Virus record (IMG/VR): IMGVR_UViG_3300042867_001113
DNA length: 64,000 nucleotides
Strand: one strand, 5' to 3'
Origin: a virus
Every line of letters begins with the position of its first letter. Position 1 is the first letter of the stretch. The translations under genes and the position numbers were made by a program. Below, piece after piece: positions 1 through 64,000 of this stretch. The notes beneath the pieces were generated by a model that saw only the letters and a list, made by a program, of their open reading frames with translations, searched no databases and was not told where the DNA came from.

Positions 1-138
1 ACCGACTCGCTCCCGCTCCTCCAAGGGAAGATCGTACAGGCGCCGACGGAGGGCGAGCGTGTCGAGATGGCAGCACGCGCAGAAGCCCTTGTCTCGCAGA
101 AAGACTTGGGACCGCAGGTACGCTGTGTCGCTCCGTAG
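1..138 (+). CDS. partial CDS (3' end), hypothetical
   Basis: Open frame from base 1 to TAG at 136-138 (TDSLPLLQGK...RCVAP*), converging on the minus-strand block. Confidence 0.4.
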   Translation, partial: TDSLPLLQGKIVQAPTEGERVEMAARAEALVSQKDLGPQVRCVAP

Positions 139-211
139 CCGCCACTCGTGGACGCAAAACGATTGGCAAAAAGTCTTCTGAGGCGGAAAGACCTCTTGTC
201 CACACCAACGG

Positions 212-250
212 CAAGCCCTCCCTCCGTGGGCTCCTCGTTTCGAGGGCTTG
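212..250. terminator. inverted repeat between convergent genes, possible terminator
   Basis: caagccctc ... gagggcttg arms; no clear U-tract. Confidence 0.3.
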
Positions 251-281
251 GCTTCGGCGGAAGTCAGGCGCCGCTTTGTGC

Positions 282-647
282 TCAAGGACGTCTTCCGCAG
301 CACAAGCAGATGACCCCAGTGATGCTGGTCGTCCAAGGGCCCGAACAGCGGAGGCATCGGCGCGGGCGGACTGCTGGGGGCGTAGGATGGGCAAGTGACC
401 AGAAGACCGGCCCAGCGGCAGTTCGCTCCCTCACGATAAGGCCCTGCAGGTCCATCCACGAGAGGCTGTTGCTCAGAACAGCAAGGGAAAACTCGGGAAC
501 ATGCGTCCGCAACTCTCGCACCGTCATCGGGCGCTTGAGGACTGAGGTGATGCGCTCCGCCCACACCGGCCAGCGCGGGTCGTCTGACGAGGGAATGTGT
601 TCCTCCGCCAATCGGAATGGGTGCGCTTTTTTCCGTTCCTTGACCAT
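282..647 (-). CDS. small winged-helix-like protein with C-terminal CxxC...CxxC zinc ribbon
   Basis: 121 aa; wHTH-like pattern PMTVRELR...LSNSLSWMDLQGLIVR; CLRC...CLCC. Confidence 0.5.
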   Translation of the reverse strand: MVKERKKAHPFRLAEEHIPSSDDPRWPVWAERITSVLKRPMTVRELRTHVPEFSLAVLSNSLSWMDLQGLIVRERTAAGPVFWSLAHPTPPAVRPRRCLRCSGPWTTSITGVICLCCGRRP

Positions 648-714
648 GTAGAAAAGGTTCTACACAGACTGAAGGTCTGCGAACAGCAATGTCCGTTCGC
701 AAATCCTCGGAAAT

Positions 715-1422
715 TCAGGTTTGTGGAACGTCGATCGTCACCAGCCCAGCAGGGACTTCGGACGGAGGCATCTCCTCCTCACCAAGCGAGTCCATGATGT
801 GCATCGTCCATGAGCGGATGTCGGCCATCCCTTGTGGGGGAGCTTCGGCGAGCGTCTTGATGAACCCAGCCTCCCCTTCCGTGACGAGCCTGATGGCCCA
901 CAGGACCGCAACAGGGATTGGGGCAATGAGCGGCGGGTACCCACGCTGCTTCGAGAGCCGGAGGGCCTCTTCGATCGCTTCAAGGTCGAACGCCTGCGTG
1001 TTGATCCGCGTGACGGTCTTCTCACCTCCCTCTGAGGAGCAGTTCGAGGGCTGGGAGACCACGAAGTACGTCCGGCACGGCGTGGGGCGGACGGTGTAGA
1101 TGGAACACGACCGCTGGGCGTCGAGGAAGACGCACGGGGTGTTCGTGTTGAAGTGCGCGGTCCGGTCGTACTGGAGCTTCTGGGTCGCGTTGAAGAGGTT
1201 CCGCGAGATCGCGCCAAGGGCCTGCGGCGGGAGTTGCAGCAGGGTCTCAGCGATGGCGATGGCTTCGGGGAGGCTGATGTAGATCATCAGGTTGCAGCAG
1301 TGCGAGCACCCCTTGCGGCAGGTGGCGCCGTTCTCAGCCGCCAGCTTCTGAATCGCCGGTTCCTGATCCTCGTACATCTTGAGCATCCGGTGGCCCAGTC
1401 TCTTCGCGTCCTTGTCCTGCAT
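715..1422 (-). CDS. YkgJ-family (CxxCxxCC) cysteine-cluster protein
   Basis: CRKGCSHCC...PCVFL...CSIYTVRPTPCRTY; likely start MQDKD at 1422 with AGGAG RBS. Confidence 0.8.
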   Translation of the reverse strand: MQDKDAKRLGHRMLKMYEDQEPAIQKLAAENGATCRKGCSHCCNLMIYISLPEAIAIAETLLQLPPQALGAISRNLFNATQKLQYDRTAHFNTNTPCVFLDAQRSCSIYTVRPTPCRTYFVVSQPSNCSSEGGEKTVTRINTQAFDLEAIEEALRLSKQRGYPPLIAPIPVAVLWAIRLVTEGEAGFIKTLAEAPPQGMADIRSWTMHIMDSLGEEEMPPSEVPAGLVTIDVPQT

Positions 1423-2089
1423 CTGTGTCTCCTGTCGTTGCCGCTTTCGGCGTCTTTGGTTTGCGAGGTCGCTTCTCTGTCGACTTCGGATTTCGCACTT
1501 CACTCGGGGTGGATGCAAGCACTTCCACGCGGCCTGATGCACGCTTGCCGAGGTGGTAGCCGTGCCACACCATCCACGCGTAGGACGTGCTGTCCGTCTG
1601 CCCGTCCGGCGTGAAGGAAGGTCTGTCGGGGATGACGTAGACATCCGGGCAGTCGGCAGTGAGCCACAAGCTGCGCTCGGCGCCAGACAAGTAGTTCAAG
1701 CGAAGCAGGAAGCAGACGTTGGTCGCATGCTGACGAGCGACGTGCAGGAATTCAGTCGCCAGCGAGAATGGCGGGTTGGAGATGACGACGTCGAAGGGAG
1801 TCGTCGGAAGGGGCGTCGTGCAGAAGTTCCCGATGAGAGGAGTGCGACCCGTCAGGAGATGCAGAGTCGACGCGTGTTCGGCGTTCACCTCAGATGCCGT
1901 CCAGCGGACCTTGGGGCCATAGGCTGGGTGAGCGCTGGTGGCTTCAATGAGAGCGCCCGCTCCAGCTCCCGCATCAAGCCAATTCCCCACCGGGAGGACT
2001 TGCTTGTCGAGGAGCCGGGCGAGCACCCAATGCGGGGTCGGATAGGACTCGTGGGGCGATCGGGCCCCGCCACGCTTCGTGCTGCTCAT
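1334..2089 (-). CDS. amino (N6A/N4C) DNA methyltransferase
   Basis: YPTP motif, SAM-binding LDAGAGAG, catalytic VISNPPF, C-terminal YAWMVW. Confidence 0.85.
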   Translation of the reverse strand: MSSTKRGGARSPHESYPTPHWVLARLLDKQVLPVGNWLDAGAGAGALIEATSAHPAYGPKVRWTASEVNAEHASTLHLLTGRTPLIGNFCTTPLPTTPFDVVISNPPFSLATEFLHVARQHATNVCFLLRLNYLSGAERSLWLTADCPDVYVIPDRPSFTPDGQTDSTSYAWMVWHGYHLGKRASGRVEVLASTPSEVRNPKSTEKRPRKPKTPKAATTGDTDAGQGREETGPPDAQDVRGSGTGDSEAGG

Positions 2090-2119
2090 GGCGGGGTCGT
2101 AACACGCTTCTTGGAAAAC

Positions 2120-2380
2120 TCAGCCGAGAGCGAGCCGAACGAGCCGAGCCTTATTGAAAGCGGCCTCTGCCTCCTCCAGTGCGTCAGCGACCTTCTCCCA
2201 GTTCGGCTTCTCGGCGTCGGAGGCGCTCGTCATGCGCTCCCGAGCATCGTTTCCGAGTTGCTGCACATCACGTGAGATGGAGAGCATCTTCTGACAAACC
2301 GCCTTCGCGTCTTGGGAATCTCTCATCTCAGCCAGCGCCTTCATGGCCTCCAGCTTCTCGTAGTATTCAGGAGTACGCAT
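2120..2380 (-). CDS. hypothetical helical protein
   Basis: 86 aa, GAGGT RBS, in-operon spacing. Confidence 0.65.
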   Translation of the reverse strand: MRTPEYYEKLEAMKALAEMRDSQDAKAVCQKMLSISRDVQQLGNDARERMTSASDAEKPNWEKVADALEEAEAAFNKARLVRLALG

Positions 2381-2419
2381 CAGCGACCTCAGTTCCGTCC
2401 CATCCGGGCGACAATCTCG
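2371..2419. repeat. 49-bp direct repeat, copy 1
   Basis: 48/49 identical to 3101-3149. Confidence 0.95.
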
Positions 2420-3054
2420 TCGAGGCGGGCTTCGAGGTCACCCAGTTCGGCGCTTGCAGCAAGGGGTTTGACCAAGCGGAGCTTGGGCTGCTTCTTCTTC
2501 CCGCTGCCCATGACCTGCGTCCAAGAGCCGTCCTTGTCCTTCTGCCAGACTGAGCCGTCCTTGCGGGTGGACCTGTCGCCGACTTTGGCCCCTCGGTTTT
2601 TGGCCTTGAAGGACTGCTGCTGGGCCTGCTGCTTCCAACCCTTGGGGCGGGTGCCCTTCGGAGTGTTCTTCACGGTCTGGTCCGTGGCCGTCGACTTGTA
2701 GCCTCGGTCGTAGCCGCCTTGGTTGGCTGCAGCCACAGAGTTCTTGAACGCGCTCCAGCGGTCCTTCACTCCTTTGACTTTCCCCTGCGCCGTCCCGATC
2801 TTGTAGGCGAGCTTCCGCGTCAGCTTCCCGACCTTACCGAAGAAGTCCTTCTCGTCGAGCGAGAGACCCTCTTCCGCCTCTGCCAACGCGAGGAGCGTCT
2901 CACCGTAGGAGAAGAAGTCGTCGTCGACGATCTCCAGTCCATGCTCCGCGAGAAGCTGCTCAACCTTCACCAAGTCTTCGCGCATACCTTCGAGGGCTGC
3001 GGCGAAGTCGGAGTCTTCGACGAGGGTCTTCAGGTGGGAGAAAGTGTGGAGCAT
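2389..3054 (-). CDS. putative capsid-internal protein (acidic N-term, basic C-term, RKDG.W.K..DG.W motif)
   Basis: 221 aa with bipartite charge; role inferred. Confidence 0.6.
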   Translation of the reverse strand: MLHTFSHLKTLVEDSDFAAALEGMREDLVKVEQLLAEHGLEIVDDDFFSYGETLLALAEAEEGLSLDEKDFFGKVGKLTRKLAYKIGTAQGKVKGVKDRWSAFKNSVAAANQGGYDRGYKSTATDQTVKNTPKGTRPKGWKQQAQQQSFKAKNRGAKVGDRSTRKDGSVWQKDKDGSWTQVMGSGKKKQPKLRLVKPLAASAELGDLEARLDEIVARMGRN

Positions 3055-3100
3055 CTCAATCCTTCTTTCGTGCAGCAGCGCGTCAGCGACTCAGCTTCGA

Positions 3101-3149
3101 GAGTACGCATCAGCGACCTCAGTTCCTTCCCATCCGGGCGACAATCTCG
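3101..3149. repeat. 49-bp direct repeat, copy 2
   Basis: 48/49 identical to 2371-2419. Confidence 0.95.
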
Positions 3150-3161
3150 GACGAGATCGAG

Positions 3162-3599
3162 CTACGGAATCTTCTTCCAAGAGCCGTCTCGCTCTTTGCG
3201 GTACTTGCCGTCTTTTCGCCGCGAGATGGTGCCCGCTGCAGCCCCGACAGCTCCAGCCAATACCGACCCGATCGCCTTGGCCGGTACCGCTGCCGCCCGT
3301 TTCGCCGCCACCTTCGCTGAAAAGGCTTTCGCCGCAGCAAGCCCAGCCTTCATCGCAGGAAGCGCAGCTTTCGCAGCTCCCGCAGCCGTGGCAGCCATCG
3401 TACCGACAGTTCCCCAATCGACCTCAGTGATGACGATCGACTCGTACAGACCCAAAGCGCAGCCCTCGCAGAGGGACTCACCCTCCTCACCCTCGACGAG
3501 CACGTCTTCGTCCAGCTCACAACCGCACTCATCGCAAGACTCGATAGTTTCGAGGCGACGGCGAATCGTGTCGAGTTGGGCGGCGATTGAGCGGTTCAT
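3162..3599 (-). CDS. putative internal protein: acidic zinc ribbon plus Ala/Lys-rich basic tail
   Basis: Start MNRSI at 3599 with AAGGAG RBS; CDECGCEL...LCEGCA; N-terminal part paralogous to 3663-4055. Confidence 0.65.
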   Translation of the reverse strand: MNRSIAAQLDTIRRRLETIESCDECGCELDEDVLVEGEEGESLCEGCALGLYESIVITEVDWGTVGTMAATAAGAAKAALPAMKAGLAAAKAFSAKVAAKRAAAVPAKAIGSVLAGAVGAAAGTISRRKDGKYRKERDGSWKKIP

Positions 3600-3662
3600 G
3601 AGACTCCTTGATGTCATTGGTGACTTCAGCTTGCAGGACGCTGTCCGCGCCACAATAACAGC

Positions 3663-4055
3663 TCAGTCCTTCTTGCGGGCCTTGACGGCCATCTTCTGGA
3701 GCTTCATGCGGCCCTTCGCGACGTCGCCCTTGCCCATCTTCTTCGCGCCGATCCAAGCCGCGAGACCTTCGGGGCTGGTGGCGCCCTTCTTCTTGAGCTG
3801 GCCGACGAGCTTCTTGAACTTGCTCATTGCCTTCTCGGACAGGTCAGCTTCAGTGACCTCGTCTTGGCAGGCGCACTCTTCGATCGACTCGACGCTCTCG
3901 TACATCTCGTCAGCGCACGCTTCGCAGAGCAGCTCACCATCTTCACCTTCGATGATGTCCTCTTCTTCCAGCTCGCAGCCGCAGTTTCCGCACATGTCCA
4001 TGCCTTCGAGACGGAGGCGCATGACTTCGAGGTTGTGAGCAATTCCGGGCAGCAT
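3663..4055 (-). CDS. putative internal protein: acidic zinc ribbon plus basic PEGLAAWIG domain
   Basis: CGNCGCEL...LCEACA then KFKKLVGQLKKKGATSPEGLAAWIG. Confidence 0.65.
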   Translation of the reverse strand: MLPGIAHNLEVMRLRLEGMDMCGNCGCELEEEDIIEGEDGELLCEACADEMYESVESIEECACQDEVTEADLSEKAMSKFKKLVGQLKKKGATSPEGLAAWIGAKKMGKGDVAKGRMKLQKMAVKARKKD

Positions 4056-4082
4056 TGAGGACTCCTGTGGTGATGTGAGTGG

Positions 4083-5153
4083 TCAGGTGGAGAGCAGGTC
4101 ACGCATGCGATCGGAGATCGAGGACTTCTCCTCGGTCTTACTCCCTGCAGCGCGAAGACCGATCCAGAACGCGAGCCGCTGAGGGTCGCGCACACCGGGC
4201 TTCTTCGCCAGCGTCTTGGCGAGCTTGTCGCGCTCTGGTGTTCTGGCAGTCGAAAAGGGGCCAACCTTCTTTGGAGGAGGCATCTTCGACTTCTTGACAG
4301 CTTTCACCTCAGAGATGCGCTTGTCGTTGCCCCGCACGCTGCCGTCGACACCGGCCATGCGGCGCATCTCAGCCGCGAACCAAGAACCGGGCTCCTTGGT
4401 CTCTTGCTTCAGTGCGGGAATCTGGGTGGAGACAACGACAAAGCCGCCTGCATCCATCTCAGCGGTGAAGGCTTCGGGACCATACAGTCCATCGAGAGTC
4501 TTCTGCACCGCCGAGAGCACCGGGTCAGCGTAGTCACGCAGCCAGTCGTCGGTCGACTTCGGAGCCACGCCTGCCCTGTCGCCTGCACCTGCGACGGGGA
4601 AACGCGTGCCGCTGACGACGAAGTCATCGTGAGAGCGCCGACCTTCGGGATCGAGCACGACGACCATGATGCCGTCCTCGTCTTGGCTCGTTGCCTCAAC
4701 GACGCCTGCGGGGGTCTTCAGACCGTCAAGAGCTTTGACCATACCGTCGAGCGACGGAGCCTCATCGTGAGATTCACCCATCGACACCGACTGGTCGAGC
4801 CAGTCGAAGATGCGGGCCGGGTCACCAAGCATCTCGTCGTCGAAGCCCATGCGGGGGCTGCTCTTGTAGAGCAGCTTGCCGTCCCGCCTGAACTCGCCGG
4901 TCACCGTGTAGAGACCCATCGCAGGGTTGAACTCAATGAACAGCTGAATGACCGGACCATTCTCTTCGCCAGATGCCGCCTTCTCAGGGACGAAGCGAGC
5001 AAGGAGACGAACAGTCCCCTTGATCTCGACAGGGTCCGCCAGACGCCACTCACGACCAAACACGTTGGAGAGGTACGACTCGTAGTCGGGAGCGTAGCGC
5101 GCCACGAGCCGCGCAGTGCCCAACTTTTCCAGAGTGTGTTGGTCGATGTACAT
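4083..5153 (-). CDS. hypothetical multidomain protein with MRRMAGV motif and DPQRLAFWIG domain
   Basis: 356 aa; motifs shared with neighbouring proteins. Confidence 0.65.
   Translation of the reverse strand: MYIDQHTLEKLGTARLVARYAPDYESYLSNVFGREWRLADPVEIKGTVRLLARFVPEKAASGEENGPVIQLFIEFNPAMGLYTVTGEFRRDGKLLYKSSPRMGFDDEMLGDPARIFDWLDQSVSMGESHDEAPSLDGMVKALDGLKTPAGVVEATSQDEDGIMVVVLDPEGRRSHDDFVVSGTRFPVAGAGDRAGVAPKSTDDWLRDYADPVLSAVQKTLDGLYGPEAFTAEMDAGGFVVVSTQIPALKQETKEPGSWFAAEMRRMAGVDGSVRGNDKRISEVKAVKKSKMPPPKKVGPFSTARTPERDKLAKTLAKKPGVRDPQRLAFWIGLRAAGSKTEEKSSISDRMRDLLST
4477..4490. promoter_or_regulatory. GGACCATAYGGNCC-like site (1 mismatch), within CDS
   Basis: GGACCATACAGTCC. Confidence 0.55.
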
Positions 5154-5220
5154 CCAGCCCTCATCTGCAGTTCAGACGACTGAACCTAGCAGATTTTCAC
5201 GAGCCGTCACGCGGAACGCG

Positions 5221-5625
5221 TCAATCGCCCGCCTGCTCCACAAACGGGGCGATGGTTTCGGCATCTGCAATCCCGATGATCTCGTCCGCTGCAATCCAGC
5301 CCACGAGGCTCTTGTCCTTCAGCTTGTAGGTCCAGCCGAAAGGCAGGCGGAAGAACAGGATGCGGTCCCCTTCTTTCAAAGGCGTCTTCGCGAGGGGCCC
5401 GACCGAGAGCACCGTGCCTGTGACAAGCACCTGCGAGCCGAGCCGCTGCCCGTAGGCGAAAGCGTGGTCAGGCGGGAGGTAGATGCCGCTCGCAGTCCGG
5501 TCAGGAAGCACGTCGGTACGCAGGAAAACTCGGGTGCCGATGGCGACGACACGGTGGCCCACCTCGTCCCAAGTCGCTTTGATGAATTCGGCAGTCGAGG
5601 TCGGGGCAGGCATCGTCTCAGTCAT
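5221..5625 (-). CDS. GroES-like co-chaperonin (functional analogue of T4 gp31)
   Basis: IGTRVFLR...RTASGIYLP...GTVLSVGP...LKEGDRILF...EIIGI; start MTETM with GAGGAG RBS. Confidence 0.85.
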   Translation of the reverse strand: MTETMPAPTSTAEFIKATWDEVGHRVVAIGTRVFLRTDVLPDRTASGIYLPPDHAFAYGQRLGSQVLVTGTVLSVGPLAKTPLKEGDRILFFRLPFGWTYKLKDKSLVGWIAADEIIGIADAETIAPFVEQAGD

Positions 5626-5633
5626 GTGTCTCC

Positions 5634-5966
5634 TCAAGTGGCCCGAGGGCCGTCCGTTTTCGTACCAGTAGCCCATCTATTGTCAGATCGGTAGGCATCT
5701 GCGCGAGCGGTCAGCGCGTCCATCGCAGCCTCGATCGTGATCAGCAGATCCTTGTTCCCCGGGAGTCCGGCGAGAAGGCGCTTCTGAGCCACGAGCAGGT
5801 CTGCCTGCGAGTTGTAGAAGGCCACCGGAGTCGTCAGGTGCCTCATGACTGAGGAAGCTGCATCGAAAACCGCGAAGGCGTTCCCCTTCAAGGCAACTGA
5901 GTCGACGCCGTCTGCGGGCACCTTCGCTGGAGGTGTCGATGTGCTCTTGAGGGCTTTCTTGGCCAC
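5634..5966 (-). CDS. hypothetical protein
   Basis: 110 aa, GTG start with AGGAGG RBS. Confidence 0.65.
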   Translation of the reverse strand: MAKKALKSTSTPPAKVPADGVDSVALKGNAFAVFDAASSVMRHLTTPVAFYNSQADLLVAQKRLLAGLPGNKDLLITIEAAMDALTARADAYRSDNRWATGTKTDGPRAT

Positions 5967-6006
5967 GCGGCCTCCTGTTGGAAGCTCAGTAACAGATCCC
6001 CCGCCT

Positions 6007-6849
6007 CTATTTCAGCTCGACGTCGATTTCGACGTAGTTCTTGTCGCCGACGCTTGCCCAGATCGTGGAGATGCTGTCCATGTGCCCTGCGAGCGCAGCC
6101 GTGACCTTCGCCCGCGCGTTCTTCAGCTCCTCGGAGACCTTCTCCTCGTAGTCGTAGTAGTTCATCCCGTCGTCGCCGTCCCCTTCGTCGTCGTAGTCGC
6201 TGGGATCCGACGGATGGTCTTTGGGGAGGTTCCACGTCCGGTAAGACGCCGTCATCGAGTTCCCGTGGATCTCAACGTCGTCGTCGCTGCCGCCATCACC
6301 GAGAGACTTGAGCGCCTTCAGGAGAAGGGGCTTGATCTTCGCAGCCACTGCGGCGCGCTTCGCTTCAGGATCTTCAGCGGGAGCCGCGACTGCGACCTTG
6401 GCCGGAGCCGGGACGGCCTGCTTCGCGGGAGGCGCAGGCAGGGCAGGCTTCGGAGCAGGCATGGCCAGCATGTGGCCGACCGACACCTTCGCGTCGGGGT
6501 GCTTGTCGAACACCGAGGCGGTCTTCTTGAGAGCAGCCTTCGCCCTCGCAGTGGCCGTCATCGCACTTGCAGGGGCTGGGATGGGCGCTGGCGGCGTTGC
6601 AAGGACCGAGGCCCCCTGCGGGGCGGTAGAGGGATTCTTCGGCCTTGCCGTGGGCTTCCCCGCCGGGACAGTCCCGAGCGTCGCCTTCAGATCCTTGGTG
6701 ATCCGAACCCAGCCCTTCTCGGTCTTGATCCAGTCCCCGTCCTTACGGGAGTTGACCGTCCCCACAGGCTGAATCGCGTCGAGAACGACGTCGGGATATC
6801 GGGAGGACACCCCCGCGAGCGCAAGCAGCTTTTCGAGATCGGTCGACAT
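6007..6849 (-). CDS. putative internal protein (LLALAGV N-term motif, RKDG.W motif, Pro/Ala/Lys linker)
   Basis: 280 aa ORF. Confidence 0.65.
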   Translation of the reverse strand: MSTDLEKLLALAGVSSRYPDVVLDAIQPVGTVNSRKDGDWIKTEKGWVRITKDLKATLGTVPAGKPTARPKNPSTAPQGASVLATPPAPIPAPASAMTATARAKAALKKTASVFDKHPDAKVSVGHMLAMPAPKPALPAPPAKQAVPAPAKVAVAAPAEDPEAKRAAVAAKIKPLLLKALKSLGDGGSDDDVEIHGNSMTASYRTWNLPKDHPSDPSDYDDEGDGDDGMNYYDYEEKVSEELKNARAKVTAALAGHMDSISTIWASVGDKNYVEIDVELK

Positions 6850-6852
6850 GGT

Positions 6853-7131
6853 TCAGCCCTTCTTGGCAGCAGCCATACCGGCAGCGTAGGCGTCTTGGAG
6901 GGCGGACTCAATGCTCCACACAGCGACCTCTTTGAAGTCGAGGCGGTCGGACTTGCGGGTGGCGAGAGTCTCGACGTCGAAGTGCTTCTGGGCGATCTTG
7001 AGGAGGAGGGCAGGCGGGGCCATCGCTTCGGAGATCGCAGGCCCCTCGGACTGCAGCTTCTCTTGTGTCCACCCGTCACGGACGGACTCAATTCCAGCGA
7101 GGCGGCGAAGGGTGGTCATGCGGTCGGTCAT
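6853..7131 (-). CDS. small protein, DUF6900-like domain with N-terminal LRRLAGI motif
   Basis: IAQKHFDVETLATRKSDRLDFKEVAVWSIESALQDAYAAG. Confidence 0.65.
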   Translation of the reverse strand: MTDRMTTLRRLAGIESVRDGWTQEKLQSEGPAISEAMAPPALLLKIAQKHFDVETLATRKSDRLDFKEVAVWSIESALQDAYAAGMAAAKKG

Positions 7132-7138
7132 GGGAACC

Positions 7139-7402
7139 TCAGTGGGACGGAAGGGTCGTAACCCAGATGCGAAGCTTGTTCGGGATCTCTTTGGGCTTCA
7201 AGTCGTGGATCGGGAAAGCGTCTTTGCCTGACCAACCGTGTCTGTTCACATGAACGAGTCCGCCGGACACTGAGAAAACTACACCGACCAAGGTGGGGTT
7301 GGCCCGGTCGACCACCTTGTCCCCGGGTCGGGGGACGTCGTCCGAGAGGAACACGCGGGCCGGGGGAACTGCCGATGTTCGACGTCGGCAGTTGCAGCCC
7401 AT
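7139..7402 (-). CDS. small SH3/KOW-like beta protein
   Basis: PGDKVVDR...GVVFSV...VHV pattern. Confidence 0.5.
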   Translation of the reverse strand: MGCNCRRRTSAVPPARVFLSDDVPRPGDKVVDRANPTLVGVVFSVSGGLVHVNRHGWSGKDAFPIHDLKPKEIPNKLRIWVTTLPSH

Positions 7403-7403
7403 G

Positions 7404-8081
7404 TCAGCCCTTGGTGGCTTTCTGCAGGAAGGCCATCACGGCTTCCAGCTCCGTCGCCGACTCGGACATCATTTCGAGGATGCGGCTGGCGTTGTCGCAG
7501 GCAGCCTTGACCTTGCGGTCGAGCGTCTTGTCCTCCGCGAACCCGGCAAACTTCTCGCTGGCTTCATCCGCTCGCTGCGACAAGGACGTGGTGAAGGCGA
7601 CGACCTCGCGGGACCACTGGAAGACTTTGGGTGAGACGGGGTCGAGAGCAGTCTCGCGGAGCTTGGTTCCTGTGTGCGAGATACCAGCAAGGCGACGCAT
7701 CTTGTCCATCGAGGATTCGTCGACGGTCGAGTGGCGACGGCGAAGCCCGTCTGGGGCGTCTTCGAGACCGGACTTCGCCTCAGGCCGGACGAGCTTCTCG
7801 TAGAAGAACGGATCCCAATCGACCTTTGACTCGTCCTTGCGGGCAGCCTTCAGGATCTTCTCGTAGGAGGCGAGCTTCTTCTTGGCGTCAGGTTCCGCCT
7901 CGTGCTCCTTCTCCTTCGCCCTGCCTGCGGCGGTGAGCTTCATCGTGCCGGGTTCGAGGTATCCGTTCTTCTGGAGCTGCGAAACGCAAATGGCGAACGC
8001 CCTCTCCGTGTCGCCATCCTTTGCAGCAACAGCGGCGACACAGTGACGAACAAGGTCGGGGGTTCCACGGTCCATCGGCAC
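7404..8081 (-). CDS. putative internal protein with MRRLAGI motif
   Basis: 225 aa; N-terminal HCV...AFAIC domain. Confidence 0.65.
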   Translation of the reverse strand: MPMDRGTPDLVRHCVAAVAAKDGDTERAFAICVSQLQKNGYLEPGTMKLTAAGRAKEKEHEAEPDAKKKLASYEKILKAARKDESKVDWDPFFYEKLVRPEAKSGLEDAPDGLRRRHSTVDESSMDKMRRLAGISHTGTKLRETALDPVSPKVFQWSREVVAFTTSLSQRADEASEKFAGFAEDKTLDRKVKAACDNASRILEMMSESATELEAVMAFLQKATKG

Positions 8082-8090
8082 AGCAGGCTC

Positions 8091-8366
8091 CTACTTGAGA
8101 TGTTCGATCAGGTTGTCGAGCTGCTCGACGAGGTAGTCGAGGTCGCCCGGGTAGCCGAAGCTGAGAGGCTTCTTGGCCTGCTCCAGCGCGTGCTTGCCGA
8201 GGAGAGCTTCAATCTCCCGCAGACGCTTATCGACGACGATCCGCTTCGCAGCGTAGGCGTCCGAGGCAGACATCTTGCCCTTTGGGACGGGGCTCGGAGT
8301 GACGCTCTTTGCGATGGCGCTGCCGCTGGCTTCAAGCACCTTGTTCATACGGTCGGCGACAGACAC
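8091..8366 (-). CDS. hypothetical protein
   Basis: 91 aa, GTG start with GAGGT RBS. Confidence 0.6.
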   Translation of the reverse strand: MSVADRMNKVLEASGSAIAKSVTPSPVPKGKMSASDAYAAKRIVVDKRLREIEALLGKHALEQAKKPLSFGYPGDLDYLVEQLDNLIEHLK

Positions 8367-8421
8367 AGAGAACCTCGTGAGGGTAGCCTAGCTGGTTTTT
8401 GCAGGACTCAAAATATAAACA

Positions 8422-8435
8422 GGACCATATGGGCC
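8422..8435. promoter_or_regulatory. GGACCATAYGGNCC site, intergenic
   Basis: GGACCATATGGGCC next to an AT-rich promoter-like stretch. Confidence 0.75.
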
Positions 8436-8438
8436 CAG

Positions 8439-8618
8439 TCAGTCCTCCAACAAGCAGTCGGTCCTCGTGCAAGTGACTGAGTCAGGTGGTTTTTGCACAT
8501 CGATGGTGAGAAAAGTGTCCATCGTCGGGGTACGGACGATCTCGTAAATGATGTCGACGGACCCTGTCGTCGACACCTCAGGCTGTATGTAGAGGTCGGA
8601 CTTCGTGGATGACTTCAC
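8439..8618 (-). CDS. small hypothetical protein (59 aa), absent from the ORF track
   Basis: GTG overlaps the Nudix TGA (GTGA); open to TGA at 8439-8441. Confidence 0.45.
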   Translation of the reverse strand: MKSSTKSDLYIQPEVSTTGSVDIIYEIVRTPTMDTFLTIDVQKPPDSVTCTRTDCLLED

Positions 8619-9319
8619 AGCCAGCCCTTCTCGTCACCTGACGCGAGGCGCTTCCGTTTGATCTTCTCAACGAGGTCCATCGCCTTCGTGAGAATCTTGA
8701 TGTCGCGACTGTTTCCGCCCTTGGCGAACTTGTGGATCGCCTCGGTGTACGTCGCGAGCAGAACTTTCTCGGTCTCTTCGTCGTGCCGCTTCAGGTCACG
8801 GACGGCCACCATCAGGTAGTAGTGCGTGTGCGACATGGATCCTTCGGCGAGACCGAGGTAGCCGCCGGGGATGATCCTCGCGACGATGCCGATCTCCTCT
8901 TCAACCTCACGGCGAGCCGCCTGCTCCTGTGTCTCGCCTTTGTCGATTCGACCCTTGGCGAAAGCCCAAGGACCAAAGTTCCCGCTCGGCTTGCGGATGT
9001 AGACGTGGTCGAGGTCGTCTGTTCCGCCGAGGACCACGCCTCCAGCCGAGATCCACTTCTCAGGCTTCTTGTATTCGGGCTTTTCAGGCTTCAGTCCGGA
9101 AGACCCGTCCGGTCCGACGCCCTTGGAGGAGTCACCGTCCTTGGAGGACTTCTGGCCGGACCAGCTCGACTTGGAGGACTTCCCTGCCGGGACGCCGAAC
9201 CACGACTTCGCAGGCTTGTCGGACGTCGGCTTGTCGAGGTCGGAACTCTTGACGACCTTGCCGTCAGGCCCGACCTTGAAGATCGCCTCCAGCCGTTCCA
9301 GATCGTCTTTGAACGTCAT
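8615..9319 (-). CDS. Nudix hydrolase with Ser/Lys-rich N-terminal extension
   Basis: Nudix box GRIDKGETQEQAARREVEEEIG; start MTFKD overlaps the upstream TAA. Confidence 0.9.
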   Translation of the reverse strand: MTFKDDLERLEAIFKVGPDGKVVKSSDLDKPTSDKPAKSWFGVPAGKSSKSSWSGQKSSKDGDSSKGVGPDGSSGLKPEKPEYKKPEKWISAGGVVLGGTDDLDHVYIRKPSGNFGPWAFAKGRIDKGETQEQAARREVEEEIGIVARIIPGGYLGLAEGSMSHTHYYLMVAVRDLKRHDEETEKVLLATYTEAIHKFAKGGNSRDIKILTKAMDLVEKIKRKRLASGDEKGWL

Positions 9320-9738
9320 TACCAAGCCTCCACACGAAACGCCGCTCCTGCGCCGCGCACAGCAATACCAGCCTCGTAACGGTTCCGGTACGTGAATGAC
9401 TCGCTCGCAAGGATCCGCCCATGCACGTTCGTTCCATCGAACGAGTATTCCAGAGTGGCTCCGCCGTCGTTGCAGATACGGATGTTCCCCGACCAAAGCA
9501 TCGGATGCACGATGGGAGGCGTGGTGGTTCCGGTCCCTGTGGGGGTCAGCGGATTGACCACAGGAGCGTTGCTCCCGTAGGGCACGTTCGGCGCCGGGAT
9601 GATGGGGTTTGCGCCTGCGCCGTCGAGGAACATGAAGGCGTTGGCGTCGAACGCTGCAGCCGCAACGCCGCTGGCGAAGAAGCGGATTGATCGGATGCCG
9701 CTGGGGACGCGAGGGGGCCAAGATGCGGGGAACGGCAT
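9319..9738 (-). CDS. putative virion beta-sandwich protein
   Basis: 139 aa, beta-rich, AGGAG RBS. Confidence 0.55.
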   Translation of the reverse strand: MPFPASWPPRVPSGIRSIRFFASGVAAAAFDANAFMFLDGAGANPIIPAPNVPYGSNAPVVNPLTPTGTGTTTPPIVHPMLWSGNIRICNDGGATLEYSFDGTNVHGRILASESFTYRNRYEAGIAVRGAGAAFRVEAW

Positions 9739-9741
9739 GGA

Positions 9742-9945
9742 CTACTCCTGCGAAGACTTCAAGACGACGCCGATGGCTTGGGCAAGAAGTTGTGCGACGT
9801 TCATACCACGTTCAGCGGCTTCTGCGTTCAGTGCAATGAAGGTGACTTCAGGGATGGCGATGAACACCACGTTGCCCGTCGGCTCCCCTCCAGTCAGAGG
9901 GCTCTCTTGAGGCTTCACGTAGCTGATTGCTCGGGGTGAAGTCAT
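9742..9945 (-). CDS. small RHH-like DNA-binding protein
   Basis: VFIAIPEVTFIALNAEAAERGMNVAQLL pattern. Confidence 0.5.
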   Translation of the reverse strand: MTSPRAISYVKPQESPLTGGEPTGNVVFIAIPEVTFIALNAEAAERGMNVAQLLAQAIGVVLKSSQE

Positions 9946-10284
9946 TCAGCGCTCCTCCTGCGTTTTGAGCATCTGGTTCGCCGTCATGGCTTGGGGGCGG
10001 AGGCTGGGGGATGATCCTCCAGTTTTCTTCTTGTGGGGCAGGACGGTGTACTTCCACCGCGCGGCCAGCCCCAAAATGTTGAAGTCCTCTGGCGTCAGCT
10101 CACCACCGGGAATCCCAGTCTCCGCAAAAGCGGAACGGATGGCGGTGTCCGGCGAGACGTCAGGGTTTTCCTCGAAGAACGCTTCGGTCGCCATCCAGAC
10201 CTGTCGGGCCGACTTCGTGCGCCACGGCCAGCTGGGGCCGGAGGGCCCGCCGAGGTCGCGCAGCATTTCAGGAAGAGTGCTCAT
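9946..10284 (-). CDS. hypothetical protein
   Basis: Start MSTLPE at 10284 overlapping the upstream TGA. Confidence 0.55.
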   Translation of the reverse strand: MSTLPEMLRDLGGPSGPSWPWRTKSARQVWMATEAFFEENPDVSPDTAIRSAFAETGIPGGELTPEDFNILGLAARWKYTVLPHKKKTGGSSPSLRPQAMTANQMLKTQEER

Positions 10285-11063
10285 CTTGCGGTTGGTGGCT
10301 TTCTGAAGAAACTTCTGTAGCCGAAGAAGACCGTGTTCGCGATCGTTTTCCCGCCCAGAGTCGCCTCCTTCATCGAGTCCGTTCGGCTCGGGAAAGACAC
10401 GACTTGGTCGAACTGAGGGATCTGCGCGAACGCGAGGCTGACGCTCGCCAAACGAGGGTTTCCTGACGGGAAAAACTTCTCCCAAGTGATGTCGCACGAG
10501 GTCATTACACACAGGATCGAGTCTGCGTCCTGAGATGTAAAGTTGTTCTCGCCGCCAGCCAGACCGATGCCACTCTTGGGGAGCAGCAGCTTCAGCTTCG
10601 CTGGCGGGATGGTCCTCTGCTTCACGGAGTCGTACTTGGGCAGCATGTACTGCCTCAACCACGCGACAGCGGAGCGAACGTCGACGTTGCGCTCCCCTTG
10701 CCCTGAGCTTTTCAGGCGCTCCTTGGCCGCGTTCGCAGCGATCGTATTCGTGGAAACATTGCTTTCCGAATCTGTCGTCAAGAGCAGCGCGAGGTCGATG
10801 TCTGCCGAAAACTGAGCGGTGAACGAGATGGTTCGCTCACCGGACGCAACCCACTGGTAGACGGGGAGACTCCCACCGGGAATCTCCTTGCTCTGCCAGT
10901 TGACCGCTTTGTTGTCGGAGATGGTCTCAGGGAAGTACTGGAACGCCTGCGCCGTGTCCGGTTGGTCGGTGTCTGGCATCAACGAGATGAGTGTGGCCAT
11001 GCTGCGCTTCTCAGAGAGCAGCCCGGGCCCGAGGGCCGTCGCAAGTCCGACCAGTCCGGCCAC
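10281..11063 (-). CDS. tail tube initiator / CIS tube-like baseplate protein (gp48/gp54-like)
   Basis: FQYFPETISDNKAVNW...IPG.S.P.YQW..SGERTISF...PP..KL...CVMTSCDITW..F...GNPR.A.VSL.F. Confidence 0.7.
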   Translation of the reverse strand: MAGLVGLATALGPGLLSEKRSMATLISLMPDTDQPDTAQAFQYFPETISDNKAVNWQSKEIPGGSLPVYQWVASGERTISFTAQFSADIDLALLLTTDSESNVSTNTIAANAAKERLKSSGQGERNVDVRSAVAWLRQYMLPKYDSVKQRTIPPAKLKLLLPKSGIGLAGGENNFTSQDADSILCVMTSCDITWEKFFPSGNPRLASVSLAFAQIPQFDQVVSFPSRTDSMKEATLGGKTIANTVFFGYRSFFRKPPTAR

Positions 11064-11082
11064 GCCTCACCTCGTCGTTGCT

Positions 11083-12255
11083 TCAGCCGTCAGAGACGTC
11101 AGAGCCAGTCGGGATGTAGTGCGGGTGCTTCACGGGCGCCTTCGCGCCGTTCGGCAGGCGGTACTTCCCGCTCTTGCGGCCCTTCTCGTACTTCTTCGTG
11201 TACGCGGCCTTGCCCTTCCACATCGTGACGATCTTCTTCTGGCCCTTCGTGATGCCCTGCGAGGGAACATCCTTCAGCGCAGTGCAGACCTGCTCCGCCT
11301 CGGTGCCAGTACAGGTCCAGATGCCCTTGGCTGAACGCGTCTTCTTCGACGGAGAGTTCTGGCCGATCTTGGCGTAGTTGTAGAACGGGCTGGTCTTCTT
11401 CTTGCCGGGGCCACCGCCGCCGGTGACAGGCTTCTTCCCGTCTTCCCTCTTCGCTGCTGCTTTCTTCATCAGCGCTGCTTTAGCTTGGGCCTTGGCCTTC
11501 TCGGAAGCCTCGTAGATGGGGCGTGGGGTGATCATCTCGCGGAGTTCGGACACGAGTTCGCTGAACGACTTGCTCTCGTCCATGTCTTCCTCGTCGTCCT
11601 CCTCTTCCTCTTCCTCGCCTTCGTTCTCGCCTTCCTCTTCCTCTTCCTCGTCCGCGTCAGTCTCTTCCTGACCTTGATCGTCGGTCGCGGCCTTGGCGAC
11701 CTTCTTCTCGACGATGCCGACGACTTTGCCGAGAGAGACCCAACCCTTGTCGAGGGTCTTGATCTGGCAGTCGTCGGTGAGCTGTTGGTCCGAGCGCAGG
11801 AAGGACTCGTGAACGCCGTTGCTCCACTGCAACGTGACCCACGGCATCGAGACCTTCTTGATCTTCCCGGTCTTGCCGTCGATGCGGCGGATGTCGGCCC
11901 CGGCGAGTACGTTCACGTCAATCATCTGAGTCACTCCTTCGTTCCGCTCGAACTGGCCGAGCATTTTCTGAGCCCATGTGCGACCGGGGTCTCCGCCCCA
12001 AAGTCCCCACGCGATTCTTCCGGCACTCGGGTACCCCTCGTCACCGACGTAGAAGCCTGTTCCTTGTTTGTCGACCTCATGGCGAGCGAAAAAACTCACC
12101 ATGCGCTTTACGGTCGATGGACTCAGGGACTTCCGGTTTGCGAGGTCTCTGGCGCGAGCAACGCCGATGGATGTTCCGCCCCTCTTGAACTCACGACGCA
12201 ATTCAAGCGCCTGAGCAGCTTCTTTTGCGACGGGAGCAGGGGGCGTGAGGTCCAT
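11083..12255 (-). CDS. head-associated multidomain protein (RGGT.IG.ARA...AWGLWGGD domain, poly-acidic linker, basic C-term)
   Basis: The N-terminal domain resembles an uncharacterised domain I recall from phage head/portal genes; extreme charge blocks. Confidence 0.65.
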   Translation of the reverse strand: MDLTPPAPVAKEAAQALELRREFKRGGTSIGVARARDLANRKSLSPSTVKRMVSFFARHEVDKQGTGFYVGDEGYPSAGRIAWGLWGGDPGRTWAQKMLGQFERNEGVTQMIDVNVLAGADIRRIDGKTGKIKKVSMPWVTLQWSNGVHESFLRSDQQLTDDCQIKTLDKGWVSLGKVVGIVEKKVAKAATDDQGQEETDADEEEEEEGENEGEEEEEEDDEEDMDESKSFSELVSELREMITPRPIYEASEKAKAQAKAALMKKAAAKREDGKKPVTGGGGPGKKKTSPFYNYAKIGQNSPSKKTRSAKGIWTCTGTEAEQVCTALKDVPSQGITKGQKKIVTMWKGKAAYTKKYEKGRKSGKYRLPNGAKAPVKHPHYIPTGSDVSDG

Positions 12256-12267
12256 GACAAAGCCACT

Positions 12268-12690
12268 CTATGGGAGATATTTTGGTTCTACCACCCCAGC
12301 ATCCCACGAAACAGAGTCAAAACGAAAAGCGCCGACCACTCGACGCTCGAAGCTGGAGTCTCGCACCAGCACCCCTCGGATGTCCCCACTCATGTCTGGG
12401 TTCCGCAGCAAGACGTTCGAGACGACGCCGGATGGCTGAAGAACGAGAACTGCGTAGGTGTTGGGGGCAGCGGCTTTGCGCAGGTTGGCCTTGGCGAGCA
12501 AGGCGCCAGACGGGGCCAGCAGCGCACACAGCGCAGGCCACGTGAGCGAGAGAGGCTCAGCGTCCTTCTTCGGGACCAACCAACCATCTCGAATTTTGCA
12601 AGGCGTGAGCAGAAAACTGGCCACGGTCCTCCTCAGAGACTGAAAATCCGGGCCGAACCACTTGGTCCGCCCGGAATTCCGTCGGGACAC
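12268..12690 (-). CDS. hypothetical protein
   Basis: 140 aa ORF filling the gap. Confidence 0.4.
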   Translation of the reverse strand: MSRRNSGRTKWFGPDFQSLRRTVASFLLTPCKIRDGWLVPKKDAEPLSLTWPALCALLAPSGALLAKANLRKAAAPNTYAVLVLQPSGVVSNVLLRNPDMSGDIRGVLVRDSSFERRVVGAFRFDSVSWDAGVVEPKYLP

Positions 12691-12704
12691 CTACCCGTCA
12701 GCGC

Positions 12705-13031
12705 TCAGAGAGAGGCGCCAAGTTCGTCTTCGGCGTCGGTGCTCTCGGCGTCGGCGACGAAGGCGAGGCTGATCTCACCGGCTTGGACCATACGGGCCCA
12801 TTCGTCGGCGGGGATCATGGGCTGCTGCATCTGCACGCGGACATTGAAGTCGCGGGCATGGACGGCGAGGGTGCGCGAGGCGGCAACAGCGAGGGGGCCG
12901 TTCGCCTCGAAGGGGTGCGGGAGACCGTCGATGAGGTCGCCGCCGACGGCATCGGGGGACACGCCACCGCCGCCAACGACGGGGCGGTTCAGGATCTTGG
13001 TCGAGAGATTCGCGACAGTGAGCAAAGCCAT
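12705..13031 (-). CDS. putative virion protein
   Basis: Start MALLT at 13031 with GGAGG RBS. Confidence 0.6.
   Translation of the reverse strand: MALLTVANLSTKILNRPVVGGGGVSPDAVGGDLIDGLPHPFEANGPLAVAASRTLAVHARDFNVRVQMQQPMIPADEWARMVQAGEISLAFVADAESTDAEDELGASL
12785..12798. promoter_or_regulatory. GGACCATAYGGNCC site, within CDS
   Basis: GGACCATACGGGCC. Confidence 0.7.
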
Positions 13032-13119
13032 TGATGCCTCCAGTTGAACAGGTGCGGGCCCGGAAGCCCCTAGCCTAGATGGCAGGAGCATCGGGCGTCA
13101 AACAGGTTCCCGCAAGGGC

Positions 13120-13524
13120 TCAGTCCCCGGCGGTTGCGATCACGATGTCCACGTCCACCGCCGCCGGGTCCGTGTTGATGATCTGCAAGCTCGTCAGCGA
13201 CTTCGCCGACATCAGGAACGTCGACTCGGCAGCGGATCCCACCGGAGCCACGTCCAGCGCGGTTCCGCCGTTCAGGGCGACCCCCACAGACGTCAGGGTC
13301 AGGGTCGGGTCGGACGGGATGATGCGGAGCATCAAGAACACCGCCGCCGCGATGGAGTCCAGGGGCAGGGTGACGGTGGCCCCCGCCAGCACCCGAGTTT
13401 TCCAGACGCCGCCCTCGTTGGGCTCGTCCGACGTGACCGAGAGGCACACGTTCCCCAGGTCTTTCGAGTCGGCAGGGCTCGACGAGATGGAGACGGTGAT
13501 GTTGTAGCGAAGACGAATGGACAT
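13120..13524 (-). CDS. putative virion beta-sandwich protein
   Basis: 134 aa, beta-rich, AGGAG RBS. Confidence 0.6.
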   Translation of the reverse strand: MSIRLRYNITVSISSSPADSKDLGNVCLSVTSDEPNEGGVWKTRVLAGATVTLPLDSIAAAVFLMLRIIPSDPTLTLTSVGVALNGGTALDVAPVGSAAESTFLMSAKSLTSLQIINTDPAAVDVDIVIATAGD

Positions 13525-13572
13525 GGCGGGCTCCTAGAGAGGAATCTTATCGCTCGAACTGAGAAGTGTCCG

Positions 13573-16338
13573 TCAGGCAACGTCGCCAAACACGACTACA
13601 TTGAGGTCGATCTGGGGAGAGCCAGCGGCCATGGTGAAATCAGTATTCTGAAAAATTTTCGAGCCTGACGACCAGTCGTCAATCACGATATCAAAGAACA
13701 AGGTCGTCCGCTGGGTAACTCGACCGATGCATGGAGCATTATTCGAGCTTCCTGCCGATATGATGACGATGTAGTCGTCGTTCGCCATCGGGTAAATGAA
13801 TGTGTAGCGAAGACCAATACCGCCGCCAACGACTGCGGGATCGTTTGTCGCGAAGTTGTGGACACGCAGCGAATGCGCGCTGATATATGCCGTGTTTATA
13901 GGCTTGACTACCAATCCCCATGCAACGGCGACGCCCTGTTGCAGCACACTCGTCCCTGCAGAGGACACGGTCTGCTTTGCGACAGGAACGGCGCTCGGTA
14001 CACGAGGCTGGTTCGCAAACGTCCACGGCTTGCTTGCGAGGACCGCCGCACTGCTGACATCTATGGCGTTCCCGGCGACAGCGACGATGACGTTCGACAC
14101 TGCTTGCAGAAGGAGGTCGTCGGTGCCCGGGGTCGGAGGTGCGCCGCCTGCGAAGATGCTGACTCCGCCTGCGTTCAAAAAGGTTCCAATCAGGACGTCC
14201 CCTGCTGCTGGAACAGGTACGGCTCCGCCAACGAAGATCGACATGCCTCCGAGGAAAGTCCCCACGGCTATGTCTCCACCGATGGAGAAGACGGCGATCT
14301 GGCCGCTCGTGCTTCCGATAGTAACAGTGCCAGAGTTCGACGAGAAACCTGCGGTTCCCGTTCCCGTGGCTCGCACAAGCATGGTGCCCGCACTGTCAGC
14401 CTGAATGATGACGTTCCCTGCAGTCGGGGCAGGGGGCGTGCCTGTTGCCACGACAATGCCCCCCGACGCCGACCGGAGCAGCGCGTCTCCTGTGGAGGCA
14501 GCGATATCGATGTCGATGGCTTCGACGACCGCTGCAGGCAGTATAGCGGACCCGATGTTGACGGTGGTGAGGGCTGAGATCAAGAGCGCGTTCATCGGCG
14601 CGTTTGGTGGCTGCCCACCGGCGAAGATGCTGACCCCGCCCACGCCGAGTTCGCTGCCGATCATCATGTCCCCTGTGAACACAGGCGGCAAAGCGGTGCC
14701 CGACCAAACAAGCGCTCCAGTAGCGCCGATCAGAGATGCACTGTTGCTGAAGGACTGAATCGTGATCGGTCCGGTGTCGGTGATCACCTCGACGTACCCT
14801 GTCGTCGCCGCTTCAATAGTGACGTCACCCGACGACGTCTGCATGTAGAGCGGGGAGACGCCTGCATTGAGGGAGATTCTTCCTCCGGTCTGATACAATC
14901 CGCCGTCGATGCTCACCTTGGCGCTGAAAGGATTGAGCACCGTGTTGACGAGAAGGGTGTCGACGACGCGGACGTTCTTCGTGGCACGGCCCAGCGTCAC
15001 CTCGGTGGCGTTCACGGGACCAATTGCGATGGGCCCTGAGTTCACAGGGGCAGGGGCGTCGAGGCTGCTCGCGAAGACGATGCCGATGTTCGTTGACCCG
15101 AGGACCGTCAAGTCCTGCTCGACGATCTCGTTTCCCTCCACGCGGAAGGTGTGGCCTGCTCCCGGCACCGAAGAGGAGAGCACCGTCTCCCCTGAGCCGT
15201 AGGTCAGATCCGCGTACTCAGCGCCGGGGAACGCGTCCTCGTAGAGCCGGACCTTCGTGTGGTGGGACTCGCCGGAAATCTCAGGGATGGCGTCCGTGGC
15301 TGGGCCGTGCTGCTCCAGTTGCAGGTCGACGTCCGCGATGTCGAAGATCGGCGCGTTGACCCCGACCGTCGTGTACGACACCGCCGAACACTGGACGAAG
15401 ACCTCCTTGACGACGGCTGCGGTGGTGGTGACGGCAGGGAGCTGGACGATCGTGGAGTAGGTCTCCCACACACCGACAACCGCCGAGTCCAGCTGCAGAG
15501 TCACGGTTGTGATCGTCACCCCAGCAGCATCCGTGATGGTCGCCGACAAGACGGGGTTCCCCACGCTCGGAACGACGGTGGGTCGGAACGCGACGGTCAG
15601 GCGCAGGCGCCGGTTGGTGGGGATCGGGAGGCCAATCTTCTGACTCAGGATGCCGCTGACGTTTCCAAGGCCAGCCGCGTTCTTTCGAGCCCGGAAGGAC
15701 AGGTTGAACCCAGACGGAGCCAGCACCGCGTTCGAGGCGATGTAGGTCATCGCGGTGAGGGAGGCGGAGTCCCAGAAGTCAGGGAGGCCGACAAGGTCGT
15801 GCGTGAGGTACGGGGCGCCGTTGCGGACCACGGACACCATAGGAGTCGCGTCGCGTCCCCGAGCCAAGAACGGAAAACTGCGGTCGTCGAGGCTGATGTT
15901 CGCCGCCGGAATGAGGCCCGCCGCCGGAACCACCACCTTCGCCAACACACACGACGTTGCGGGAATGGCCTCGGTCCCGAGATCGTAGACGTTGATCGTC
16001 CCCGTCGTGTCGGCAGGGAAGGCGTAGGAAAGGTCGATGCAGACCGCGACGGTCTTGGAGGCGTAGGCGCTCAGATCCAGGTCAACGACTCCCGTGAGGT
16101 GGACGCTGACGCTGGTGGTCGTGTTGAGGTCACTGACAGAGACAGCCGAGCTTCGGCCTGAGGGGTCCGTCGCAAGATCGATGTGCAGCGGGGTGCCGGA
16201 CACCTGAGGGTTGAAGCCCTCGTAGACGCCTGCGGGCACGATCCCCCGGAACTGCTGGTTCAGGGACTCCGAAATGTACGGCGCGCGGAAGCGAACCGTG
16301 ATTTCCTGATTGGTGAAGACGTACCCAGAAGTTGGCAT
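13573..16338 (-). CDS. tail fibre / receptor-binding protein
   Basis: 921 aa, Gly/Thr/Val-rich beta repeats (GGVSIFAGG twice), downstream of baseplate genes, low-GC tip. Confidence 0.7.
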   Translation of the reverse strand: MPTSGYVFTNQEITVRFRAPYISESLNQQFRGIVPAGVYEGFNPQVSGTPLHIDLATDPSGRSSAVSVSDLNTTTSVSVHLTGVVDLDLSAYASKTVAVCIDLSYAFPADTTGTINVYDLGTEAIPATSCVLAKVVVPAAGLIPAANISLDDRSFPFLARGRDATPMVSVVRNGAPYLTHDLVGLPDFWDSASLTAMTYIASNAVLAPSGFNLSFRARKNAAGLGNVSGILSQKIGLPIPTNRRLRLTVAFRPTVVPSVGNPVLSATITDAAGVTITTVTLQLDSAVVGVWETYSTIVQLPAVTTTAAVVKEVFVQCSAVSYTTVGVNAPIFDIADVDLQLEQHGPATDAIPEISGESHHTKVRLYEDAFPGAEYADLTYGSGETVLSSSVPGAGHTFRVEGNEIVEQDLTVLGSTNIGIVFASSLDAPAPVNSGPIAIGPVNATEVTLGRATKNVRVVDTLLVNTVLNPFSAKVSIDGGLYQTGGRISLNAGVSPLYMQTSSGDVTIEAATTGYVEVITDTGPITIQSFSNSASLIGATGALVWSGTALPPVFTGDMMIGSELGVGGVSIFAGGQPPNAPMNALLISALTTVNIGSAILPAAVVEAIDIDIAASTGDALLRSASGGIVVATGTPPAPTAGNVIIQADSAGTMLVRATGTGTAGFSSNSGTVTIGSTSGQIAVFSIGGDIAVGTFLGGMSIFVGGAVPVPAAGDVLIGTFLNAGGVSIFAGGAPPTPGTDDLLLQAVSNVIVAVAGNAIDVSSAAVLASKPWTFANQPRVPSAVPVAKQTVSSAGTSVLQQGVAVAWGLVVKPINTAYISAHSLRVHNFATNDPAVVGGGIGLRYTFIYPMANDDYIVIISAGSSNNAPCIGRVTQRTTLFFDIVIDDWSSGSKIFQNTDFTMAAGSPQIDLNVVVFGDVA

Positions 16339-16374
16339 GGCGTACTCGTACCTTGGGAGACCAAGGAGGGAAAG

Positions 16375-19182
16375 TCACGGGAGGAGGACGTAGATGGGTT
16401 CGGCGTTGACAGGCAGGGTGTCGTCGATGAGGCGCTGCACGCGCTCGAAGGCTTGGTCGTTCGCCAAAGCTCCTTCCGAGATCAGCTTGGCAGTCTTGGT
16501 CAGCTCGATGAGCACGCGGTAGGTCGCGCAGATGTTGCAGTCGAGAATGATGTTGCAGATGTAGGTGAACGCGACCGGCCCCACGACTGGAGGAACGGTG
16601 GACTGCGTCGTGACTGTGTAGACGGCGTTCGGGTAGGTCGTCGCAATCTGCGGGACTGCGTCCAAATCGACATAGGGGACCAGCACAGGCGCCCCGAGGG
16701 AGACGAGTGTGGGTGGAGCGTCGAGGAAACGGATGTTCCCCGCGCTGTCAGTGAACTGCCAATCCCCTCCGGTGTAGACCGAGATGTCGTCACCCGTGAT
16801 GGTCAAAGTGTGAGTGTTGAGCACTGAGGAGATGGCCGTGATGGTTGAGCCGCTTGCCGAGGATGAAAGTGCGTCTGGGTCCACCAAAGTCGATCCGACG
16901 ATGATGGGTTCAACGTCACACATGACGTCGATGCCGGGTCGGTTGAAAGCTGTACGACCTTGGATGTCGGCCATGACCGCGACATAATCGAGGTCGACGT
17001 CGTCCATCCGAGGGAAGGTCGGAACGACAGTCGTGAAGAGCTGTCCGATGGACGAGGTCAGCAGCCCGTTGTTGGGCTCGACGTAGTTCCAGTTCTCGAT
17101 CGGCCCAAGATTGGCCCCTATGGACGGCTGGAGGAGGCGGACCACCGTGGGCGAGATGATCGATCCGATGACCCAGAAATTGTTGTTCACTGGAGCGACA
17201 GAGGCAGAGTTCCCTGTGTTGAGCACGCGCCCGACGTCCGAGGCGACGAAGCTCTGGGTGGGGTCGCTGAATTCGGCGAAGCCAGCGTTGTTCGTGATGG
17301 TGCCCGTGAGCCGACTGCGACCCGGGTCAGCGATGTAGATGTAGTTGAATCCTGCCGATGTTGATGTCCCCGGAGCTGCGACCACCGTGAAGAGAGGCAG
17401 CACGTTGGCACTGAAGCCGGACAGGTGAGCGACGTCGATGACTGATTGGGCGGTGCCTTTCACCGCAATCCACTGCGAGACCTGCCTCACCCAAGCACGC
17501 TGACGGTCGTCGACCTGTTGAGTGTCCACCTCGACGCCGAAGTCCCGCGCAAAGATATCGAGCAGCGCCTGTGCGTGAGCCTGCACCTCGCAGTCGAGTG
17601 GGTTCAAACGAGTTGGATCGGGACGGATGATGGGGGCGGAGCGGATCTCCCAGTAGCAGACCGACGGGTCCGCCCGGAGGAAGGCTTTCACAAAGGCCCG
17701 GTCACCGGCAGAGTTCACCCCCATGATCTCGTAGCAGCCGTCGTTGCCGAGGACAGAACCGTGGATCGACAGGAGCTTCCCGATGTCCGTGGGCTCGAAC
17801 GACGCAGACGGGGAGAAAACTCGGGTGGTCGTCGGCGTCGGATGCAGCGGGTCAGGGCCCGAGTTCGGCAAGACTTCGAGGTCGAAGTTCTCATTGCTGA
17901 CCACCCCGAGAGGCAGTCCACCCCTCAGCGTGATGCGAGCGAACGGACGGACGGCCCAGAAGAACGGCCCCGCCGTCTCTGGGAGGCGAAGTCCTTTGAT
18001 GGGGGCCCGGTCGAACGCTGCGACAGTAGTCTCCACGCCGGGAGTGACGGTGCGGTACACCTCGACGTACTTCGTGATGGTCGGGTTCAGCCCGATCGCC
18101 GTGACGATGTCAGAGGGGATCGTCGTGATGTTCGATCCTGCATCCGTCGCCAGCCGCACCGTGATGTCGAAGCGCTCTTGGGAGATGGCGTCCGACTGGA
18201 ACGAGACGACGAGTGGGAGGTTCGGAAGCGCCTCGTAGGAGTGCAGGATGGTGACTGGTCGGTCGGCGGTGGTGCGATAGGCGTAGGTGATCTTCCCGAA
18301 GGGGTCTTTGAGCGTTCCGGGCACGACAAGGCGTCCGACAACCGCTCGCCCCGCCTCCACGTCCCCAATCTCCGTGAGAACCGACGCTCCGTCCGACAGG
18401 GGCCCGAGGAAGATCAGCTTCCCGATGTCTGTCTGCGTGAACGTGTAGGAGGGTGAACCGACGGTACCTGCCGCGTCGACCTCCCCGTCCTTGAACTCGC
18501 GTTCGTTGAGCTGCTGGTTGTTGAGGACGGACTGGTAGTACATCTGGCGCGTCAGCACAGTGAACTGCTTCGCACCGTCGAACACCTGCCAGCCAATCTC
18601 CACGAGACGAGGGTCACCTCCCCGAAGCTCAACCTCGACTTCATCGACGGGGATCTCAACCGCTGGGCGCAGCTCCCATCGCATCGGGCCAGCGTCCACA
18701 GCGATCAGAGGGTCGGTGAAGACCTCCTTCTCGTTGATGAATCCCGAGATGGTGAATGTCTGCTGGTTGTTCGTCTGAACTGACGACCGGCGGATGATGA
18801 TCTGTTTTCCGATATCCGCTGGGGAGAACCGAGTGGTCCGGTCCTGCGCCGTGAAGGTGCCGGACGAATACACCCGGGCCTGCGCGCCTGTTTGCTCGAT
18901 CGCCCCTGTGGGGATGATCTGCTTCCCGAGCGTCAGGAAGTCAAACTCTGACCATGCAGTCCGAACAAGGAAAGGGTCGCGGAGGTCACCGTACTGGCGG
19001 ATGTGCTCGCGAAGGTTGTCGAAGGACGGGAACAGGCCCTCTTGCAGGCGCTCCAGCAGATGGCCATTGTCGACGTCGGCCTTCTGGTAGAACTGCGGAA
19101 TCGTGTCGAAGAGGACGTTGCGCGCCCAATCCGCCTGCCCCGCAGGGTTCTGTCCAAAAGGTCCACTCCCAAATCCACCCAC
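16375..19182 (-). CDS. baseplate wedge subunit (gp7/tail protein I-like)
   Basis: N-term LFDTIPQFYQ..D....LER; ..KGT..SV..VAHLSGF; C-term IDDTLPVN. Confidence 0.65.
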   Translation of the reverse strand: MGGFGSGPFGQNPAGQADWARNVLFDTIPQFYQKADVDNGHLLERLQEGLFPSFDNLREHIRQYGDLRDPFLVRTAWSEFDFLTLGKQIIPTGAIEQTGAQARVYSSGTFTAQDRTTRFSPADIGKQIIIRRSSVQTNNQQTFTISGFINEKEVFTDPLIAVDAGPMRWELRPAVEIPVDEVEVELRGGDPRLVEIGWQVFDGAKQFTVLTRQMYYQSVLNNQQLNEREFKDGEVDAAGTVGSPSYTFTQTDIGKLIFLGPLSDGASVLTEIGDVEAGRAVVGRLVVPGTLKDPFGKITYAYRTTADRPVTILHSYEALPNLPLVVSFQSDAISQERFDITVRLATDAGSNITTIPSDIVTAIGLNPTITKYVEVYRTVTPGVETTVAAFDRAPIKGLRLPETAGPFFWAVRPFARITLRGGLPLGVVSNENFDLEVLPNSGPDPLHPTPTTTRVFSPSASFEPTDIGKLLSIHGSVLGNDGCYEIMGVNSAGDRAFVKAFLRADPSVCYWEIRSAPIIRPDPTRLNPLDCEVQAHAQALLDIFARDFGVEVDTQQVDDRQRAWVRQVSQWIAVKGTAQSVIDVAHLSGFSANVLPLFTVVAAPGTSTSAGFNYIYIADPGRSRLTGTITNNAGFAEFSDPTQSFVASDVGRVLNTGNSASVAPVNNNFWVIGSIISPTVVRLLQPSIGANLGPIENWNYVEPNNGLLTSSIGQLFTTVVPTFPRMDDVDLDYVAVMADIQGRTAFNRPGIDVMCDVEPIIVGSTLVDPDALSSSASGSTITAISSVLNTHTLTITGDDISVYTGGDWQFTDSAGNIRFLDAPPTLVSLGAPVLVPYVDLDAVPQIATTYPNAVYTVTTQSTVPPVVGPVAFTYICNIILDCNICATYRVLIELTKTAKLISEGALANDQAFERVQRLIDDTLPVNAEPIYVLLP

Positions 19183-19246
19183 TGCGAACCTCCATCGGGG
19201 CTGAAGTACAGCACCCTACTACCGTGCGTTCCTCTGGACTACTGCG

Positions 19247-19260
19247 GGTCCGTATGGTCC
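19247..19260. promoter_or_regulatory. GGACCATAYGGNCC site, intergenic
   Basis: Minus strand GGACCATACGGACC. Confidence 0.75.
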
Positions 19261-19266
19261 TCGAAC

Positions 19267-19644
19267 TCAGAGGGGCAAGTAGGTCACACCGGGTTGGATG
19301 ACGAAGGAGCTGCGGGGAACGACGTTGTACCGCTCTGAGGACGCCGTGATGAGCCAGACGTCGAACGCGAGCGTGCAGGGTGCGATGCCCTGCGTGTCCG
19401 CTGGGACAAAGTAGAACTCAGCGATCCCTCTGCGGGGAACCGTGATGGCCGCTTCGCTGGGGATGTTCGATCGCTTCTGGATGGTGGGCAGGTCGTCGCT
19501 CAGAGCCTGCTTTACCGTGAGGATCACCCGACCACCCGTGAGGTCGTAGGGCGTACCGTCAGGGTTCGTGACGACCATCTGGAGCTTCTTGGTCGTGCCC
19601 CGGATGATCGTCAGGCTGTTCGCAGGGAGAAGCAGCGGCTGCAT
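19267..19644 (-). CDS. BppU-N-like Ig-fold virion protein
   Basis: IIRGTT...PYDLTG...LTVK...G.AEF.F.PADT...FDVWL. Confidence 0.65.
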   Translation of the reverse strand: MQPLLLPANSLTIIRGTTKKLQMVVTNPDGTPYDLTGGRVILTVKQALSDDLPTIQKRSNIPSEAAITVPRRGIAEFYFVPADTQGIAPCTLAFDVWLITASSERYNVVPRSSFVIQPGVTYLPL

Positions 19645-19659
19645 GGAGGCTCCAGTCAG

Positions 19660-19980
19660 TCACTTCTCGCGGGGAACCCACCCCTCGGCGAGCTGGGAAA
19701 TGACATCCACAACGTAGCAGAATCCTGCTGAAGCGAACGCCCAGATTGCAGCAGGACCGACTGTGGCTGCCAGTGCCTCGTGGATAGGCATCGAGGCGCT
19801 CACGGGCAGGCCATAAATGACCCGAGCCAAGAGCCACCCGAGCCAACCTGCGTGGAAGCCCGTGCAGTAGGAGCACGAGAGCATCCGGTCAAAGAAGTTC
19901 ACCTTGCGGAGCACGTCGACCTTGTTCATCAAGCCGAAGCACAGGCCGTAGCAGAGCAACAGGTCGATCAGAGCAGGCAT
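19660..19980 (-). CDS. small membrane protein (DUF1360-like, CxYCxGF); possible holin
   Basis: Three hydrophobic segments, LSCSYCTGFHAGW. Confidence 0.55.
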   Translation of the reverse strand: MPALIDLLLCYGLCFGLMNKVDVLRKVNFFDRMLSCSYCTGFHAGWLGWLLARVIYGLPVSASMPIHEALAATVGPAAIWAFASAGFCYVVDVISQLAEGWVPREK

Positions 19981-20342
19981 CAGAGCTTCTCCTCGGAAAC
20001 AGTTTTCTTCCGTCGGGACGTTCCGGCGGGGGCTGCCCGGCGGGACGTGACCGGCGGGACAGCACGGCTGGTGTCGACGGGGACCAACCGACAGCAGGCC
20101 GTGGCTGCGCTCTTGGCGAATATCTCGACGGTGTCCGGCTGGTCGTCGCCGTCACAGTCGAAGCCGAGATGCAGCTTGTGCGTGTTGAGGGCCGCGAAGA
20201 TCAGGTCGCGTTCCTCCTTCATGGAGTCGGAAATGTGCACCAAGCCGTGCTGCCGCAGGATCTCAACCTGCAGCAGCCGCTTGACGGCTTCTCCGAGACC
20301 CATCTCCATTATTTTCGAGACTTGCTTCTCGGGGTCGGTCAC
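19980..20342 (-). CDS. hypothetical protein
   Basis: 120 aa, TGATG coupling. Confidence 0.55.
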   Translation of the reverse strand: MTDPEKQVSKIMEMGLGEAVKRLLQVEILRQHGLVHISDSMKEERDLIFAALNTHKLHLGFDCDGDDQPDTVEIFAKSAATACCRLVPVDTSRAVPPVTSRRAAPAGTSRRKKTVSEEKL

Positions 20343-20348
20343 AGAAAC

Positions 20349-20696
20349 CTACTTCGTGCGAGTGAAGCTGCGGGATTCTTGGCTGTAGCTGTAGGTGAAG
20401 TCGCCTTGGAAGTTCAGGCCGGTGGCGATGCCAGCGGCCTTGATGGCATCCTCAAAGCTCTTCCTCGCGAGGTGGACCTGCGACTGGAGCGCGAGGGACT
20501 CTTGGTGAGCCCGCTCCGTGAAAGCGCCGAGGTTCAGAAGCAGCTGGTGCAGCTGTCTCTCGGCGGGGAGGACGAGGTCAAGCTGGGCTTGGTCGATCGG
20601 CGTCGATTCACCGACAACGAGGGTGATCTTGGGAGCAGGTGCCTCTTCGATGGGGGCAACAGCTTCAGACACTTCGGGAACGGGGGCTTCGGTCAC
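20349..20696 (-). CDS. hypothetical coiled-coil protein
   Basis: 115 aa, GTG start with AGGAG RBS. Confidence 0.6.
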   Translation of the reverse strand: MTEAPVPEVSEAVAPIEEAPAPKITLVVGESTPIDQAQLDLVLPAERQLHQLLLNLGAFTERAHQESLALQSQVHLARKSFEDAIKAAGIATGLNFQGDFTYSYSQESRSFTRTK

Positions 20697-20750
20697 GTGA
20701 TCTCCTGCGGAGGGGTTACGCGTCCATACCAGACTACGCCTAAGTCAACA

Positions 20751-21806
20751 TCACAAAATCGATGACGTCTTGATCGACAAGGAGACCGAGGCGGTCAGGA
20801 ACAAGGGGCTGCTGTACGCGGAGGCGTCATCGACGATGCCGACTTCGGTCACGACGGTACCCGGTGCGAAGCCGGTGACATTGTTCGTGAGCTTCCCTGA
20901 GGTGAGAGAGACGTAGACCGGGTCGCCTGCGGCCAAGGTCAGTCCAGCAATGAAGTTCGCAGCTGCGAAGCTGGCGATCGGTTGCACTTTGCCGACCCCG
21001 GGCCCGCCTACGGTGTGGACGATTCCGACTGCGCGTGCGGTTCCAATCACCGTTGCGTTCGCTGATGAGGCGACGCCGTTTCCCGAAATTCGCGCAACGT
21101 CTCCAAGGGTCAGGAGCGAAGTGTCGAGCGTCAGAAGCGTGGTTCCTCCGCCTGCGGAAGGTGCGGAAACCCAGACCGCGCCTGTGGAGGTGAGCACGTT
21201 CCCCACGGCCCCGGGCACCGCCAAGCCTGTCCCTCCGTTCGCAACAGGCACGATGCCTGTCAGGGAGATAATCGGCGTGGCACCGCCGCTCGAATTGAGC
21301 GGAGCCAAGGCCGAGACAGAAGTCACACCGCCACCTCCGCCCGGGGCGTCGATGATGGGCAGTGCGTCGCCGTCGTTCAGCACTTGGCCGTTGCGCCAGT
21401 ACAGTTTGTTTTGCCGCCGCCGGAACAGGACGAGCGTGTTGTCCACCTCAGACGGGGGAAGAACGTCGGCCACCTCGAAAATGAGAACGACTGGGGCTTG
21501 CGGTGAGGGCTGGAAGCGGACGTAGCCCAACGCGCCATCGTTCAAGACCGACAAGAGGCTGCCGACGGCGATGGTCTCTGCGTACCCCGACTGCGAGGAG
21601 TTCAGGACAATCGGCAGCGTCCAAGCCACCGTGCCGAGCGTCGCGTCCCAAGAGATGATGCCGCCACCCGAAAGGATGATGTTCTTCTCATCGTGCAGGG
21701 CAAAGACCGATGCGTCTTCGGCCCGGACCATGTCCTCGAAGGAAGAATACCAAGGATCTTGGCCATCACGAGGGTACGGCCACTGCATGCGAGGACTGGT
21801 GGACAT
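20751..21806 (-). CDS. tail fibre-associated virion protein
   Basis: VTSVSA.APL.SSGG.TP.ISL, VPVANGGTG and GNVLTS.G fibre-type motifs. Confidence 0.65.
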   Translation of the reverse strand: MSTSPRMQWPYPRDGQDPWYSSFEDMVRAEDASVFALHDEKNIILSGGGIISWDATLGTVAWTLPIVLNSSQSGYAETIAVGSLLSVLNDGALGYVRFQPSPQAPVVLIFEVADVLPPSEVDNTLVLFRRRQNKLYWRNGQVLNDGDALPIIDAPGGGGGVTSVSALAPLNSSGGATPIISLTGIVPVANGGTGLAVPGAVGNVLTSTGAVWVSAPSAGGGTTLLTLDTSLLTLGDVARISGNGVASSANATVIGTARAVGIVHTVGGPGVGKVQPIASFAAANFIAGLTLAAGDPVYVSLTSGKLTNNVTGFAPGTVVTEVGIVDDASAYSSPLFLTASVSLSIKTSSIL

Positions 21807-21826
21807 GCGATGCTCGTTTCAGGCGC

Positions 21827-24004
21827 CTAGACGGCGGAAGGACCAGTGTAGAGGACGGAGGTTACGACGAAGGAGTCCTTGGTCACTACCTCGCTGTCGA
21901 GGATGATGAGGTTGCCGAAGGAGTCCAGTTTCGTCGTGAGAGGGATGACCGGGCTGTCCGCCGTCAGGTACCCAGTGATGATCGGGTTCACGAAGACCAC
22001 GCCAGCAACCGTCAGCGCGCCGTCGGTGATCTCGGAGCGGTACAACGATCCCCCGAACAGCCGATTCTTGAGCAGGTTGTCCAGCACCGATTCAACTGCG
22101 AGCCGAGCCACCTGCTCGCTGAAGCCGGGGCGAACGCCAATCTGCACATCGAGAATGGCGTAGATCAGGGACCGTTCTCCCGAGGTGACTTGCACCGTCT
22201 GCGTCACAGCCTTCCGGGCGTCGAGGTAGCTCTGCAAGCTCAACTTCAGACCGAGGCTGGGGGCGACGTAGAAGCCGCTCGCGTCCCGAGTGAGGATCGG
22301 GACCGTGACGAGGTTCGCCGAGCAGTTCGCGGACAAAATCGCGTCCACGTGAGCCTCGATCTCATCGAGCGTTCCGTTGACAGTCCCGACGCCGATGCCC
22401 CCCGGCTCGAAGGGGAACACAGCTGCCGTGATGGTAGGCGAGACAACCGTGTCGATGTCGACCACCGCCGCATCAGAGGCTGAGACTGCGTTGGTCTGAG
22501 CCAGCAATATGGAGTCAGGAGTCGTTGGAGCAAGACCGACTGCGAGGAGGTCGTCTCGCACGTCTCCGCAAGACACCACGGACGAGTCGATCTGCGACTG
22601 CATCGTGACGAGGTCGATGTTGATGTTCGTGAACAGCCCCTGCAGAGCGGTCTTGGTGGAAGAGGTGAGCTGGTCGGTCCCTGCAACCGGGATGGGCCCG
22701 AGCGTGACCAGTCCGTCATTGCACCGGCTACTTGCAAGCACCGCACGGTTGCTGGCGGAGTTCAGGGTCGAAATCGTCGTCGTGAGCGTTCCCGTTGCGC
22801 CTGTGTTGAGCACCCCGATGTCGGCGATGCCAGTCGTGATCGTGATGTTCGACGCTGTGATGCTGGCGGTGTCGGCTGCCAGTGCCACGATCTGGGCGTC
22901 CACTGTGGTCGCGACCGGGCCCACGATGTTGCGGACGTCCTGCAGCAGACTCTGGAGTTCGAGGTCGCTGTCGGCAGATCGGGTCGAGTACGCCTGCGAC
23001 GCGGCCACACGCCCGAAGAGAGGATCAGCGAACGCTGAAGAGAGGGCCACGTAGTCACTGCGGGTCACCGCAACTTGACGGCTCTTGTAGACCTGCCCCG
23101 CGAGGTACTTCGCTCTTTCGAGCGACTCTGGATCGTCTCCGCCAACTGCACCCTCTGGATTTGTGATGCTGAGGGCGATGGTCTGAAAACTGACCACGAG
23201 TGGCTTGACGACCTTCGTGATGGTGTTCGCGGTCACCTGCCCGGCGAGCCCAGTTGCGGCGATGTAGGTGACGGCGATCGTGGAGTTCGGCCCCGGAATA
23301 TCGGTCTGAGCGACTGTTCCATCCCCGAAGCGGATCGTCGTCGGGTCGTCGCTGTAGCCGACCTCGAAGAACTGCCCGCCCGTGATGGGGAGGAAGTCTG
23401 CCTCTGCGTAGGGGGAACCGTTGACGAGGACGGAAACGGATCCCTGCACAACACTTTTCCCTGATGGGACGTTGCGAAGGTTGAAGACTTGGCTTGCAGT
23501 GCCGTCGCCGACGAACGACTCGGAGACGCTCTCCCCTTCATAGACCGGGATGGTCTGCGGCGAGTTCTGCCGAGGGGCGAACGTCACTGCCTCAGCAGTC
23601 TCAAAGATCAAGCTGTTGGGGCCCAGAAACTGAAAGCCGACCGGGATCGTGACTGTAAAGTTGACAGGGTTTGAGATGCTGACGACGACGTCGGTGGAGG
23701 AACTGACGGCTCCTCCCATCTTGTAGCCGAGCTGCCTCGTGAGGCGTGACACAGCCTTCCGCGTCTGCGCCGTGTCGAGGTACGAGTCGGAGGCGCGGCG
23801 GTCGAGATAGAACGCGAGGGAGTCGAGGCCATATGCCGAGATGTCCAACAGCATGATGGCGAGACTGGAGAGGGCAAAGTCGTTGAATTCTGCTGCGAAC
23901 TTCGTCTGAAGTTCTGAGCGCAGATCGTCGAAAATCGTCGGGAAGTCGAGCCCGACGTACTGCACCTTATTGAGAGCGGCGACCGCCGTTGTCGTGTTCG
24001 CCAT
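21827..24004 (-). CDS. baseplate wedge protein (T4 gp6 / P2 gpJ-like)
   Basis: Y..LDF..I...L, FYLDR.A...YL.TA, LGY, FGDG, GG.DPES, AVTRSDY. Confidence 0.9.
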   Translation of the reverse strand: MANTTTAVAALNKVQYVGLDFPTIFDDLRSELQTKFAAEFNDFALSSLAIMLLDISAYGLDSLAFYLDRRASDSYLDTAQTRKAVSRLTRQLGYKMGGAVSSSTDVVVSISNPVNFTVTIPVGFQFLGPNSLIFETAEAVTFAPRQNSPQTIPVYEGESVSESFVGDGTASQVFNLRNVPSGKSVVQGSVSVLVNGSPYAEADFLPITGGQFFEVGYSDDPTTIRFGDGTVAQTDIPGPNSTIAVTYIAATGLAGQVTANTITKVVKPLVVSFQTIALSITNPEGAVGGDDPESLERAKYLAGQVYKSRQVAVTRSDYVALSSAFADPLFGRVAASQAYSTRSADSDLELQSLLQDVRNIVGPVATTVDAQIVALAADTASITASNITITTGIADIGVLNTGATGTLTTTISTLNSASNRAVLASSRCNDGLVTLGPIPVAGTDQLTSSTKTALQGLFTNINIDLVTMQSQIDSSVVSCGDVRDDLLAVGLAPTTPDSILLAQTNAVSASDAAVVDIDTVVSPTITAAVFPFEPGGIGVGTVNGTLDEIEAHVDAILSANCSANLVTVPILTRDASGFYVAPSLGLKLSLQSYLDARKAVTQTVQVTSGERSLIYAILDVQIGVRPGFSEQVARLAVESVLDNLLKNRLFGGSLYRSEITDGALTVAGVVFVNPIITGYLTADSPVIPLTTKLDSFGNLIILDSEVVTKDSFVVTSVLYTGPSAV

Positions 24005-24037
24005 GCGAGAACCTGCTTCCTAGATGATCGGACTGTT

Positions 24038-24421
24038 CTACGGGGCGGCTGTCGGAATGGCGACCGGGAAAGAGCCCGTCGTCCCTGTGGCGACCACTGT
24101 GTACTCGATCAGGATGGTCACGGAGGTGTCATCGCGAGTGAAAGAGATGTTGTCGAGCCGAGCCCGTGGCTCCCACCGAGCAATCGTCGTTGAAATTTCA
24201 GACCTGATAATCTGCGTCAGGATGTCATCGTTGTTCTCGAAGACGTACTGCTGGACGTCGCACCCAAACTGAGGACGCATCGGGCGTTCACCTCGTTGGG
24301 TCTGCAGAATCTGCTGCAGAGACATCCGGACAAGGTCGTCATCAACGGTGCCTGCTGGCACACTCTGAGAGCCCTTCTGGAAGGGAAATGCTACGCCTCG
24401 GTAGAATGCCGTCAGGGCCAT
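24038..24421 (-). CDS. baseplate gp25/GPW-like sheath initiator
   Basis: IL.TQRGERPMRPQFGC...I..WEPR. Confidence 0.9.
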   Translation of the reverse strand: MALTAFYRGVAFPFQKGSQSVPAGTVDDDLVRMSLQQILQTQRGERPMRPQFGCDVQQYVFENNDDILTQIIRSEISTTIARWEPRARLDNISFTRDDTSVTILIEYTVVATGTTGSFPVAIPTAAP

Positions 24422-24428
24422 ATGGTCC
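24415..24428. promoter_or_regulatory. GGACCATAYGGNCC site overlapping the gp25-like start codon
   Basis: Minus strand GGACCAT-ATG-GCCC. Confidence 0.75.
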
Positions 24429-24466
24429 GCCTCCTTGGGTACTGCATCCTAGACGTATCTGCGCGT

Positions 24467-24952
24467 TCACACCACCGGCCCGATGATGGGTGGGCCAGAT
24501 GGCTGTGGGAACGTGACGAGCGTGCTCAAGGTGGCAGTGTGGAGCGCAGTGGCAACGGCTGTCGCGTAGACCTCGGCGGGATTCGGCACCACCAAGAGAG
24601 CCGTCAGGATGGGCAGCATGGCGGGTGCGAGGACAGGGGGAGCTGCCACACCGGGGAGTGGGACGCCTGCGAAGATGGCTCCCGTCCAGAAGAGAGTGAT
24701 CATCGAGACGAAGCCTGTGGCGACTACCGGAGGAGCACCCGGAAGCACCGCAAAGGCCGCTCCCAGTGCCAAGTCCATCGTGGCCGCGCTGGGGCCCGGA
24801 GTCACCAGCGGAAAGCCAAGGGAGACGCCTGCGGCGGCGTACTCCCGGTAGGCAGAAGCAATCCGAACGGCAGCCGTGAAGGGGTCTGGTGGCTTGTCCG
24901 TGGTGGACAGCTTGAGCAGCGCGTTTTGGAGAACGGACGGATTGAGAGGCAC
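24467..24952 (-). CDS. hydrophobic Ala/Pro-rich baseplate-region protein
   Basis: 161 aa between spike and gp25. Confidence 0.6.
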   Translation of the reverse strand: MPLNPSVLQNALLKLSTTDKPPDPFTAAVRIASAYREYAAAGVSLGFPLVTPGPSAATMDLALGAAFAVLPGAPPVVATGFVSMITLFWTGAIFAGVPLPGVAAPPVLAPAMLPILTALLVVPNPAEVYATAVATALHTATLSTLVTFPQPSGPPIIGPVV

Positions 24953-24955
24953 CGT

Positions 24956-25831
24956 TCACTTCACCTTGACGACGGTCGACAGGAGCGCTGGGGTTGCAGG
25001 AGCGACTGGAGGGCTGGATGGCCCAACGCCGGTCGCGTGGGTGTGCGTATTGAGCCACGTCAAAAGCTGTTGCCCGAGCACCGCAGGCTCCGTCGGAAGG
25101 TTCCCAAGGTTCACGGCAGCGGCTTTGGCGGAAAACTCAGACGCCCCGTCGATGACGACCTTCTGGGTGGTCTTGATGGTCACGCCACCTGCGTCGATGG
25201 TGATGGTGTTCGAGTTGTCCTTGTCCGTGATGGTGATCTTCTTCCCCACCGTGTCGATGACGACCGACGACTCATTCGCTGCCTGCAGCTTGACCGCGCC
25301 GTCTTTGGTGAACTGGAGGAAGGCGTTGTCGCCATCCCGAGCTGCGCTGACACCATCAGTCGGCTGCGCCGTTGGCTTTCGCCACTTGAGCGTCACGTCC
25401 TCCGAACCACTCTCGTCGTTGAGGACGAAGGAGTGCCCCATGCGGGTCACGAAGCCTCGTCGGGTGGGCGACGAACCGTCCGCCGCCGGGTAGCCCAACT
25501 CTGGTGGAACTTTACCCTTCGCCGAGAACCCGCCGAAGTAGATGGGCCGACCCGTCAACCGACCGCGCGGATAGGCGATCCACACGACGTCACCGACCTC
25601 CGGAGGCCAGAACCATCCCCGATCGGGCCCTCCGCCCGCAAATGCAGGGTACGCCCAGATGTCTGGGGGCTTGTCGTTGCCGACCTCCTCGCACAAGACC
25701 TGGATGCGACCTTGCTTCTCAGGGTCAGTCACCGACGTCACGCGCGCCAAGTAGGTGCCGTAGAACACCAGATGAGGTTCGAGGCCGTAATTCTGCAGCC
25801 ACTCGTAGAAGCTCTCGAAACTCAGGCTCAT
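24956..25831 (-). CDS. baseplate central spike (gp5/gpV-like OB fold plus beta-helix)
   Basis: DPEKQGRIQV, PEVGD.VW, TRMGHSFVLND, C-terminal HTH iron-binding apex motif. Confidence 0.9.
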   Translation of the reverse strand: MSLSFESFYEWLQNYGLEPHLVFYGTYLARVTSVTDPEKQGRIQVLCEEVGNDKPPDIWAYPAFAGGGPDRGWFWPPEVGDVVWIAYPRGRLTGRPIYFGGFSAKGKVPPELGYPAADGSSPTRRGFVTRMGHSFVLNDESGSEDVTLKWRKPTAQPTDGVSAARDGDNAFLQFTKDGAVKLQAANESSVVIDTVGKKITITDKDNSNTITIDAGGVTIKTTQKVVIDGASEFSAKAAAVNLGNLPTEPAVLGQQLLTWLNTHTHATGVGPSSPPVAPATPALLSTVVKVK

Positions 25832-27258
25832 ACAACACCGCTCTCGACGACAGCCTCTACCACAACAACGTCCGCCATCTGCAGCTGAGATTCGGTTCCA
25901 ACCGCATTTGGAACGGGTTGGTTTTCGTTTTTCCCTTGAGGCGAGATCTTGTTCAGGATGGCCTGCACCATCAGCTGGCTGTTCTGGATGAGCGTGAGCG
26001 TCGTGGTGTACCCAGACGCCGACATCGTGTGCTTCAGCTCGTGGCAGACGTAGAAGCCGTCGATGCGCCTGCTGCCTATGCGAACGTCGTACATATTGCC
26101 CGGGATCGCGTCTGGAAGCCCAAGCGTTTCGACTTCGATCCTCAAACCAACCGAGTTCCCGAGCGAGGTCATCCCTGCAAGTTGTTTGATGGCGGTGTTA
26201 TCCGCAGAGGAGTCGTCGTCCTCGACGGGGAGCGTGACGGTTGAAATCTTGTTCGACGGGGTGTCAACGCCGGTCTGAGCGTCCTCACCGCCGGAGACCG
26301 TGGCGTCTTTGGGGGTGACGGTTTTCTCTGAGGACTCCAGTGTGGTCTGGTCGATCTTTTTTTCCTGTAGCTTCTTGGACCAACCGTCGAGGAAGATTGC
26401 TGCCAGCCCCTCGCCGACAGATATGGAGAGGATCGGGTAGATCGCCCTGTTCGCAATCGAAGACCCAAAGCTACCGTCTCCAAAGTCGTAGAGGGTGAGA
26501 AGCGCCAGCGGCGCCTGCAACATCATCTCAACCTGAGAAACGAGTCGGAGGCTTCGGAGGCCCTTCTTCCCATCAAAGGTGGTGGCCCAGCACCCAGCAG
26601 CACGTGCCAGCTGCGAGATTACGTGCATGTAGGACTTGCCAGCGTTGACCAGCGCGACCTCTTCGTTCAATCGAGACAGTGCTCCTACGTCGAGAATCCA
26701 GTCGTTGGTGTTGACTTCGACGTTCAGCCTCTTGGCGTAGTCAATGATGTGTTGCTGGCGGGTCTTCTTTTCCTCCACTCCAGTCGCCCCGGTGGACGAG
26801 AGGTAGTAGCCCGCTGTGCCGATGCCCTTCAGGGTGATGGTTACGTCAGTCCCGAAGTTTGCTTCAGGTGGCTGAAGAATCCCTTGGAACGGGGGCGTCG
26901 AAGTCACCCCTTCCGATCCTGTGGAGTAGCCAAGAGAGACTTCAATGGCGGTGAGCGGGTATTCGAGAAGGGTCGAGTCGAGGATCTTCCGTGCGTCCTC
27001 CAGAGTCGGAGTCAGGACGACGTCGATGGTCGGCACTCCTCCCAAGTCCATCGAAACGGTCACCGACGACAGGTATGAGAGGGTGCTGGCGAACAGCGGG
27101 TCTCCGCCCTTCTCGCCCGCCGTCGTCCCTGTGAGTTCGATCTTCTGCGGGTTCGCTTGATCGTTGTTGATCGACAGAGGGAACCGCTGCTCGGTGGGCT
27201 GCCCCGGGTTCTTGAGGATCGCCGCGTACATGAAGGGGCTGGAGAAGTCGGTCTTCAC
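25828..27258 (-). CDS. baseplate hub (gp27/gpD-like)
   Basis: V.LGY, G.P...PG...V......DG.Y....HT.S..GY.T.L; synteny. Confidence 0.75.
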   Translation of the reverse strand: MKTDFSSPFMYAAILKNPGQPTEQRFPLSINNDQANPQKIELTGTTAGEKGGDPLFASTLSYLSSVTVSMDLGGVPTIDVVLTPTLEDARKILDSTLLEYPLTAIEVSLGYSTGSEGVTSTPPFQGILQPPEANFGTDVTITLKGIGTAGYYLSSTGATGVEEKKTRQQHIIDYAKRLNVEVNTNDWILDVGALSRLNEEVALVNAGKSYMHVISQLARAAGCWATTFDGKKGLRSLRLVSQVEMMLQAPLALLTLYDFGDGSFGSSIANRAIYPILSISVGEGLAAIFLDGWSKKLQEKKIDQTTLESSEKTVTPKDATVSGGEDAQTGVDTPSNKISTVTLPVEDDDSSADNTAIKQLAGMTSLGNSVGLRIEVETLGLPDAIPGNMYDVRIGSRRIDGFYVCHELKHTMSASGYTTTLTLIQNSQLMVQAILNKISPQGKNENQPVPNAVGTESQLQMADVVVVEAVVESGVV

Positions 27259-27266
27259 AGGCCCTC

Positions 27267-27584
27267 CTACTGCTTGGTGTTCTTGGCGAACAAGGTGCTG
27301 GAGACGTAGGTCGGCGACGGAATCCGGATCGTGGATCCAACCTGCAGGTCGGTCGGTAGGAGGTAGAGGTCATTGGCGAGCGCAATGACCCACCAGAGGT
27401 TCGGGTCGCCGTAGTAGCTGAACGCGAGATTGTCGATGCGGTCGGTGATGTTGACGACGATGTAGAAGTCGGTCGGCTGGATTGGGACTGGAGGCAGGTT
27501 GTCTAGCTCCCAAAAAGACACCCCCCGCACTGTGAGCAGGGTCTTGAAGCGGAGGCGACTTTGACGAGAGACGACGACGGACAT
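27267..27584 (-). CDS. LysM-like tail protein X / gp53-like
   Basis: DRIDNLAFSYYGDPNLWWVIALAND...G..IRIP. Confidence 0.9.
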   Translation of the reverse strand: MSVVVSRQSRLRFKTLLTVRGVSFWELDNLPPVPIQPTDFYIVVNITDRIDNLAFSYYGDPNLWWVIALANDLYLLPTDLQVGSTIRIPSPTYVSSTLFAKNTKQ

Positions 27585-27587
27585 GTC

Positions 27588-30500
27588 TTACCTCCTCCCT
27601 GAGAAGGATGGAGGGGCTGTAGCTGCGTTCGACGGAGCGCGGATCCCCTTCGCAGCCTTCGATGTCTGTGGAGAGCGGTCTTCCTGCAACACCCTCGCGA
27701 TGAGTTCGAGCACCGCCGTCTGTCGTTCGTCCCGGGCGCGCTGCTCCTCGGCCCACTTTGGGTTCTCGACTGCCGCGACGAGCGCCGCTGAGTTTTCCTT
27801 GTTCGTGTTCTGGAGCATCACCCACTCGGAGTTGCCTGCTCCGTTGCCGTTCAACACCCCAGAACCAGTTGGAGTCAGGTCAGGAACAGCTGTCCGAGCC
27901 CGGTAGGCCGCGAAGTCCTTTCTCCCTTGTGCGACTTCAGCCGCAGTGGCCCCCGATACCTTTTCAGGACCGTTCATTTCAAGCTGGCGGGCGCCGAGGC
28001 TCCGCACCTTGCGGGCGTCAAAACCTCCGTAAGCCTTGATGGCGAGAGGTGTATTGACACTTCTCTCAATCATAGCGGGGTTTGCGAGAGCAGCGGCAAC
28101 GTCGTTCTTCTTGGTGCTCTGGAGCCACTCACCAGCCTTCTTGATGTTGGCGATCGTGGCAGCGTCAATGCCAAAGAATTTCGCCAAGCCGGGGGACTCC
28201 GAGATGGTCTTTCCGAGGCCGACGAGCAGGTCTCCGATGGTCTGGATGATACTGGTCAATGGTGCAGAGATAAGGGTGGCCAGCTTGTTCGACTGCTCGC
28301 GAATGAAGTTGAACACAACGGCAAAGGCGTTGTAGACGACGTCGAACCCAGCCATGAAGAAATTGGCGATGTGAGCGCCGACGTTCTCGAAGAACGTCAA
28401 GGTGTTCTGACCGATGTAGGACAAGAAGTTCAGGATGTGGTCGCCGTACCACTCAATCGTCGTGAAGATGTTGTTCCACATGCGGTCCCACGTCTGCGTG
28501 AAGGTGTCGCCTTCCTCTTGGGCCATTGCGAACATGCCTGCAAAGAAGGCCACAAACGCAGCGATGACGACGACACTCGCTGCTGTGATCGCCCCTGCGA
28601 TGCTTTGGAGGATGCCGGTAAAGCCTCTCCACAACTGAGATCCCAACCACTTCAGAGCAGGCCACACGGCCTTTTTCCACATCCACGGTCCGAGCAGCTT
28701 CAACACCGTGACAGCGAGGGTGGCGAACGCGGATACAAGGGCGGCGGTGATTGGACCGAGAAAGGTCACAGCAAGAATTCCACTGGCGATCAGGAGCGGG
28801 AGAGACTCGCCGAACCAAGCTTTCACCTTTTCCTCGAAAGTCTTGTTTGGGTCATCCCAGATTTCGCCCATCCGGGTCCACCACCCAGCCAAGTAGTCCC
28901 CGATCTGCTCTAGTGCGTAGTCGAATGCCTTCCGCAAGGTGTTCCCGATGGCTGCACCAATGACCACGCCATCGCTCGCGTTCTTCGGGTCAACGAAGTC
29001 TCCCATCAGCCCGCTCCAGAAACCGCTCGCGACCTCCTTGACGAAGGAGACGGCCTTGCCGAAGGCGTCCTTGAAGACAACGATCAGGCTGTTCAGGACC
29101 GCATCCGTCTCCTTGTTCCCGGTGAGCTGCCCAATGTCACTGAACCCACCCGAGAGGATTTTCCGAGCGAACCCTGAGATGAACTTGATCGCCTTCGTCG
29201 CATAGACCGGCAGCGTCGTGGTCATAAACTTGAGGATCTGCGCGCCGGTCTTCTGGATCGCCGCGTGAGCCACTGCCTCCACGATCTCCCCGGAAGACGC
29301 CCCGAGCTTCTTCAGACCCGGGCGAAGCTTCTTGTCGAGGTCGACGAAGTTCGACGCGAACATGGCCGCAATACCGCCGAAGATGCCGAGCAGGGCCCCG
29401 AACGGACTCGTGAGGTTGATGCCCACAGCACGGAGCTTCGCGAGGGGGCCCGTCAGCGCTTCGGCTGCGCTGCCGAGGGCCACCATCGGCCCTTGGATGT
29501 TCGCGGGGAACAGAGCCGTGGCGCCGAACTTCTGCACGTCCGCGAGTTTTCCGAGCACCATCCCGAGCGGGCCACCGTCCTTGGCGACATTCTCCATCGT
29601 GCTCGCAAACCAGTTGAACGACGACTGAGTCTCTTTGAGGAAGGCGTTCGTCGACTGGGTTGCAAGGCCCCGGAAGCGCTGCATGAACCCCTGCTGCTGG
29701 CGCTCGAACGCCTCAGCAGCGGTGATACCAGTCGTGAAACCTTCCTTCGCGAGCTTGCCTGTGGCTTTCGCGGATGCGGCCACCATCTTGCCGACGTCCA
29801 CAGTGGTCAGAGCCAGACGTCCCTCGGCGGACTGCAACATCTTGACGATGTCGTCGCCTGACTCCCCGAAGGCTTTGGACGCCTGTGCGCGGAAGAATTC
29901 GACAGCATCTTTGGCGTCTTCCGCTCCGAGCTTGTCCACTGCCCCCGCGAACTTCTTCAGAAAGACGTCTGGGCTCTCGCTCATTGAGGCGAACGCGTCG
30001 TCGATGCCTGTACCAGCCTTGGCGAACGCCAAAGTGCTCTCATGCAGAGCGTTTGTCGCACCTGCTGCAAGATCCTTGAAGCCCTGCTTGCCGTCTGTCA
30101 GCGCGGTTGCGAGCCCGGTGGCGACAGCCATGGCCTTCTCACCGTTCCCGGTGACGGTGTAGAAGGCGTCTGCAGTGGCAACAATTCCCTTGCCGAACTC
30201 AGCAATCTGCTCAGGTGTGTCGCCCAGCATTTTGCGTTTGCTCAGGATCGACGTGATGTCGTCGAGCTTCCCGAGGCTTGCAGCGACGTCGCCTGACTTT
30301 GTCCCGAACGCCGTGAGCATGTCCGTGATCTGCGAGACGTCCTTGGGGGAGATCTTCTTCCCCATCTGCAGCAGTGAGTAGCCAAACTTGTCGCTGGAGA
30401 TGCCCGCAACTTCAGCCAGCTTCGCCAACGTCTCCGCGCTGTCGATCCCCATGTCCTTCAGGATGTCTGCGGCCTTCAGGTCGCCGAGGACAGCGTCGAA

Positions 30501-30881
30501 GCCATAGATCGCCTTCCCCGCTTGATCCGCCCCGATGTTCATCGAGTACGCCATCGAGGACGCTTGCTTCTTGAACGACTTCAGCTTGTCGCCGGTGTAC
30601 CCCATCGTCGCGCCGAGCTTCCGAGTCTCCTTGTCGAACGCAGTGAACGTCGACTCGATCGAGGAGGTCAGTTCCATGCCGCCGGTTGAGAGCGTCTTGA
30701 ACTTGTCCCCCAGCTCCCCGAGCCGATCAAAACTCAGGGCCGACAGCATGGTCTGGAGACGCTGGAGCCCCAGCATCTCCTTCCCGAGCGTGCGGAAGTC
30801 ACGACTCAGCCCGTTGACGGCCTTGCCGAGGCCGAGGTCGTTCCCTTGGAAGCCGAAACCAAGACCGAAGTTGAGGGCCAT
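27588..30881 (-). CDS. tape measure protein
   Basis: 1097 aa, helical, Ala/Gly-rich, transmembrane segments, downstream of the chaperone. Confidence 0.85.
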   Translation of the reverse strand: MALNFGLGFGFQGNDLGLGKAVNGLSRDFRTLGKEMLGLQRLQTMLSALSFDRLGELGDKFKTLSTGGMELTSSIESTFTAFDKETRKLGATMGYTGDKLKSFKKQASSMAYSMNIGADQAGKAIYGFDAVLGDLKAADILKDMGIDSAETLAKLAEVAGISSDKFGYSLLQMGKKISPKDVSQITDMLTAFGTKSGDVAASLGKLDDITSILSKRKMLGDTPEQIAEFGKGIVATADAFYTVTGNGEKAMAVATGLATALTDGKQGFKDLAAGATNALHESTLAFAKAGTGIDDAFASMSESPDVFLKKFAGAVDKLGAEDAKDAVEFFRAQASKAFGESGDDIVKMLQSAEGRLALTTVDVGKMVAASAKATGKLAKEGFTTGITAAEAFERQQQGFMQRFRGLATQSTNAFLKETQSSFNWFASTMENVAKDGGPLGMVLGKLADVQKFGATALFPANIQGPMVALGSAAEALTGPLAKLRAVGINLTSPFGALLGIFGGIAAMFASNFVDLDKKLRPGLKKLGASSGEIVEAVAHAAIQKTGAQILKFMTTTLPVYATKAIKFISGFARKILSGGFSDIGQLTGNKETDAVLNSLIVVFKDAFGKAVSFVKEVASGFWSGLMGDFVDPKNASDGVVIGAAIGNTLRKAFDYALEQIGDYLAGWWTRMGEIWDDPNKTFEEKVKAWFGESLPLLIASGILAVTFLGPITAALVSAFATLAVTVLKLLGPWMWKKAVWPALKWLGSQLWRGFTGILQSIAGAITAASVVVIAAFVAFFAGMFAMAQEEGDTFTQTWDRMWNNIFTTIEWYGDHILNFLSYIGQNTLTFFENVGAHIANFFMAGFDVVYNAFAVVFNFIREQSNKLATLISAPLTSIIQTIGDLLVGLGKTISESPGLAKFFGIDAATIANIKKAGEWLQSTKKNDVAAALANPAMIERSVNTPLAIKAYGGFDARKVRSLGARQLEMNGPEKVSGATAAEVAQGRKDFAAYRARTAVPDLTPTGSGVLNGNGAGNSEWVMLQNTNKENSAALVAAVENPKWAEEQRARDERQTAVLELIARVLQEDRSPQTSKAAKGIRAPSNAATAPPSFSGRR

Positions 30882-30938
30882 CGACTCTCCAGCAGAGGAG
30901 GGGGGTCACCTCCGACGATTTTGTAGCACAGCGACCTG

Positions 30939-31145
30939 TCAGCGTCTCATTCGAGAGCGAGACTGCGAGTCCGCCTGCCGCTGCTTCTCCTCGCGCTTCT
31001 GCTCCAGCTCGACCTTCTTCTGAATCATCCGATGCCGCCGGGTCGTCGGCATCCCCATCGCTGACTCATAGGAGGTGTGCCACACCTCCATCAGGTAGAA
31101 GATTTCGTCTTCGAGTCCTTCTGGACTCGACCCGGGAAGAAAAAA
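30939..31145 (-). CDS. -1 frameshift extension of the tail assembly chaperone (GT-like)
   Basis: Slippery T TTT TTC at 31139-31145 leads into FLPGSSPEGLEDEIFYLMEVWHTSY...MPTTRR. Confidence 0.7.
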   Translation of the reverse strand, partial: FFLPGSSPEGLEDEIFYLMEVWHTSYESAMGMPTTRRHRMIQKKVELEQKREEKQRQADSQSRSRMRR

Positions 31146-31897
31146 CCGGGCTGACCCAAGTCCAGCTCGCTCTTGTACTCGTGGTTGCAGACAGGACACT
31201 GCATGTCCATCTCCGTGTCGACGCCGCCGTCTTGGCTCTCCAGCATGGACCGAAGCCCCTGCCGGTCGCGGAACGACAGACCCTTGATGTCGGACATCGT
31301 CGGCGTCTTCCCGTCAAGCAGCTCGATGCGAGCGAGCAGCATGGCAGACGGCTTCTCGTCGTCCGAGACCTTGTTGGCGCGTTCCTCATCAGCACCTGTC
31401 CCGAGACGGTGACGAACCTTCCGGCCCGAGGGGAGCACGTCATCGAACACGCGCACCATCGGGTTGGTCATCTTCTGGACGGTGAGATCGCTGAGATCGA
31501 GGATGTAGTTGCCCTTGCTCTTGCACTCCGGACAGACCTCCTCGACGGGAAAGGCATCTCCCAAAGAAGTGCGGCGGAGGGCGAGCAGGAGGAAGATGCG
31601 GTCGCCGGTCGGGAGGTGCGAGATGATGCTGGAGAAGTGCCCCCGGTCCGTGATGGTGCCGATGCGCTCCAAGCAGGCCGACAGCAGCATCCCGAGCTTC
31701 TTCTGCACGCCGAGCTTCGGAGTGGCGAGGAGGTCTTCTTCTCGCCCCGTCATTTCACGCAAGTGAACCTCGGTGTGAAGCACTCCAAGGTTGTCGATGT
31801 AGCCACACGGCAGCTCGAAGACGCCGTTCGTCGGCTTCGGGGTGTCGAGCAGGTTCTGGTTGATGTTCTCTGAAAAAGTCGGTGCCTTGTCGCTCAT
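31091..31897 (-). CDS. tail assembly chaperone / hub assembly protein with two CxxC zinc ribbons
   Basis: LREMTGREEDLL, CPEC, CPVC, ends in GFFF; upstream of the tape measure gene. Confidence 0.8.
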   Translation of the reverse strand: MSDKAPTFSENINQNLLDTPKPTNGVFELPCGYIDNLGVLHTEVHLREMTGREEDLLATPKLGVQKKLGMLLSACLERIGTITDRGHFSSIISHLPTGDRIFLLLALRRTSLGDAFPVEEVCPECKSKGNYILDLSDLTVQKMTNPMVRVFDDVLPSGRKVRHRLGTGADEERANKVSDDEKPSAMLLARIELLDGKTPTMSDIKGLSFRDRQGLRSMLESQDGGVDTEMDMQCPVCNHEYKSELDLGQPGFFFPGRVQKDSKTKSST

Positions 31898-32502
31898 GTC
31901 TTGTTCCTTCCAGCTGCGTCCACCAGCGGTGAGGCTTCCGCCTCGTACATGCAGAAAAGGGCTTTGAGAGCCGTCGTCACGGTCATCCCTTGCCCGTCCA
32001 CGATCGTCTTGAAGGTTGAGTAGAGGTCCGACTCCACCCAGATGTTCAAACGAACATCTGAGCCCGCGTCTTGGTAGGACGCAAGGTCGTCGAACCGAGC
32101 TTGGTCGGCGACATAGCGGCCCATCATGTAGCGCACCAAAGCGCCCATGCTGCTCGTGTGGCCGACGTCCCTTCGCTCCTGCAGCTTCTTGTAGAGCCGG
32201 TCAGAGACCCAGATGTTCACGAGCCGCTTGCCCTGCTCCGCGACCTTCTTCGGAGAGACGCTGGAAGCCAGCTCACACGCTCGGCAGAGGAGCACGGAGT
32301 TCGCGAGGAGCAGTTTTCCGCCAGCCTCCTCTGGAACGATGAGCCTGGGCTTCAGCTTGTGCTCGCCGCCGCAGTTCGCGCACTTGCCGTGAGCCGCTTC
32401 GTAGACGAGTTGGGCCCACATCGGGCGGTCCACTTGGAGGTCTTCCGAGTCCGTCACAGTTACACCCATTGGGACCATATGGCCCACGTCCGCGTTGAGC
32501 AT
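31894..32502 (-). CDS. degenerate HNH zinc domain fused to two RHH-like DNA-binding repeats
   Basis: CANCG...PRLIVP...GG...N...LCRAC lacks the catalytic His; repeats RLVNIWVSDRLY and VRLNIWVESDLY. Confidence 0.65.
   Translation of the reverse strand: MLNADVGHMVPMGVTVTDSEDLQVDRPMWAQLVYEAAHGKCANCGGEHKLKPRLIVPEEAGGKLLLANSVLLCRACELASSVSPKKVAEQGKRLVNIWVSDRLYKKLQERRDVGHTSSMGALVRYMMGRYVADQARFDDLASYQDAGSDVRLNIWVESDLYSTFKTIVDGQGMTVTTALKALFCMYEAEASPLVDAAGRNKT
32472..32485. promoter_or_regulatory. GGACCATAYGGNCC site in the 5' end of the HNH-RHH gene
   Basis: GGACCATATGGCCC. Confidence 0.75.
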
Positions 32503-32537
32503 GTCCGTACCTCACAACAGATGTATCATGTTCCCTG

Positions 32538-32559
32538 AAAAAGCCCACACGAAGTGGGC
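32538..32559 (-). terminator. intrinsic terminator
   Basis: GCCCAC-TTCGT-GTGGGC-TTTTT. Confidence 0.75.
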
Positions 32560-32567
32560 GAGTTGAT

Positions 32568-33323
32568 TCAGGGGAGCCATCCCATAGCCTTCAGAGCCCG
32601 CTGGTACTCAGGGTCACCCGCTCCGAGCGCACGAAGCGCCCTGACCGACGGCGATTCCCACCCAGTCGCCACGGGAGCAGGGAACGGGTTCTTCGCGGGT
32701 GCCCCGAGGGGAACAGCGTAGGAGCCCACGTTGGCGGTTGTGGTGCCTTCCTGCTGCGCGAGGATCGCCTTCATGGCGTCCATCCTCGCTTGCTGCAGCT
32801 GAGGAGATGAGGGCAGACGGTTGCGGCCCCGCGAACCAGCGAATCCGAAGTTCTCTTGTAGCGCAAGTGTGCGCCTCGCCTGTGCCAAGGCTTCACGCTG
32901 GGTAGCGTGTGGGTCGGTCAGCACCTTGCCCTTTTCCGTCGTGACGACGTAGACAGTCATCTTCTTCGTGAGGGAAGAGGGGCCATACGCCGCCTTCTCC
33001 TTGTGGACGAAGACCTTGTGCCCGTCGAGCATGACTGCCTTCCCCTCGTCTTGCGCTTCCTGCCGCTCCGCGCGACCGGCAACGTGTTCGAGGGCTTCTT
33101 CCTCGCCGAAGATCGATGTGACGGACTCGGACGCATCGCGCAGGACGTCAGCGGTCGCACGCATCTGCCCGCGCATCTCGGCGTACTTTGGAAGGGGGAT
33201 GCGCTCGCGGTAGATGTCGGAGAGGACGTCGAGCATGTCTTCGACGCGGCCCGTGCGGTCGACGAGGTCTTCGAGTTTGGCCTTCAGGTCGAAGGTGCCG
33301 TCTTTGGATTCAGAATGGCGCAT
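32568..33323 (-). CDS. hypothetical, possibly head-associated protein (EGTTTANVG.Y.VP motif)
   Basis: 251 aa, GAGG RBS. Confidence 0.6.
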   Translation of the reverse strand: MRHSESKDGTFDLKAKLEDLVDRTGRVEDMLDVLSDIYRERIPLPKYAEMRGQMRATADVLRDASESVTSIFGEEEALEHVAGRAERQEAQDEGKAVMLDGHKVFVHKEKAAYGPSSLTKKMTVYVVTTEKGKVLTDPHATQREALAQARRTLALQENFGFAGSRGRNRLPSSPQLQQARMDAMKAILAQQEGTTTANVGSYAVPLGAPAKNPFPAPVATGWESPSVRALRALGAGDPEYQRALKAMGWLP

Positions 33324-33332
33324 CCTCGCAGT

Positions 33333-34064
33333 CTACGCAGACAGCGCAATTTCCTCCACGAATTCCGGCTGGATGTCCATCTCTTGAATCGAGACCTGCC
33401 CAGAGGTTGCGTCGAAGTCGGAGCCGGTCTTGTACCTCAGCGGGACGCAGTTCTTGAGGAGGAAGGCGCGCGCGGGGATCTTGATGCCGGTCGACTGCGA
33501 CGTAGGTGCGTTGGGAGCAAAGTTGGCCGCGAGGGTTGCCGCACCCAGAGACCCAAGCTGGACTCCAGACGCGACCCCCGCTAGGGCTCCAGATTGCAGA
33601 CCCGCTTCCGCTCCGACGGCAAAACCCGTCACAGTCGACAGCCCGCCCGCGACCCCGGCTGCCATCGCAACCTGCTGCGCCAAAGTCTGGGCTGGAGTGT
33701 TTCGGAAGAAGTGAACCAGAAGCAGGGTTCGGCGGTAAGTAATGCCGCCGAGCTGGAGGCCAGATAGTCCGGTCGTTCCCGCCAAGGCTGCGACGGTCCA
33801 CTTCCAGAAGTCCGAGTTGAACCACGTCACCCCTCTGGAGAGAGTGATGGACCCGACGCTGCCGCCCTTCACGACCGTCTTCGTAAAAGGCCAGTTCCCC
33901 TCGTTGATCTGCTGCGTCTCGACGGTGATTTCGGGAGACGATACCGCCGAGAACCCAGAGAGAGGCGTGAACAGCGGCAACGCAGGTATGAAGTCGATGG
34001 GAGCGACGTCGTAGAGCCAGAAGTTGTTGTCGCGCAGTGGGTCGAGGAGGTTGGAGCGCGCCAT
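33333..34064 (-). CDS. tail tube-like protein 2 (gp19 family) with Gly/Ala-rich insertion
   Basis: DPLR..NF, GFS.VS.PE, EGN, ITLSRGV, DFDATS..VSIQEM.I. Confidence 0.85.
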   Translation of the reverse strand: MARSNLLDPLRDNNFWLYDVAPIDFIPALPLFTPLSGFSAVSSPEITVETQQINEGNWPFTKTVVKGGSVGSITLSRGVTWFNSDFWKWTVAALAGTTGLSGLQLGGITYRRTLLLVHFFRNTPAQTLAQQVAMAAGVAGGLSTVTGFAVGAEAGLQSGALAGVASGVQLGSLGAATLAANFAPNAPTSQSTGIKIPARAFLLKNCVPLRYKTGSDFDATSGQVSIQEMDIQPEFVEEIALSA

Positions 34065-34075
34065 CAGTCACCTAC

Positions 34076-34116
34076 AAAGAAAAACGCCGGAGTCGAGGCC
34101 ACCTCAAACTCCGGCG
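34076..34116 (-). terminator. intrinsic terminator after the tube gene
   Basis: CGCCGGAG...CTCCGGCG followed by TTTTTCTTT. Confidence 0.8.
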
Positions 34117-34135
34117 CTGGTGGATCAGGCTCGTC

Positions 34136-34720
34136 TCAAGAAGGTCTGACGTCGATTCTTGCATCCACCACGTCGAAGTACTCGAAGGCGATGTCCAGCT
34201 CAGACACAGAGATGTCGCTCGACGAGGCGTCGAGGTCACCCGCGACCTTCGCGCGGATTGGGAACGCCTCGTACAAGTTGTAGATGCGAGACGGTTCTGC
34301 TGAAGGCTTCAGCGCCGCCGATTCCGGCATGCCGCCAGACGTGCTCGCGGTCGTGATGGGAACCGGGCGAGTCAGCACCGAGCGGTTGAAGTGCTTGATG
34401 CTGACCGTCGTCCGGTAGTCCCCAGAGCCTTCGACGACCACGCGAAGCCAGTTCCAGAAGTTCGAGCCTGTCTGAGTGACGCCCTTTTGCAAGGTGATGT
34501 CACTGACAGTCGTGTTGCCCGGATACTTCTGTGGGTAGTTGAAGTGGCCTTCCCGATACTCCACGGCCTCCGTCGTCGCTTCAGGCGTCGTGCAAGACAT
34601 AAAGCCTGCAGGTACGTTCGACGGGAAGATCTCAGGACGTAGTGTGTCGGGAATTTCCGCACCAGTCGTCACGTGGAACCGCATCGAGTGCAGAAAGTCG
34701 GTGGCTGCTGCGCGTGTCAT
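34136..34720 (-). CDS. major tail tube protein (T4 gp19 family)
   Basis: GF...T.PE...EYREG...KYPG.T...DITLQKG...FWNW...EAFP...DLDA.SSDI....L...E. Confidence 0.9.
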   Translation of the reverse strand: MTRAAATDFLHSMRFHVTTGAEIPDTLRPEIFPSNVPAGFMSCTTPEATTEAVEYREGHFNYPQKYPGNTTVSDITLQKGVTQTGSNFWNWLRVVVEGSGDYRTTVSIKHFNRSVLTRPVPITTASTSGGMPESAALKPSAEPSRIYNLYEAFPIRAKVAGDLDASSSDISVSELDIAFEYFDVVDARIDVRPS

Positions 34721-34765
34721 GTCTGGCTCCTTGAGGAGGTAGGGTTCCGAAGACGACGAACCCTA

Positions 34766-35392
34766 TCAGGCTTCGCGACGGGCAGTGATGACGATCTCGC
34801 CGACCGTCGAACGGTCACGACGAATGAACAAGCCGACGAGCGCGCCGGGGGTCAAGACCACCGAGGCGTTCGGGCCAATCATTCGAGCCGCGCCGAGGAC
34901 GTCCGCAGGGACCGTCGCCGCGAGGGTGCCGCCACCAGCCGCTGCCGAGCGCACCGCGAGGGTCGAAGCGCCGGGGCCTGCCGTGGAGATGAGAGCCATC
35001 GCGTCGAGAATGCGGACCTTGTAGGGCAGCGTGTTGACCGCGTAGATGGTCACGTCGTCGAGCGTGCCAGAGGCACCGCCCGAGACAAACGCCTTGCGGA
35101 AGATGACCGGAGCAGAGTCGATCGCTGCAGCAGCAACCGGAGCAACTGCCAGCGCGCTCACTGAGCCGGGAGCGAGAGGCGATGGGAGCGGGATGGAGGC
35201 CAACTCATCCGCCGTGTAGGCGATGGACGCAGTCAGGATCCCGTCAGCGACAGCAGCTTGCAGGCCCGCCATCGACGAGATTTCCGCAGGCGACCGGCTG
35301 ACGACGAGGGTTTGTGCTGCAGCGATGTCAACGTAGACATCGTTGAGGAAGAAGGCCGACGCAGAGATGTTCGTGATCGAGAGGGAAGCCAT
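34766..35392 (-). CDS. putative virion structural protein
   Basis: 208 aa between sheath and tube, AGGAG RBS. Confidence 0.6.
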   Translation of the reverse strand: MASLSITNISASAFFLNDVYVDIAAAQTLVVSRSPAEISSMAGLQAAVADGILTASIAYTADELASIPLPSPLAPGSVSALAVAPVAAAAIDSAPVIFRKAFVSGGASGTLDDVTIYAVNTLPYKVRILDAMALISTAGPGASTLAVRSAAAGGGTLAATVPADVLGAARMIGPNASVVLTPGALVGLFIRRDRSTVGEIVITARREA

Positions 35393-35432
35393 GTGAATTC
35401 TCCTGCAAGCTGGGGGAAGAGTACGAGGGTTC

Positions 35433-35470
35433 AGAGAGAAACACCAACGGGACCATATGGCCCCGTTGGC
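35433..35470 (-). terminator. hairpin/terminator after the sheath gene, with the GGACCATATGGCCC motif (35450-35463) at its centre
   Basis: CCAACGGG-GCCATATGGT-CCCGTTGG followed by TGTTTCTCT. Confidence 0.65.
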
Positions 35471-35476
35471 GAAAGG

Positions 35477-38329
35477 TCAGGAATTGAGGGACTTCTGCTG
35501 GAAGCGCATCCGCACGAATTCAGCAGGCTTGTTTGGGGCCGCACCGATGTCGATGATGACTTGACCCGCTTCGATGGTGGCCGGGGTATTGTTTGAGGAG
35601 TCACAGACGACAAAGTACGCCTGTTGAGGGTTCACGCCCGCAAAGAAGCCTTGCGAGAACAAGTTCCCCATGTACGAGTCCAGTTGCGCCGTGATGCGCG
35701 ACCAGAGGCCGGGACCATTGTTCTCGAAGACGATCCACCACGTGGCGTTGAAGATCGACTTCTCCAAGAACATGAACAGCCGACGAGCGTTGATGTAGCG
35801 CCAGTCAGGAACCTGCGAGATGGTGCGGACGCCCCACACTGCGAGCCCGGTCTGCGTCGACGAGATCAAAGAGTTGATCTTGTTCGGGTAGACGAGGTCG
35901 CGGTCTTCCTGCGTCGGAGCGGTCTCCAGACCCACAAGGTAGGTCAAGGCGCCGTCCACGGTGCCGCCGGGGCTCTTGCCGACGTTCCGGTTGTTGTCCG
36001 TGCGGGCGTAGACACCAGCGACGTGCCCAAGGGGAGGCATCAGTGTGGGACGGTTGTTCATCAGGGGATTGGAGACTCGGACCCACGGCCAGTAAAGCGC
36101 CGCGTAGTCCGAGGACCGCACGAGGCTGAACCGGAACCAATCGACCGCCTTCTGGGCCGTCAGCCCAGCAGGTGTGGCGAGAATGATGAAGCGGTCACCA
36201 CCCTGCGGCATCAGCGCGCGGCCAGCGGCGTAGTCGAGCTGATCCTGCGAGATGATCACGTTCCCGGCGAAGTCAACGATCGTGATCTGCAGCAGCTCCT
36301 CGACCTTGTTGAAGGCGTACATGCCCTTATAGGTCGCCGCCAGCGCTGTGGCGTCGGTAAACTGCGACCGACCCCAATTCGTCGAGTCGAACGTGCCTTC
36401 CTCACCGGGCAGGTAGTTCTTCGAGGTGTCGCCGAGGATTTCGGAGTGAACCGTCTCGGCCACCTTGTCAGCGAAGGTCGCGACGACGAGCGTCGCTCCC
36501 TTGATGTTGAGCAGAGTGGTGAATTCGACCGCGCCGGTCTCGTAGTCGATGGTGTTGTCCACCGATGTCAGGACCGACCCCACCAGATTGCCGTCACCGT
36601 CGTCTGTGATGACGCGCGCCGTGCCGGTAGTGTCGGTGTAAGCAATCGACACCGTTCGAGGCGCGATGGGTCCACCGAGCGAGGTCGAGAAGACTCGGTT
36701 GGGAGCCAGCGCGTTGCCGCCACCGAGAGCCAGCGTGTGCGGAACGGCATTCAGCTGGTAGGGCGGAATGTCACCAGCAGGCTCGTTGACCCGGATGAGG
36801 TCGGACAGCTCGTTCACGACGTCGGCGAAGTAGACAGGGGAGGATGAGTCGTCGAAGACCATCTCCTCGTACTGCTCGACGACGTTGAAGGTCGACGTTG
36901 GCGTGTTGCGCAGCAGCACCAGCATGTCGAAGCGGGTGTAGACCCCGGTCGATGCGTCAAAGAAGTTCGGCGACCCAGCGATCTGGACCTGCAGGTTGTT
37001 GCCCCACGCGCCGACGGAGATCGGGTCCACCGACCACGCGTTGAGCGTGTAGTCCGAGAGGAGAGGGCTCTTGTTGCAGGGGATGAAGCCCGTGAGGTCG
37101 AGCGCGAACGCTCCCGAGGAGTAGTCCACTGACCCGGGGGTCGCGACATCGCCGAGCCACAGACCCGCCGCCGAAGCGACGATCGGGGCGACTGAGAAGC
37201 CCGCTGCCGCCACGGACTCCGAGAGGACCGGGATCGGGGCAACGGACGAGTTCGGCACCAGTTTGATCTGGGTTGAAGACCCAGCCACGGCTTCCGCCTT
37301 GAGCAGAAGCAGAGGGGCGTTGTTGATGGCGGCGATCGTCGCGGCTTGAACAGTCGCAACCGAGTCCGCGAGGGTGAATGGGATGGGGAGGCCCGTCGAG
37401 GCACCGTTCGAGTCGTACTCGAACGTGACGGGGGGATTGACGCCGTCATCGATGATGAAGGCATCGGTGTCGACGAGCGACGCGCCTGCGACGATCGTGA
37501 TGGCCCCGAAACCGTCGACCGCCGTGCGAGTCGCCGTCGTCGGAGTGAAGTCCACCGTGACGAGGGCACCGTTGTCAGCGAGCACCGGAACGAACGTCCC
37601 GAAAGTGCGGAGCGAGAACCGACCCGAGCGCGAGTCGAGGATCACGATCGCACCGTCCGTGCCGTCACCGACCGAGGCTTGGACGATCGAACCCGTCCCT
37701 GCAGGGATCAGGATGGCCTGCGCACCGGGGCCAGTGAGCGTGAAGTTGATGGTGACGGTACCGCGCACAACGGCGTCGAGGTTGTTCACCAGCGTGGGGA
37801 GGCCAGCAGGGTTGATACGACCATCGTAGCTCGCCTGCGCCGTCACCAGCGAGAGGTTGGCGGTGCTGTCGCGATTGCGCGCGTTCTGGGCGACCACGGG
37901 GGCGCCTGCCGAGCGCCAGTTGACGTTGATCGATCCGGGCACGAGGGGGGAGGCCCCCGCAGCCGTCGGGAACGATCCGGTGAACGCCGTCGTGACGCCG
38001 TCGCCCGTTCCGATGCTGTCGTCGGTGATGTCCGACTGGATCTTCGCATTGGCAGCCACCGCGTTCGCGGGGGGAACACGCACGATGAAGGCACGACGGC
38101 CACCGTTGGCGAAGAACGCCGCGAGCGAGAGAGGCATGAGGCTCTGCGTGACCAGCCCACCGAAGATGCGGGAGTACTGCTCGAAGCTCTGCACGAGCAC
38201 GGCTTCATTGGCCGGACCACGCTCTGCGTAGCCCACGGTGCCGAGGTTCGAGGTCGTCACACCGGGAATGATCTGCGCCGCCGTCGGGACTTCTTCGACG
38301 AAAACACCGGGCGAGAGAATGTCAGCCAT
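35477..38329 (-). CDS. contractile tail sheath protein
   Basis: LSPGVFVEE, RGP, FF.NGG, AALYWPW, PPLGHVAG.YAR.D, WGVRT, RYINARRL, FENN, KPAEF. Confidence 0.97.
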   Translation of the reverse strand: MADILSPGVFVEEVPTAAQIIPGVTTSNLGTVGYAERGPANEAVLVQSFEQYSRIFGGLVTQSLMPLSLAAFFANGGRRAFIVRVPPANAVAANAKIQSDITDDSIGTGDGVTTAFTGSFPTAAGASPLVPGSINVNWRSAGAPVVAQNARNRDSTANLSLVTAQASYDGRINPAGLPTLVNNLDAVVRGTVTINFTLTGPGAQAILIPAGTGSIVQASVGDGTDGAIVILDSRSGRFSLRTFGTFVPVLADNGALVTVDFTPTTATRTAVDGFGAITIVAGASLVDTDAFIIDDGVNPPVTFEYDSNGASTGLPIPFTLADSVATVQAATIAAINNAPLLLLKAEAVAGSSTQIKLVPNSSVAPIPVLSESVAAAGFSVAPIVASAAGLWLGDVATPGSVDYSSGAFALDLTGFIPCNKSPLLSDYTLNAWSVDPISVGAWGNNLQVQIAGSPNFFDASTGVYTRFDMLVLLRNTPTSTFNVVEQYEEMVFDDSSSPVYFADVVNELSDLIRVNEPAGDIPPYQLNAVPHTLALGGGNALAPNRVFSTSLGGPIAPRTVSIAYTDTTGTARVITDDGDGNLVGSVLTSVDNTIDYETGAVEFTTLLNIKGATLVVATFADKVAETVHSEILGDTSKNYLPGEEGTFDSTNWGRSQFTDATALAATYKGMYAFNKVEELLQITIVDFAGNVIISQDQLDYAAGRALMPQGGDRFIILATPAGLTAQKAVDWFRFSLVRSSDYAALYWPWVRVSNPLMNNRPTLMPPLGHVAGVYARTDNNRNVGKSPGGTVDGALTYLVGLETAPTQEDRDLVYPNKINSLISSTQTGLAVWGVRTISQVPDWRYINARRLFMFLEKSIFNATWWIVFENNGPGLWSRITAQLDSYMGNLFSQGFFAGVNPQQAYFVVCDSSNNTPATIEAGQVIIDIGAAPNKPAEFVRMRFQQKSLNS

Positions 38330-38370
38330 GTCGTGCTCCTACAGGTGAACAATGTCGCAGAAAGGGAAAA

Positions 38371-38703
38371 TCACTTCTTTTCAGGCGACGGAAGGATGGG
38401 GTCTTCCTTGACCTTGGCCTCAGGCTTTACCTCAGGCTTCGCTTCAGGCTTCGCTTCAGGCTTCGCGAGAGCGGGGGCCTTCTTGACAGCGATGGTCACG
38501 CCGGACTTCGATTTCTTCGCCGCGATGAGGGGGATGGCGCGAATCTCAGGGATCAGCGCCCGCTGGTCGAGCAGGCTCTTCATGGAAGCCGACAGCTCCA
38601 CGTCATCGGGGAGCGAGGTCCACGCCTTCGGTGGGAAAACTGCAACCTTGCCCTCGATGGTGGCCGAGACGGAACCGCGAGTCGTGTTGTAGAACTTGCT
38701 CAT
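38371..38703 (-). CDS. small protein with KPEA repeats
   Basis: 110 aa, 12-bp tandem repeats at about 38419-38466. Confidence 0.6.
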   Translation of the reverse strand: MSKFYNTTRGSVSATIEGKVAVFPPKAWTSLPDDVELSASMKSLLDQRALIPEIRAIPLIAAKKSKSGVTIAVKKAPALAKPEAKPEAKPEVKPEAKVKEDPILPSPEKK

Positions 38704-39419
38704 GGATTCTTCCTCTGAAGGGAGAGTACTGGCGGTTGCGTTGCAGTGCGGGAAGTCGTCGGGTCTGCGAGATCGTATTCTGCTTCGACCCTGATGGTCA
38801 CGGCAAATTGAATCATACGTTCAAGGATGCCCGCGACGTCATCCAAGTTGACAATACCCTCGTTGAACGCCTCGTAGGATCGAGGAACGCCGAGGGAGTC
38901 CGTCACCCAGATTTGGCCGTACACCGGCCAGATCTTCAAAATGTGCGTGAGCATCCGGTTCGCTGCGCTTCGACCGGGACCGCCACGCAGCGAGTTGTAG
39001 ATGTTGATCGTGTACGTGATGTCGTAAGGCGTTGCCGCCTCCTGCATCGCCATCCGGTCCGCCTGAGTGCGGGGCCCGTTTTGGGTCTGAGCAGTGACGA
39101 ACGTCGCCGTCTTGGCAGGGGCCCGGTACTTCTGCGTGAAGGGGTGCAACCGCTGCTGAGACACCGAGATGTCGTCACGCGTGACCACGAAAGCCGGGTA
39201 CCGGAAGTTCGCGTAGAAGTCCTCCGGGTACATGAAGTGAACCGGGATTCCCGGGTCACCCGGAGGGGGCTCGACTCCATCAATGGTGATGTAGAAGTGG
39301 CTGCCGTTGACTCGCCCACCCATCGACTCGATGAAGCCTTGGTCAAATGACCGGAGGTCAACATCGCCGTTTGGCAGGGCACCCGTAACCTGTTCGAGGA
39401 GAACAGACGGGTCTGTCAT
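38700..39419 (-). CDS. tail terminator / completion protein (gp15-like)
   Basis: P.F...R.D...R.H...PYDITY.I.IY; upstream of the sheath; start MTDPS. Confidence 0.65.
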   Translation of the reverse strand: MTDPSVLLEQVTGALPNGDVDLRSFDQGFIESMGGRVNGSHFYITIDGVEPPPGDPGIPVHFMYPEDFYANFRYPAFVVTRDDISVSQQRLHPFTQKYRAPAKTATFVTAQTQNGPRTQADRMAMQEAATPYDITYTINIYNSLRGGPGRSAANRMLTHILKIWPVYGQIWVTDSLGVPRSYEAFNEGIVNLDDVAGILERMIQFAVTIRVEAEYDLADPTTSRTATQPPVLSLQRKNP

Positions 39420-39424
39420 TGGAG

Positions 39425-39826
39425 TCAGGCGCTCTCGCCGAAGTGAGAATCGGCAATCGCCATGACCATGTCGCCGAACGCCATGATCTTCGCCTTGCCA
39501 ATCCACTCAGCAGTGGAGACGAGGTCATCCTCGGGCGGGAGGAAGGGCAAGGATCCCTCCTCGGCGACTGCGTCTGCAGCATCGAAGACGAAGTCGACGG
39601 CGCTCTCGGAGTCGAGGTCGTAGGCGTCCTCGATGCCAGCAGCGATGTCGAGCATGAAGTCGATGAGCACGTCGTTGACGTCGCTCACGTTCTCGGCGCC
39701 GCCGGAACCAGCCTCACCCTCACCGTGCTCGGTGTCGATCTCGCTCTCGGGGCCCCACGCCTCGCCTTCCATCTCCGCGAGTCGTTTGCGGATGCCTGCG
39801 AGCTTCTGGGAAACACTGATGGCCAT
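39425..39826 (-). CDS. acidic protein with N-terminal KLAGI motif
   Basis: 133 aa, GGAGG RBS. Confidence 0.6.
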   Translation of the reverse strand: MAISVSQKLAGIRKRLAEMEGEAWGPESEIDTEHGEGEAGSGGAENVSDVNDVLIDFMLDIAAGIEDAYDLDSESAVDFVFDAADAVAEEGSLPFLPPEDDLVSTAEWIGKAKIMAFGDMVMAIADSHFGESA

Positions 39827-39863
39827 TGAGTCCTCCGTAGGGGGTCAGCTTGTTCTACTGCAC

Positions 39864-40658
39864 TCATCGAATTTTGTCTTGAAACTCTTCAAACGAGTCG
39901 ATCTCCGTACCGGGCACAACGGCAGCTGACAAGTTCCGCCAAGACTTCCACCCGTCAAAGTCCCAGTCCAGCATCGCCCGTCCGACCACTTCACTCTCGA
40001 ACAAGGCAGCCACGCGCTGCTTGGTGGCAACAATTGCTGGGCGCCAGTGTGCGACGCTCCGAGACCCGCCCAGCCCGTACTCCAGCCGCAGAGCAGTGTA
40101 CGCCAGATCAGTTGTGGCCTTGACCTTCGTTGAAGGGTCGATCTTCACCCCTTCGTCCTTGAACGCTTTGGACCACTCAGGGCGACTCTTCTGGAGCTTT
40201 TCTCGAACCCCTTCCACCTCCCGCGTCGACACTTTCCGCTTCGTGGTCGTCGCGATCGACGTCGGTGGCTTGAAGGGGAGGGTGTCGGATGTCCACGGTT
40301 GATACCGCATCAACAGCTTGACAACAGGGTGTGGTTTTCGCGCGTTTTTGGGCTTGAAGTAGAGGACGTCCCGGGCGCCGTCGACTTCCTCGGCCTTGGT
40401 CGGTTCAGACGCCACTGCGAAGACAGGATTGACGACACCAGACTGCACGAGACGCAGAGAGCTGCGGTACGCAGCGTAGTCCGCCCCCGTCGGAATTCTG
40501 GAGACCACCTCTTCGAGCATGATCTTCGCGGCGTTGTAGACGATGTAGCGCTGGATGGCCTCAGCACGCAGCTTCAGGAACCCCTGCTCGATCATAGCCA
40601 GCGTCATGCGGGTGGCCATGTCGGGGCTGATGTTGATGTCGAAGGACGTCTTCGCCAT
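39864..40658 (-). CDS. putative neck / tail-completion protein
   Basis: LEYG....HWRPA motif; start MAKTS via TGATG. Confidence 0.55.
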   Translation of the reverse strand: MAKTSFDINISPDMATRMTLAMIEQGFLKLRAEAIQRYIVYNAAKIMLEEVVSRIPTGADYAAYRSSLRLVQSGVVNPVFAVASEPTKAEEVDGARDVLYFKPKNARKPHPVVKLLMRYQPWTSDTLPFKPPTSIATTTKRKVSTREVEGVREKLQKSRPEWSKAFKDEGVKIDPSTKVKATTDLAYTALRLEYGLGGSRSVAHWRPAIVATKQRVAALFESEVVGRAMLDWDFDGWKSWRNLSAAVVPGTEIDSFEEFQDKIR

Positions 40659-41128
40659 CAGCCCTTCTCCGCGTCGCGCTTCTCGAACTCTGCCTCTGTC
40701 TCGGCGATACGCTCCCACACAGTTTTCTTGCGGGGAGGGAAGAGTGTGGCCAGTGTCTTCTCGACACCTCCGCCAATGTTCACCAGAGCCTGAGCCTCCT
40801 GAGGGAGCTGCATGTTTGTCGGCTTGAGGGTCGGGAGCATGCGCTTGTGCTTTTCACACACCCCGAAGCGGCGCCTCGACCCGGGCTTGGCGATGACCCC
40901 TACAGGGGGTTCGCCGCAGATGAAGCACCACTGGTCGAAGGCCGTCATCGGGCCCGCGTACTCATGGAAGTCATCACCCGCGAGCGGCGACCCACACGGT
41001 GTGCGGGAGGTGCAACGGTCCCCGGGAAGACCTCGGTCGCGACCCTCCCAATACCGGGGACAGGTGGCACACACCGTCGACAACCCACCTTGGACCGCAA
41101 GGGCCACCCGCACACTGTGCTGCGACAA
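40658..41128 (-). CDS. Cys-rich zinc-binding protein
   Basis: CATC...C...C; CFIC...CEKH. Confidence 0.6.
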   Translation of the reverse strand: MSQHSVRVALAVQGGLSTVCATCPRYWEGRDRGLPGDRCTSRTPCGSPLAGDDFHEYAGPMTAFDQWCFICGEPPVGVIAKPGSRRRFGVCEKHKRMLPTLKPTNMQLPQEAQALVNIGGGVEKTLATLFPPRKKTVWERIAETEAEFEKRDAEKG

Positions 41129-41136
41129 GTGGCCTC

Positions 41137-41394
41137 CTAGATCGCCGCTTTGGCGACCTTGAGGGCCTTCGTTGCCTTCGAGGCGTTGAACATCTTCATG
41201 CCCTTCAGCAAGGCCGCTTTGCTGGAGACGAGCTTCTTCAGCATGCCGATGAAGATCTCCTGATGACCCTCGTCACCGGGATCCATGCCTGCCGCATCCA
41301 TCGCAAGCACGAGCTGCGGGATGAGGATTTTCGGATCGGGCATGGAATCGCTCTCTTCACCGAGCAGAGCAAGCATCTTGGGCGTGACAGACAT
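41137..41394 (-). CDS. hypothetical protein
   Basis: 85 aa, GAGGT RBS. Confidence 0.6.
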   Translation of the reverse strand: MSVTPKMLALLGEESDSMPDPKILIPQLVLAMDAAGMDPGDEGHQEIFIGMLKKLVSSKAALLKGMKMFNASKATKALKVAKAAI

Positions 41395-41405
41395 AGGGCA
41401 CCTCT

Positions 41406-41993
41406 TCAGATGGACGTTACCAGTTTTCGTTCAGGAGTCTGCTGCGTCGTGCGGCGGAGGGTACACTTGAATCCGACGAAGGACGGGTTGTCAAACAGCG
41501 TTCCGTCCTCTTGGACGTCGATGATGGAGAAGTAGAGGCCTGCCCCAGGAATGTTGAAACCGTCCACCGCGAATTCGGTGTTGTAGTAGGGGGTGTCCCA
41601 CACGCGAACGATGTCCGACTCGCTCGGCGCAAGCATGTTCACGCGCTCGCACTCCGACCGAGGCAACCACAGCTCGCCGTCGAACGATGAGGACAGGCCC
41701 TCCATCGCCACGCCGGTCGTCTTGGCGAGAGTGACGAACGCCTTGAGCAGGTAGGGGCCCAACCAAGCCCGCTTCACCGGCTCGTTGTAGACAGGGTCCA
41801 CGATCGACTGCGAGATGTTCTGCGTGTAGTAGGCGATCGACGTGCCGATGATGTTGACGTGCTCGCTCGTGATGCAGTCGAACAGCGCCCGCTCGCAGTC
41901 ACCGAGGGCGAAAGTCTCGCAGTCGCCCATCGGACGCACCGGCATCGTCGGTTGAGGGCAGAGGTAGTCCGAGATCGATTTACACTTGCTCAC
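41406..41993 (-). CDS. neck / head closure protein (gp14-like)
   Basis: E.....G....YY...D.VY.E...P.E.DI; GTG start with GGAGG RBS; synteny. Confidence 0.7.
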   Translation of the reverse strand: MSKCKSISDYLCPQPTMPVRPMGDCETFALGDCERALFDCITSEHVNIIGTSIAYYTQNISQSIVDPVYNEPVKRAWLGPYLLKAFVTLAKTTGVAMEGLSSSFDGELWLPRSECERVNMLAPSESDIVRVWDTPYYNTEFAVDGFNIPGAGLYFSIIDVQEDGTLFDNPSFVGFKCTLRRTTQQTPERKLVTSI

Positions 41994-42006
41994 AAGACCT
42001 CCCTCC

Positions 42007-42020
42007 GGACCATATGGACC
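42007..42020. promoter_or_regulatory. GGACCATAYGGNCC site between the endonuclease stop and the gp14 RBS
   Basis: GGACCATATGGACC. Confidence 0.75.
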
Positions 42021-42025
42021 CGACG

Positions 42026-42898
42026 TTACGGTCGGGTCTTCCGCAGGCAGAGTACGACCATCGGGTCGTCTCGCAAGGCGTGCGGCGACAACACTCGAAA
42101 GTCCGTCTCGCAGAGGATGTGGAAGGTCCACCCTCGTTGGAGGCAGTACGCCTCCGCCGCCTTGTACTTGGCAGAGTTGACTTCCGCTGACTGTTCAGCA
42201 TGCCACTGAGACTTGATCTCGTACAGGTCCGTGCCGAGCAGGTAGTCCGGCGTGTAGTGACGAGCGACCCCTGCGAAGACGTAGGGGATTCGCACGGGCT
42301 CCACGCGAACCGATAAGATGTCGGCACCTAAGTTCTCTAGGTGCTTGAGAAAAGAGTATTCATAAGAGCTGCGAAATCGCAGGTTTTGGTAGCGACCTTG
42401 GATGCCTCTTCCTCCTGCACCGTCGTACACTTTCCCGTACGCCGGGTTACCAGACCCTGAAACACGTTGAGCGATGCGATCCTTCAGAAAACCGGCGCGT
42501 GATCCGTAGCGCTCCTCGTATGAGCGGCCTTTGGTTCGCGCACTTGATCGCTTTCCTGAGTCGGCCTTCCTCGATGGAGTCCACGCGACCTGCTGCTTTG
42601 CACGGGATGCGTCGCTGTGGGTCTTTCCGAAGAAAGAGTTGTGCTCTCCACTCATATCGCGGCGCGTCTCCATCCCCTGTAGGAGTCGCTGACGTATCTC
42701 CGAGGTAGACATCGCGTCTGCCGTTCGTTGAGAAACTCGGTCCCGGTAACTTTGCGACGTCAAAGGGGCCGATGGATGCTCTCGGCGATAGTCGGCGACC
42801 GAGGTGGCGTGGGAGCGCAGGTGTGGGGATACAGCATGGACCCTCTGACCGCATATCAGACACGGTATCCTATCGTCAGAGAGATCCGAGGATTCCAT
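42026..42898 (-). mobile_element. free-standing homing-endonuclease-like gene: zinc finger + NUMOD3-like repeats + TnsA-N/gp4-like PD-(D/E)XK nuclease
   Basis: CLICG...HLRSH; GEHNSFFGKTHS; GNPAYGK; FRSSYE...IPY...YTPDY...EIKS...KYKAA. Confidence 0.75.
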
Positions 42899-43778
42899 GC
42901 AGGTGCCCGAGCATGTCGTGATTCAGGATGCAAGTCAAAAAACTGCCAACGATGAACCCAATGGGCATCGCGCTCTGGCCAATCTCCTCTTCGAGAATCT
43001 GCACCTCGCTATCAGCCTCGCCGAGAAGCACGCCTCCGTCGAGACCCGTCGATCCACCCGCTGTCGGGTACGAGTCGTACTTCGACCGGATGCGTCCGAG
43101 GTCTCGCTTCGCCATTGCCAGTGCGTAGCGACGAACGAGGTCGAAGTCCCTCTGCTTCAGGTCGGTGATGCAGAACGAATTTGCTGTGTAGTAGACGAGC
43201 GCCTTGGGCGTCGTCGGAGACAGGCGCGTCGGCAGGATGTAGAGCTTCGTGTTCTCCTGCCGCCACTCTGGATCGGCTCCAAGGACACGCTGGGCGGTCT
43301 GGGTGTACTGCTGGACCTGCAGCAAACTGGAGATGGGCCCGCCCGTCTCACCGCCTCCACCAACCCCGATGCCGAATCCACCGCCGTAGGCGAGGGGGAC
43401 GCCCAGATTCTCGTTCGGCCATGCCCAAGCCCACGGGGAGGCGAGGGGGTTCATGTCGTAGTTGGAAAACGGGAAGACCACGTCCGTGACGACGTCAACG
43501 TCGCTCGGGAGGCAGTACTCCACGACGTTCGGGATGAGCTGCAGGTCGTAGTTCTTGATGTACCCCTTCTTTGCCGCGAACCAACGAAGCGCCTGCCCGA
43601 TGTCGTCCATCAGGTGCGCTTCAGTCAGCTCGATTTTGAGGAGGGGAGCACCGAGACGCCGTAGAATCCACAGCGCCATGTCGTCCGCGTCAACCTTCGT
43701 CGACGGCGAGATCCCACAGCTGCTGATGCTGATGCCGGTGCCTCCGCCGCCGCCACACCCACCACAGTCGTCAGCCAT
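42876..43778 (-). CDS. neck / head-tail adaptor protein (T4 gp13-like)
   Basis: LRRLGAP...IELT, YALAMAK..LG.IRSKY...GG...LDG, P.GF.VG. Confidence 0.85.
   Translation of the reverse strand: MADDCGGCGGGGGTGISISSCGISPSTKVDADDMALWILRRLGAPLLKIELTEAHLMDDIGQALRWFAAKKGYIKNYDLQLIPNVVEYCLPSDVDVVTDVVFPFSNYDMNPLASPWAWAWPNENLGVPLAYGGGFGIGVGGGGETGGPISSLLQVQQYTQTAQRVLGADPEWRQENTKLYILPTRLSPTTPKALVYYTANSFCITDLKQRDFDLVRRYALAMAKRDLGRIRSKYDSYPTAGGSTGLDGGVLLGEADSEVQILEEEIGQSAMPIGFIVGSFLTCILNHDMLGHLHGILGSL
42910..42938 (-). promoter_or_regulatory. sigma70-like promoter for the endonuclease
   Basis: TTGACT-17bp-CATGCT, 11 nt before the ATG. Confidence 0.45.
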
Positions 43779-43795
43779 GAGGTCTCCTTCAGTGC

Positions 43796-44230
43796 CTATG
43801 CTTCAGGCGTGGGCTTCACCTTACGCGGTCGGCCTCCCTTGTTCTTCGCAGGCGCGGGAGGCGTACCCTCGATCATCGTATCGTTCGGCGACGGGTTTGC
43901 CGAATTGCTTTCGAGTTGAGTCGGGACGGTTTCAGCGGAAGCAGGCTCAGGCGGCACAGGATCAGTTGTGACGGGCACAGACTCGTCGACCGGCACAGTC
44001 TCGCGGGCAGCGATGGCGAGGGCATCGTGGAGGGCTGGAACGGCGGCTGCCGCTGGGAGAGACTGGTAGACCGGCTTCACTTCCACAGCCCCGATCTCGT
44101 GCAGCAGATGTGGCGCAAAGTGCTGGTACTGGTCACCCTCAAGGATGTCGACGTCGTGGACACGACCGTGACCGGGGACGATGACAACGGAAAGGTGAGG
44201 GTTTTTCCGAAAACGGCGAATGGTGGTCAT
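43796..44230 (-). CDS. hypothetical protein with C-terminal AT-hook-like KGGRPRK
   Basis: Start MTTIR via ATGA overlap. Confidence 0.6.
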   Translation of the reverse strand: MTTIRRFRKNPHLSVVIVPGHGRVHDVDILEGDQYQHFAPHLLHEIGAVEVKPVYQSLPAAAAVPALHDALAIAARETVPVDESVPVTTDPVPPEPASAETVPTQLESNSANPSPNDTMIEGTPPAPAKNKGGRPRKVKPTPEA

Positions 44231-44799
44231 GATTCCTCGTTGATGCTGCTTGCAACCGCCAGAAGCGAGTCGCGGAGGTCGGCGACACAAGCTTCCAACA
44301 AGTCGAGGCGGGCGAAAGCCTCCTTGAGCCTCCGCGCCGTGTGCGAGGATGAAGATGGCGCAGCGCGGATCCTCGGCTCGCGTGGGGGCGAGACAGGTTC
44401 GGGGATCGCCTCTGCCACTTCTGGAAGATCCTCCTCGTCTTCCTCCTCGTCCTCGTCTTCCTCGTCCTCCGCGTCTTCCGCGTCTTCCTCCTCGGCGTCG
44501 TCTTCGTCCCGCTCAAAAGCAGATCTCAGCTCCGAGTACGACGGCGAGATGGCACCTGTCGTCATCTCGGAGAGGGCTCGGATCTTCGCTTCGACGTCTT
44601 CGTCCACCGGGATGACGGCTTCGTCCGGAGAGAGCGATGGAGTTGGCACAGGGGGTGGCGCAAGGTCGGGCAGGAGCGGGAGCGTGGTGGTGCCTGCGTC
44701 CTGCTTGGGGGCTACCGGCAGAGTGACGGGGGGACCGGGCCGAAACACCGCCCCCAGCGCACCAAGTTCCGCCATCACGCTGTTCAGGCGACCGGTCAT
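44227..44799 (-). CDS. acidic Pro-rich hypothetical protein
   Basis: Start MTGRL with GGAG RBS; poly-E/D tract. Confidence 0.6.
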   Translation of the reverse strand: MTGRLNSVMAELGALGAVFRPGPPVTLPVAPKQDAGTTTLPLLPDLAPPPVPTPSLSPDEAVIPVDEDVEAKIRALSEMTTGAISPSYSELRSAFERDEDDAEEEDAEDAEDEEDEDEEEDEEDLPEVAEAIPEPVSPPREPRIRAAPSSSSHTARRLKEAFARLDLLEACVADLRDSLLAVASSINEES

Positions 44800-44853
44800 A
44801 GTTTGCTCCTCCCGCACTCATCGCGTGAGGCGCACATAAAGTCAACACGCCGC

Positions 44854-44882
44854 AAAGAAAAACGACCCCGTGAGGGGCCGTT
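44854..44882 (-). terminator. intrinsic terminator downstream of the capsid gene
   Basis: AACGGCCCC-TCAC-GGGGTCGTT-TTTCTTT. Confidence 0.8.
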
Positions 44883-44952
44883 CTTCAGCAGATGCCGATC
44901 TCTCGGCAGGGTCGTAGTGTGCAGCAACCTAAGTTAGATTGCTAGGGTCCGG

Positions 44953-46446
44953 TCACAAATTCGTGACGCGCATCTGGCCGTAGTATTCCGGGCGAAGAAG
45001 CTTCTTCGCGTAGCGGGTACGCATCGCCTTGCGGAGCGAGAAGTCGTTCGGATCGAGGAAGGTCTGGGTGACCTGCAGGGGGATGTACGGGGCCCAGACG
45101 TATCCGGCGTCGAGGAAGCTGCCGCCCTTGAGGCCGATCAGCATCTGGTCGCGCTGGAAGAAGGGGTCTTCGTAGACCATCCACTTGTTCTGCAAGGTGC
45201 CGACCTTGTAGATGCCGAACTGACCCTGCGAGGACAGGGGGCGGGGCATGTCCATCGGGCCGTATGGGGACTCAGCGCCTGAGACGTAGGCCGCGCGGAA
45301 GTCACCGTGCGTGGTGAGCTGCGCGAGCAAGGCGCTCACGTCGGGGCTCGTCACGATGAAGTTCGCGGGCGCACGCAGGGTCTTCTTGTGGATCTGGTTC
45401 GAGACGGTCGAGATGACCGTGAGCATCGAACGCAGGTGGTCGAGTTCGCTGATGCCAGCCGGGGGCACGCGGTCGAACGAGCCAGTCGTCGACGTCGAGT
45501 TCTGGAAGAGGTCGTCGATGATCTCGCGATCGATTTCGAGGGCCATTTCCTGAGCGACGGCGCTGACGATCTCGGTCTCGGCGTCGATGCCGTGGAAGGC
45601 GCGGAGGTCTTCAGCGGCTTCGCTGGACCACAGAGCCTTGAGGCGGCGAGGCTGAGCTTCGACCGGAGCCTTCTTCACGTCGAGCTTCATCGACGGGATC
45701 TTGGTGTTCAGTTCGCCGTCGTAGACGTAGAACGCCTTGATCTGGTTGCCCAGACCGCACGCAACGGTGAACCGGAAGCCGGAGATGGCACCGTTCGCGT
45801 AGTTGATGGCACCCGAGAGCACGTTGCCAGTGAAGCCACCGGCACCGTCATCGGTCGCCTGCTGGACAACGGCACCCGTGGTGACGTTGAACTCGCGGAC
45901 GATGGTGGCGAAGCCATTCGAGGCGTTCAGCGGACGAACCGGGTTGAACGACAGGGTGGACGAGAGCGGAGCGCCAGCGCCGCCGAAGTCAGCGCCGTTG
46001 CCGGTGCCGAGGATCTCACCGTCGATCTTCTCCGACGTGTAGTTGCGATCGAAGTCGCGCGGGAAGACCTGACCACGCTGGGTCGGGGCCTTGTTGGTGT
46101 CGTAGACGTAGTCGAGGAAGAACACAGCGCCGACCGAGGCCGTCATCGGCTGCACGGACACGATGTCGTGGGCGATGAGGTTCGGGAACACGCGACGGAG
46201 GACGGGGAAGATGAACTTCGTGAACGAGCCGACGTTCACGAGGCGAGTCTCTTCTTCGAGGCTCTGGAGATGCTGCGACTCGTTCTCCATCAGCACGGCA
46301 GTGACGCCGAGGACGTAGCGATCACGCTCCGTTCGGTCGGGCATGCCTTCCAGCAAGTCCTTCCACTTGCGAACAAGGGCACCGACGTAGGTCTTGTCGG
46401 CGATCGTGCGGGTCGAACCTTCGAGAACCATGTTGCGAGCTTCCAT
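44953..46446 (-). CDS. major capsid protein (T4 gp23 family)
   Basis: RRVFPNLIAHDIVSVQPM, RRLKA.WS.E...DL.A.HG.DAE.E, EIDREII, APYIPL, TRYA. Confidence 0.97.
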   Translation of the reverse strand: MEARNMVLEGSTRTIADKTYVGALVRKWKDLLEGMPDRTERDRYVLGVTAVLMENESQHLQSLEEETRLVNVGSFTKFIFPVLRRVFPNLIAHDIVSVQPMTASVGAVFFLDYVYDTNKAPTQRGQVFPRDFDRNYTSEKIDGEILGTGNGADFGGAGAPLSSTLSFNPVRPLNASNGFATIVREFNVTTGAVVQQATDDGAGGFTGNVLSGAINYANGAISGFRFTVACGLGNQIKAFYVYDGELNTKIPSMKLDVKKAPVEAQPRRLKALWSSEAAEDLRAFHGIDAETEIVSAVAQEMALEIDREIIDDLFQNSTSTTGSFDRVPPAGISELDHLRSMLTVISTVSNQIHKKTLRAPANFIVTSPDVSALLAQLTTHGDFRAAYVSGAESPYGPMDMPRPLSSQGQFGIYKVGTLQNKWMVYEDPFFQRDQMLIGLKGGSFLDAGYVWAPYIPLQVTQTFLDPNDFSLRKAMRTRYAKKLLRPEYYGQMRVTNL

Positions 46447-46510
46447 CACACTCTCCTTCGGGGGTTGAGCGGCTACACCGCCACTCTACAGATTGAACTC
46501 TAGCTGAACT

Positions 46511-48175
46511 TCAGCCTTTGATACCAGCCAAAGCGCGAACTCGATCGAGGCTGATTCCGAGACCCTGCCAGTTTTGGCCTTCGGCCATGGTCCGGCGGGT
46601 CCGGGGAGATTCGGTCTCTTCCGAGATTTCCGTGGGCGCGCGCTCGACGCCGCCGTTCATACGGCCACGGATGCGAGCACGAACCGACTGGAGGTCGTCC
46701 TCGTCACGCTCGACTTCGCGCTCGCTCTCCACGAGGGAGTCGACCGCTCGGCGGGAGGCCGGACGGGTGCTCTCCACGAGACCTCGGATCTTGGTCGCCT
46801 TCGGATGGTTGGCAAGGCGCTCCTCTGCATAGAGGCGCGTCTCCAGTTCCTTCGAGGCACGCTTGGCTTCAGCGAGGTCGTCTTCCAACTCCAAGCGGAG
46901 GGCCTTCTCGTTGGCCATCTTCTTTTCCATCGCAGCCAGCTTGGACTCGACAGCGTCGCGCTGCTTCCGCTCGACCTTCCGAGCTTCTGCGACTTCCTTG
47001 GCCTTGGATTCCTGTTCAGCTTTCTTTGCCTCGGTCTTGCGGCCCATCTCAGCCTTGACCTCGTTGACACGCTGCTTGAGCGCGTCCGAACTCTCAAAGC
47101 TCTTGAGGTCGCCGACAAGGGTTCGGATGGAGTCAGCGTCGGGATCGTTGGCAACCATCTTCTCAAGATAGAAGCAGTAGCCGACCTCTTTGGCCATCTC
47201 AGCGAGAGCCGTGTTCTCTGACTCCAGATCCTTCAGCTTGAGGTCGCGTTCCGCCAGCTGCTTCTGCAAGTCGCGAATTTCGACGTCCTTGACGCGAACG
47301 ACCTCAGCAGCATCCTCGGGGAGGAGATACGGACGGAGGACACCACGCAGAGCTTCCAGCACGGCTTTGGCCTTGCCGATCTCTGGGTCTTCCATCATCT
47401 CCTTCCGCAACTCATCGCGAACTGCGGCACGGACGGTCGAGAGGTTGTCGAGAATCGCCTTGGCGAAGTCGTCACGGACGTCGCGCGAGCTGGAACCCTG
47501 CTTGGCTCCCATCTCACCCTCGATGCGGCGGGCAAACTCTTGGGCCTTCGCCGCATCGCCTTCAAGGGGCGCTTTCTTGCTGACCATCTCAGCTTCGATG
47601 CGCCGAGCGAACTCAATCGCCTTCTCCTGTTCAGCATCAGCATCGAACTCCACACCCTCGAACAGGGAGCGGCTTTCGCCCATCACTGGGTAGGCGTCTT
47701 GGTCAGCCGGGTCTGCGACGAAGTCGAAGGTGACCAGCTTGTAGTCATCCTGCACGATGTCGTTCCCGCTCTCGTTGGTCTTGACGCTGCCGAAGCCACG
47801 GCTGGAAACGCCAACGGGGACGTTCGACTTGAGGAGCGCGAGAAGGTTCTTCCCCGCCTCGGTCGGCATGATCTCGGCCTCACCAATCACGAGCCCGTCC
47901 TTGACGGAGAGGTCCGTGATGATGTGCGAGACGCGGGACAGCTTGGTCTGACCGTCGCTGGGGTGATCGATCTCACCCATGACGCGGCGTTCCTTGAGCG
48001 CCTTGCCGAGCCGCTTCAGCTCCTTCTCCCAAACGCCTTTCGGGTAGACGCGCTTGTTCTCAGTGGCGATGCCGCACTTGGCAAACTCACCTCGAACTTT
48101 GACGCGACCACCTTCGCCTCCCTCGGCAAGAGAGAGGCGCACAATGGAAACGTCGCTCAGAAGTGGCTTGGTCAT
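46511..48175 (-). CDS. prohead protease (gp21-like) fused to a coiled-coil scaffold (gp22-like)
   Basis: N.RVYP, GEIDHP, SHII, GVSSRGFGS, FDFVADP; long acidic coiled coil ending RALAGIKG. Confidence 0.93.
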   Translation of the reverse strand: MTKPLLSDVSIVRLSLAEGGEGGRVKVRGEFAKCGIATENKRVYPKGVWEKELKRLGKALKERRVMGEIDHPSDGQTKLSRVSHIITDLSVKDGLVIGEAEIMPTEAGKNLLALLKSNVPVGVSSRGFGSVKTNESGNDIVQDDYKLVTFDFVADPADQDAYPVMGESRSLFEGVEFDADAEQEKAIEFARRIEAEMVSKKAPLEGDAAKAQEFARRIEGEMGAKQGSSSRDVRDDFAKAILDNLSTVRAAVRDELRKEMMEDPEIGKAKAVLEALRGVLRPYLLPEDAAEVVRVKDVEIRDLQKQLAERDLKLKDLESENTALAEMAKEVGYCFYLEKMVANDPDADSIRTLVGDLKSFESSDALKQRVNEVKAEMGRKTEAKKAEQESKAKEVAEARKVERKQRDAVESKLAAMEKKMANEKALRLELEDDLAEAKRASKELETRLYAEERLANHPKATKIRGLVESTRPASRRAVDSLVESEREVERDEDDLQSVRARIRGRMNGGVERAPTEISEETESPRTRRTMAEGQNWQGLGISLDRVRALAGIKG

Positions 48176-48176
48176 G

Positions 48177-48380
48177 TCAGTACCGTCTCCAGCGGAAGTT
48201 GCTTCGGAAGGGGGTCCGCGCCAGCTGGCCGGATTCCTTCTTCTTCACCTTCCGTGTTTTGCGTCGAAAGGGGTTCAGGTCTCGTTTTTCAGCACCGATC
48301 AGCTCACGTCTCCCGCTGGAGTACGAGGCGCGGCGATTCCGCCATGCCTCCTCCGTCGAGGACGAGTTCAGTCGTTTCCC
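48177..48380 (-). CDS. predicted -1 frameshift extension of the prohead core protein
   Basis: G GGA AAC at 48374-48380; the -1 frame is open to TGA at 48177-48179. Confidence 0.6.
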   Translation of the reverse strand, partial: GKRLNSSSTEEAWRNRRASYSSGRRELIGAEKRDLNPFRRKTRKVKKKESGQLARTPFRSNFRWRRY

Positions 48381-49042
48381 GAAGTCTCTTCGACCTCTTC
48401 TTCGTCTTCGTTGTTGTCCTCGTAGAGGTCAACGGCGTCGAGAATGGTCTCCATCCCTTCGGCAAAGGCAGCAGCGACGTCCTCAGCGGACTCATCGAGC
48501 CGACCTTCGCTCATCGCGGTGGCGATGTCGGCGAAAGATTCGGCGATCTCGCCGAGCTGGCCCGCCAGACCGGCGAACATGCGCTCGTCGGCAGCCTCAT
48601 ACTCATCAGCCTTCACCCACTCGGTGAAGATGCCAGCGAGCTTGTCGGCGATGATGGCCGCGTTGGCGAACGACTTGAGGGTCTCGTTGGCGTCGACCGC
48701 TTCTTGGCGGGTGCCCTTCGAGATGGCCTTGCGCTTGACCATCGCTGCACGGCGCATTCCTTTGCTCGTGCTCGCTTTCTTTTCGCTCCTCTTCGCCGAA
48801 CGACGACCTTCAGCGGAACGCTTATACTTCTTGCCCGCCATCCGTTCTGCCGTGGACGTCTTCTGCTGCTTGACCTTCTTGCCGCCGCGCAGGGCGTAGC
48901 GGATGCGACCAGCCTCGTCGAGCACCTCTTCTTCTTCCTCCTTCGGAGCTGAAGCCGGAGCCGAAGCCTGAACAGACTCACGGATGAGCCCGATCTTGCG
49001 GAAGTCTTCTTCAAGGGTGGTGACAACGATCGGGTTTCGCAT
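48368..49042 (-). CDS. prohead core protein (gp67/gp68-like)
   Basis: Acidic-basic-acidic 224 aa protein immediately upstream of the protease. Confidence 0.7.
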   Translation of the reverse strand: MRNPIVVTTLEEDFRKIGLIRESVQASAPASAPKEEEEEVLDEAGRIRYALRGGKKVKQQKTSTAERMAGKKYKRSAEGRRSAKRSEKKASTSKGMRRAAMVKRKAISKGTRQEAVDANETLKSFANAAIIADKLAGIFTEWVKADEYEAADERMFAGLAGQLGEIAESFADIATAMSEGRLDESAEDVAAAFAEGMETILDAVDLYEDNNEDEEEVEETSGND

Positions 49043-49062
49043 CGGAACTTCTCCTCAAGGCG

Positions 49063-49983
49063 TCAAGTGAGACGCACAACTGTTTTCGCCACGAAGGCAC
49101 CGGCAACCTCGAATGAGGTTACTTCGGAAGCTACAGAATCGAACACCTTGGCAATCCGGTCAACAGAACCGAACTCAGCCACAGCCTCAACCACGAACTC
49201 TCGCACTTGAGTCACATCAGAAAGAAGGTCTGACGCGAACGCCTCCAGAGAGGTGATCGCCTCTTCCCCGCCTTCCTGAATCGCCCGCTCGCGAACGAGG
49301 CGGATAGCATGCAATGCCGATGTCGTGCTCGCTTCGACCGCCGACAGGCGGGAAATGAGGTGGGCAACGTCGTCTTGGACGAGGGCCTTGAAGGTGTCCA
49401 TCTCAGCTTTTGCGGTGGACCCGTCGTAGAGCCGCTTGAACTTCGCGGAAAGCGGAGCCGGGAGCTTGTCCTCACCGAGGAACTTCTGAACCTTGTCAGC
49501 ACGCTCGCTCAACGTGGTCTTCCACAGAAGACCTTCACGACTCTCCGCAAAGGACTTCAGGATGTCTTCGTCCGTCACGGACGAAGCTTGATCCACCAAC
49601 GGGGCAAGTGCCACGATTTTTTCGTTGGCTTGGTCGACGAGCCCGCGCAGGAACAGGTCAGCTGCAGCCCGCGCTTCCTGCCGGATGAACCGATGCAGGT
49701 TCTTCTCAGTCACAACCGTGAGGTCGATGTCACTCGTCCCGGTGAAGTACACCTCACCTGACTCGCTCAAAGCATACTTGACCCGGACCAACTCAGCCTC
49801 GCCGACGAGGGCAACAGCGAAGCTTGGGAAAACTCCAAGCAGCTGGGCTGACTGTCCTGCAAAAAGATTGGAAGCTTCAGTGCGAAGGGCTGAAGTGACC
49901 CGAGCAGTCGTGTCCTGAAAAGAACCTGCCAAAAGTTGGGCAAGTTCACTCGAAGGAACAAAAGGAAGGACGCTGCGGGTCAT
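49063..49983 (-). CDS. hypothetical helical protein in the head module
   Basis: 306 aa between portal and core genes. Confidence 0.7.
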   Translation of the reverse strand: MTRSVLPFVPSSELAQLLAGSFQDTTARVTSALRTEASNLFAGQSAQLLGVFPSFAVALVGEAELVRVKYALSESGEVYFTGTSDIDLTVVTEKNLHRFIRQEARAAADLFLRGLVDQANEKIVALAPLVDQASSVTDEDILKSFAESREGLLWKTTLSERADKVQKFLGEDKLPAPLSAKFKRLYDGSTAKAEMDTFKALVQDDVAHLISRLSAVEASTTSALHAIRLVRERAIQEGGEEAITSLEAFASDLLSDVTQVREFVVEAVAEFGSVDRIAKVFDSVASEVTSFEVAGAFVAKTVVRLT

Positions 49984-49992
49984 TTGGGCCTC

Positions 49993-50021
49993 ACGCTATC
50001 GGGGGACGGAAGGGGCGTCAA
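49993..50021 (-). promoter_or_regulatory. sigma70-like promoter, near-leaderless
   Basis: TTGACG-17bp-TAGCGT, 9 nt before the ATG. Confidence 0.6.
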
Positions 50022-50078
50022 GGAACCGCGCGCTTCCGAAAGGAGTTTCAGGGCGGTTTTGCCCTGCAAGCGGAAACC

Positions 50079-51875
50079 TCAGCGCGCCCCTCGGGCGTTG
50101 AGATCTCGGAGCAGACCGCCAATTTCGCGCAAGCGCAACTCCAAGCCTCGGTCGGACTTCAGGATGGCGTCGAGCTTGGCGTCCATACGTTTCGAGTCCT
50201 TCGGGTTGTAGCCCTCGGTCAGCTCTCGTTCGGAGAAGCCACTGTGCGTCGGGATCCCGCGACGACGAGCCGCGTCACGCGAGCTTGTAAGAGCCTTCAG
50301 CACTCGGTTCGGCTGGTGAGCCTCTGCTGGAGGACCATACGGGCCCTCTTCGGGGGGCGCTTCGCCCGGAGGAGCCTCCATCGGGGGAGGCGCGGGCGAT
50401 ACGATGTTCTGCGCAGCTGCTTGGTTTTCAGCGTCCTCAGCTGACTCCCCACTGCGCTGCTTCTTGATGAGGGCAATCTCGTCTTCGGACAAGCCAAAGA
50501 CGTTCGAGAGGATCCACTGTAGCGAGACAAAGTCGCGCATGCGTGCCGCAAGGTCCGCTTTGGCCGTTCGGACTTCCATCTGAGCCAGCTCAAAAATGGC
50601 CGACGGCACCGTCATGTTGATGTCGTAGTCGACAGCGTAGGGGTCGAGGCCCAGCGCCGACAAGTGGACACGGGCGACCTTCCGGAGTCCATTCTTCAGC
50701 TCCCGCTGGATACGCAGAACGGTCCGAGCAAAGCGGACGTCCTCACTGGACAGGACCGCCCGAGCTACGCCGGATTCCTGCCCGAGGTACGCCTTTGGCA
50801 CCTTGATGGCCGAAAACAGCTTGTCTCGGAAGTACTCGATGTCGTCCATTGCCTGCCACTGCGGAGCGCCGAGGGTCTCGATGCGAGTGGAGTCCACCCC
50901 CTTCCGGGTGGGCACGAAGAAGTCCTCGTCCTGCGACAGAGCGTCGAACTTCAGATTCAGCTTGCCGGTGCCCGGGTCCACGAACCGCTTCTTCCGGAAG
51001 TTCTGGCGGACCCGGTTCACGAACGCGAGGGCCTCTTGGGGAGGAAGGTCGCCGACGTCGACATAGAAGGCGAACCGCTCAGGGGCCCGCTGGAGGCGGT
51101 ACACGAGGGCCGCGTCTTCCAGCAGCATGAGACGCTTCCAGATCCACCGGGCGGCTTCCAAGGCACTGTGGCCGTAGACCGACCGGCGTTCCTTCCCGCG
51201 CAGGCGGAAATGGACCACCTCCCAGCTCTCAAACGCAGCCACTGGCTGACTCGTGGGGTCCGGGCTCACCGACATGTCGAACTTCGCAGACAGAGACCGC
51301 TGGAAGTCGTTGTTGGTGAAGTCGAAGCGCCCCTTGAAGTCCTGCATGAAGCCGATCAGGTCACCCTTCGGCGTCTCAAGGCGTCGGACCGTCGGCGGAG
51401 GCAAGTAGTTGATGCCTCGCACGCCGTCAGCATTGACGAGAAGCTCCTCGTAGTCGTTCCCGTATTTGCAGAGGGTGCGTGCAATTTCCCAGATCTCTTC
51501 GTCCATGCGAAGTGTTCGATTGAACAAGTCATCGAGGTTGTTCTGAAGCGTTTTGTCGGACGACGTGATCCAGATGGTCCGGTGCAGCACGGAGTCAGGT
51601 TGGGTCGCATCGTCCGCGAGGATGTCGAGGGCAGTGGCGATCTCGCCGTAGTCGTCCATCTCCTCGTAGTCCGCGAACCGAAGCAAGAGGTCAGTGTCGA
51701 GGCGAAGATAGTCGGTGAGGGCGTCGTAGCCCACGCCCGACATCAGGTCGATGGCTGTGGCGTCGCCACCGCCCAACTCGCCCGTCGCACCCTTCGCGAG
51801 CTGAGTGTTCGCGTGGTCCTTGTCGCGGCTGAACGCTGCGGAAATTCGCTTGGCGACGTTGTCGGCGAATCCCAT
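50079..51875 (-). CDS. portal protein (T4 gp20 family)
   Basis: EI..ALD, LLEDAALVYR..RAPER..FYVDVG.LP, EDFFVP.R, I.TL, DIEYF..KL..A.KVP. Confidence 0.95.
   Translation of the reverse strand: MGFADNVAKRISAAFSRDKDHANTQLAKGATGELGGGDATAIDLMSGVGYDALTDYLRLDTDLLLRFADYEEMDDYGEIATALDILADDATQPDSVLHRTIWITSSDKTLQNNLDDLFNRTLRMDEEIWEIARTLCKYGNDYEELLVNADGVRGINYLPPPTVRRLETPKGDLIGFMQDFKGRFDFTNNDFQRSLSAKFDMSVSPDPTSQPVAAFESWEVVHFRLRGKERRSVYGHSALEAARWIWKRLMLLEDAALVYRLQRAPERFAFYVDVGDLPPQEALAFVNRVRQNFRKKRFVDPGTGKLNLKFDALSQDEDFFVPTRKGVDSTRIETLGAPQWQAMDDIEYFRDKLFSAIKVPKAYLGQESGVARAVLSSEDVRFARTVLRIQRELKNGLRKVARVHLSALGLDPYAVDYDINMTVPSAIFELAQMEVRTAKADLAARMRDFVSLQWILSNVFGLSEDEIALIKKQRSGESAEDAENQAAAQNIVSPAPPPMEAPPGEAPPEEGPYGPPAEAHQPNRVLKALTSSRDAARRRGIPTHSGFSERELTEGYNPKDSKRMDAKLDAILKSDRGLELRLREIGGLLRDLNARGAR
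50332..50345. promoter_or_regulatory. GGACCATAYGGNCC site in the portal C-terminal coding region
   Basis: GGACCATACGGGCC. Confidence 0.7.
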
Positions 51876-52225
51876 CAGCCCCTGCCTTTCATCGTCGCTC
51901 GAAACGCACTGGAAAACTCAGAGGGCTGTCTCTTCAGAGCGGCTGCAACCCGGTCGGCAATCGTCCCTGAAAGAGAGTCAATACGCCAGAAGTCAGCGGG
52001 ACGCATCCCTTGCTGTTCCAAGGACTCGCAGTAGGCGTCAGCCAGCACGATGGCGAGGTCCGTGAGCACCTGTTCAACGGGGAAAGATGCCGCCGTATAG
52101 ACCGCCTGCTCGTTTTGAGCCTTCGTCGGGCGGATCAGAATAAGACCTTCGTCGCCACTTCCGAGGCGTTCTGCGAGGGTCAAAGATTCAAGCTCCTTGC
52201 GGAGGAGGTCGACCTTGGTGCTCAT
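51875..52225 (-). CDS. hypothetical protein
   Basis: Start MSTKV via TGATG overlap with terL; 116 aa. Confidence 0.6.
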   Translation of the reverse strand: MSTKVDLLRKELESLTLAERLGSGDEGLILIRPTKAQNEQAVYTAASFPVEQVLTDLAIVLADAYCESLEQQGMRPADFWRIDSLSGTIADRVAAALKRQPSEFSSAFRATMKGRG

Positions 52226-54288
52226 CAGCGACCTCCACCCATATTGCTGCCTCTGAAGAAGGGCAGCGGTTCCCAGCGTTCGGTGCCTGTGCCTGCGGGT
52301 CCGCCACCAACCTGTCCTTGGTACTGGTCCGTCATCCAAGAGTCTCCCCCTGTAGCGGATTGGCGAAGAATCGGAAGCGGGGTCGTGAGCTGCTGCTGCC
52401 CCAGCGTCCACAGCACACCAGCGAGGGCGTCCGCGCAGTCCTTGGAACCCCGGACCGGGTGATCGATCTTTCGACGCCGGTAGTCTCGCTGCAGCTGCCG
52501 AAGCTCGGTCTGGAGGGTGGCGTGCTCGTACATGAACACCCGGTCCTCGTAGAACGCTGTTTTGAGGGCCTCGTAGGGTTCAGTGCTGGTGTCGACTGAG
52601 ACGATCTTCGCGTTGAACCCCTTCTGGTTCAGCTGCTGTACCATGTCCGTCGACTGGTAGGAGTCCGTCGTGACGGACGTGATGGTGTAGCCGTGTTGCG
52701 CCAACTCGTAGATGAGGCGGCGCACGTCGCCAAGGACGATCTCGTCCCCCGGCGGCGGGGTGACTCGGAGCATCAGGTCGACCACGAACACAGGGGCCCG
52801 CTCCAGGTGCTGCTCCCCGTTCGGTCCCCGCCGGACCACGTCTCGAAAACTACCAACGTGCGCCATGCAGAAACCCAGCGCGTCGTGCCGTAGCCCAATG
52901 TCGATGTGGATGTGGCGCATCGCGTTGGGGCTGATGATGGGGCGCATCACCTCGGTCTGGCCGCGCATCGAGGGGTCAGGGGTGAGCCGCACCGCCTTCT
53001 CCCACACGAACTGACCACCCTTCGCGGGGTCGTACTCTGGCTTCGAGAAGAAGTGTCGGTTGGCGCCGTAGGTTTTCTTGTCCTGCTCGACGGCGTCCAC
53101 CAGCTTTTCACGTCTTTGTATAAATGGACTGACGCTTACAACGCTACACCCAGCTATATCTTTGATGCTGCCCTCAAGGTCGCGCTCGAAGTCGAGCTTG
53201 AAGTCCTCGGGGACGCTGATGATGAGGGTGCCATCAGGCAGCGACGAACGAATGCGGTCGCCCTCTCCCGGGTCGAGGATTTTCGACGGGACCGTCTCGT
53301 TTCCGACGAGTACCTGAAACTTGTCGACGGAGTAGTAGTCCTCGGGCTTGATCTCCCAGAGGGCGTAGTCGCGCACGAACAGGGTGGGGTCTTGGACGGC
53401 CTCCTTCAAACGGCGGCTGACGAAGTCCTCAGTGGTCGTCTTCGACGACGCGATGAAAAGGATGCCGGGGAGCTTTCCGGCCTTCTCGAAGCGGGACTTC
53501 ATACGTCGCTTGAGTGAGGAGTAGATGAGGTCGGCGTGGTCAACGACGCCTGCCGCCGCACTGTACTTCCCGCGTTTCGGCAAGAAGTTGCCTTCGTCCA
53601 TGAACGCGCTGATGACGTTGAGACCGAGGGCCGAGGTGTCGGTCGTCGCGCGAGGTGCCACCCACACATTGTGCGGGAACCGCAGCTCCTTCTTCGTCGC
53701 CGAGAAGGGGAAATTCTGCATGAAGTACGGCGAGGCCGTGATCTTCGTCTTGATGTTCTCGAACACGACCTTGGTTGCCAGTTCCTCGTTCACCGAGAAG
53801 CAGGCGAGCGTGATGTTCGTGTCTTTGGCAAGGCCGAACGTCTTGTGAGGGTCTTTCAGACACGAGATTTCGTAGAGCACCCGGGCAATACCGATCGTGC
53901 AGACGAACGTCTTTCCGATGCCGATGGCCCCAGTGATGATGCACTCGTTGTAGCCGCCCGAGAACAGGTCCACGAGGTCGTCGAGGAACTTCGGGTAGAG
54001 GGAGTCGCAGGTGTTGCCGAGGAACTGCGGGTCTTTGATGAAGGTCCGCATGTCAACCGGAGGGGACTTGTACTCAGCAGCAGACAAAGCCGCGAGCAGG
54101 TTGGGTTGCACCGGCGCGAACTGCGTCGCCGCTGACCCGGTCAGAGGCTGATGGTGGAAGTCCTGCAGAATAATTCGCAGGGCCTCGCGCTCCTCTGGGG
54201 TGAGCGTCGACATCTCCTTCTTCAGCGACTCGTCCAGCTCCGAGGCTGTACGGACGCTGATGGTGCGGCCTTCACGGGTTACGAGCAT
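52225..54288 (-). CDS. terL: terminase large subunit
   Basis: Walker A GAIGIGKT, Walker B AFMDE, motif III IASS, nuclease IHIDIG...TDSYQS...KDCADA. Confidence 0.92.
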   Translation of the reverse strand: MLVTREGRTISVRTASELDESLKKEMSTLTPEEREALRIILQDFHHQPLTGSAATQFAPVQPNLLAALSAAEYKSPPVDMRTFIKDPQFLGNTCDSLYPKFLDDLVDLFSGGYNECIITGAIGIGKTFVCTIGIARVLYEISCLKDPHKTFGLAKDTNITLACFSVNEELATKVVFENIKTKITASPYFMQNFPFSATKKELRFPHNVWVAPRATTDTSALGLNVISAFMDEGNFLPKRGKYSAAAGVVDHADLIYSSLKRRMKSRFEKAGKLPGILFIASSKTTTEDFVSRRLKEAVQDPTLFVRDYALWEIKPEDYYSVDKFQVLVGNETVPSKILDPGEGDRIRSSLPDGTLIISVPEDFKLDFERDLEGSIKDIAGCSVVSVSPFIQRREKLVDAVEQDKKTYGANRHFFSKPEYDPAKGGQFVWEKAVRLTPDPSMRGQTEVMRPIISPNAMRHIHIDIGLRHDALGFCMAHVGSFRDVVRRGPNGEQHLERAPVFVVDLMLRVTPPPGDEIVLGDVRRLIYELAQHGYTITSVTTDSYQSTDMVQQLNQKGFNAKIVSVDTSTEPYEALKTAFYEDRVFMYEHATLQTELRQLQRDYRRRKIDHPVRGSKDCADALAGVLWTLGQQQLTTPLPILRQSATGGDSWMTDQYQGQVGGGPAGTGTERWEPLPFFRGSNMGGGR

Positions 54289-54291
54289 CGT

Positions 54292-55050
54292 TCAGTCCTT
54301 CGACGTGTCTGGCATGTCGATGAGATCACCTGCGGTGGCGTTGGACAGGTCGTCCATCTCCCCCGCAAATTCAGGGTTGCGGTCAGATCGTTCCGCGATG
54401 GAGAGCAGCCGCTCGGCGATGGCGAGCACCTTGCGACGGGACTCGGAGCTGTCGAGCACCTTGACCACGCCGGGGTTGTCGGCGTAGCGGGTGGCGACGT
54501 CAGCCATGAGGGTCGCGTCGACGCTCACGGTCCCTAGTTTTCGGTCGTTGATGCCGAGGTCCATCTTCAGTTGGGCAGCAGACGCAAGAATCTCCCGAGC
54601 GGTCCGGATTTCTTGCGTCATCGACGGCAGCAGCTTCTTGATGTTCTGTTCGGTCTTGAAGTCGATGGCGACGCGATCCATCTGGATCTTGTAGAGGCGA
54701 TGCATCTCGTCCAGCTCGTTGAGCCCTGCCTTCACCTCTGCGACCGACTTCTCGAAGACGACATTCAGGGGCCCCGCGCGCTGGGTCGCCGGGATGGACA
54801 TCCGGTACTCCGTGAGGAGGTTGACCAGCGAAGCCGGGGTCATGTTGGTCATCTCGTTACGTTCGTCCTGCACCCACGCAGCCACAATCCGTCCCGAAAC
54901 ACCCTCTTCCACCAGCTTCTTGTGTAGCTCCTTGAAGCACTTGAGGTTCCGCAGCGACGCGAAGTTCGTCGAGCGGCTCACGGGGCGGATCCGACCGCCC
55001 TTCTTCGGCAGAGCGCTCTTTGGCGCCGCGTCCTTTTTGGGTTCGCTCAT
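54292..55050 (-). CDS. putative terminase small subunit
   Basis: Helical, HTH-like N-term, directly upstream of terL. Confidence 0.5.
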   Translation of the reverse strand: MSEPKKDAAPKSALPKKGGRIRPVSRSTNFASLRNLKCFKELHKKLVEEGVSGRIVAAWVQDERNEMTNMTPASLVNLLTEYRMSIPATQRAGPLNVVFEKSVAEVKAGLNELDEMHRLYKIQMDRVAIDFKTEQNIKKLLPSMTQEIRTAREILASAAQLKMDLGINDRKLGTVSVDATLMADVATRYADNPGVVKVLDSSESRRKVLAIAERLLSIAERSDRNPEFAGEMDDLSNATAGDLIDMPDTSKD

Positions 55051-55099
55051 GCAAGTACCCTAACAGGATGGAAGGGCTGTCAACAACGGGCACGTTTCT

Positions 55100-56938
55100 C
55101 TATTTGCTTGCCCACGATTGGCCCCCGCCGACTTCCGCGCGGGTTGGAACGGACGGGAGCATTGGGGCGATGCCTTCGATCATACCGTCGTGCAGCTCCT
55201 GCCGAACGTGAATTTCCAGCTCAGGATCCTCGTCGTGTTCGCAGACAATCTCGTCGTGGACCATATGGACCGGCGCGCACTTCGCTCCCTTGCCGAGAAG
55301 GGGCGTTCGGCCCGCGAGCTTCTTCAGACGGTCGTAGACGTTGCGGATGGCGACCTTGAGGCCGTCGGCCCCAGTGCCTTGGATGGGGCTGTTGTAGAAC
55401 TCGTTGTGCGCCTTCTCATCCTTGATGATGCGTCGGCGACCCCAAGCCGTCCGGGTCTCGCGCTGACGCTTCCCTGAGTCCATCGCCAGCCGATGCCACG
55501 AGTCGATCCCCGCATATGCCTCGAAGAAGCGTCGGCGGAACGTGCGGGCTTGGTTCTCCGTGAACGACACCCCGTAGCCCTGCTTCGCGTACATCACGAG
55601 GCGCGCGGCCTGCATCCCGTAGATGAAGCCGAAGTTGACCGGCTTGGCCTGCTGGCGTTCTGCCTTCACGATCTCCGACTCAGGCTTGCCGGTCACGAGT
55701 GACGCCGTCGCGTAGTGAGCATCGCGGTCGTCTCGGAACACCTTGATGAGCACCGGATCCTTGGAGATCTCGGCAACTATTCGCATCTCGATGTTGCTCC
55801 AATCGCAGATGGCCAAGGTTCTACCGGGCTCGGCCCTGAAGCAGTCTCGAAAGGCACCCCCGCGAGGTACCTGCTGAAGGTTCGGTCCTCGGTTCGCGTA
55901 CCGTCCGGTGTCGGTGAACGGAAAGTACGACGAGTGGATGCGCCCCGAAATCGGGTGGATGTTCTTCAGGTACTCCTCGCCGAACGCCTTCACCGACTGC
56001 GCATACCCTCGGTACTCGATGAACTCCTTGAGGATGGGCCAGCGGTCAGCCTCCATCGCCAGCGTCATCTCCTTGGTGTCCATGAGGGGGACCGTCTTTG
56101 TCAGCCCGGTCTCCGGGTCTTTCCACTTCTGCTTGACACCCAGCATGCAGAGTGACTTGAGAATCTGATCGGGAGAGTCGAGGTTGAAGCTGGCAGGTCC
56201 GAAGAGGCCCAGCTGGTTCGAGGGGTTCGGCAGCTTGGACAGCAGGCTTGCCCGCAGCCGCTCCAGCTGAACCCGGTCCGACGCCGTTCGCGTGAGCCAC
56301 ATATCTTTGTTGAGGAAGAACCCGTTCAGTTCCATGCACGCTTCGGGGAGAACCGCGTTGAACTCCAGCTGCGCGATCTTCACCAGACGCGCATCGACGA
56401 TCTTCTTCTTGAGGACGTCGCGGAGCCGGGGAAGCTTGTCGATGTCGTCTGCGGCGTAGTCGAGCTGCCGCTGTGTCAGCGTCCCATCCCAGTCGGAACC
56501 GCCGAGGTCTTCGACCGTCGCGGCTTCGCCCAGCTCGCGCTTGTAGAGGCTCCACAGGTCATGCTTTAGCCCGGGGAGGCCCGCGTAGATGATGCTCGAC
56601 GCGCGGAAGGTGTCGAACAGCTTCCCAATCTCCAGATCGAAGTGCCAGAGCAGCCACTTCTGGTCGAACTTCATGTTCTGACCGACCGTAACGCCCTTGG
56701 TCCGCCTGAAGGCGTCCACAACGGGCCCCAGCGTCTTCGTCTTGTAGAGGTCGATGATGTAGAGGCCCTGCCCGGTGTTGACCGAGCAAAGGCGCGGACG
56801 GCCCGTCAGAGGGTCGAAGCTGCCGCCACCCCCGATCTTCGCCGTCTCAAGGTCGAGCCCGATGACATCGGCACTCTCAATTTCACGAGCAATAGCGGCG
56901 AGCAAATGCTCATCAGTGACGACGGTGTACGGGCGCAA
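55100..56938 (-). CDS. polA: family A DNA polymerase with 3'-5' exonuclease
   Basis: DLET, N.KFD, YAADD; PNLQQVP; motif A DWSNIEMR, motif B RQQAKPVNFGFIYG, motif C VHDE. Confidence 0.96.
   Translation of the reverse strand: MRPYTVVTDEHLLAAIAREIESADVIGLDLETAKIGGGGSFDPLTGRPRLCSVNTGQGLYIIDLYKTKTLGPVVDAFRRTKGVTVGQNMKFDQKWLLWHFDLEIGKLFDTFRASSIIYAGLPGLKHDLWSLYKRELGEAATVEDLGGSDWDGTLTQRQLDYAADDIDKLPRLRDVLKKKIVDARLVKIAQLEFNAVLPEACMELNGFFLNKDMWLTRTASDRVQLERLRASLLSKLPNPSNQLGLFGPASFNLDSPDQILKSLCMLGVKQKWKDPETGLTKTVPLMDTKEMTLAMEADRWPILKEFIEYRGYAQSVKAFGEEYLKNIHPISGRIHSSYFPFTDTGRYANRGPNLQQVPRGGAFRDCFRAEPGRTLAICDWSNIEMRIVAEISKDPVLIKVFRDDRDAHYATASLVTGKPESEIVKAERQQAKPVNFGFIYGMQAARLVMYAKQGYGVSFTENQARTFRRRFFEAYAGIDSWHRLAMDSGKRQRETRTAWGRRRIIKDEKAHNEFYNSPIQGTGADGLKVAIRNVYDRLKKLAGRTPLLGKGAKCAPVHMVHDEIVCEHDEDPELEIHVRQELHDGMIEGIAPMLPSVPTRAEVGGGQSWASK
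55258..55271. promoter_or_regulatory. GGACCATAYGGNCC site within polA near motif C
   Basis: GGACCATATGGACC. Confidence 0.7.
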
Positions 56939-56995
56939 GTTGTTCTCCCATGAAAGGGCACTGCGCGCTTCGTAACACAGATCTTCGACGGACCG

Positions 56996-58438
56996 TTATC
57001 CCTGCTTTGACTCAGGGACAGCATCGATACCCGGGTCTTCAGTTCCTTCACCCGGCTTGAACGTCGGAGCCGTCTTTGCCAGCTGTTCAGCCTCCCACTT
57101 GGTCGCTGCAGCGTAGAGCGCGAGTAGATCCTCGGCGGTCATCGGCTTCTTCATCGACTCCTCCATCCAGTTCGGGTTGCCGACCGTGTCGTCCCCCGCC
57201 TGAGCAAACATCTGCTTCGGAGCAGTCGGATCCGTCACGTCAACAACAATAGCCGATGAGGCTTCAGGGGCCAGTTCAGCGAACGACGCAGGCAGCTTGA
57301 TGCGGGCGGCTGGGAAGATTTCCGGTTTCACGAAGCGTCCGAAGCGCACCCCTCGGTCTTCGGCCCTGATCCGGACCGCATCCAAGCCTGTCATCTCATC
57401 GGTGTCGCGAACATGGGCGAGAACGAGCTTGACGTCGTAGCCCTTCGATCGAGCCTCCTTGATGACCCCTTTGTAGTAGGCCGTCGACGTCCCCACGCCG
57501 TCAAGCAGGAAGGGGTAGTACTCCCCGGGGCTATCAGGGTCTTCCGACATCGCGAGGTCAATGGCAGTGTCGTTGAGGTTCGATACCTCGCTGTGCGTGA
57601 TGATGGCACCGTTGCGGGACTTCGTCGCCACCGCCGCTTGGTACTCCGGCAGCTTGGTGCGGTGCGCGTCTGCGTCGAGCACGGCCAGTTCGTCAGGGTT
57701 CTCCGCGAGGTAGCGCGCCAACGTGCTCTTTCCGCTGGCAGGGAGGCCCATCGTGATGATGGCTATAGGATTCCGCACACGCCTCTTCCCTTGGAAGATG
57801 CCGTCCAGAATCGTCTTGTGCAGACGCTGGCGCTCTGAAGTCAGGACTCCGTCCGGCGTGGTGTGCGCCTTGAGCGTGTCCGTCGGCAGGTCGGGGTTCG
57901 CGTCAGCCCACTCGGCGCCGCTGGTGAGGTGGAACCACGATCCGTTCGGCATCTTCTTGAACCAAGCGTCCCGCGAGGCCCAGTAGTGAACCGTCCCGAC
58001 AGACGCTTCCTGTCCTCGGGCTTCAAGGACAGCAAGGAATCGGTCGACGTCTTCGGTCTTCTTTGCAGGGTCGTACCTATCCTCGTACCACTCAGGAACA
58101 ACCGTCTGGTGCAGCAGCAGGTACACGTCCCCAGCAGTCTGCACGGAGGGTGCGATCTCCGACGGGACGTCAAACCAGTCCGCGTTCTCGCGGACGTGCT
58201 TCGGGCTGATCGGCCTGAACCGGACCTCATCTCCCGTGTACTCCCACCGAGCACGGACAACGCCGCCACCCTCGTCCACCATGTTTGACAGCTGCATCTC
58301 GAACACAGGCTTCGGAAGATCGGGGTGTGTGTAGAAGACCCAGCGTCCGTCCTCCAGCATCGCAGGAGCGCGAAATAGCGAACCATCAATGTCCGGATTG
58401 GCGCTCTCGACGCCGTAGACGCCTGTAAAACTCAGCAC
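56996..58438 (-). CDS. zeta-toxin-family P-loop kinase with N-terminal extension
   Basis: MGLPASGKST, LDAD.HR..LPEY, HSE.S, LLDG, GY.V.L, R...GRFV.PE. Confidence 0.8.
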   Translation of the reverse strand: MLSFTGVYGVESANPDIDGSLFRAPAMLEDGRWVFYTHPDLPKPVFEMQLSNMVDEGGGVVRARWEYTGDEVRFRPISPKHVRENADWFDVPSEIAPSVQTAGDVYLLLHQTVVPEWYEDRYDPAKKTEDVDRFLAVLEARGQEASVGTVHYWASRDAWFKKMPNGSWFHLTSGAEWADANPDLPTDTLKAHTTPDGVLTSERQRLHKTILDGIFQGKRRVRNPIAIITMGLPASGKSTLARYLAENPDELAVLDADAHRTKLPEYQAAVATKSRNGAIITHSEVSNLNDTAIDLAMSEDPDSPGEYYPFLLDGVGTSTAYYKGVIKEARSKGYDVKLVLAHVRDTDEMTGLDAVRIRAEDRGVRFGRFVKPEIFPAARIKLPASFAELAPEASSAIVVDVTDPTAPKQMFAQAGDDTVGNPNWMEESMKKPMTAEDLLALYAAATKWEAEQLAKTAPTFKPGEGTEDPGIDAVPESKQG

Positions 58439-58439
58439 T

Positions 58440-61400
58440 TCAGTACCCCGCCGGTTTCAGCTGTTTGTCATAGAAGCCACTCGACTCGGTGACGACGAGG
58501 TCTTCGATGGGCATCCCATTGAAGACGGTGATCCCAGCCTCCTTCAACGCAGAAATGACCTCCTGACGTCTCGCAGCGGTTTGCGTTCTCACCTTGAGGA
58601 TCTTGTTGGGGGACCACCCCTGCTTGAACACGACTTCGGCGCGAGAAGCAAATCCGGGCGAGTCGACCGTTTGTCGGGTCGTGAACGCGGGGCTGTGGAC
58701 GTTGCCGTAAGGGTCGCCAGAGTTTCCGGTGAAGATGTCCAGTCGGTCCAGCTCAGAGGGGTCTGCGATGATCTCGATGTCCCCCCATCCGTTCGCCTGC
58801 GTGCCGCTGTTCGCCAACGACTTGGTCACTGGCTTGACGAACAGGTAGTCACCACCGCCGCTGTTCTGATCGGGAGCGTTGTCAGCCGAGGTAGATGTCC
58901 CCTTCGGTTGGAGTCCCGTGTCTTGCCGCCCCATGATGCCGGTCGGCCCTGTGCGGAGCATCTTCACGACGTTCGCCGGGCTGCTGATCGCGTGCGACAT
59001 ATATGCGAAGTCCGGATTGGCTGCTCTGATCCGCGCCAAGCGACCCGGAAGAACAGGCACCGCCGCTCCGAAACCGACCTTCTCCATGCGGATCGAGTTC
59101 ATCTCAGCATCGGAGTACCCGAGCTTCTTGAGTCGATCCGTCAGTATCGCCGAGGTTCGCTGGCTCTCCGGAAGGGCGTCGGCTGCCTGTGGTGCAGCCA
59201 TCCAATAGAGAGCCGACAGCTTCATCGTCTTCTCTTCCTCAGGGGTCGGAGCCTTGAGCACTTTCGACGAAAGGTTGGGCCCGGCCTTGTCCAAGAGCTT
59301 GGCGAAGGCGTCATTCGGGTCTTCACCCGGCTTCGGATACACGTCCGCCCACACGCGGTTCTTCACAGCCCATCGAGGTTCCGACGGTGACCCCATGTGC
59401 ATGATGTTGTTGCCGTCCGTCCACTTCAGGGAGGTGATCTTGTCAGTTTTCCCTTCCGGCCCACCCTTGTGCTCAAGGGAGTCTGTTGCGGCGCTGTAAG
59501 CCGTGCGCTGGTGATTGAACACCGACGGGGCGCCGTCCTTCACGAGAGCGTTGGCCCCTTCGGTGAAGGATTTGCGGAACTTGAAGACGTACCTGTAGAA
59601 GGTCTTGCCCTTCGCGTCGGTCTGACGCTGCACCATGATGGTCTGACCCTCCACAGAGGGACCGTCCGCGATGACGGGTTGTCCGTAGGCGAGCGGCTCC
59701 TTGCGGAAGTCGACGTCGAGGATGTTCCGGTCGAGCACAGCGTTCTTGAGCTGTCCGGCCTTCGGGATGGTCTTCAGGCCTTGGACCTCAGGAGCAGCAG
59801 GGATCGGCTCTTGGAATCCGATCTGCGCGTCTGAACCCTTGGCCTTGGCCCAATCATCTTTGGGGAGGAAAACGACCACCTTCCCGTCTTTGCTGACGGG
59901 CTTCTTCGCCAGAGTGACGCCTGCCTGCTTGAATGACTCCTCGACCTTCTCGACCGTCACGTCTTGCATCTTGATGACGGTGAAGTCGGAGAACGTGTCG
60001 GGCGACCCGTCGGTGACTTTCGGGGGCTTCTCCTTGTAGAAATTCGGACTGCCAGTGCCGAAGAAGGCGGACGCCTTCGACACATTCCACTGGAAGCCGG
60101 GCGCAGGTGCAGCGAATCCCGGCGGGGTGGGCGTTGCTTTGACAGTCGGTGGGGGCGTCGTTTGGGAGACCGTCTCCACACCCACAGCGCCCAATATCCC
60201 CGTCTGCAGAGGGTTGACGACTTCGATCGGCTTCGCTCCCTGCACGACGGCAGGAGGTGGAGGAGTCTTCTTCGGTTCAGCGCCAGCCTCTGACCACCCA
60301 CCTGCAAACGTGAAGGTGCCCTTCTTCTTCGTTCGCTTCGCGTAGAGCCCGCCGATGAACGACTCGAAGTCCTTGCGGATGTTCTGCTTGCGCGCGAGCG
60401 CACGGTCGAGGAACTCCGCGACCTTCTTCGGGTCGTCTTTGAACTTGGCCTCGCTGGCAAACTTTGAGAGAAGTTGCGTGTAGTCACTGTCGCTGATGGC
60501 TTCGATGCGCTCGATCGCACCAGTCATCTCCTTCGGATCGAAGGACATCGAGCCGTCAGCGAACGCCTTCCAAAACTTGTTGTAGTAGGGTTCGTTTTCG
60601 ACTTTGTTCGGGTGGTAGTCGATCGCGAGCTTGTCACCGTCAACCGAATCGGTGGTGCCCGGCAGCATGAACTTGAAGCCCTGCTCCTTGTCGACGGAAA
60701 GCAGAGCCCCGTCCGGGCGACGGACAAAGTTTGCCGCATGCGTGTCGTGCTGCGACATCAACCAGTCGAGAGCGTGCTCCTCAGCGACGTCCTTCCGCTC
60801 ACTGTCCGTCAGAAGCGAAGGGTTCGTCCCTGCAGCGCCGAGAGGCGTGGCACCTGCCATCCAAGGCTGGATCGAGGCAGGGATGCCTTTGTAGCCTTCG
60901 GGGACATTGCCCACAGGAATAGACTTCCCGGGCCGAACGACGCTGGAGACCTGAGAGAACATCTCCTGCGCTGCGATGCGGAAAGGCTCGATCTTCGCCT
61001 TGTTCTTCGACCGGGCCAACTTGACGAGGTACTTCCCGTCCGGACCTGCGAAGAAGAACTTCTCTCCTGCTCCGCCGATACCCGAAGCGGCGCCCTCTGG
61101 AACGAGGGAGCTGATGGACGGCAGTTGTGGCGGCGACAAAACGCTGCCCATGGGCGGGACCGAAAGGCCCCCGAGGTCTTTCTTTTTCTTCTTCGCGACC
61201 TTCGTGGCGAGGGAGTCCTTGCCCGCCTCGAACTCGAACGTGTCGGTCATACCGATGTCACCGCGCTCTTGGTACACGCCGGTGATGAAGGCTTCCAAGT
61301 CCTTCCTGACGTTCTTCTTGCGCTTGAGGATCTCGTCCTTGAGCGTGGTCAGCTCCTTTGCAGAGCCACCCTTGGCGCCGAGGTAGGATCCGAGGTTTGC

Positions 61401-63236
61401 GAGCCAAGCATCATCAGAGATGTCTTCGATCTTCTCGATCGCAGGAAGCATGTCGCCGATCGGAAGGTCGATCTTCTTCTTCTTGAAGAGGTCAAACAGC
61501 GTCCCGTAGATCAAAGGTGACGGGTTCGGCTTGTACGACGTGTCGAGACTGTCCTTGCCAATGAACTTGAGGGACTGATCCTTGTCAATGCCGACGACGT
61601 TCCCGTCGGTCGTGAGCAGGAAGTTCCCCGCCTTCGCGTCGTGGCTGGCGAGAGCCCAATCGAGAACGCGCTCTTGCATCAGGCGAGCGAGCTGTGGGTG
61701 GGTCAACGCGGTCAGGTCGACCTTGCTGAGATCGGTCTTGATGTTCGGGACCATCGGCTGGATAGACCCGGTGCCGACGCCGCTCACGTTCCCGACAACG
61801 ACAGGAACGGCGTTCTCTGCCCCGAAGACCTTGGCAGCGATGTTCGCGTAGGCAGCAGCGGCGAGCGCAGGAGCATCCGCGCCGGGTTTGAAGAGGAAGG
61901 TGTTTCCTGCTGCATCTTTGACGAACTGCTTTGGATGCGCTCCACCCAACGAAGCCTTCGCGTCACCTGCCGAGGAAAGCGTCGCCAACGGAGGGATCGC
62001 AGGCAAGCCCAGACCTCCCGAGGTGATGGGAGCCGTTGGGGTTGCGGTTGGCGTCGGTGAGGCGGGAGCAGGCGAGTCGTACTCGAACGGAGCCGTCGAG
62101 GGCCCCTTGAAAGGGCGGACCACCTTGAACGATTGTCCTACGAGGGCCGAAGTATCGGCAGCGTGAATGCCGTTGAACCACCATTTTCCGCCACTCTTCA
62201 CGAATGTGACCCCTTTGGGGTTCTGAATCGTGATGGCTTCCGGTTGGTTGTTCAGAGCAGCAAGGTCGAGGACCGAGAAGCCGGGTGGTACGATCGCTGC
62301 CGGAGTCGGGGGCGCTGGGGTCGAGGTGACCGGGGGCGGCGGAACCGAAGTCACAGGGGGAGTCGGGGCCGGAACAAGCATCGGCGATGTAGCCATCGGC
62401 TTGAACTTCACGGTGACAATGCCGTCGTCGTCCTCGTCCGCTGTGGCGAGCCCTGCCTTCTTAGCGAGGGCGATGACCTTCTCGAAAGTCAGGTAGTTTT
62501 TGTCGAAGACCTCCTCAGACGCATCTTCGCCGTTCACCTCCGCCACAGCGTCAATCATGTTCCCGAACTCATGCAGCGCAGCCAGTGCCTTGAACTCTTC
62601 CGACCCGGTGGAGAAATTGAGGATCTTCGCCGCGTTCGCGACTTCCGATTTGACGGTGACCACACCCGGAACAGCAAAGCCCAGTGCAGCGGCTTTCTCT
62701 TTCCAGTTTGCGCCGTAGACCTTCAGCAGCGTCGCGGTTACCTGCGGGTTCTTCAGCAGCTTGAGGTCGGTCGCCGGGTCTTGGTTGAACTGGACCGCGT
62801 GGAGGTAGGCATCCAACGGGACAGAGGCGGTGCCGCCGAGTGCAGCCTGCACGTCTGCCTTCGTGACGGGCGTCGGAGCCGACTTCGGGGGGTGCAGTAG
62901 CTCCGTGTCATCCGACGCACCGTCCTTCGTCAGCACGTCCTTCAGGGTTTTGTTTGCGTCCTTCAGGACGAGATCGGTCGCAGCCTTGTAGTGCTTCGGA
63001 ATCGTGCCGATGACTGTGTTGGCCAGCGGGGTTCCGGGCTCAGGATCCACGAGGTCAAAGATGTGCTTCGGGACATTTGGGTGCTTGATATGAACGGGAA
63101 CGAGGCCGAGGCTCTTGTTCCCGTCCTTGTACTTGAAGGCGTAGAGGTACGTCGGCGTAATTCGGAACGCAGAGGCTTCTGCCAGAGCGATGGCTTCAAG
63201 CAGCGACGTCGCCTGCTTCGGACTGGAGTCGGTCAT
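58440..63236 (-). CDS. large polyvalent protein: two PI3/4-kinase/HipA-like domains plus a C-terminal ART-like domain
   Basis: GGAHPK..FK...DW..ASHDAKAGN...IDK; GGAGEK..VK...DW..SQHDTHAAN...VDK; SH..SPAN..ML..G...DYLF...RAEVVF. Confidence 0.75.
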   Translation of the reverse strand: MTDSSPKQATSLLEAIALAEASAFRITPTYLYAFKYKDGNKSLGLVPVHIKHPNVPKHIFDLVDPEPGTPLANTVIGTIPKHYKAATDLVLKDANKTLKDVLTKDGASDDTELLHPPKSAPTPVTKADVQAALGGTASVPLDAYLHAVQFNQDPATDLKLLKNPQVTATLLKVYGANWKEKAAALGFAVPGVVTVKSEVANAAKILNFSTGSEEFKALAALHEFGNMIDAVAEVNGEDASEEVFDKNYLTFEKVIALAKKAGLATADEDDDGIVTVKFKPMATSPMLVPAPTPPVTSVPPPPVTSTPAPPTPAAIVPPGFSVLDLAALNNQPEAITIQNPKGVTFVKSGGKWWFNGIHAADTSALVGQSFKVVRPFKGPSTAPFEYDSPAPASPTPTATPTAPITSGGLGLPAIPPLATLSSAGDAKASLGGAHPKQFVKDAAGNTFLFKPGADAPALAAAAYANIAAKVFGAENAVPVVVGNVSGVGTGSIQPMVPNIKTDLSKVDLTALTHPQLARLMQERVLDWALASHDAKAGNFLLTTDGNVVGIDKDQSLKFIGKDSLDTSYKPNPSPLIYGTLFDLFKKKKIDLPIGDMLPAIEKIEDISDDAWLANLGSYLGAKGGSAKELTTLKDEILKRKKNVRKDLEAFITGVYQERGDIGMTDTFEFEAGKDSLATKVAKKKKKDLGGLSVPPMGSVLSPPQLPSISSLVPEGAASGIGGAGEKFFFAGPDGKYLVKLARSKNKAKIEPFRIAAQEMFSQVSSVVRPGKSIPVGNVPEGYKGIPASIQPWMAGATPLGAAGTNPSLLTDSERKDVAEEHALDWLMSQHDTHAANFVRRPDGALLSVDKEQGFKFMLPGTTDSVDGDKLAIDYHPNKVENEPYYNKFWKAFADGSMSFDPKEMTGAIERIEAISDSDYTQLLSKFASEAKFKDDPKKVAEFLDRALARKQNIRKDFESFIGGLYAKRTKKKGTFTFAGGWSEAGAEPKKTPPPPAVVQGAKPIEVVNPLQTGILGAVGVETVSQTTPPPTVKATPTPPGFAAPAPGFQWNVSKASAFFGTGSPNFYKEKPPKVTDGSPDTFSDFTVIKMQDVTVEKVEESFKQAGVTLAKKPVSKDGKVVVFLPKDDWAKAKGSDAQIGFQEPIPAAPEVQGLKTIPKAGQLKNAVLDRNILDVDFRKEPLAYGQPVIADGPSVEGQTIMVQRQTDAKGKTFYRYVFKFRKSFTEGANALVKDGAPSVFNHQRTAYSAATDSLEHKGGPEGKTDKITSLKWTDGNNIMHMGSPSEPRWAVKNRVWADVYPKPGEDPNDAFAKLLDKAGPNLSSKVLKAPTPEEEKTMKLSALYWMAAPQAADALPESQRTSAILTDRLKKLGYSDAEMNSIRMEKVGFGAAVPVLPGRLARIRAANPDFAYMSHAISSPANVVKMLRTGPTGIMGRQDTGLQPKGTSTSADNAPDQNSGGGDYLFVKPVTKSLANSGTQANGWGDIEIIADPSELDRLDIFTGNSGDPYGNVHSPAFTTRQTVDSPGFASRAEVVFKQGWSPNKILKVRTQTAARRQEVISALKEAGITVFNGMPIEDLVVTESSGFYDKQLKPAGY

Positions 63237-63263
63237 GCGGGCCTCAGACGAACGTGGTGAGCG

Positions 63264-63277
63264 GAACCGTATGGTCC
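63264..63277. promoter_or_regulatory. GGACCATAYGGNCC-like site (1 mismatch), intergenic upstream of the kinase-ART gene
   Basis: Minus strand GGACCATACGGTTC. Confidence 0.65.
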
Positions 63278-64000
63278 TCAGGCCAACTCGAAGCCACCGA
63301 TCTCAGGATCTTCTTCGACCGCGAGCGCGATCTCGATACCCTTCGACTTGGCTTCGTACTTCTCCTTCGCGCGGGCGCGGGCGATCAGTTCGACGGCGCG
63401 GCGGTTGATGCCCTGCGTCCTGCCGAACAGCGGGTTCGCCGAGTCACGAGCGTCGAAGCAGGCGTCGATGAGAGCCTTCTTCTCAGAGTCAGTCAGCTCA
63501 CCGTTCTCCAGACCGATCTTCTTCGCGGCGTCGCGGAGAAGCTTCTGGGCGCGAGCTGACTTGTTCAGGAAGTCCTTCACCGAGGGCCCGAGGCCCTTGG
63601 CCGTGAAGGCAATACCTTCGGCGATGTCCTTGTCGGTCAAGGTCTTGATATCAACGCTGCTCGACTTCTTCCCGACCGAGGGCGTCACCTTGTAGAGATC
63701 CCATGCCAGCGCGAGGCTGTAGAACGCTTGACGAGCCTCAGCGAAGGGCCCGTAGATGCCGTCGACAGCGTGCTTCATCTTCAAGCAGGCGGACTCCGTG
63801 TCCAGCGCAGCGCGTTTCGCGACGATGCCACCGTCCGCGAGGGCTGCTTCTTCGGCAAACTTGGCCACCTTCGACGCGGCTTCTTCCAGATCATCCCCGG
63901 ATTTCACCGCCTCGCGGAAGCCGTTCGCTGCTTTGAGCGCATCCCCCGGGATGTCCATACTGGCTCCAGCGTCCTTGACTCCCTTGGACTTCGCAGCCTC
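63278..64000 (-). CDS. hypothetical helical protein, 5' end probably outside the window
   Basis: Frame stays open to base 64000. Confidence 0.6.
   Translation of the reverse strand, partial: EAAKSKGVKDAGASMDIPGDALKAANGFREAVKSGDDLEEAASKVAKFAEEAALADGGIVAKRAALDTESACLKMKHAVDGIYGPFAEARQAFYSLALAWDLYKVTPSVGKKSSSVDIKTLTDKDIAEGIAFTAKGLGPSVKDFLNKSARAQKLLRDAAKKIGLENGELTDSEKKALIDACFDARDSANPLFGRTQGINRRAVELIARARAKEKYEAKSKGIEIALAVEEDPEIGGFELA

Follow-up and report, generated by a model that had tools for sequence, protein, structure and literature searches.

The parS, sopC and NBS sites are palindromes of 14–16 bp, centred on a pyrimidine-purine step, in which one half-site is the better of the two. On plasmid RK2, the OB operators of KorB are dispersed over the replicon (PMC11790492, PMC3597684). 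Sequence is a poor guide to the nucleotide specificity of the ParB, KorB and Noc CTP clamps and does not predict it (PMC12704722). Phage ParBs without a helix-turn-helix (HTH), as described in the accessible part of one report, have nucleotide-binding and dimerisation domains, no obvious DNA-binding domain, and activate thymine dioxygenases (PMC13229309). The DNA analysed here, a 64,000-nt stretch of an uncultured large lake-water phage (the window), carries a 14-bp near-palindrome about every 6 kb. Comparison with related phages makes it probable that this word forms a genome-wide lattice, read by a DUF3102-like protein, that marks or organises the phage DNA. A literature search, with most subscription papers outside its reach, returned no description of the lattice and no function for DUF3102.

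The nine exact and two one-mismatch copies reported in the initial annotation were all present at the positions and on the strands it gave (Table 1). Six of the 11 were intergenic (8422, 19247, 35450 and 63264) or at a gene start (24415 over an ATG, 42007 by a ribosome-binding site), and five were inside CDSs, also as reported; the four fully intergenic sites correspond to P = 0.009 at 8% non-coding DNA. Orientation was 8:3 within a region of one-strand genes, and the flanking DNA was unrelated from copy to copy. We counted 17 strand matches against 0.07 expected, and none of 100 shuffles exceeded 1, confirming that the motif is not due to chance. An unbiased palindrome search ranked this word at the top: an order-4 Markov model predicts 0.19 sites, and 11 were present (corrected P ~1e-11). 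The gaps of 2978–8325 bp agreed with the spacing described earlier, and in the window they were more regular than random placement (CV 0.32, P = 2e-4). Spacing in the relative G001 was likewise even, and 19 of 20 records had a CV under 1, the evenness falling below significance in several of those tested.

Table 1. Sites of the 14-bp word in the window, and genes considered as their readers or partners.
Feature	Coordinates	Strand	Remarks
Site, one mismatch	4477..4490	+	In CDS 4083-5153; region unaligned in G001
Site, intergenic	8422..8435	+	Retained in G001 despite diverged flanks
Decayed site, three mismatches vs perfect palindrome	12655..12668	+	G001 equivalent is a good site, one mismatch
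Site in CDS 12705-13091	12785..12798	+	Lost in G001 via synonymous changes, compensated at 12655
Site, intergenic	19247..19260	-	
Site over ATG of 24038-24421	24415..24428	-	
Site in HNH-RHH gene, codons 6-10	32472..32485	+	Retained in G001 and G004
Site at centre (loop) of hairpin 3' of tail sheath gene	35450..35463	+	Non-coding
Site adjoining ribosome-binding site of next gene	42007..42020	+	True start just downstream according to relatives
Site in variable C-terminal tail of portal	50332..50345	+	Gain and loss with amino-acid changes among relatives
Site in polA	55258..55271	+	Conserved protein stretch pre-encodes most bases
Site, one mismatch, intergenic	63264..63277	-	
HNH-like + tandem RHH-like protein	31894..32502	-	Rival reader, judged unlikely
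ParB-CTPase-fold protein P0001	G001 57602-58411		~0.1-0.9 kb past window end; RHH-like C-terminus, no HTH detected; possible partner
353-aa DUF3102-like protein, predicted HTH	G001 58639-59700 (L052:8712-9770)		~1.1-2.2 kb past window end (64000 = G001 57500); best candidate reader

One arm of the word had been called invariant and the other variable; across 55 partly overlapping site records from five clade genomes, one arm was near-invariant rather than strictly so, and position 12 was free. All nine exact copies were imperfect palindromes, as noted previously, but the perfect form is not forbidden, occurring once in G008. The claim that protein coding does not explain the copies in CDSs held for their overall excess and only in part for polA. 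The five CDS copies exceeded a codon-resampled null (mean 0.6, P = 0.002), a check of the kind proposed by the initial annotation, whereas the polA copy coincides with a conserved HMVHDE stretch, which supplies 10–12 of the 14 bases in many relatives that lack the motif.

Relatives were used to stand in for the remainder of the genome beyond the window. G001 (89% identical) retained nine of ten alignable copies, and the lost one (12785) was replaced by a site 130 bp away, at the 12655 position. The nine retained sites showed zero changes at non-free positions, against a background divergence of 11%. In G001 and G006 the sites ran on into the replication genes with no change in density, contrary to the suggested restriction to the late region, and they were unlinked to gene starts or late genes. 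Related large myoviruses contained their own 14-bp versions of the motif. Across the related phages, changes in the word go hand in hand with changes at two residues of a putative DNA-binding protein of the phage, a pattern suggesting a so far undescribed system that would mark or organise the whole chromosome.

The best candidate for that protein sits just outside the window. The protein at 31894-32502, proposed earlier as a candidate binder, was a poor fit when tested, and another candidate (282-647) had no Pfam match. A MerR-like gene of some relatives was rejected, being absent at that position in the window's clade. A search with HTH_ParB recovered separate, canonical ParBs in 3–4 of 29 records only. 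The DUF3102-like gene is known only from relatives, which are 82–93% identical over the adjoining DNA; it was present in nearly all records spanning its region and lay two genes from a ParB-CTPase-fold gene. Its HTH fold is a prediction from a sequence pattern, weak matches to DUF3102 (PF11300; 4 of 30 family members, best 8.7e-5) and sub-threshold Atlas leads. The family had no sequence match in the PDB, and its profile found nothing when compared with one canonical ParB.

Direct binding of the 14-mer by this DUF3102-like protein is an inference that we consider very likely. When 18 core proteins were scanned for residue-base covariation, the top-ranked positions both fell in its predicted recognition helix: position 3 (K/Q vs. 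R) ranked first of 3134 columns for base 1 of the site, and position 1 (H vs. Q) first of 1762 for its base 3. Base 1 changed five times on the tree and base 3 three times, and the 3 + 3 independent pairs were all concordant; each trait alone provides three pairs (P = 0.25), and the two sets share taxa. The site-base traits were assigned with the helix already known, some from 1–5 sites. Rules fixed in advance held in L307, L301/L304, L085, L287 and three cultured phages, and the base-1 rule failed in L308 and G010. Six records encoded the reader protein with no detectable lattice (G003, G009, G027, G029, G030 and G032, one complete genome among them), and a blind motif search of 20-kb loci had too little power. 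A broad split of motifs into CC and other was discarded as a specificity signal, as it was confounded by phylogeny, with helicase and RecA columns scoring highest.

The cultured phages RcZahn, HJ05 and DLP5 each contained a reader homologue, in DLP5 gp066, and a lattice, with a site 78–145 bp upstream of the reader gene; the window's clade has no site near the start of this gene. Gene 1 of RcZahn is a full ParB homologue, while HJ05 has only distant ParB_N domains. KellEzio, conversely, encodes a full ParB with no reader match and no lattice. P0001 homologues in DLP5, RcZahn and KellEzio adjoin glycosyltransferase genes; PF00534 glycosyltransferases were not found in the partial genomes of the window's clade. 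DLP5 reportedly persists as a phagemid, and its DNA is described as heavily modified (PMC5834331). ParA (PF13614) was absent from 47 of 50 records, most of them partial, with none of the three positives in the window's clade; the complete genomes G029 and G039 lacked it.

The neighbouring P0001 resembles a ParB clamp (PF02195, E 2e-12; Noc, E 1e-11; KorB, Z 11.5, rmsd 1.9 over 91 residues), with Box II (GGEHR) and the Box III asparagine conserved and the first Arg of Box II changed to His. It is a syntenic core gene, and many relatives have a putative small terminase gene directly next to their ParB gene. That P0001 itself reads the sites, as a one-protein clamp of the parS/KorB type, would suit its best sequence and fold matches (Noc, ParB and KorB), the superposition on KorB and Spo0J (Z 4.7) of residues 94-138, the first 45 of its middle domain, as far as the first HTH helix, and a palindrome over the gene start in a more distant ParB_N group. 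The fold search with the middle domain gave no clear match. We consider this reading very unlikely. No Pfam HTH matched in 121 family members. The middle helix of P0001 was rejected as specificity determinant when its rule failed out of sample (G021, G023), and the protein's best covariation columns scored under those of its DUF3102-like neighbour. KellEzio has the P0001 family without a lattice and HJ05 a lattice without the family, and HTH-less phage ParBs are known, from what is accessible of the report, as enzyme activators (PMC13229309). It is highly improbable that the HNH-tandem-RHH protein binds the sites and autoregulates. A site does fall within its gene in the window, G001 and G004, and a single-chain tandem RHH would fit an asymmetric site, but five more distant homologues have none at the start, its strand residues are nearly constant while motifs differ, and the full-length gene is missing in G033, G036, G039, RcZahn and HJ05 despite strong lattices. 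A host reader, or an uptake or anti-restriction signal without a phage reader, deserves just as little weight: in the phage sequences compared here, the bases of the motif vary in step with residues of a phage protein, and a single motif class, in keeping with the phage helix, is common to phages of Rhodobacter, Aeromonas and Stenotrophomonas. Chance, codon bias or a functionless mobile repeat would account for the largely protein-encoded polA copy and is already refuted by the enrichment, the turnover, the codon null and the unrelated flanks.

A different job for the same reader, global transcription control by KorB-like long-range repression or stoperator-like roadblocks, is unlikely, though less so than these alternatives. 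Four of the sites are fully intergenic and two touch translation starts, the three cultured phages have sites just upstream of the reader gene, KorB represses from distal OB sites (PMC11790492) and DLP5 is temperate (PMC5834331). Against this, no gene family recurrently carries a site at its start across lineages, no autoregulated gene was found among large myoviruses, and a tyrosine integrase was detected in 1 of 20 records, which would still be compatible with plasmid-type lysogeny. Coverage is a better match than promoter control for the even spacing and the local compensation. The initial annotation had left a choice between late repression and genome organisation. Its view of the copies as binding sites for a phage protein is supported by conservation, turnover and covariation, and even spacing across the family favours organisation; stoperator-like late repression is not favoured because the sites cross replication genes, face both ways and are not recurrent at gene starts. 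Given binding, a positional role rather than promoter control is likely.

Under a marking or organising role, the 14-mer would be the docking site of a phage DUF3102-like protein with a predicted ParB-type HTH, whose dimer most likely contacts one perfect and one relaxed half-site. Selection would maintain a density of roughly one site in 6 kb where the sequence permits, and therefore nowhere on the chromosome would be farther than ~4 kb from the nearest one. Once bound, the protein most likely marks and organises the whole chromosome, such that copies could be held, segregated or recognised as self in the host. One means could be for the reader to load the neighbouring HTH-less ParB-fold clamp in trans, a partnership that is possible but somewhat doubtful. 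More tentatively still, the locus could be a split ParB system, in which a stand-alone HTH reader with a lineage-specific lattice loads an HTH-less ParB clamp that coats the chromosome as a self-mark for segregation, DNA modification or packaging, the residue-to-base code being readable from sequence. A large phage that has no ParA, no integrase and no known nucleus still has to organise its DNA and distinguish it from that of the host. An evenly spaced lattice under selection, common to large myoviruses and to cultured phages of 80–100 kb that infect three host genera, would offer a general and so far undescribed route to such organisation. An unannotated core gene thereby gains a testable function and two concrete specificity predictions, with DLP5, HJ05 and RcZahn as cultured models for the lattice.

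The lattice resembles KorB-OB in having short palindromes over the whole replicon and a ParB-CTPase-fold protein encoded nearby. KorB has its own HTH, whereas here no HTH was detected in the ParB-fold protein and the likely reader is a second protein, DUF3102-like; the replicon is that of a large myovirus, with sites at even spacing that are not bound to gene starts. With ParABS and Noc-NBS the word shares palindrome length, the central pyrimidine-purine step and one better half-site, and P0001 shares Box II and the Box III asparagine. It differs from ParABS in the scarcity of ParA and in a genome-wide, unclustered arrangement, and from both in that the likely reader and the CTPase domain are in separate genes. 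Stoperators of Cluster A mycobacteriophages are likewise many short sites of one phage protein with lineage-specific specificity, but they are asymmetric and bound by a monomeric repressor (PMC9283540), whereas the lattice is near-palindromic, in both orientations and often intragenic. P0001 resembles the activators of thymine dioxygenases in having no detected HTH and in the glycosyltransferase neighbours of its homologues; the accessible part of that report mentions neither a site lattice nor a separate reader (PMC13229309). Borrelia ParZ offers a further likeness, as a possibly phage-derived, non-ParB centromere-binding protein (bioRxiv 10.1101/2022.07.05.498848).

The window represents the late region of an uncultured large myovirus, encoding a T4-like portal, protease, capsid and sheath as well as PolA, and relatives taken from IMG/VR stand in for the rest of the genome. 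The closest cultured capsid proteins are ~31% identical, and window-type DNA comes mostly from lake-water metagenomes. The initial annotation had reported the 14-bp near-palindrome GGACCATAYGGNCC in nine exact copies and two with one mismatch, and all 11 were found where it had placed them. Enrichment was confirmed (17 strand matches vs. 0.07 expected), and GGACCATAYGGNCC was the top-ranked word in a blind search. The gaps between sites were more even than random placement (CV 0.32, P=2e-4). Coding was said not to explain the copies inside genes, which held for the set of five (codon-resampled null mean 0.6, P=0.002) but less well for the polA copy, where a conserved stretch of protein accounts for it in part.

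Conservation in relatives was borne out by G001, a 91.5 kb relative with 89% identity, which retained nine of the 10 alignable sites and carried 16 in all, running on through the replication genes. Retained sites differed by only two changes, both at free position 12. The one site not kept, 12785, was removed by synonymous changes; 130 bp away, at 12655, a decayed copy in the window is a good site in G001. Farther members of the clade had sites at different places, one of them gained in the portal tail along with amino-acid changes. Density and spacing are therefore conserved more than position. In another close relative, G009 (L156-L157), the ParB-fold protein is 81% identical, the helix of the candidate reader described below lacks two clade-typical residues, and 25 kb contained zero sites; the system was possibly lost or switched there.

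Other relatives carried dispersed 14-bp palindromes of the same build (a lattice), including another word present in G002 as 11 identical copies and the further arm types CGACC-, CGTCC-, TCCAA-, CGCAA- and TGCAA-. Gap CV was <1 in 19 of 20 records, one of the 20 (G021) having a different kind of motif. No gene family among the records compared had a recurrent site at its start, and no integrase was found in 19 of 20 records, most of them partial. Other repeats were also observed. G002 (L036-L042) has a non-palindromic 12-mer occurring 11 times, possibly a promoter element, and G006 and G021 have short AATT-centred palindromes distinct from the lattice (6-7 copies each; far from the ParB gene in G021), possibly operators of another regulator. 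A dispersed 18-bp palindrome accompanies a distant ParB_N group, and one of its copies overlaps the start of parB (table).

Coordinates and loci of genes and repeats, with site counts
Feature	Genome or loci	Coordinates	Sites	Gap statistics
Candidate reader gene	G001	58639-59700		
ParB-CTPase-fold protein P0001	G001	57602-58411		
HNH-RHH gene	window	31894-32502		
Putative small terminase, 252 aa, upstream of TerL	window	54292-55050		
1598-aa protein	window	58440-63236		
Kinase/ATPase-like neighbour	window	56996-58438		
TGCAA-type lattice	RcZahn		19	
TGCAA-type lattice	HJ05		24	CV 0.44, P=1e-4
TGCAA-type lattice	DLP5, half of genome		20	CV 0.49, P=3e-4
TAAGT-N8-ACTTA palindrome with distant ParB_N group	L059-L061, L123, L124, L129, L131, L132, L135			

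The HNH-RHH gene, proposed initially for the binder of the sites, has a site in its 5' end, yet it is missing from strong-lattice genomes and was set aside. It combines an HNH-like domain with two RHH-like repeats and is kept among the tail genes of seven relatives; in farther genomes, single small proteins of RHH-like type are all that is present. A ParB-CTPase-fold protein with an RHH-like C-terminus, whose top matches are Noc, ParB and KorB, is encoded in G001 immediately beyond the point where the window stops. The similarity of its middle domain to KorB and Spo0J extends no further than the first HTH helix. It is an unlikely site reader: no HTH was detectable in the 121 family members, and a specificity rule drawn from it failed. 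Additional canonical ParB proteins with an HTH lie ≤2 kb from the reader gene at L270 (G036) and L271 (G030).

The best candidate reader is the product of a 353-aa core gene two genes upstream of ParB, with a ParB-type DNA-binding domain pattern and weak DUF3102 hits. The helix predicted to make the recognition (HYKKAQR for the window's clade) tracks the motif. When 18 core proteins were scanned column by column across 22 taxa, site base 1 was best predicted, among 3134 columns, by helix position 3 (K or Q with G, 15/15; R with C, 7/7), and base 3, among 1762 columns, by helix position 1 (Q always with T). These bases change five and three times, respectively, in a tree from which the helix was left out, and 3+3 independent pairs were all concordant; taken singly, each trait reaches P=0.25, and pooling the two is generous since they have taxa in common. 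Rules fixed beforehand held in L307, L301/L304, L085 and L287, which are among the 22 scan taxa, and the base-1 rule missed in L308 and G010, which are not. Six records with the reader protein had no detected lattice.

Reader homologues occur in the cultured phages RcZahn, HJ05, LV6 and DLP5. In RcZahn, HJ05 and DLP5, helix position 7 is Tyr and the lattices are, as predicted, of a non-CC kind (TGCAA type), with a site 78-145 bp upstream of each reader gene. KellEzio encodes a full homologue of the ParB-fold protein; its whole genome gave no hit for the reader, and the 50 kb searched blind contained no lattice. HJ05 has reader and lattice with distant ParB_N domains only. The lattice thus follows the reader and not the P0001-type ParB family, with one genome each way.

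Most likely, a reader dimer binds each site, and the lattice would cover the whole chromosome completely and evenly, probably so that it is held, segregated or marked as self. The reader may also load the HTH-less ParB in trans. In most large myoviruses no more than 1 kb separates the ParB gene from the reader; other members have it beside a glycosyltransferase gene or a putative small terminase gene. Homologues of the window's conserved putative small terminase lie directly 3' of the ParB gene in many relatives, DLP5 and RcZahn; the clade also keeps, between ParB and polA, a 1598-aa protein that had no PHROG hit, next to a kinase/ATPase-like one. DLP5 is reported to be maintained as a phagemid and to carry heavily modified DNA (PMC5834331), in keeping with either segregation or self-marking. 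The main rival reading is that the sites control transcription over long range, in the manner of KorB (PMC11790492).

No paper describing the lattice was found in a literature search. New here are the naming of a candidate reader, its covariation with the sites at residue level, and both a positive and a negative test in cultured phages. The arrangement falls outside ParABS, with no ParA in 47 of 50 records (most partial) and no site cluster. The likeness to stoperators first proposed for the binding sites fails, as the sites are not asymmetric. In way of working, KorB-OB or dispersed parS comes closest.
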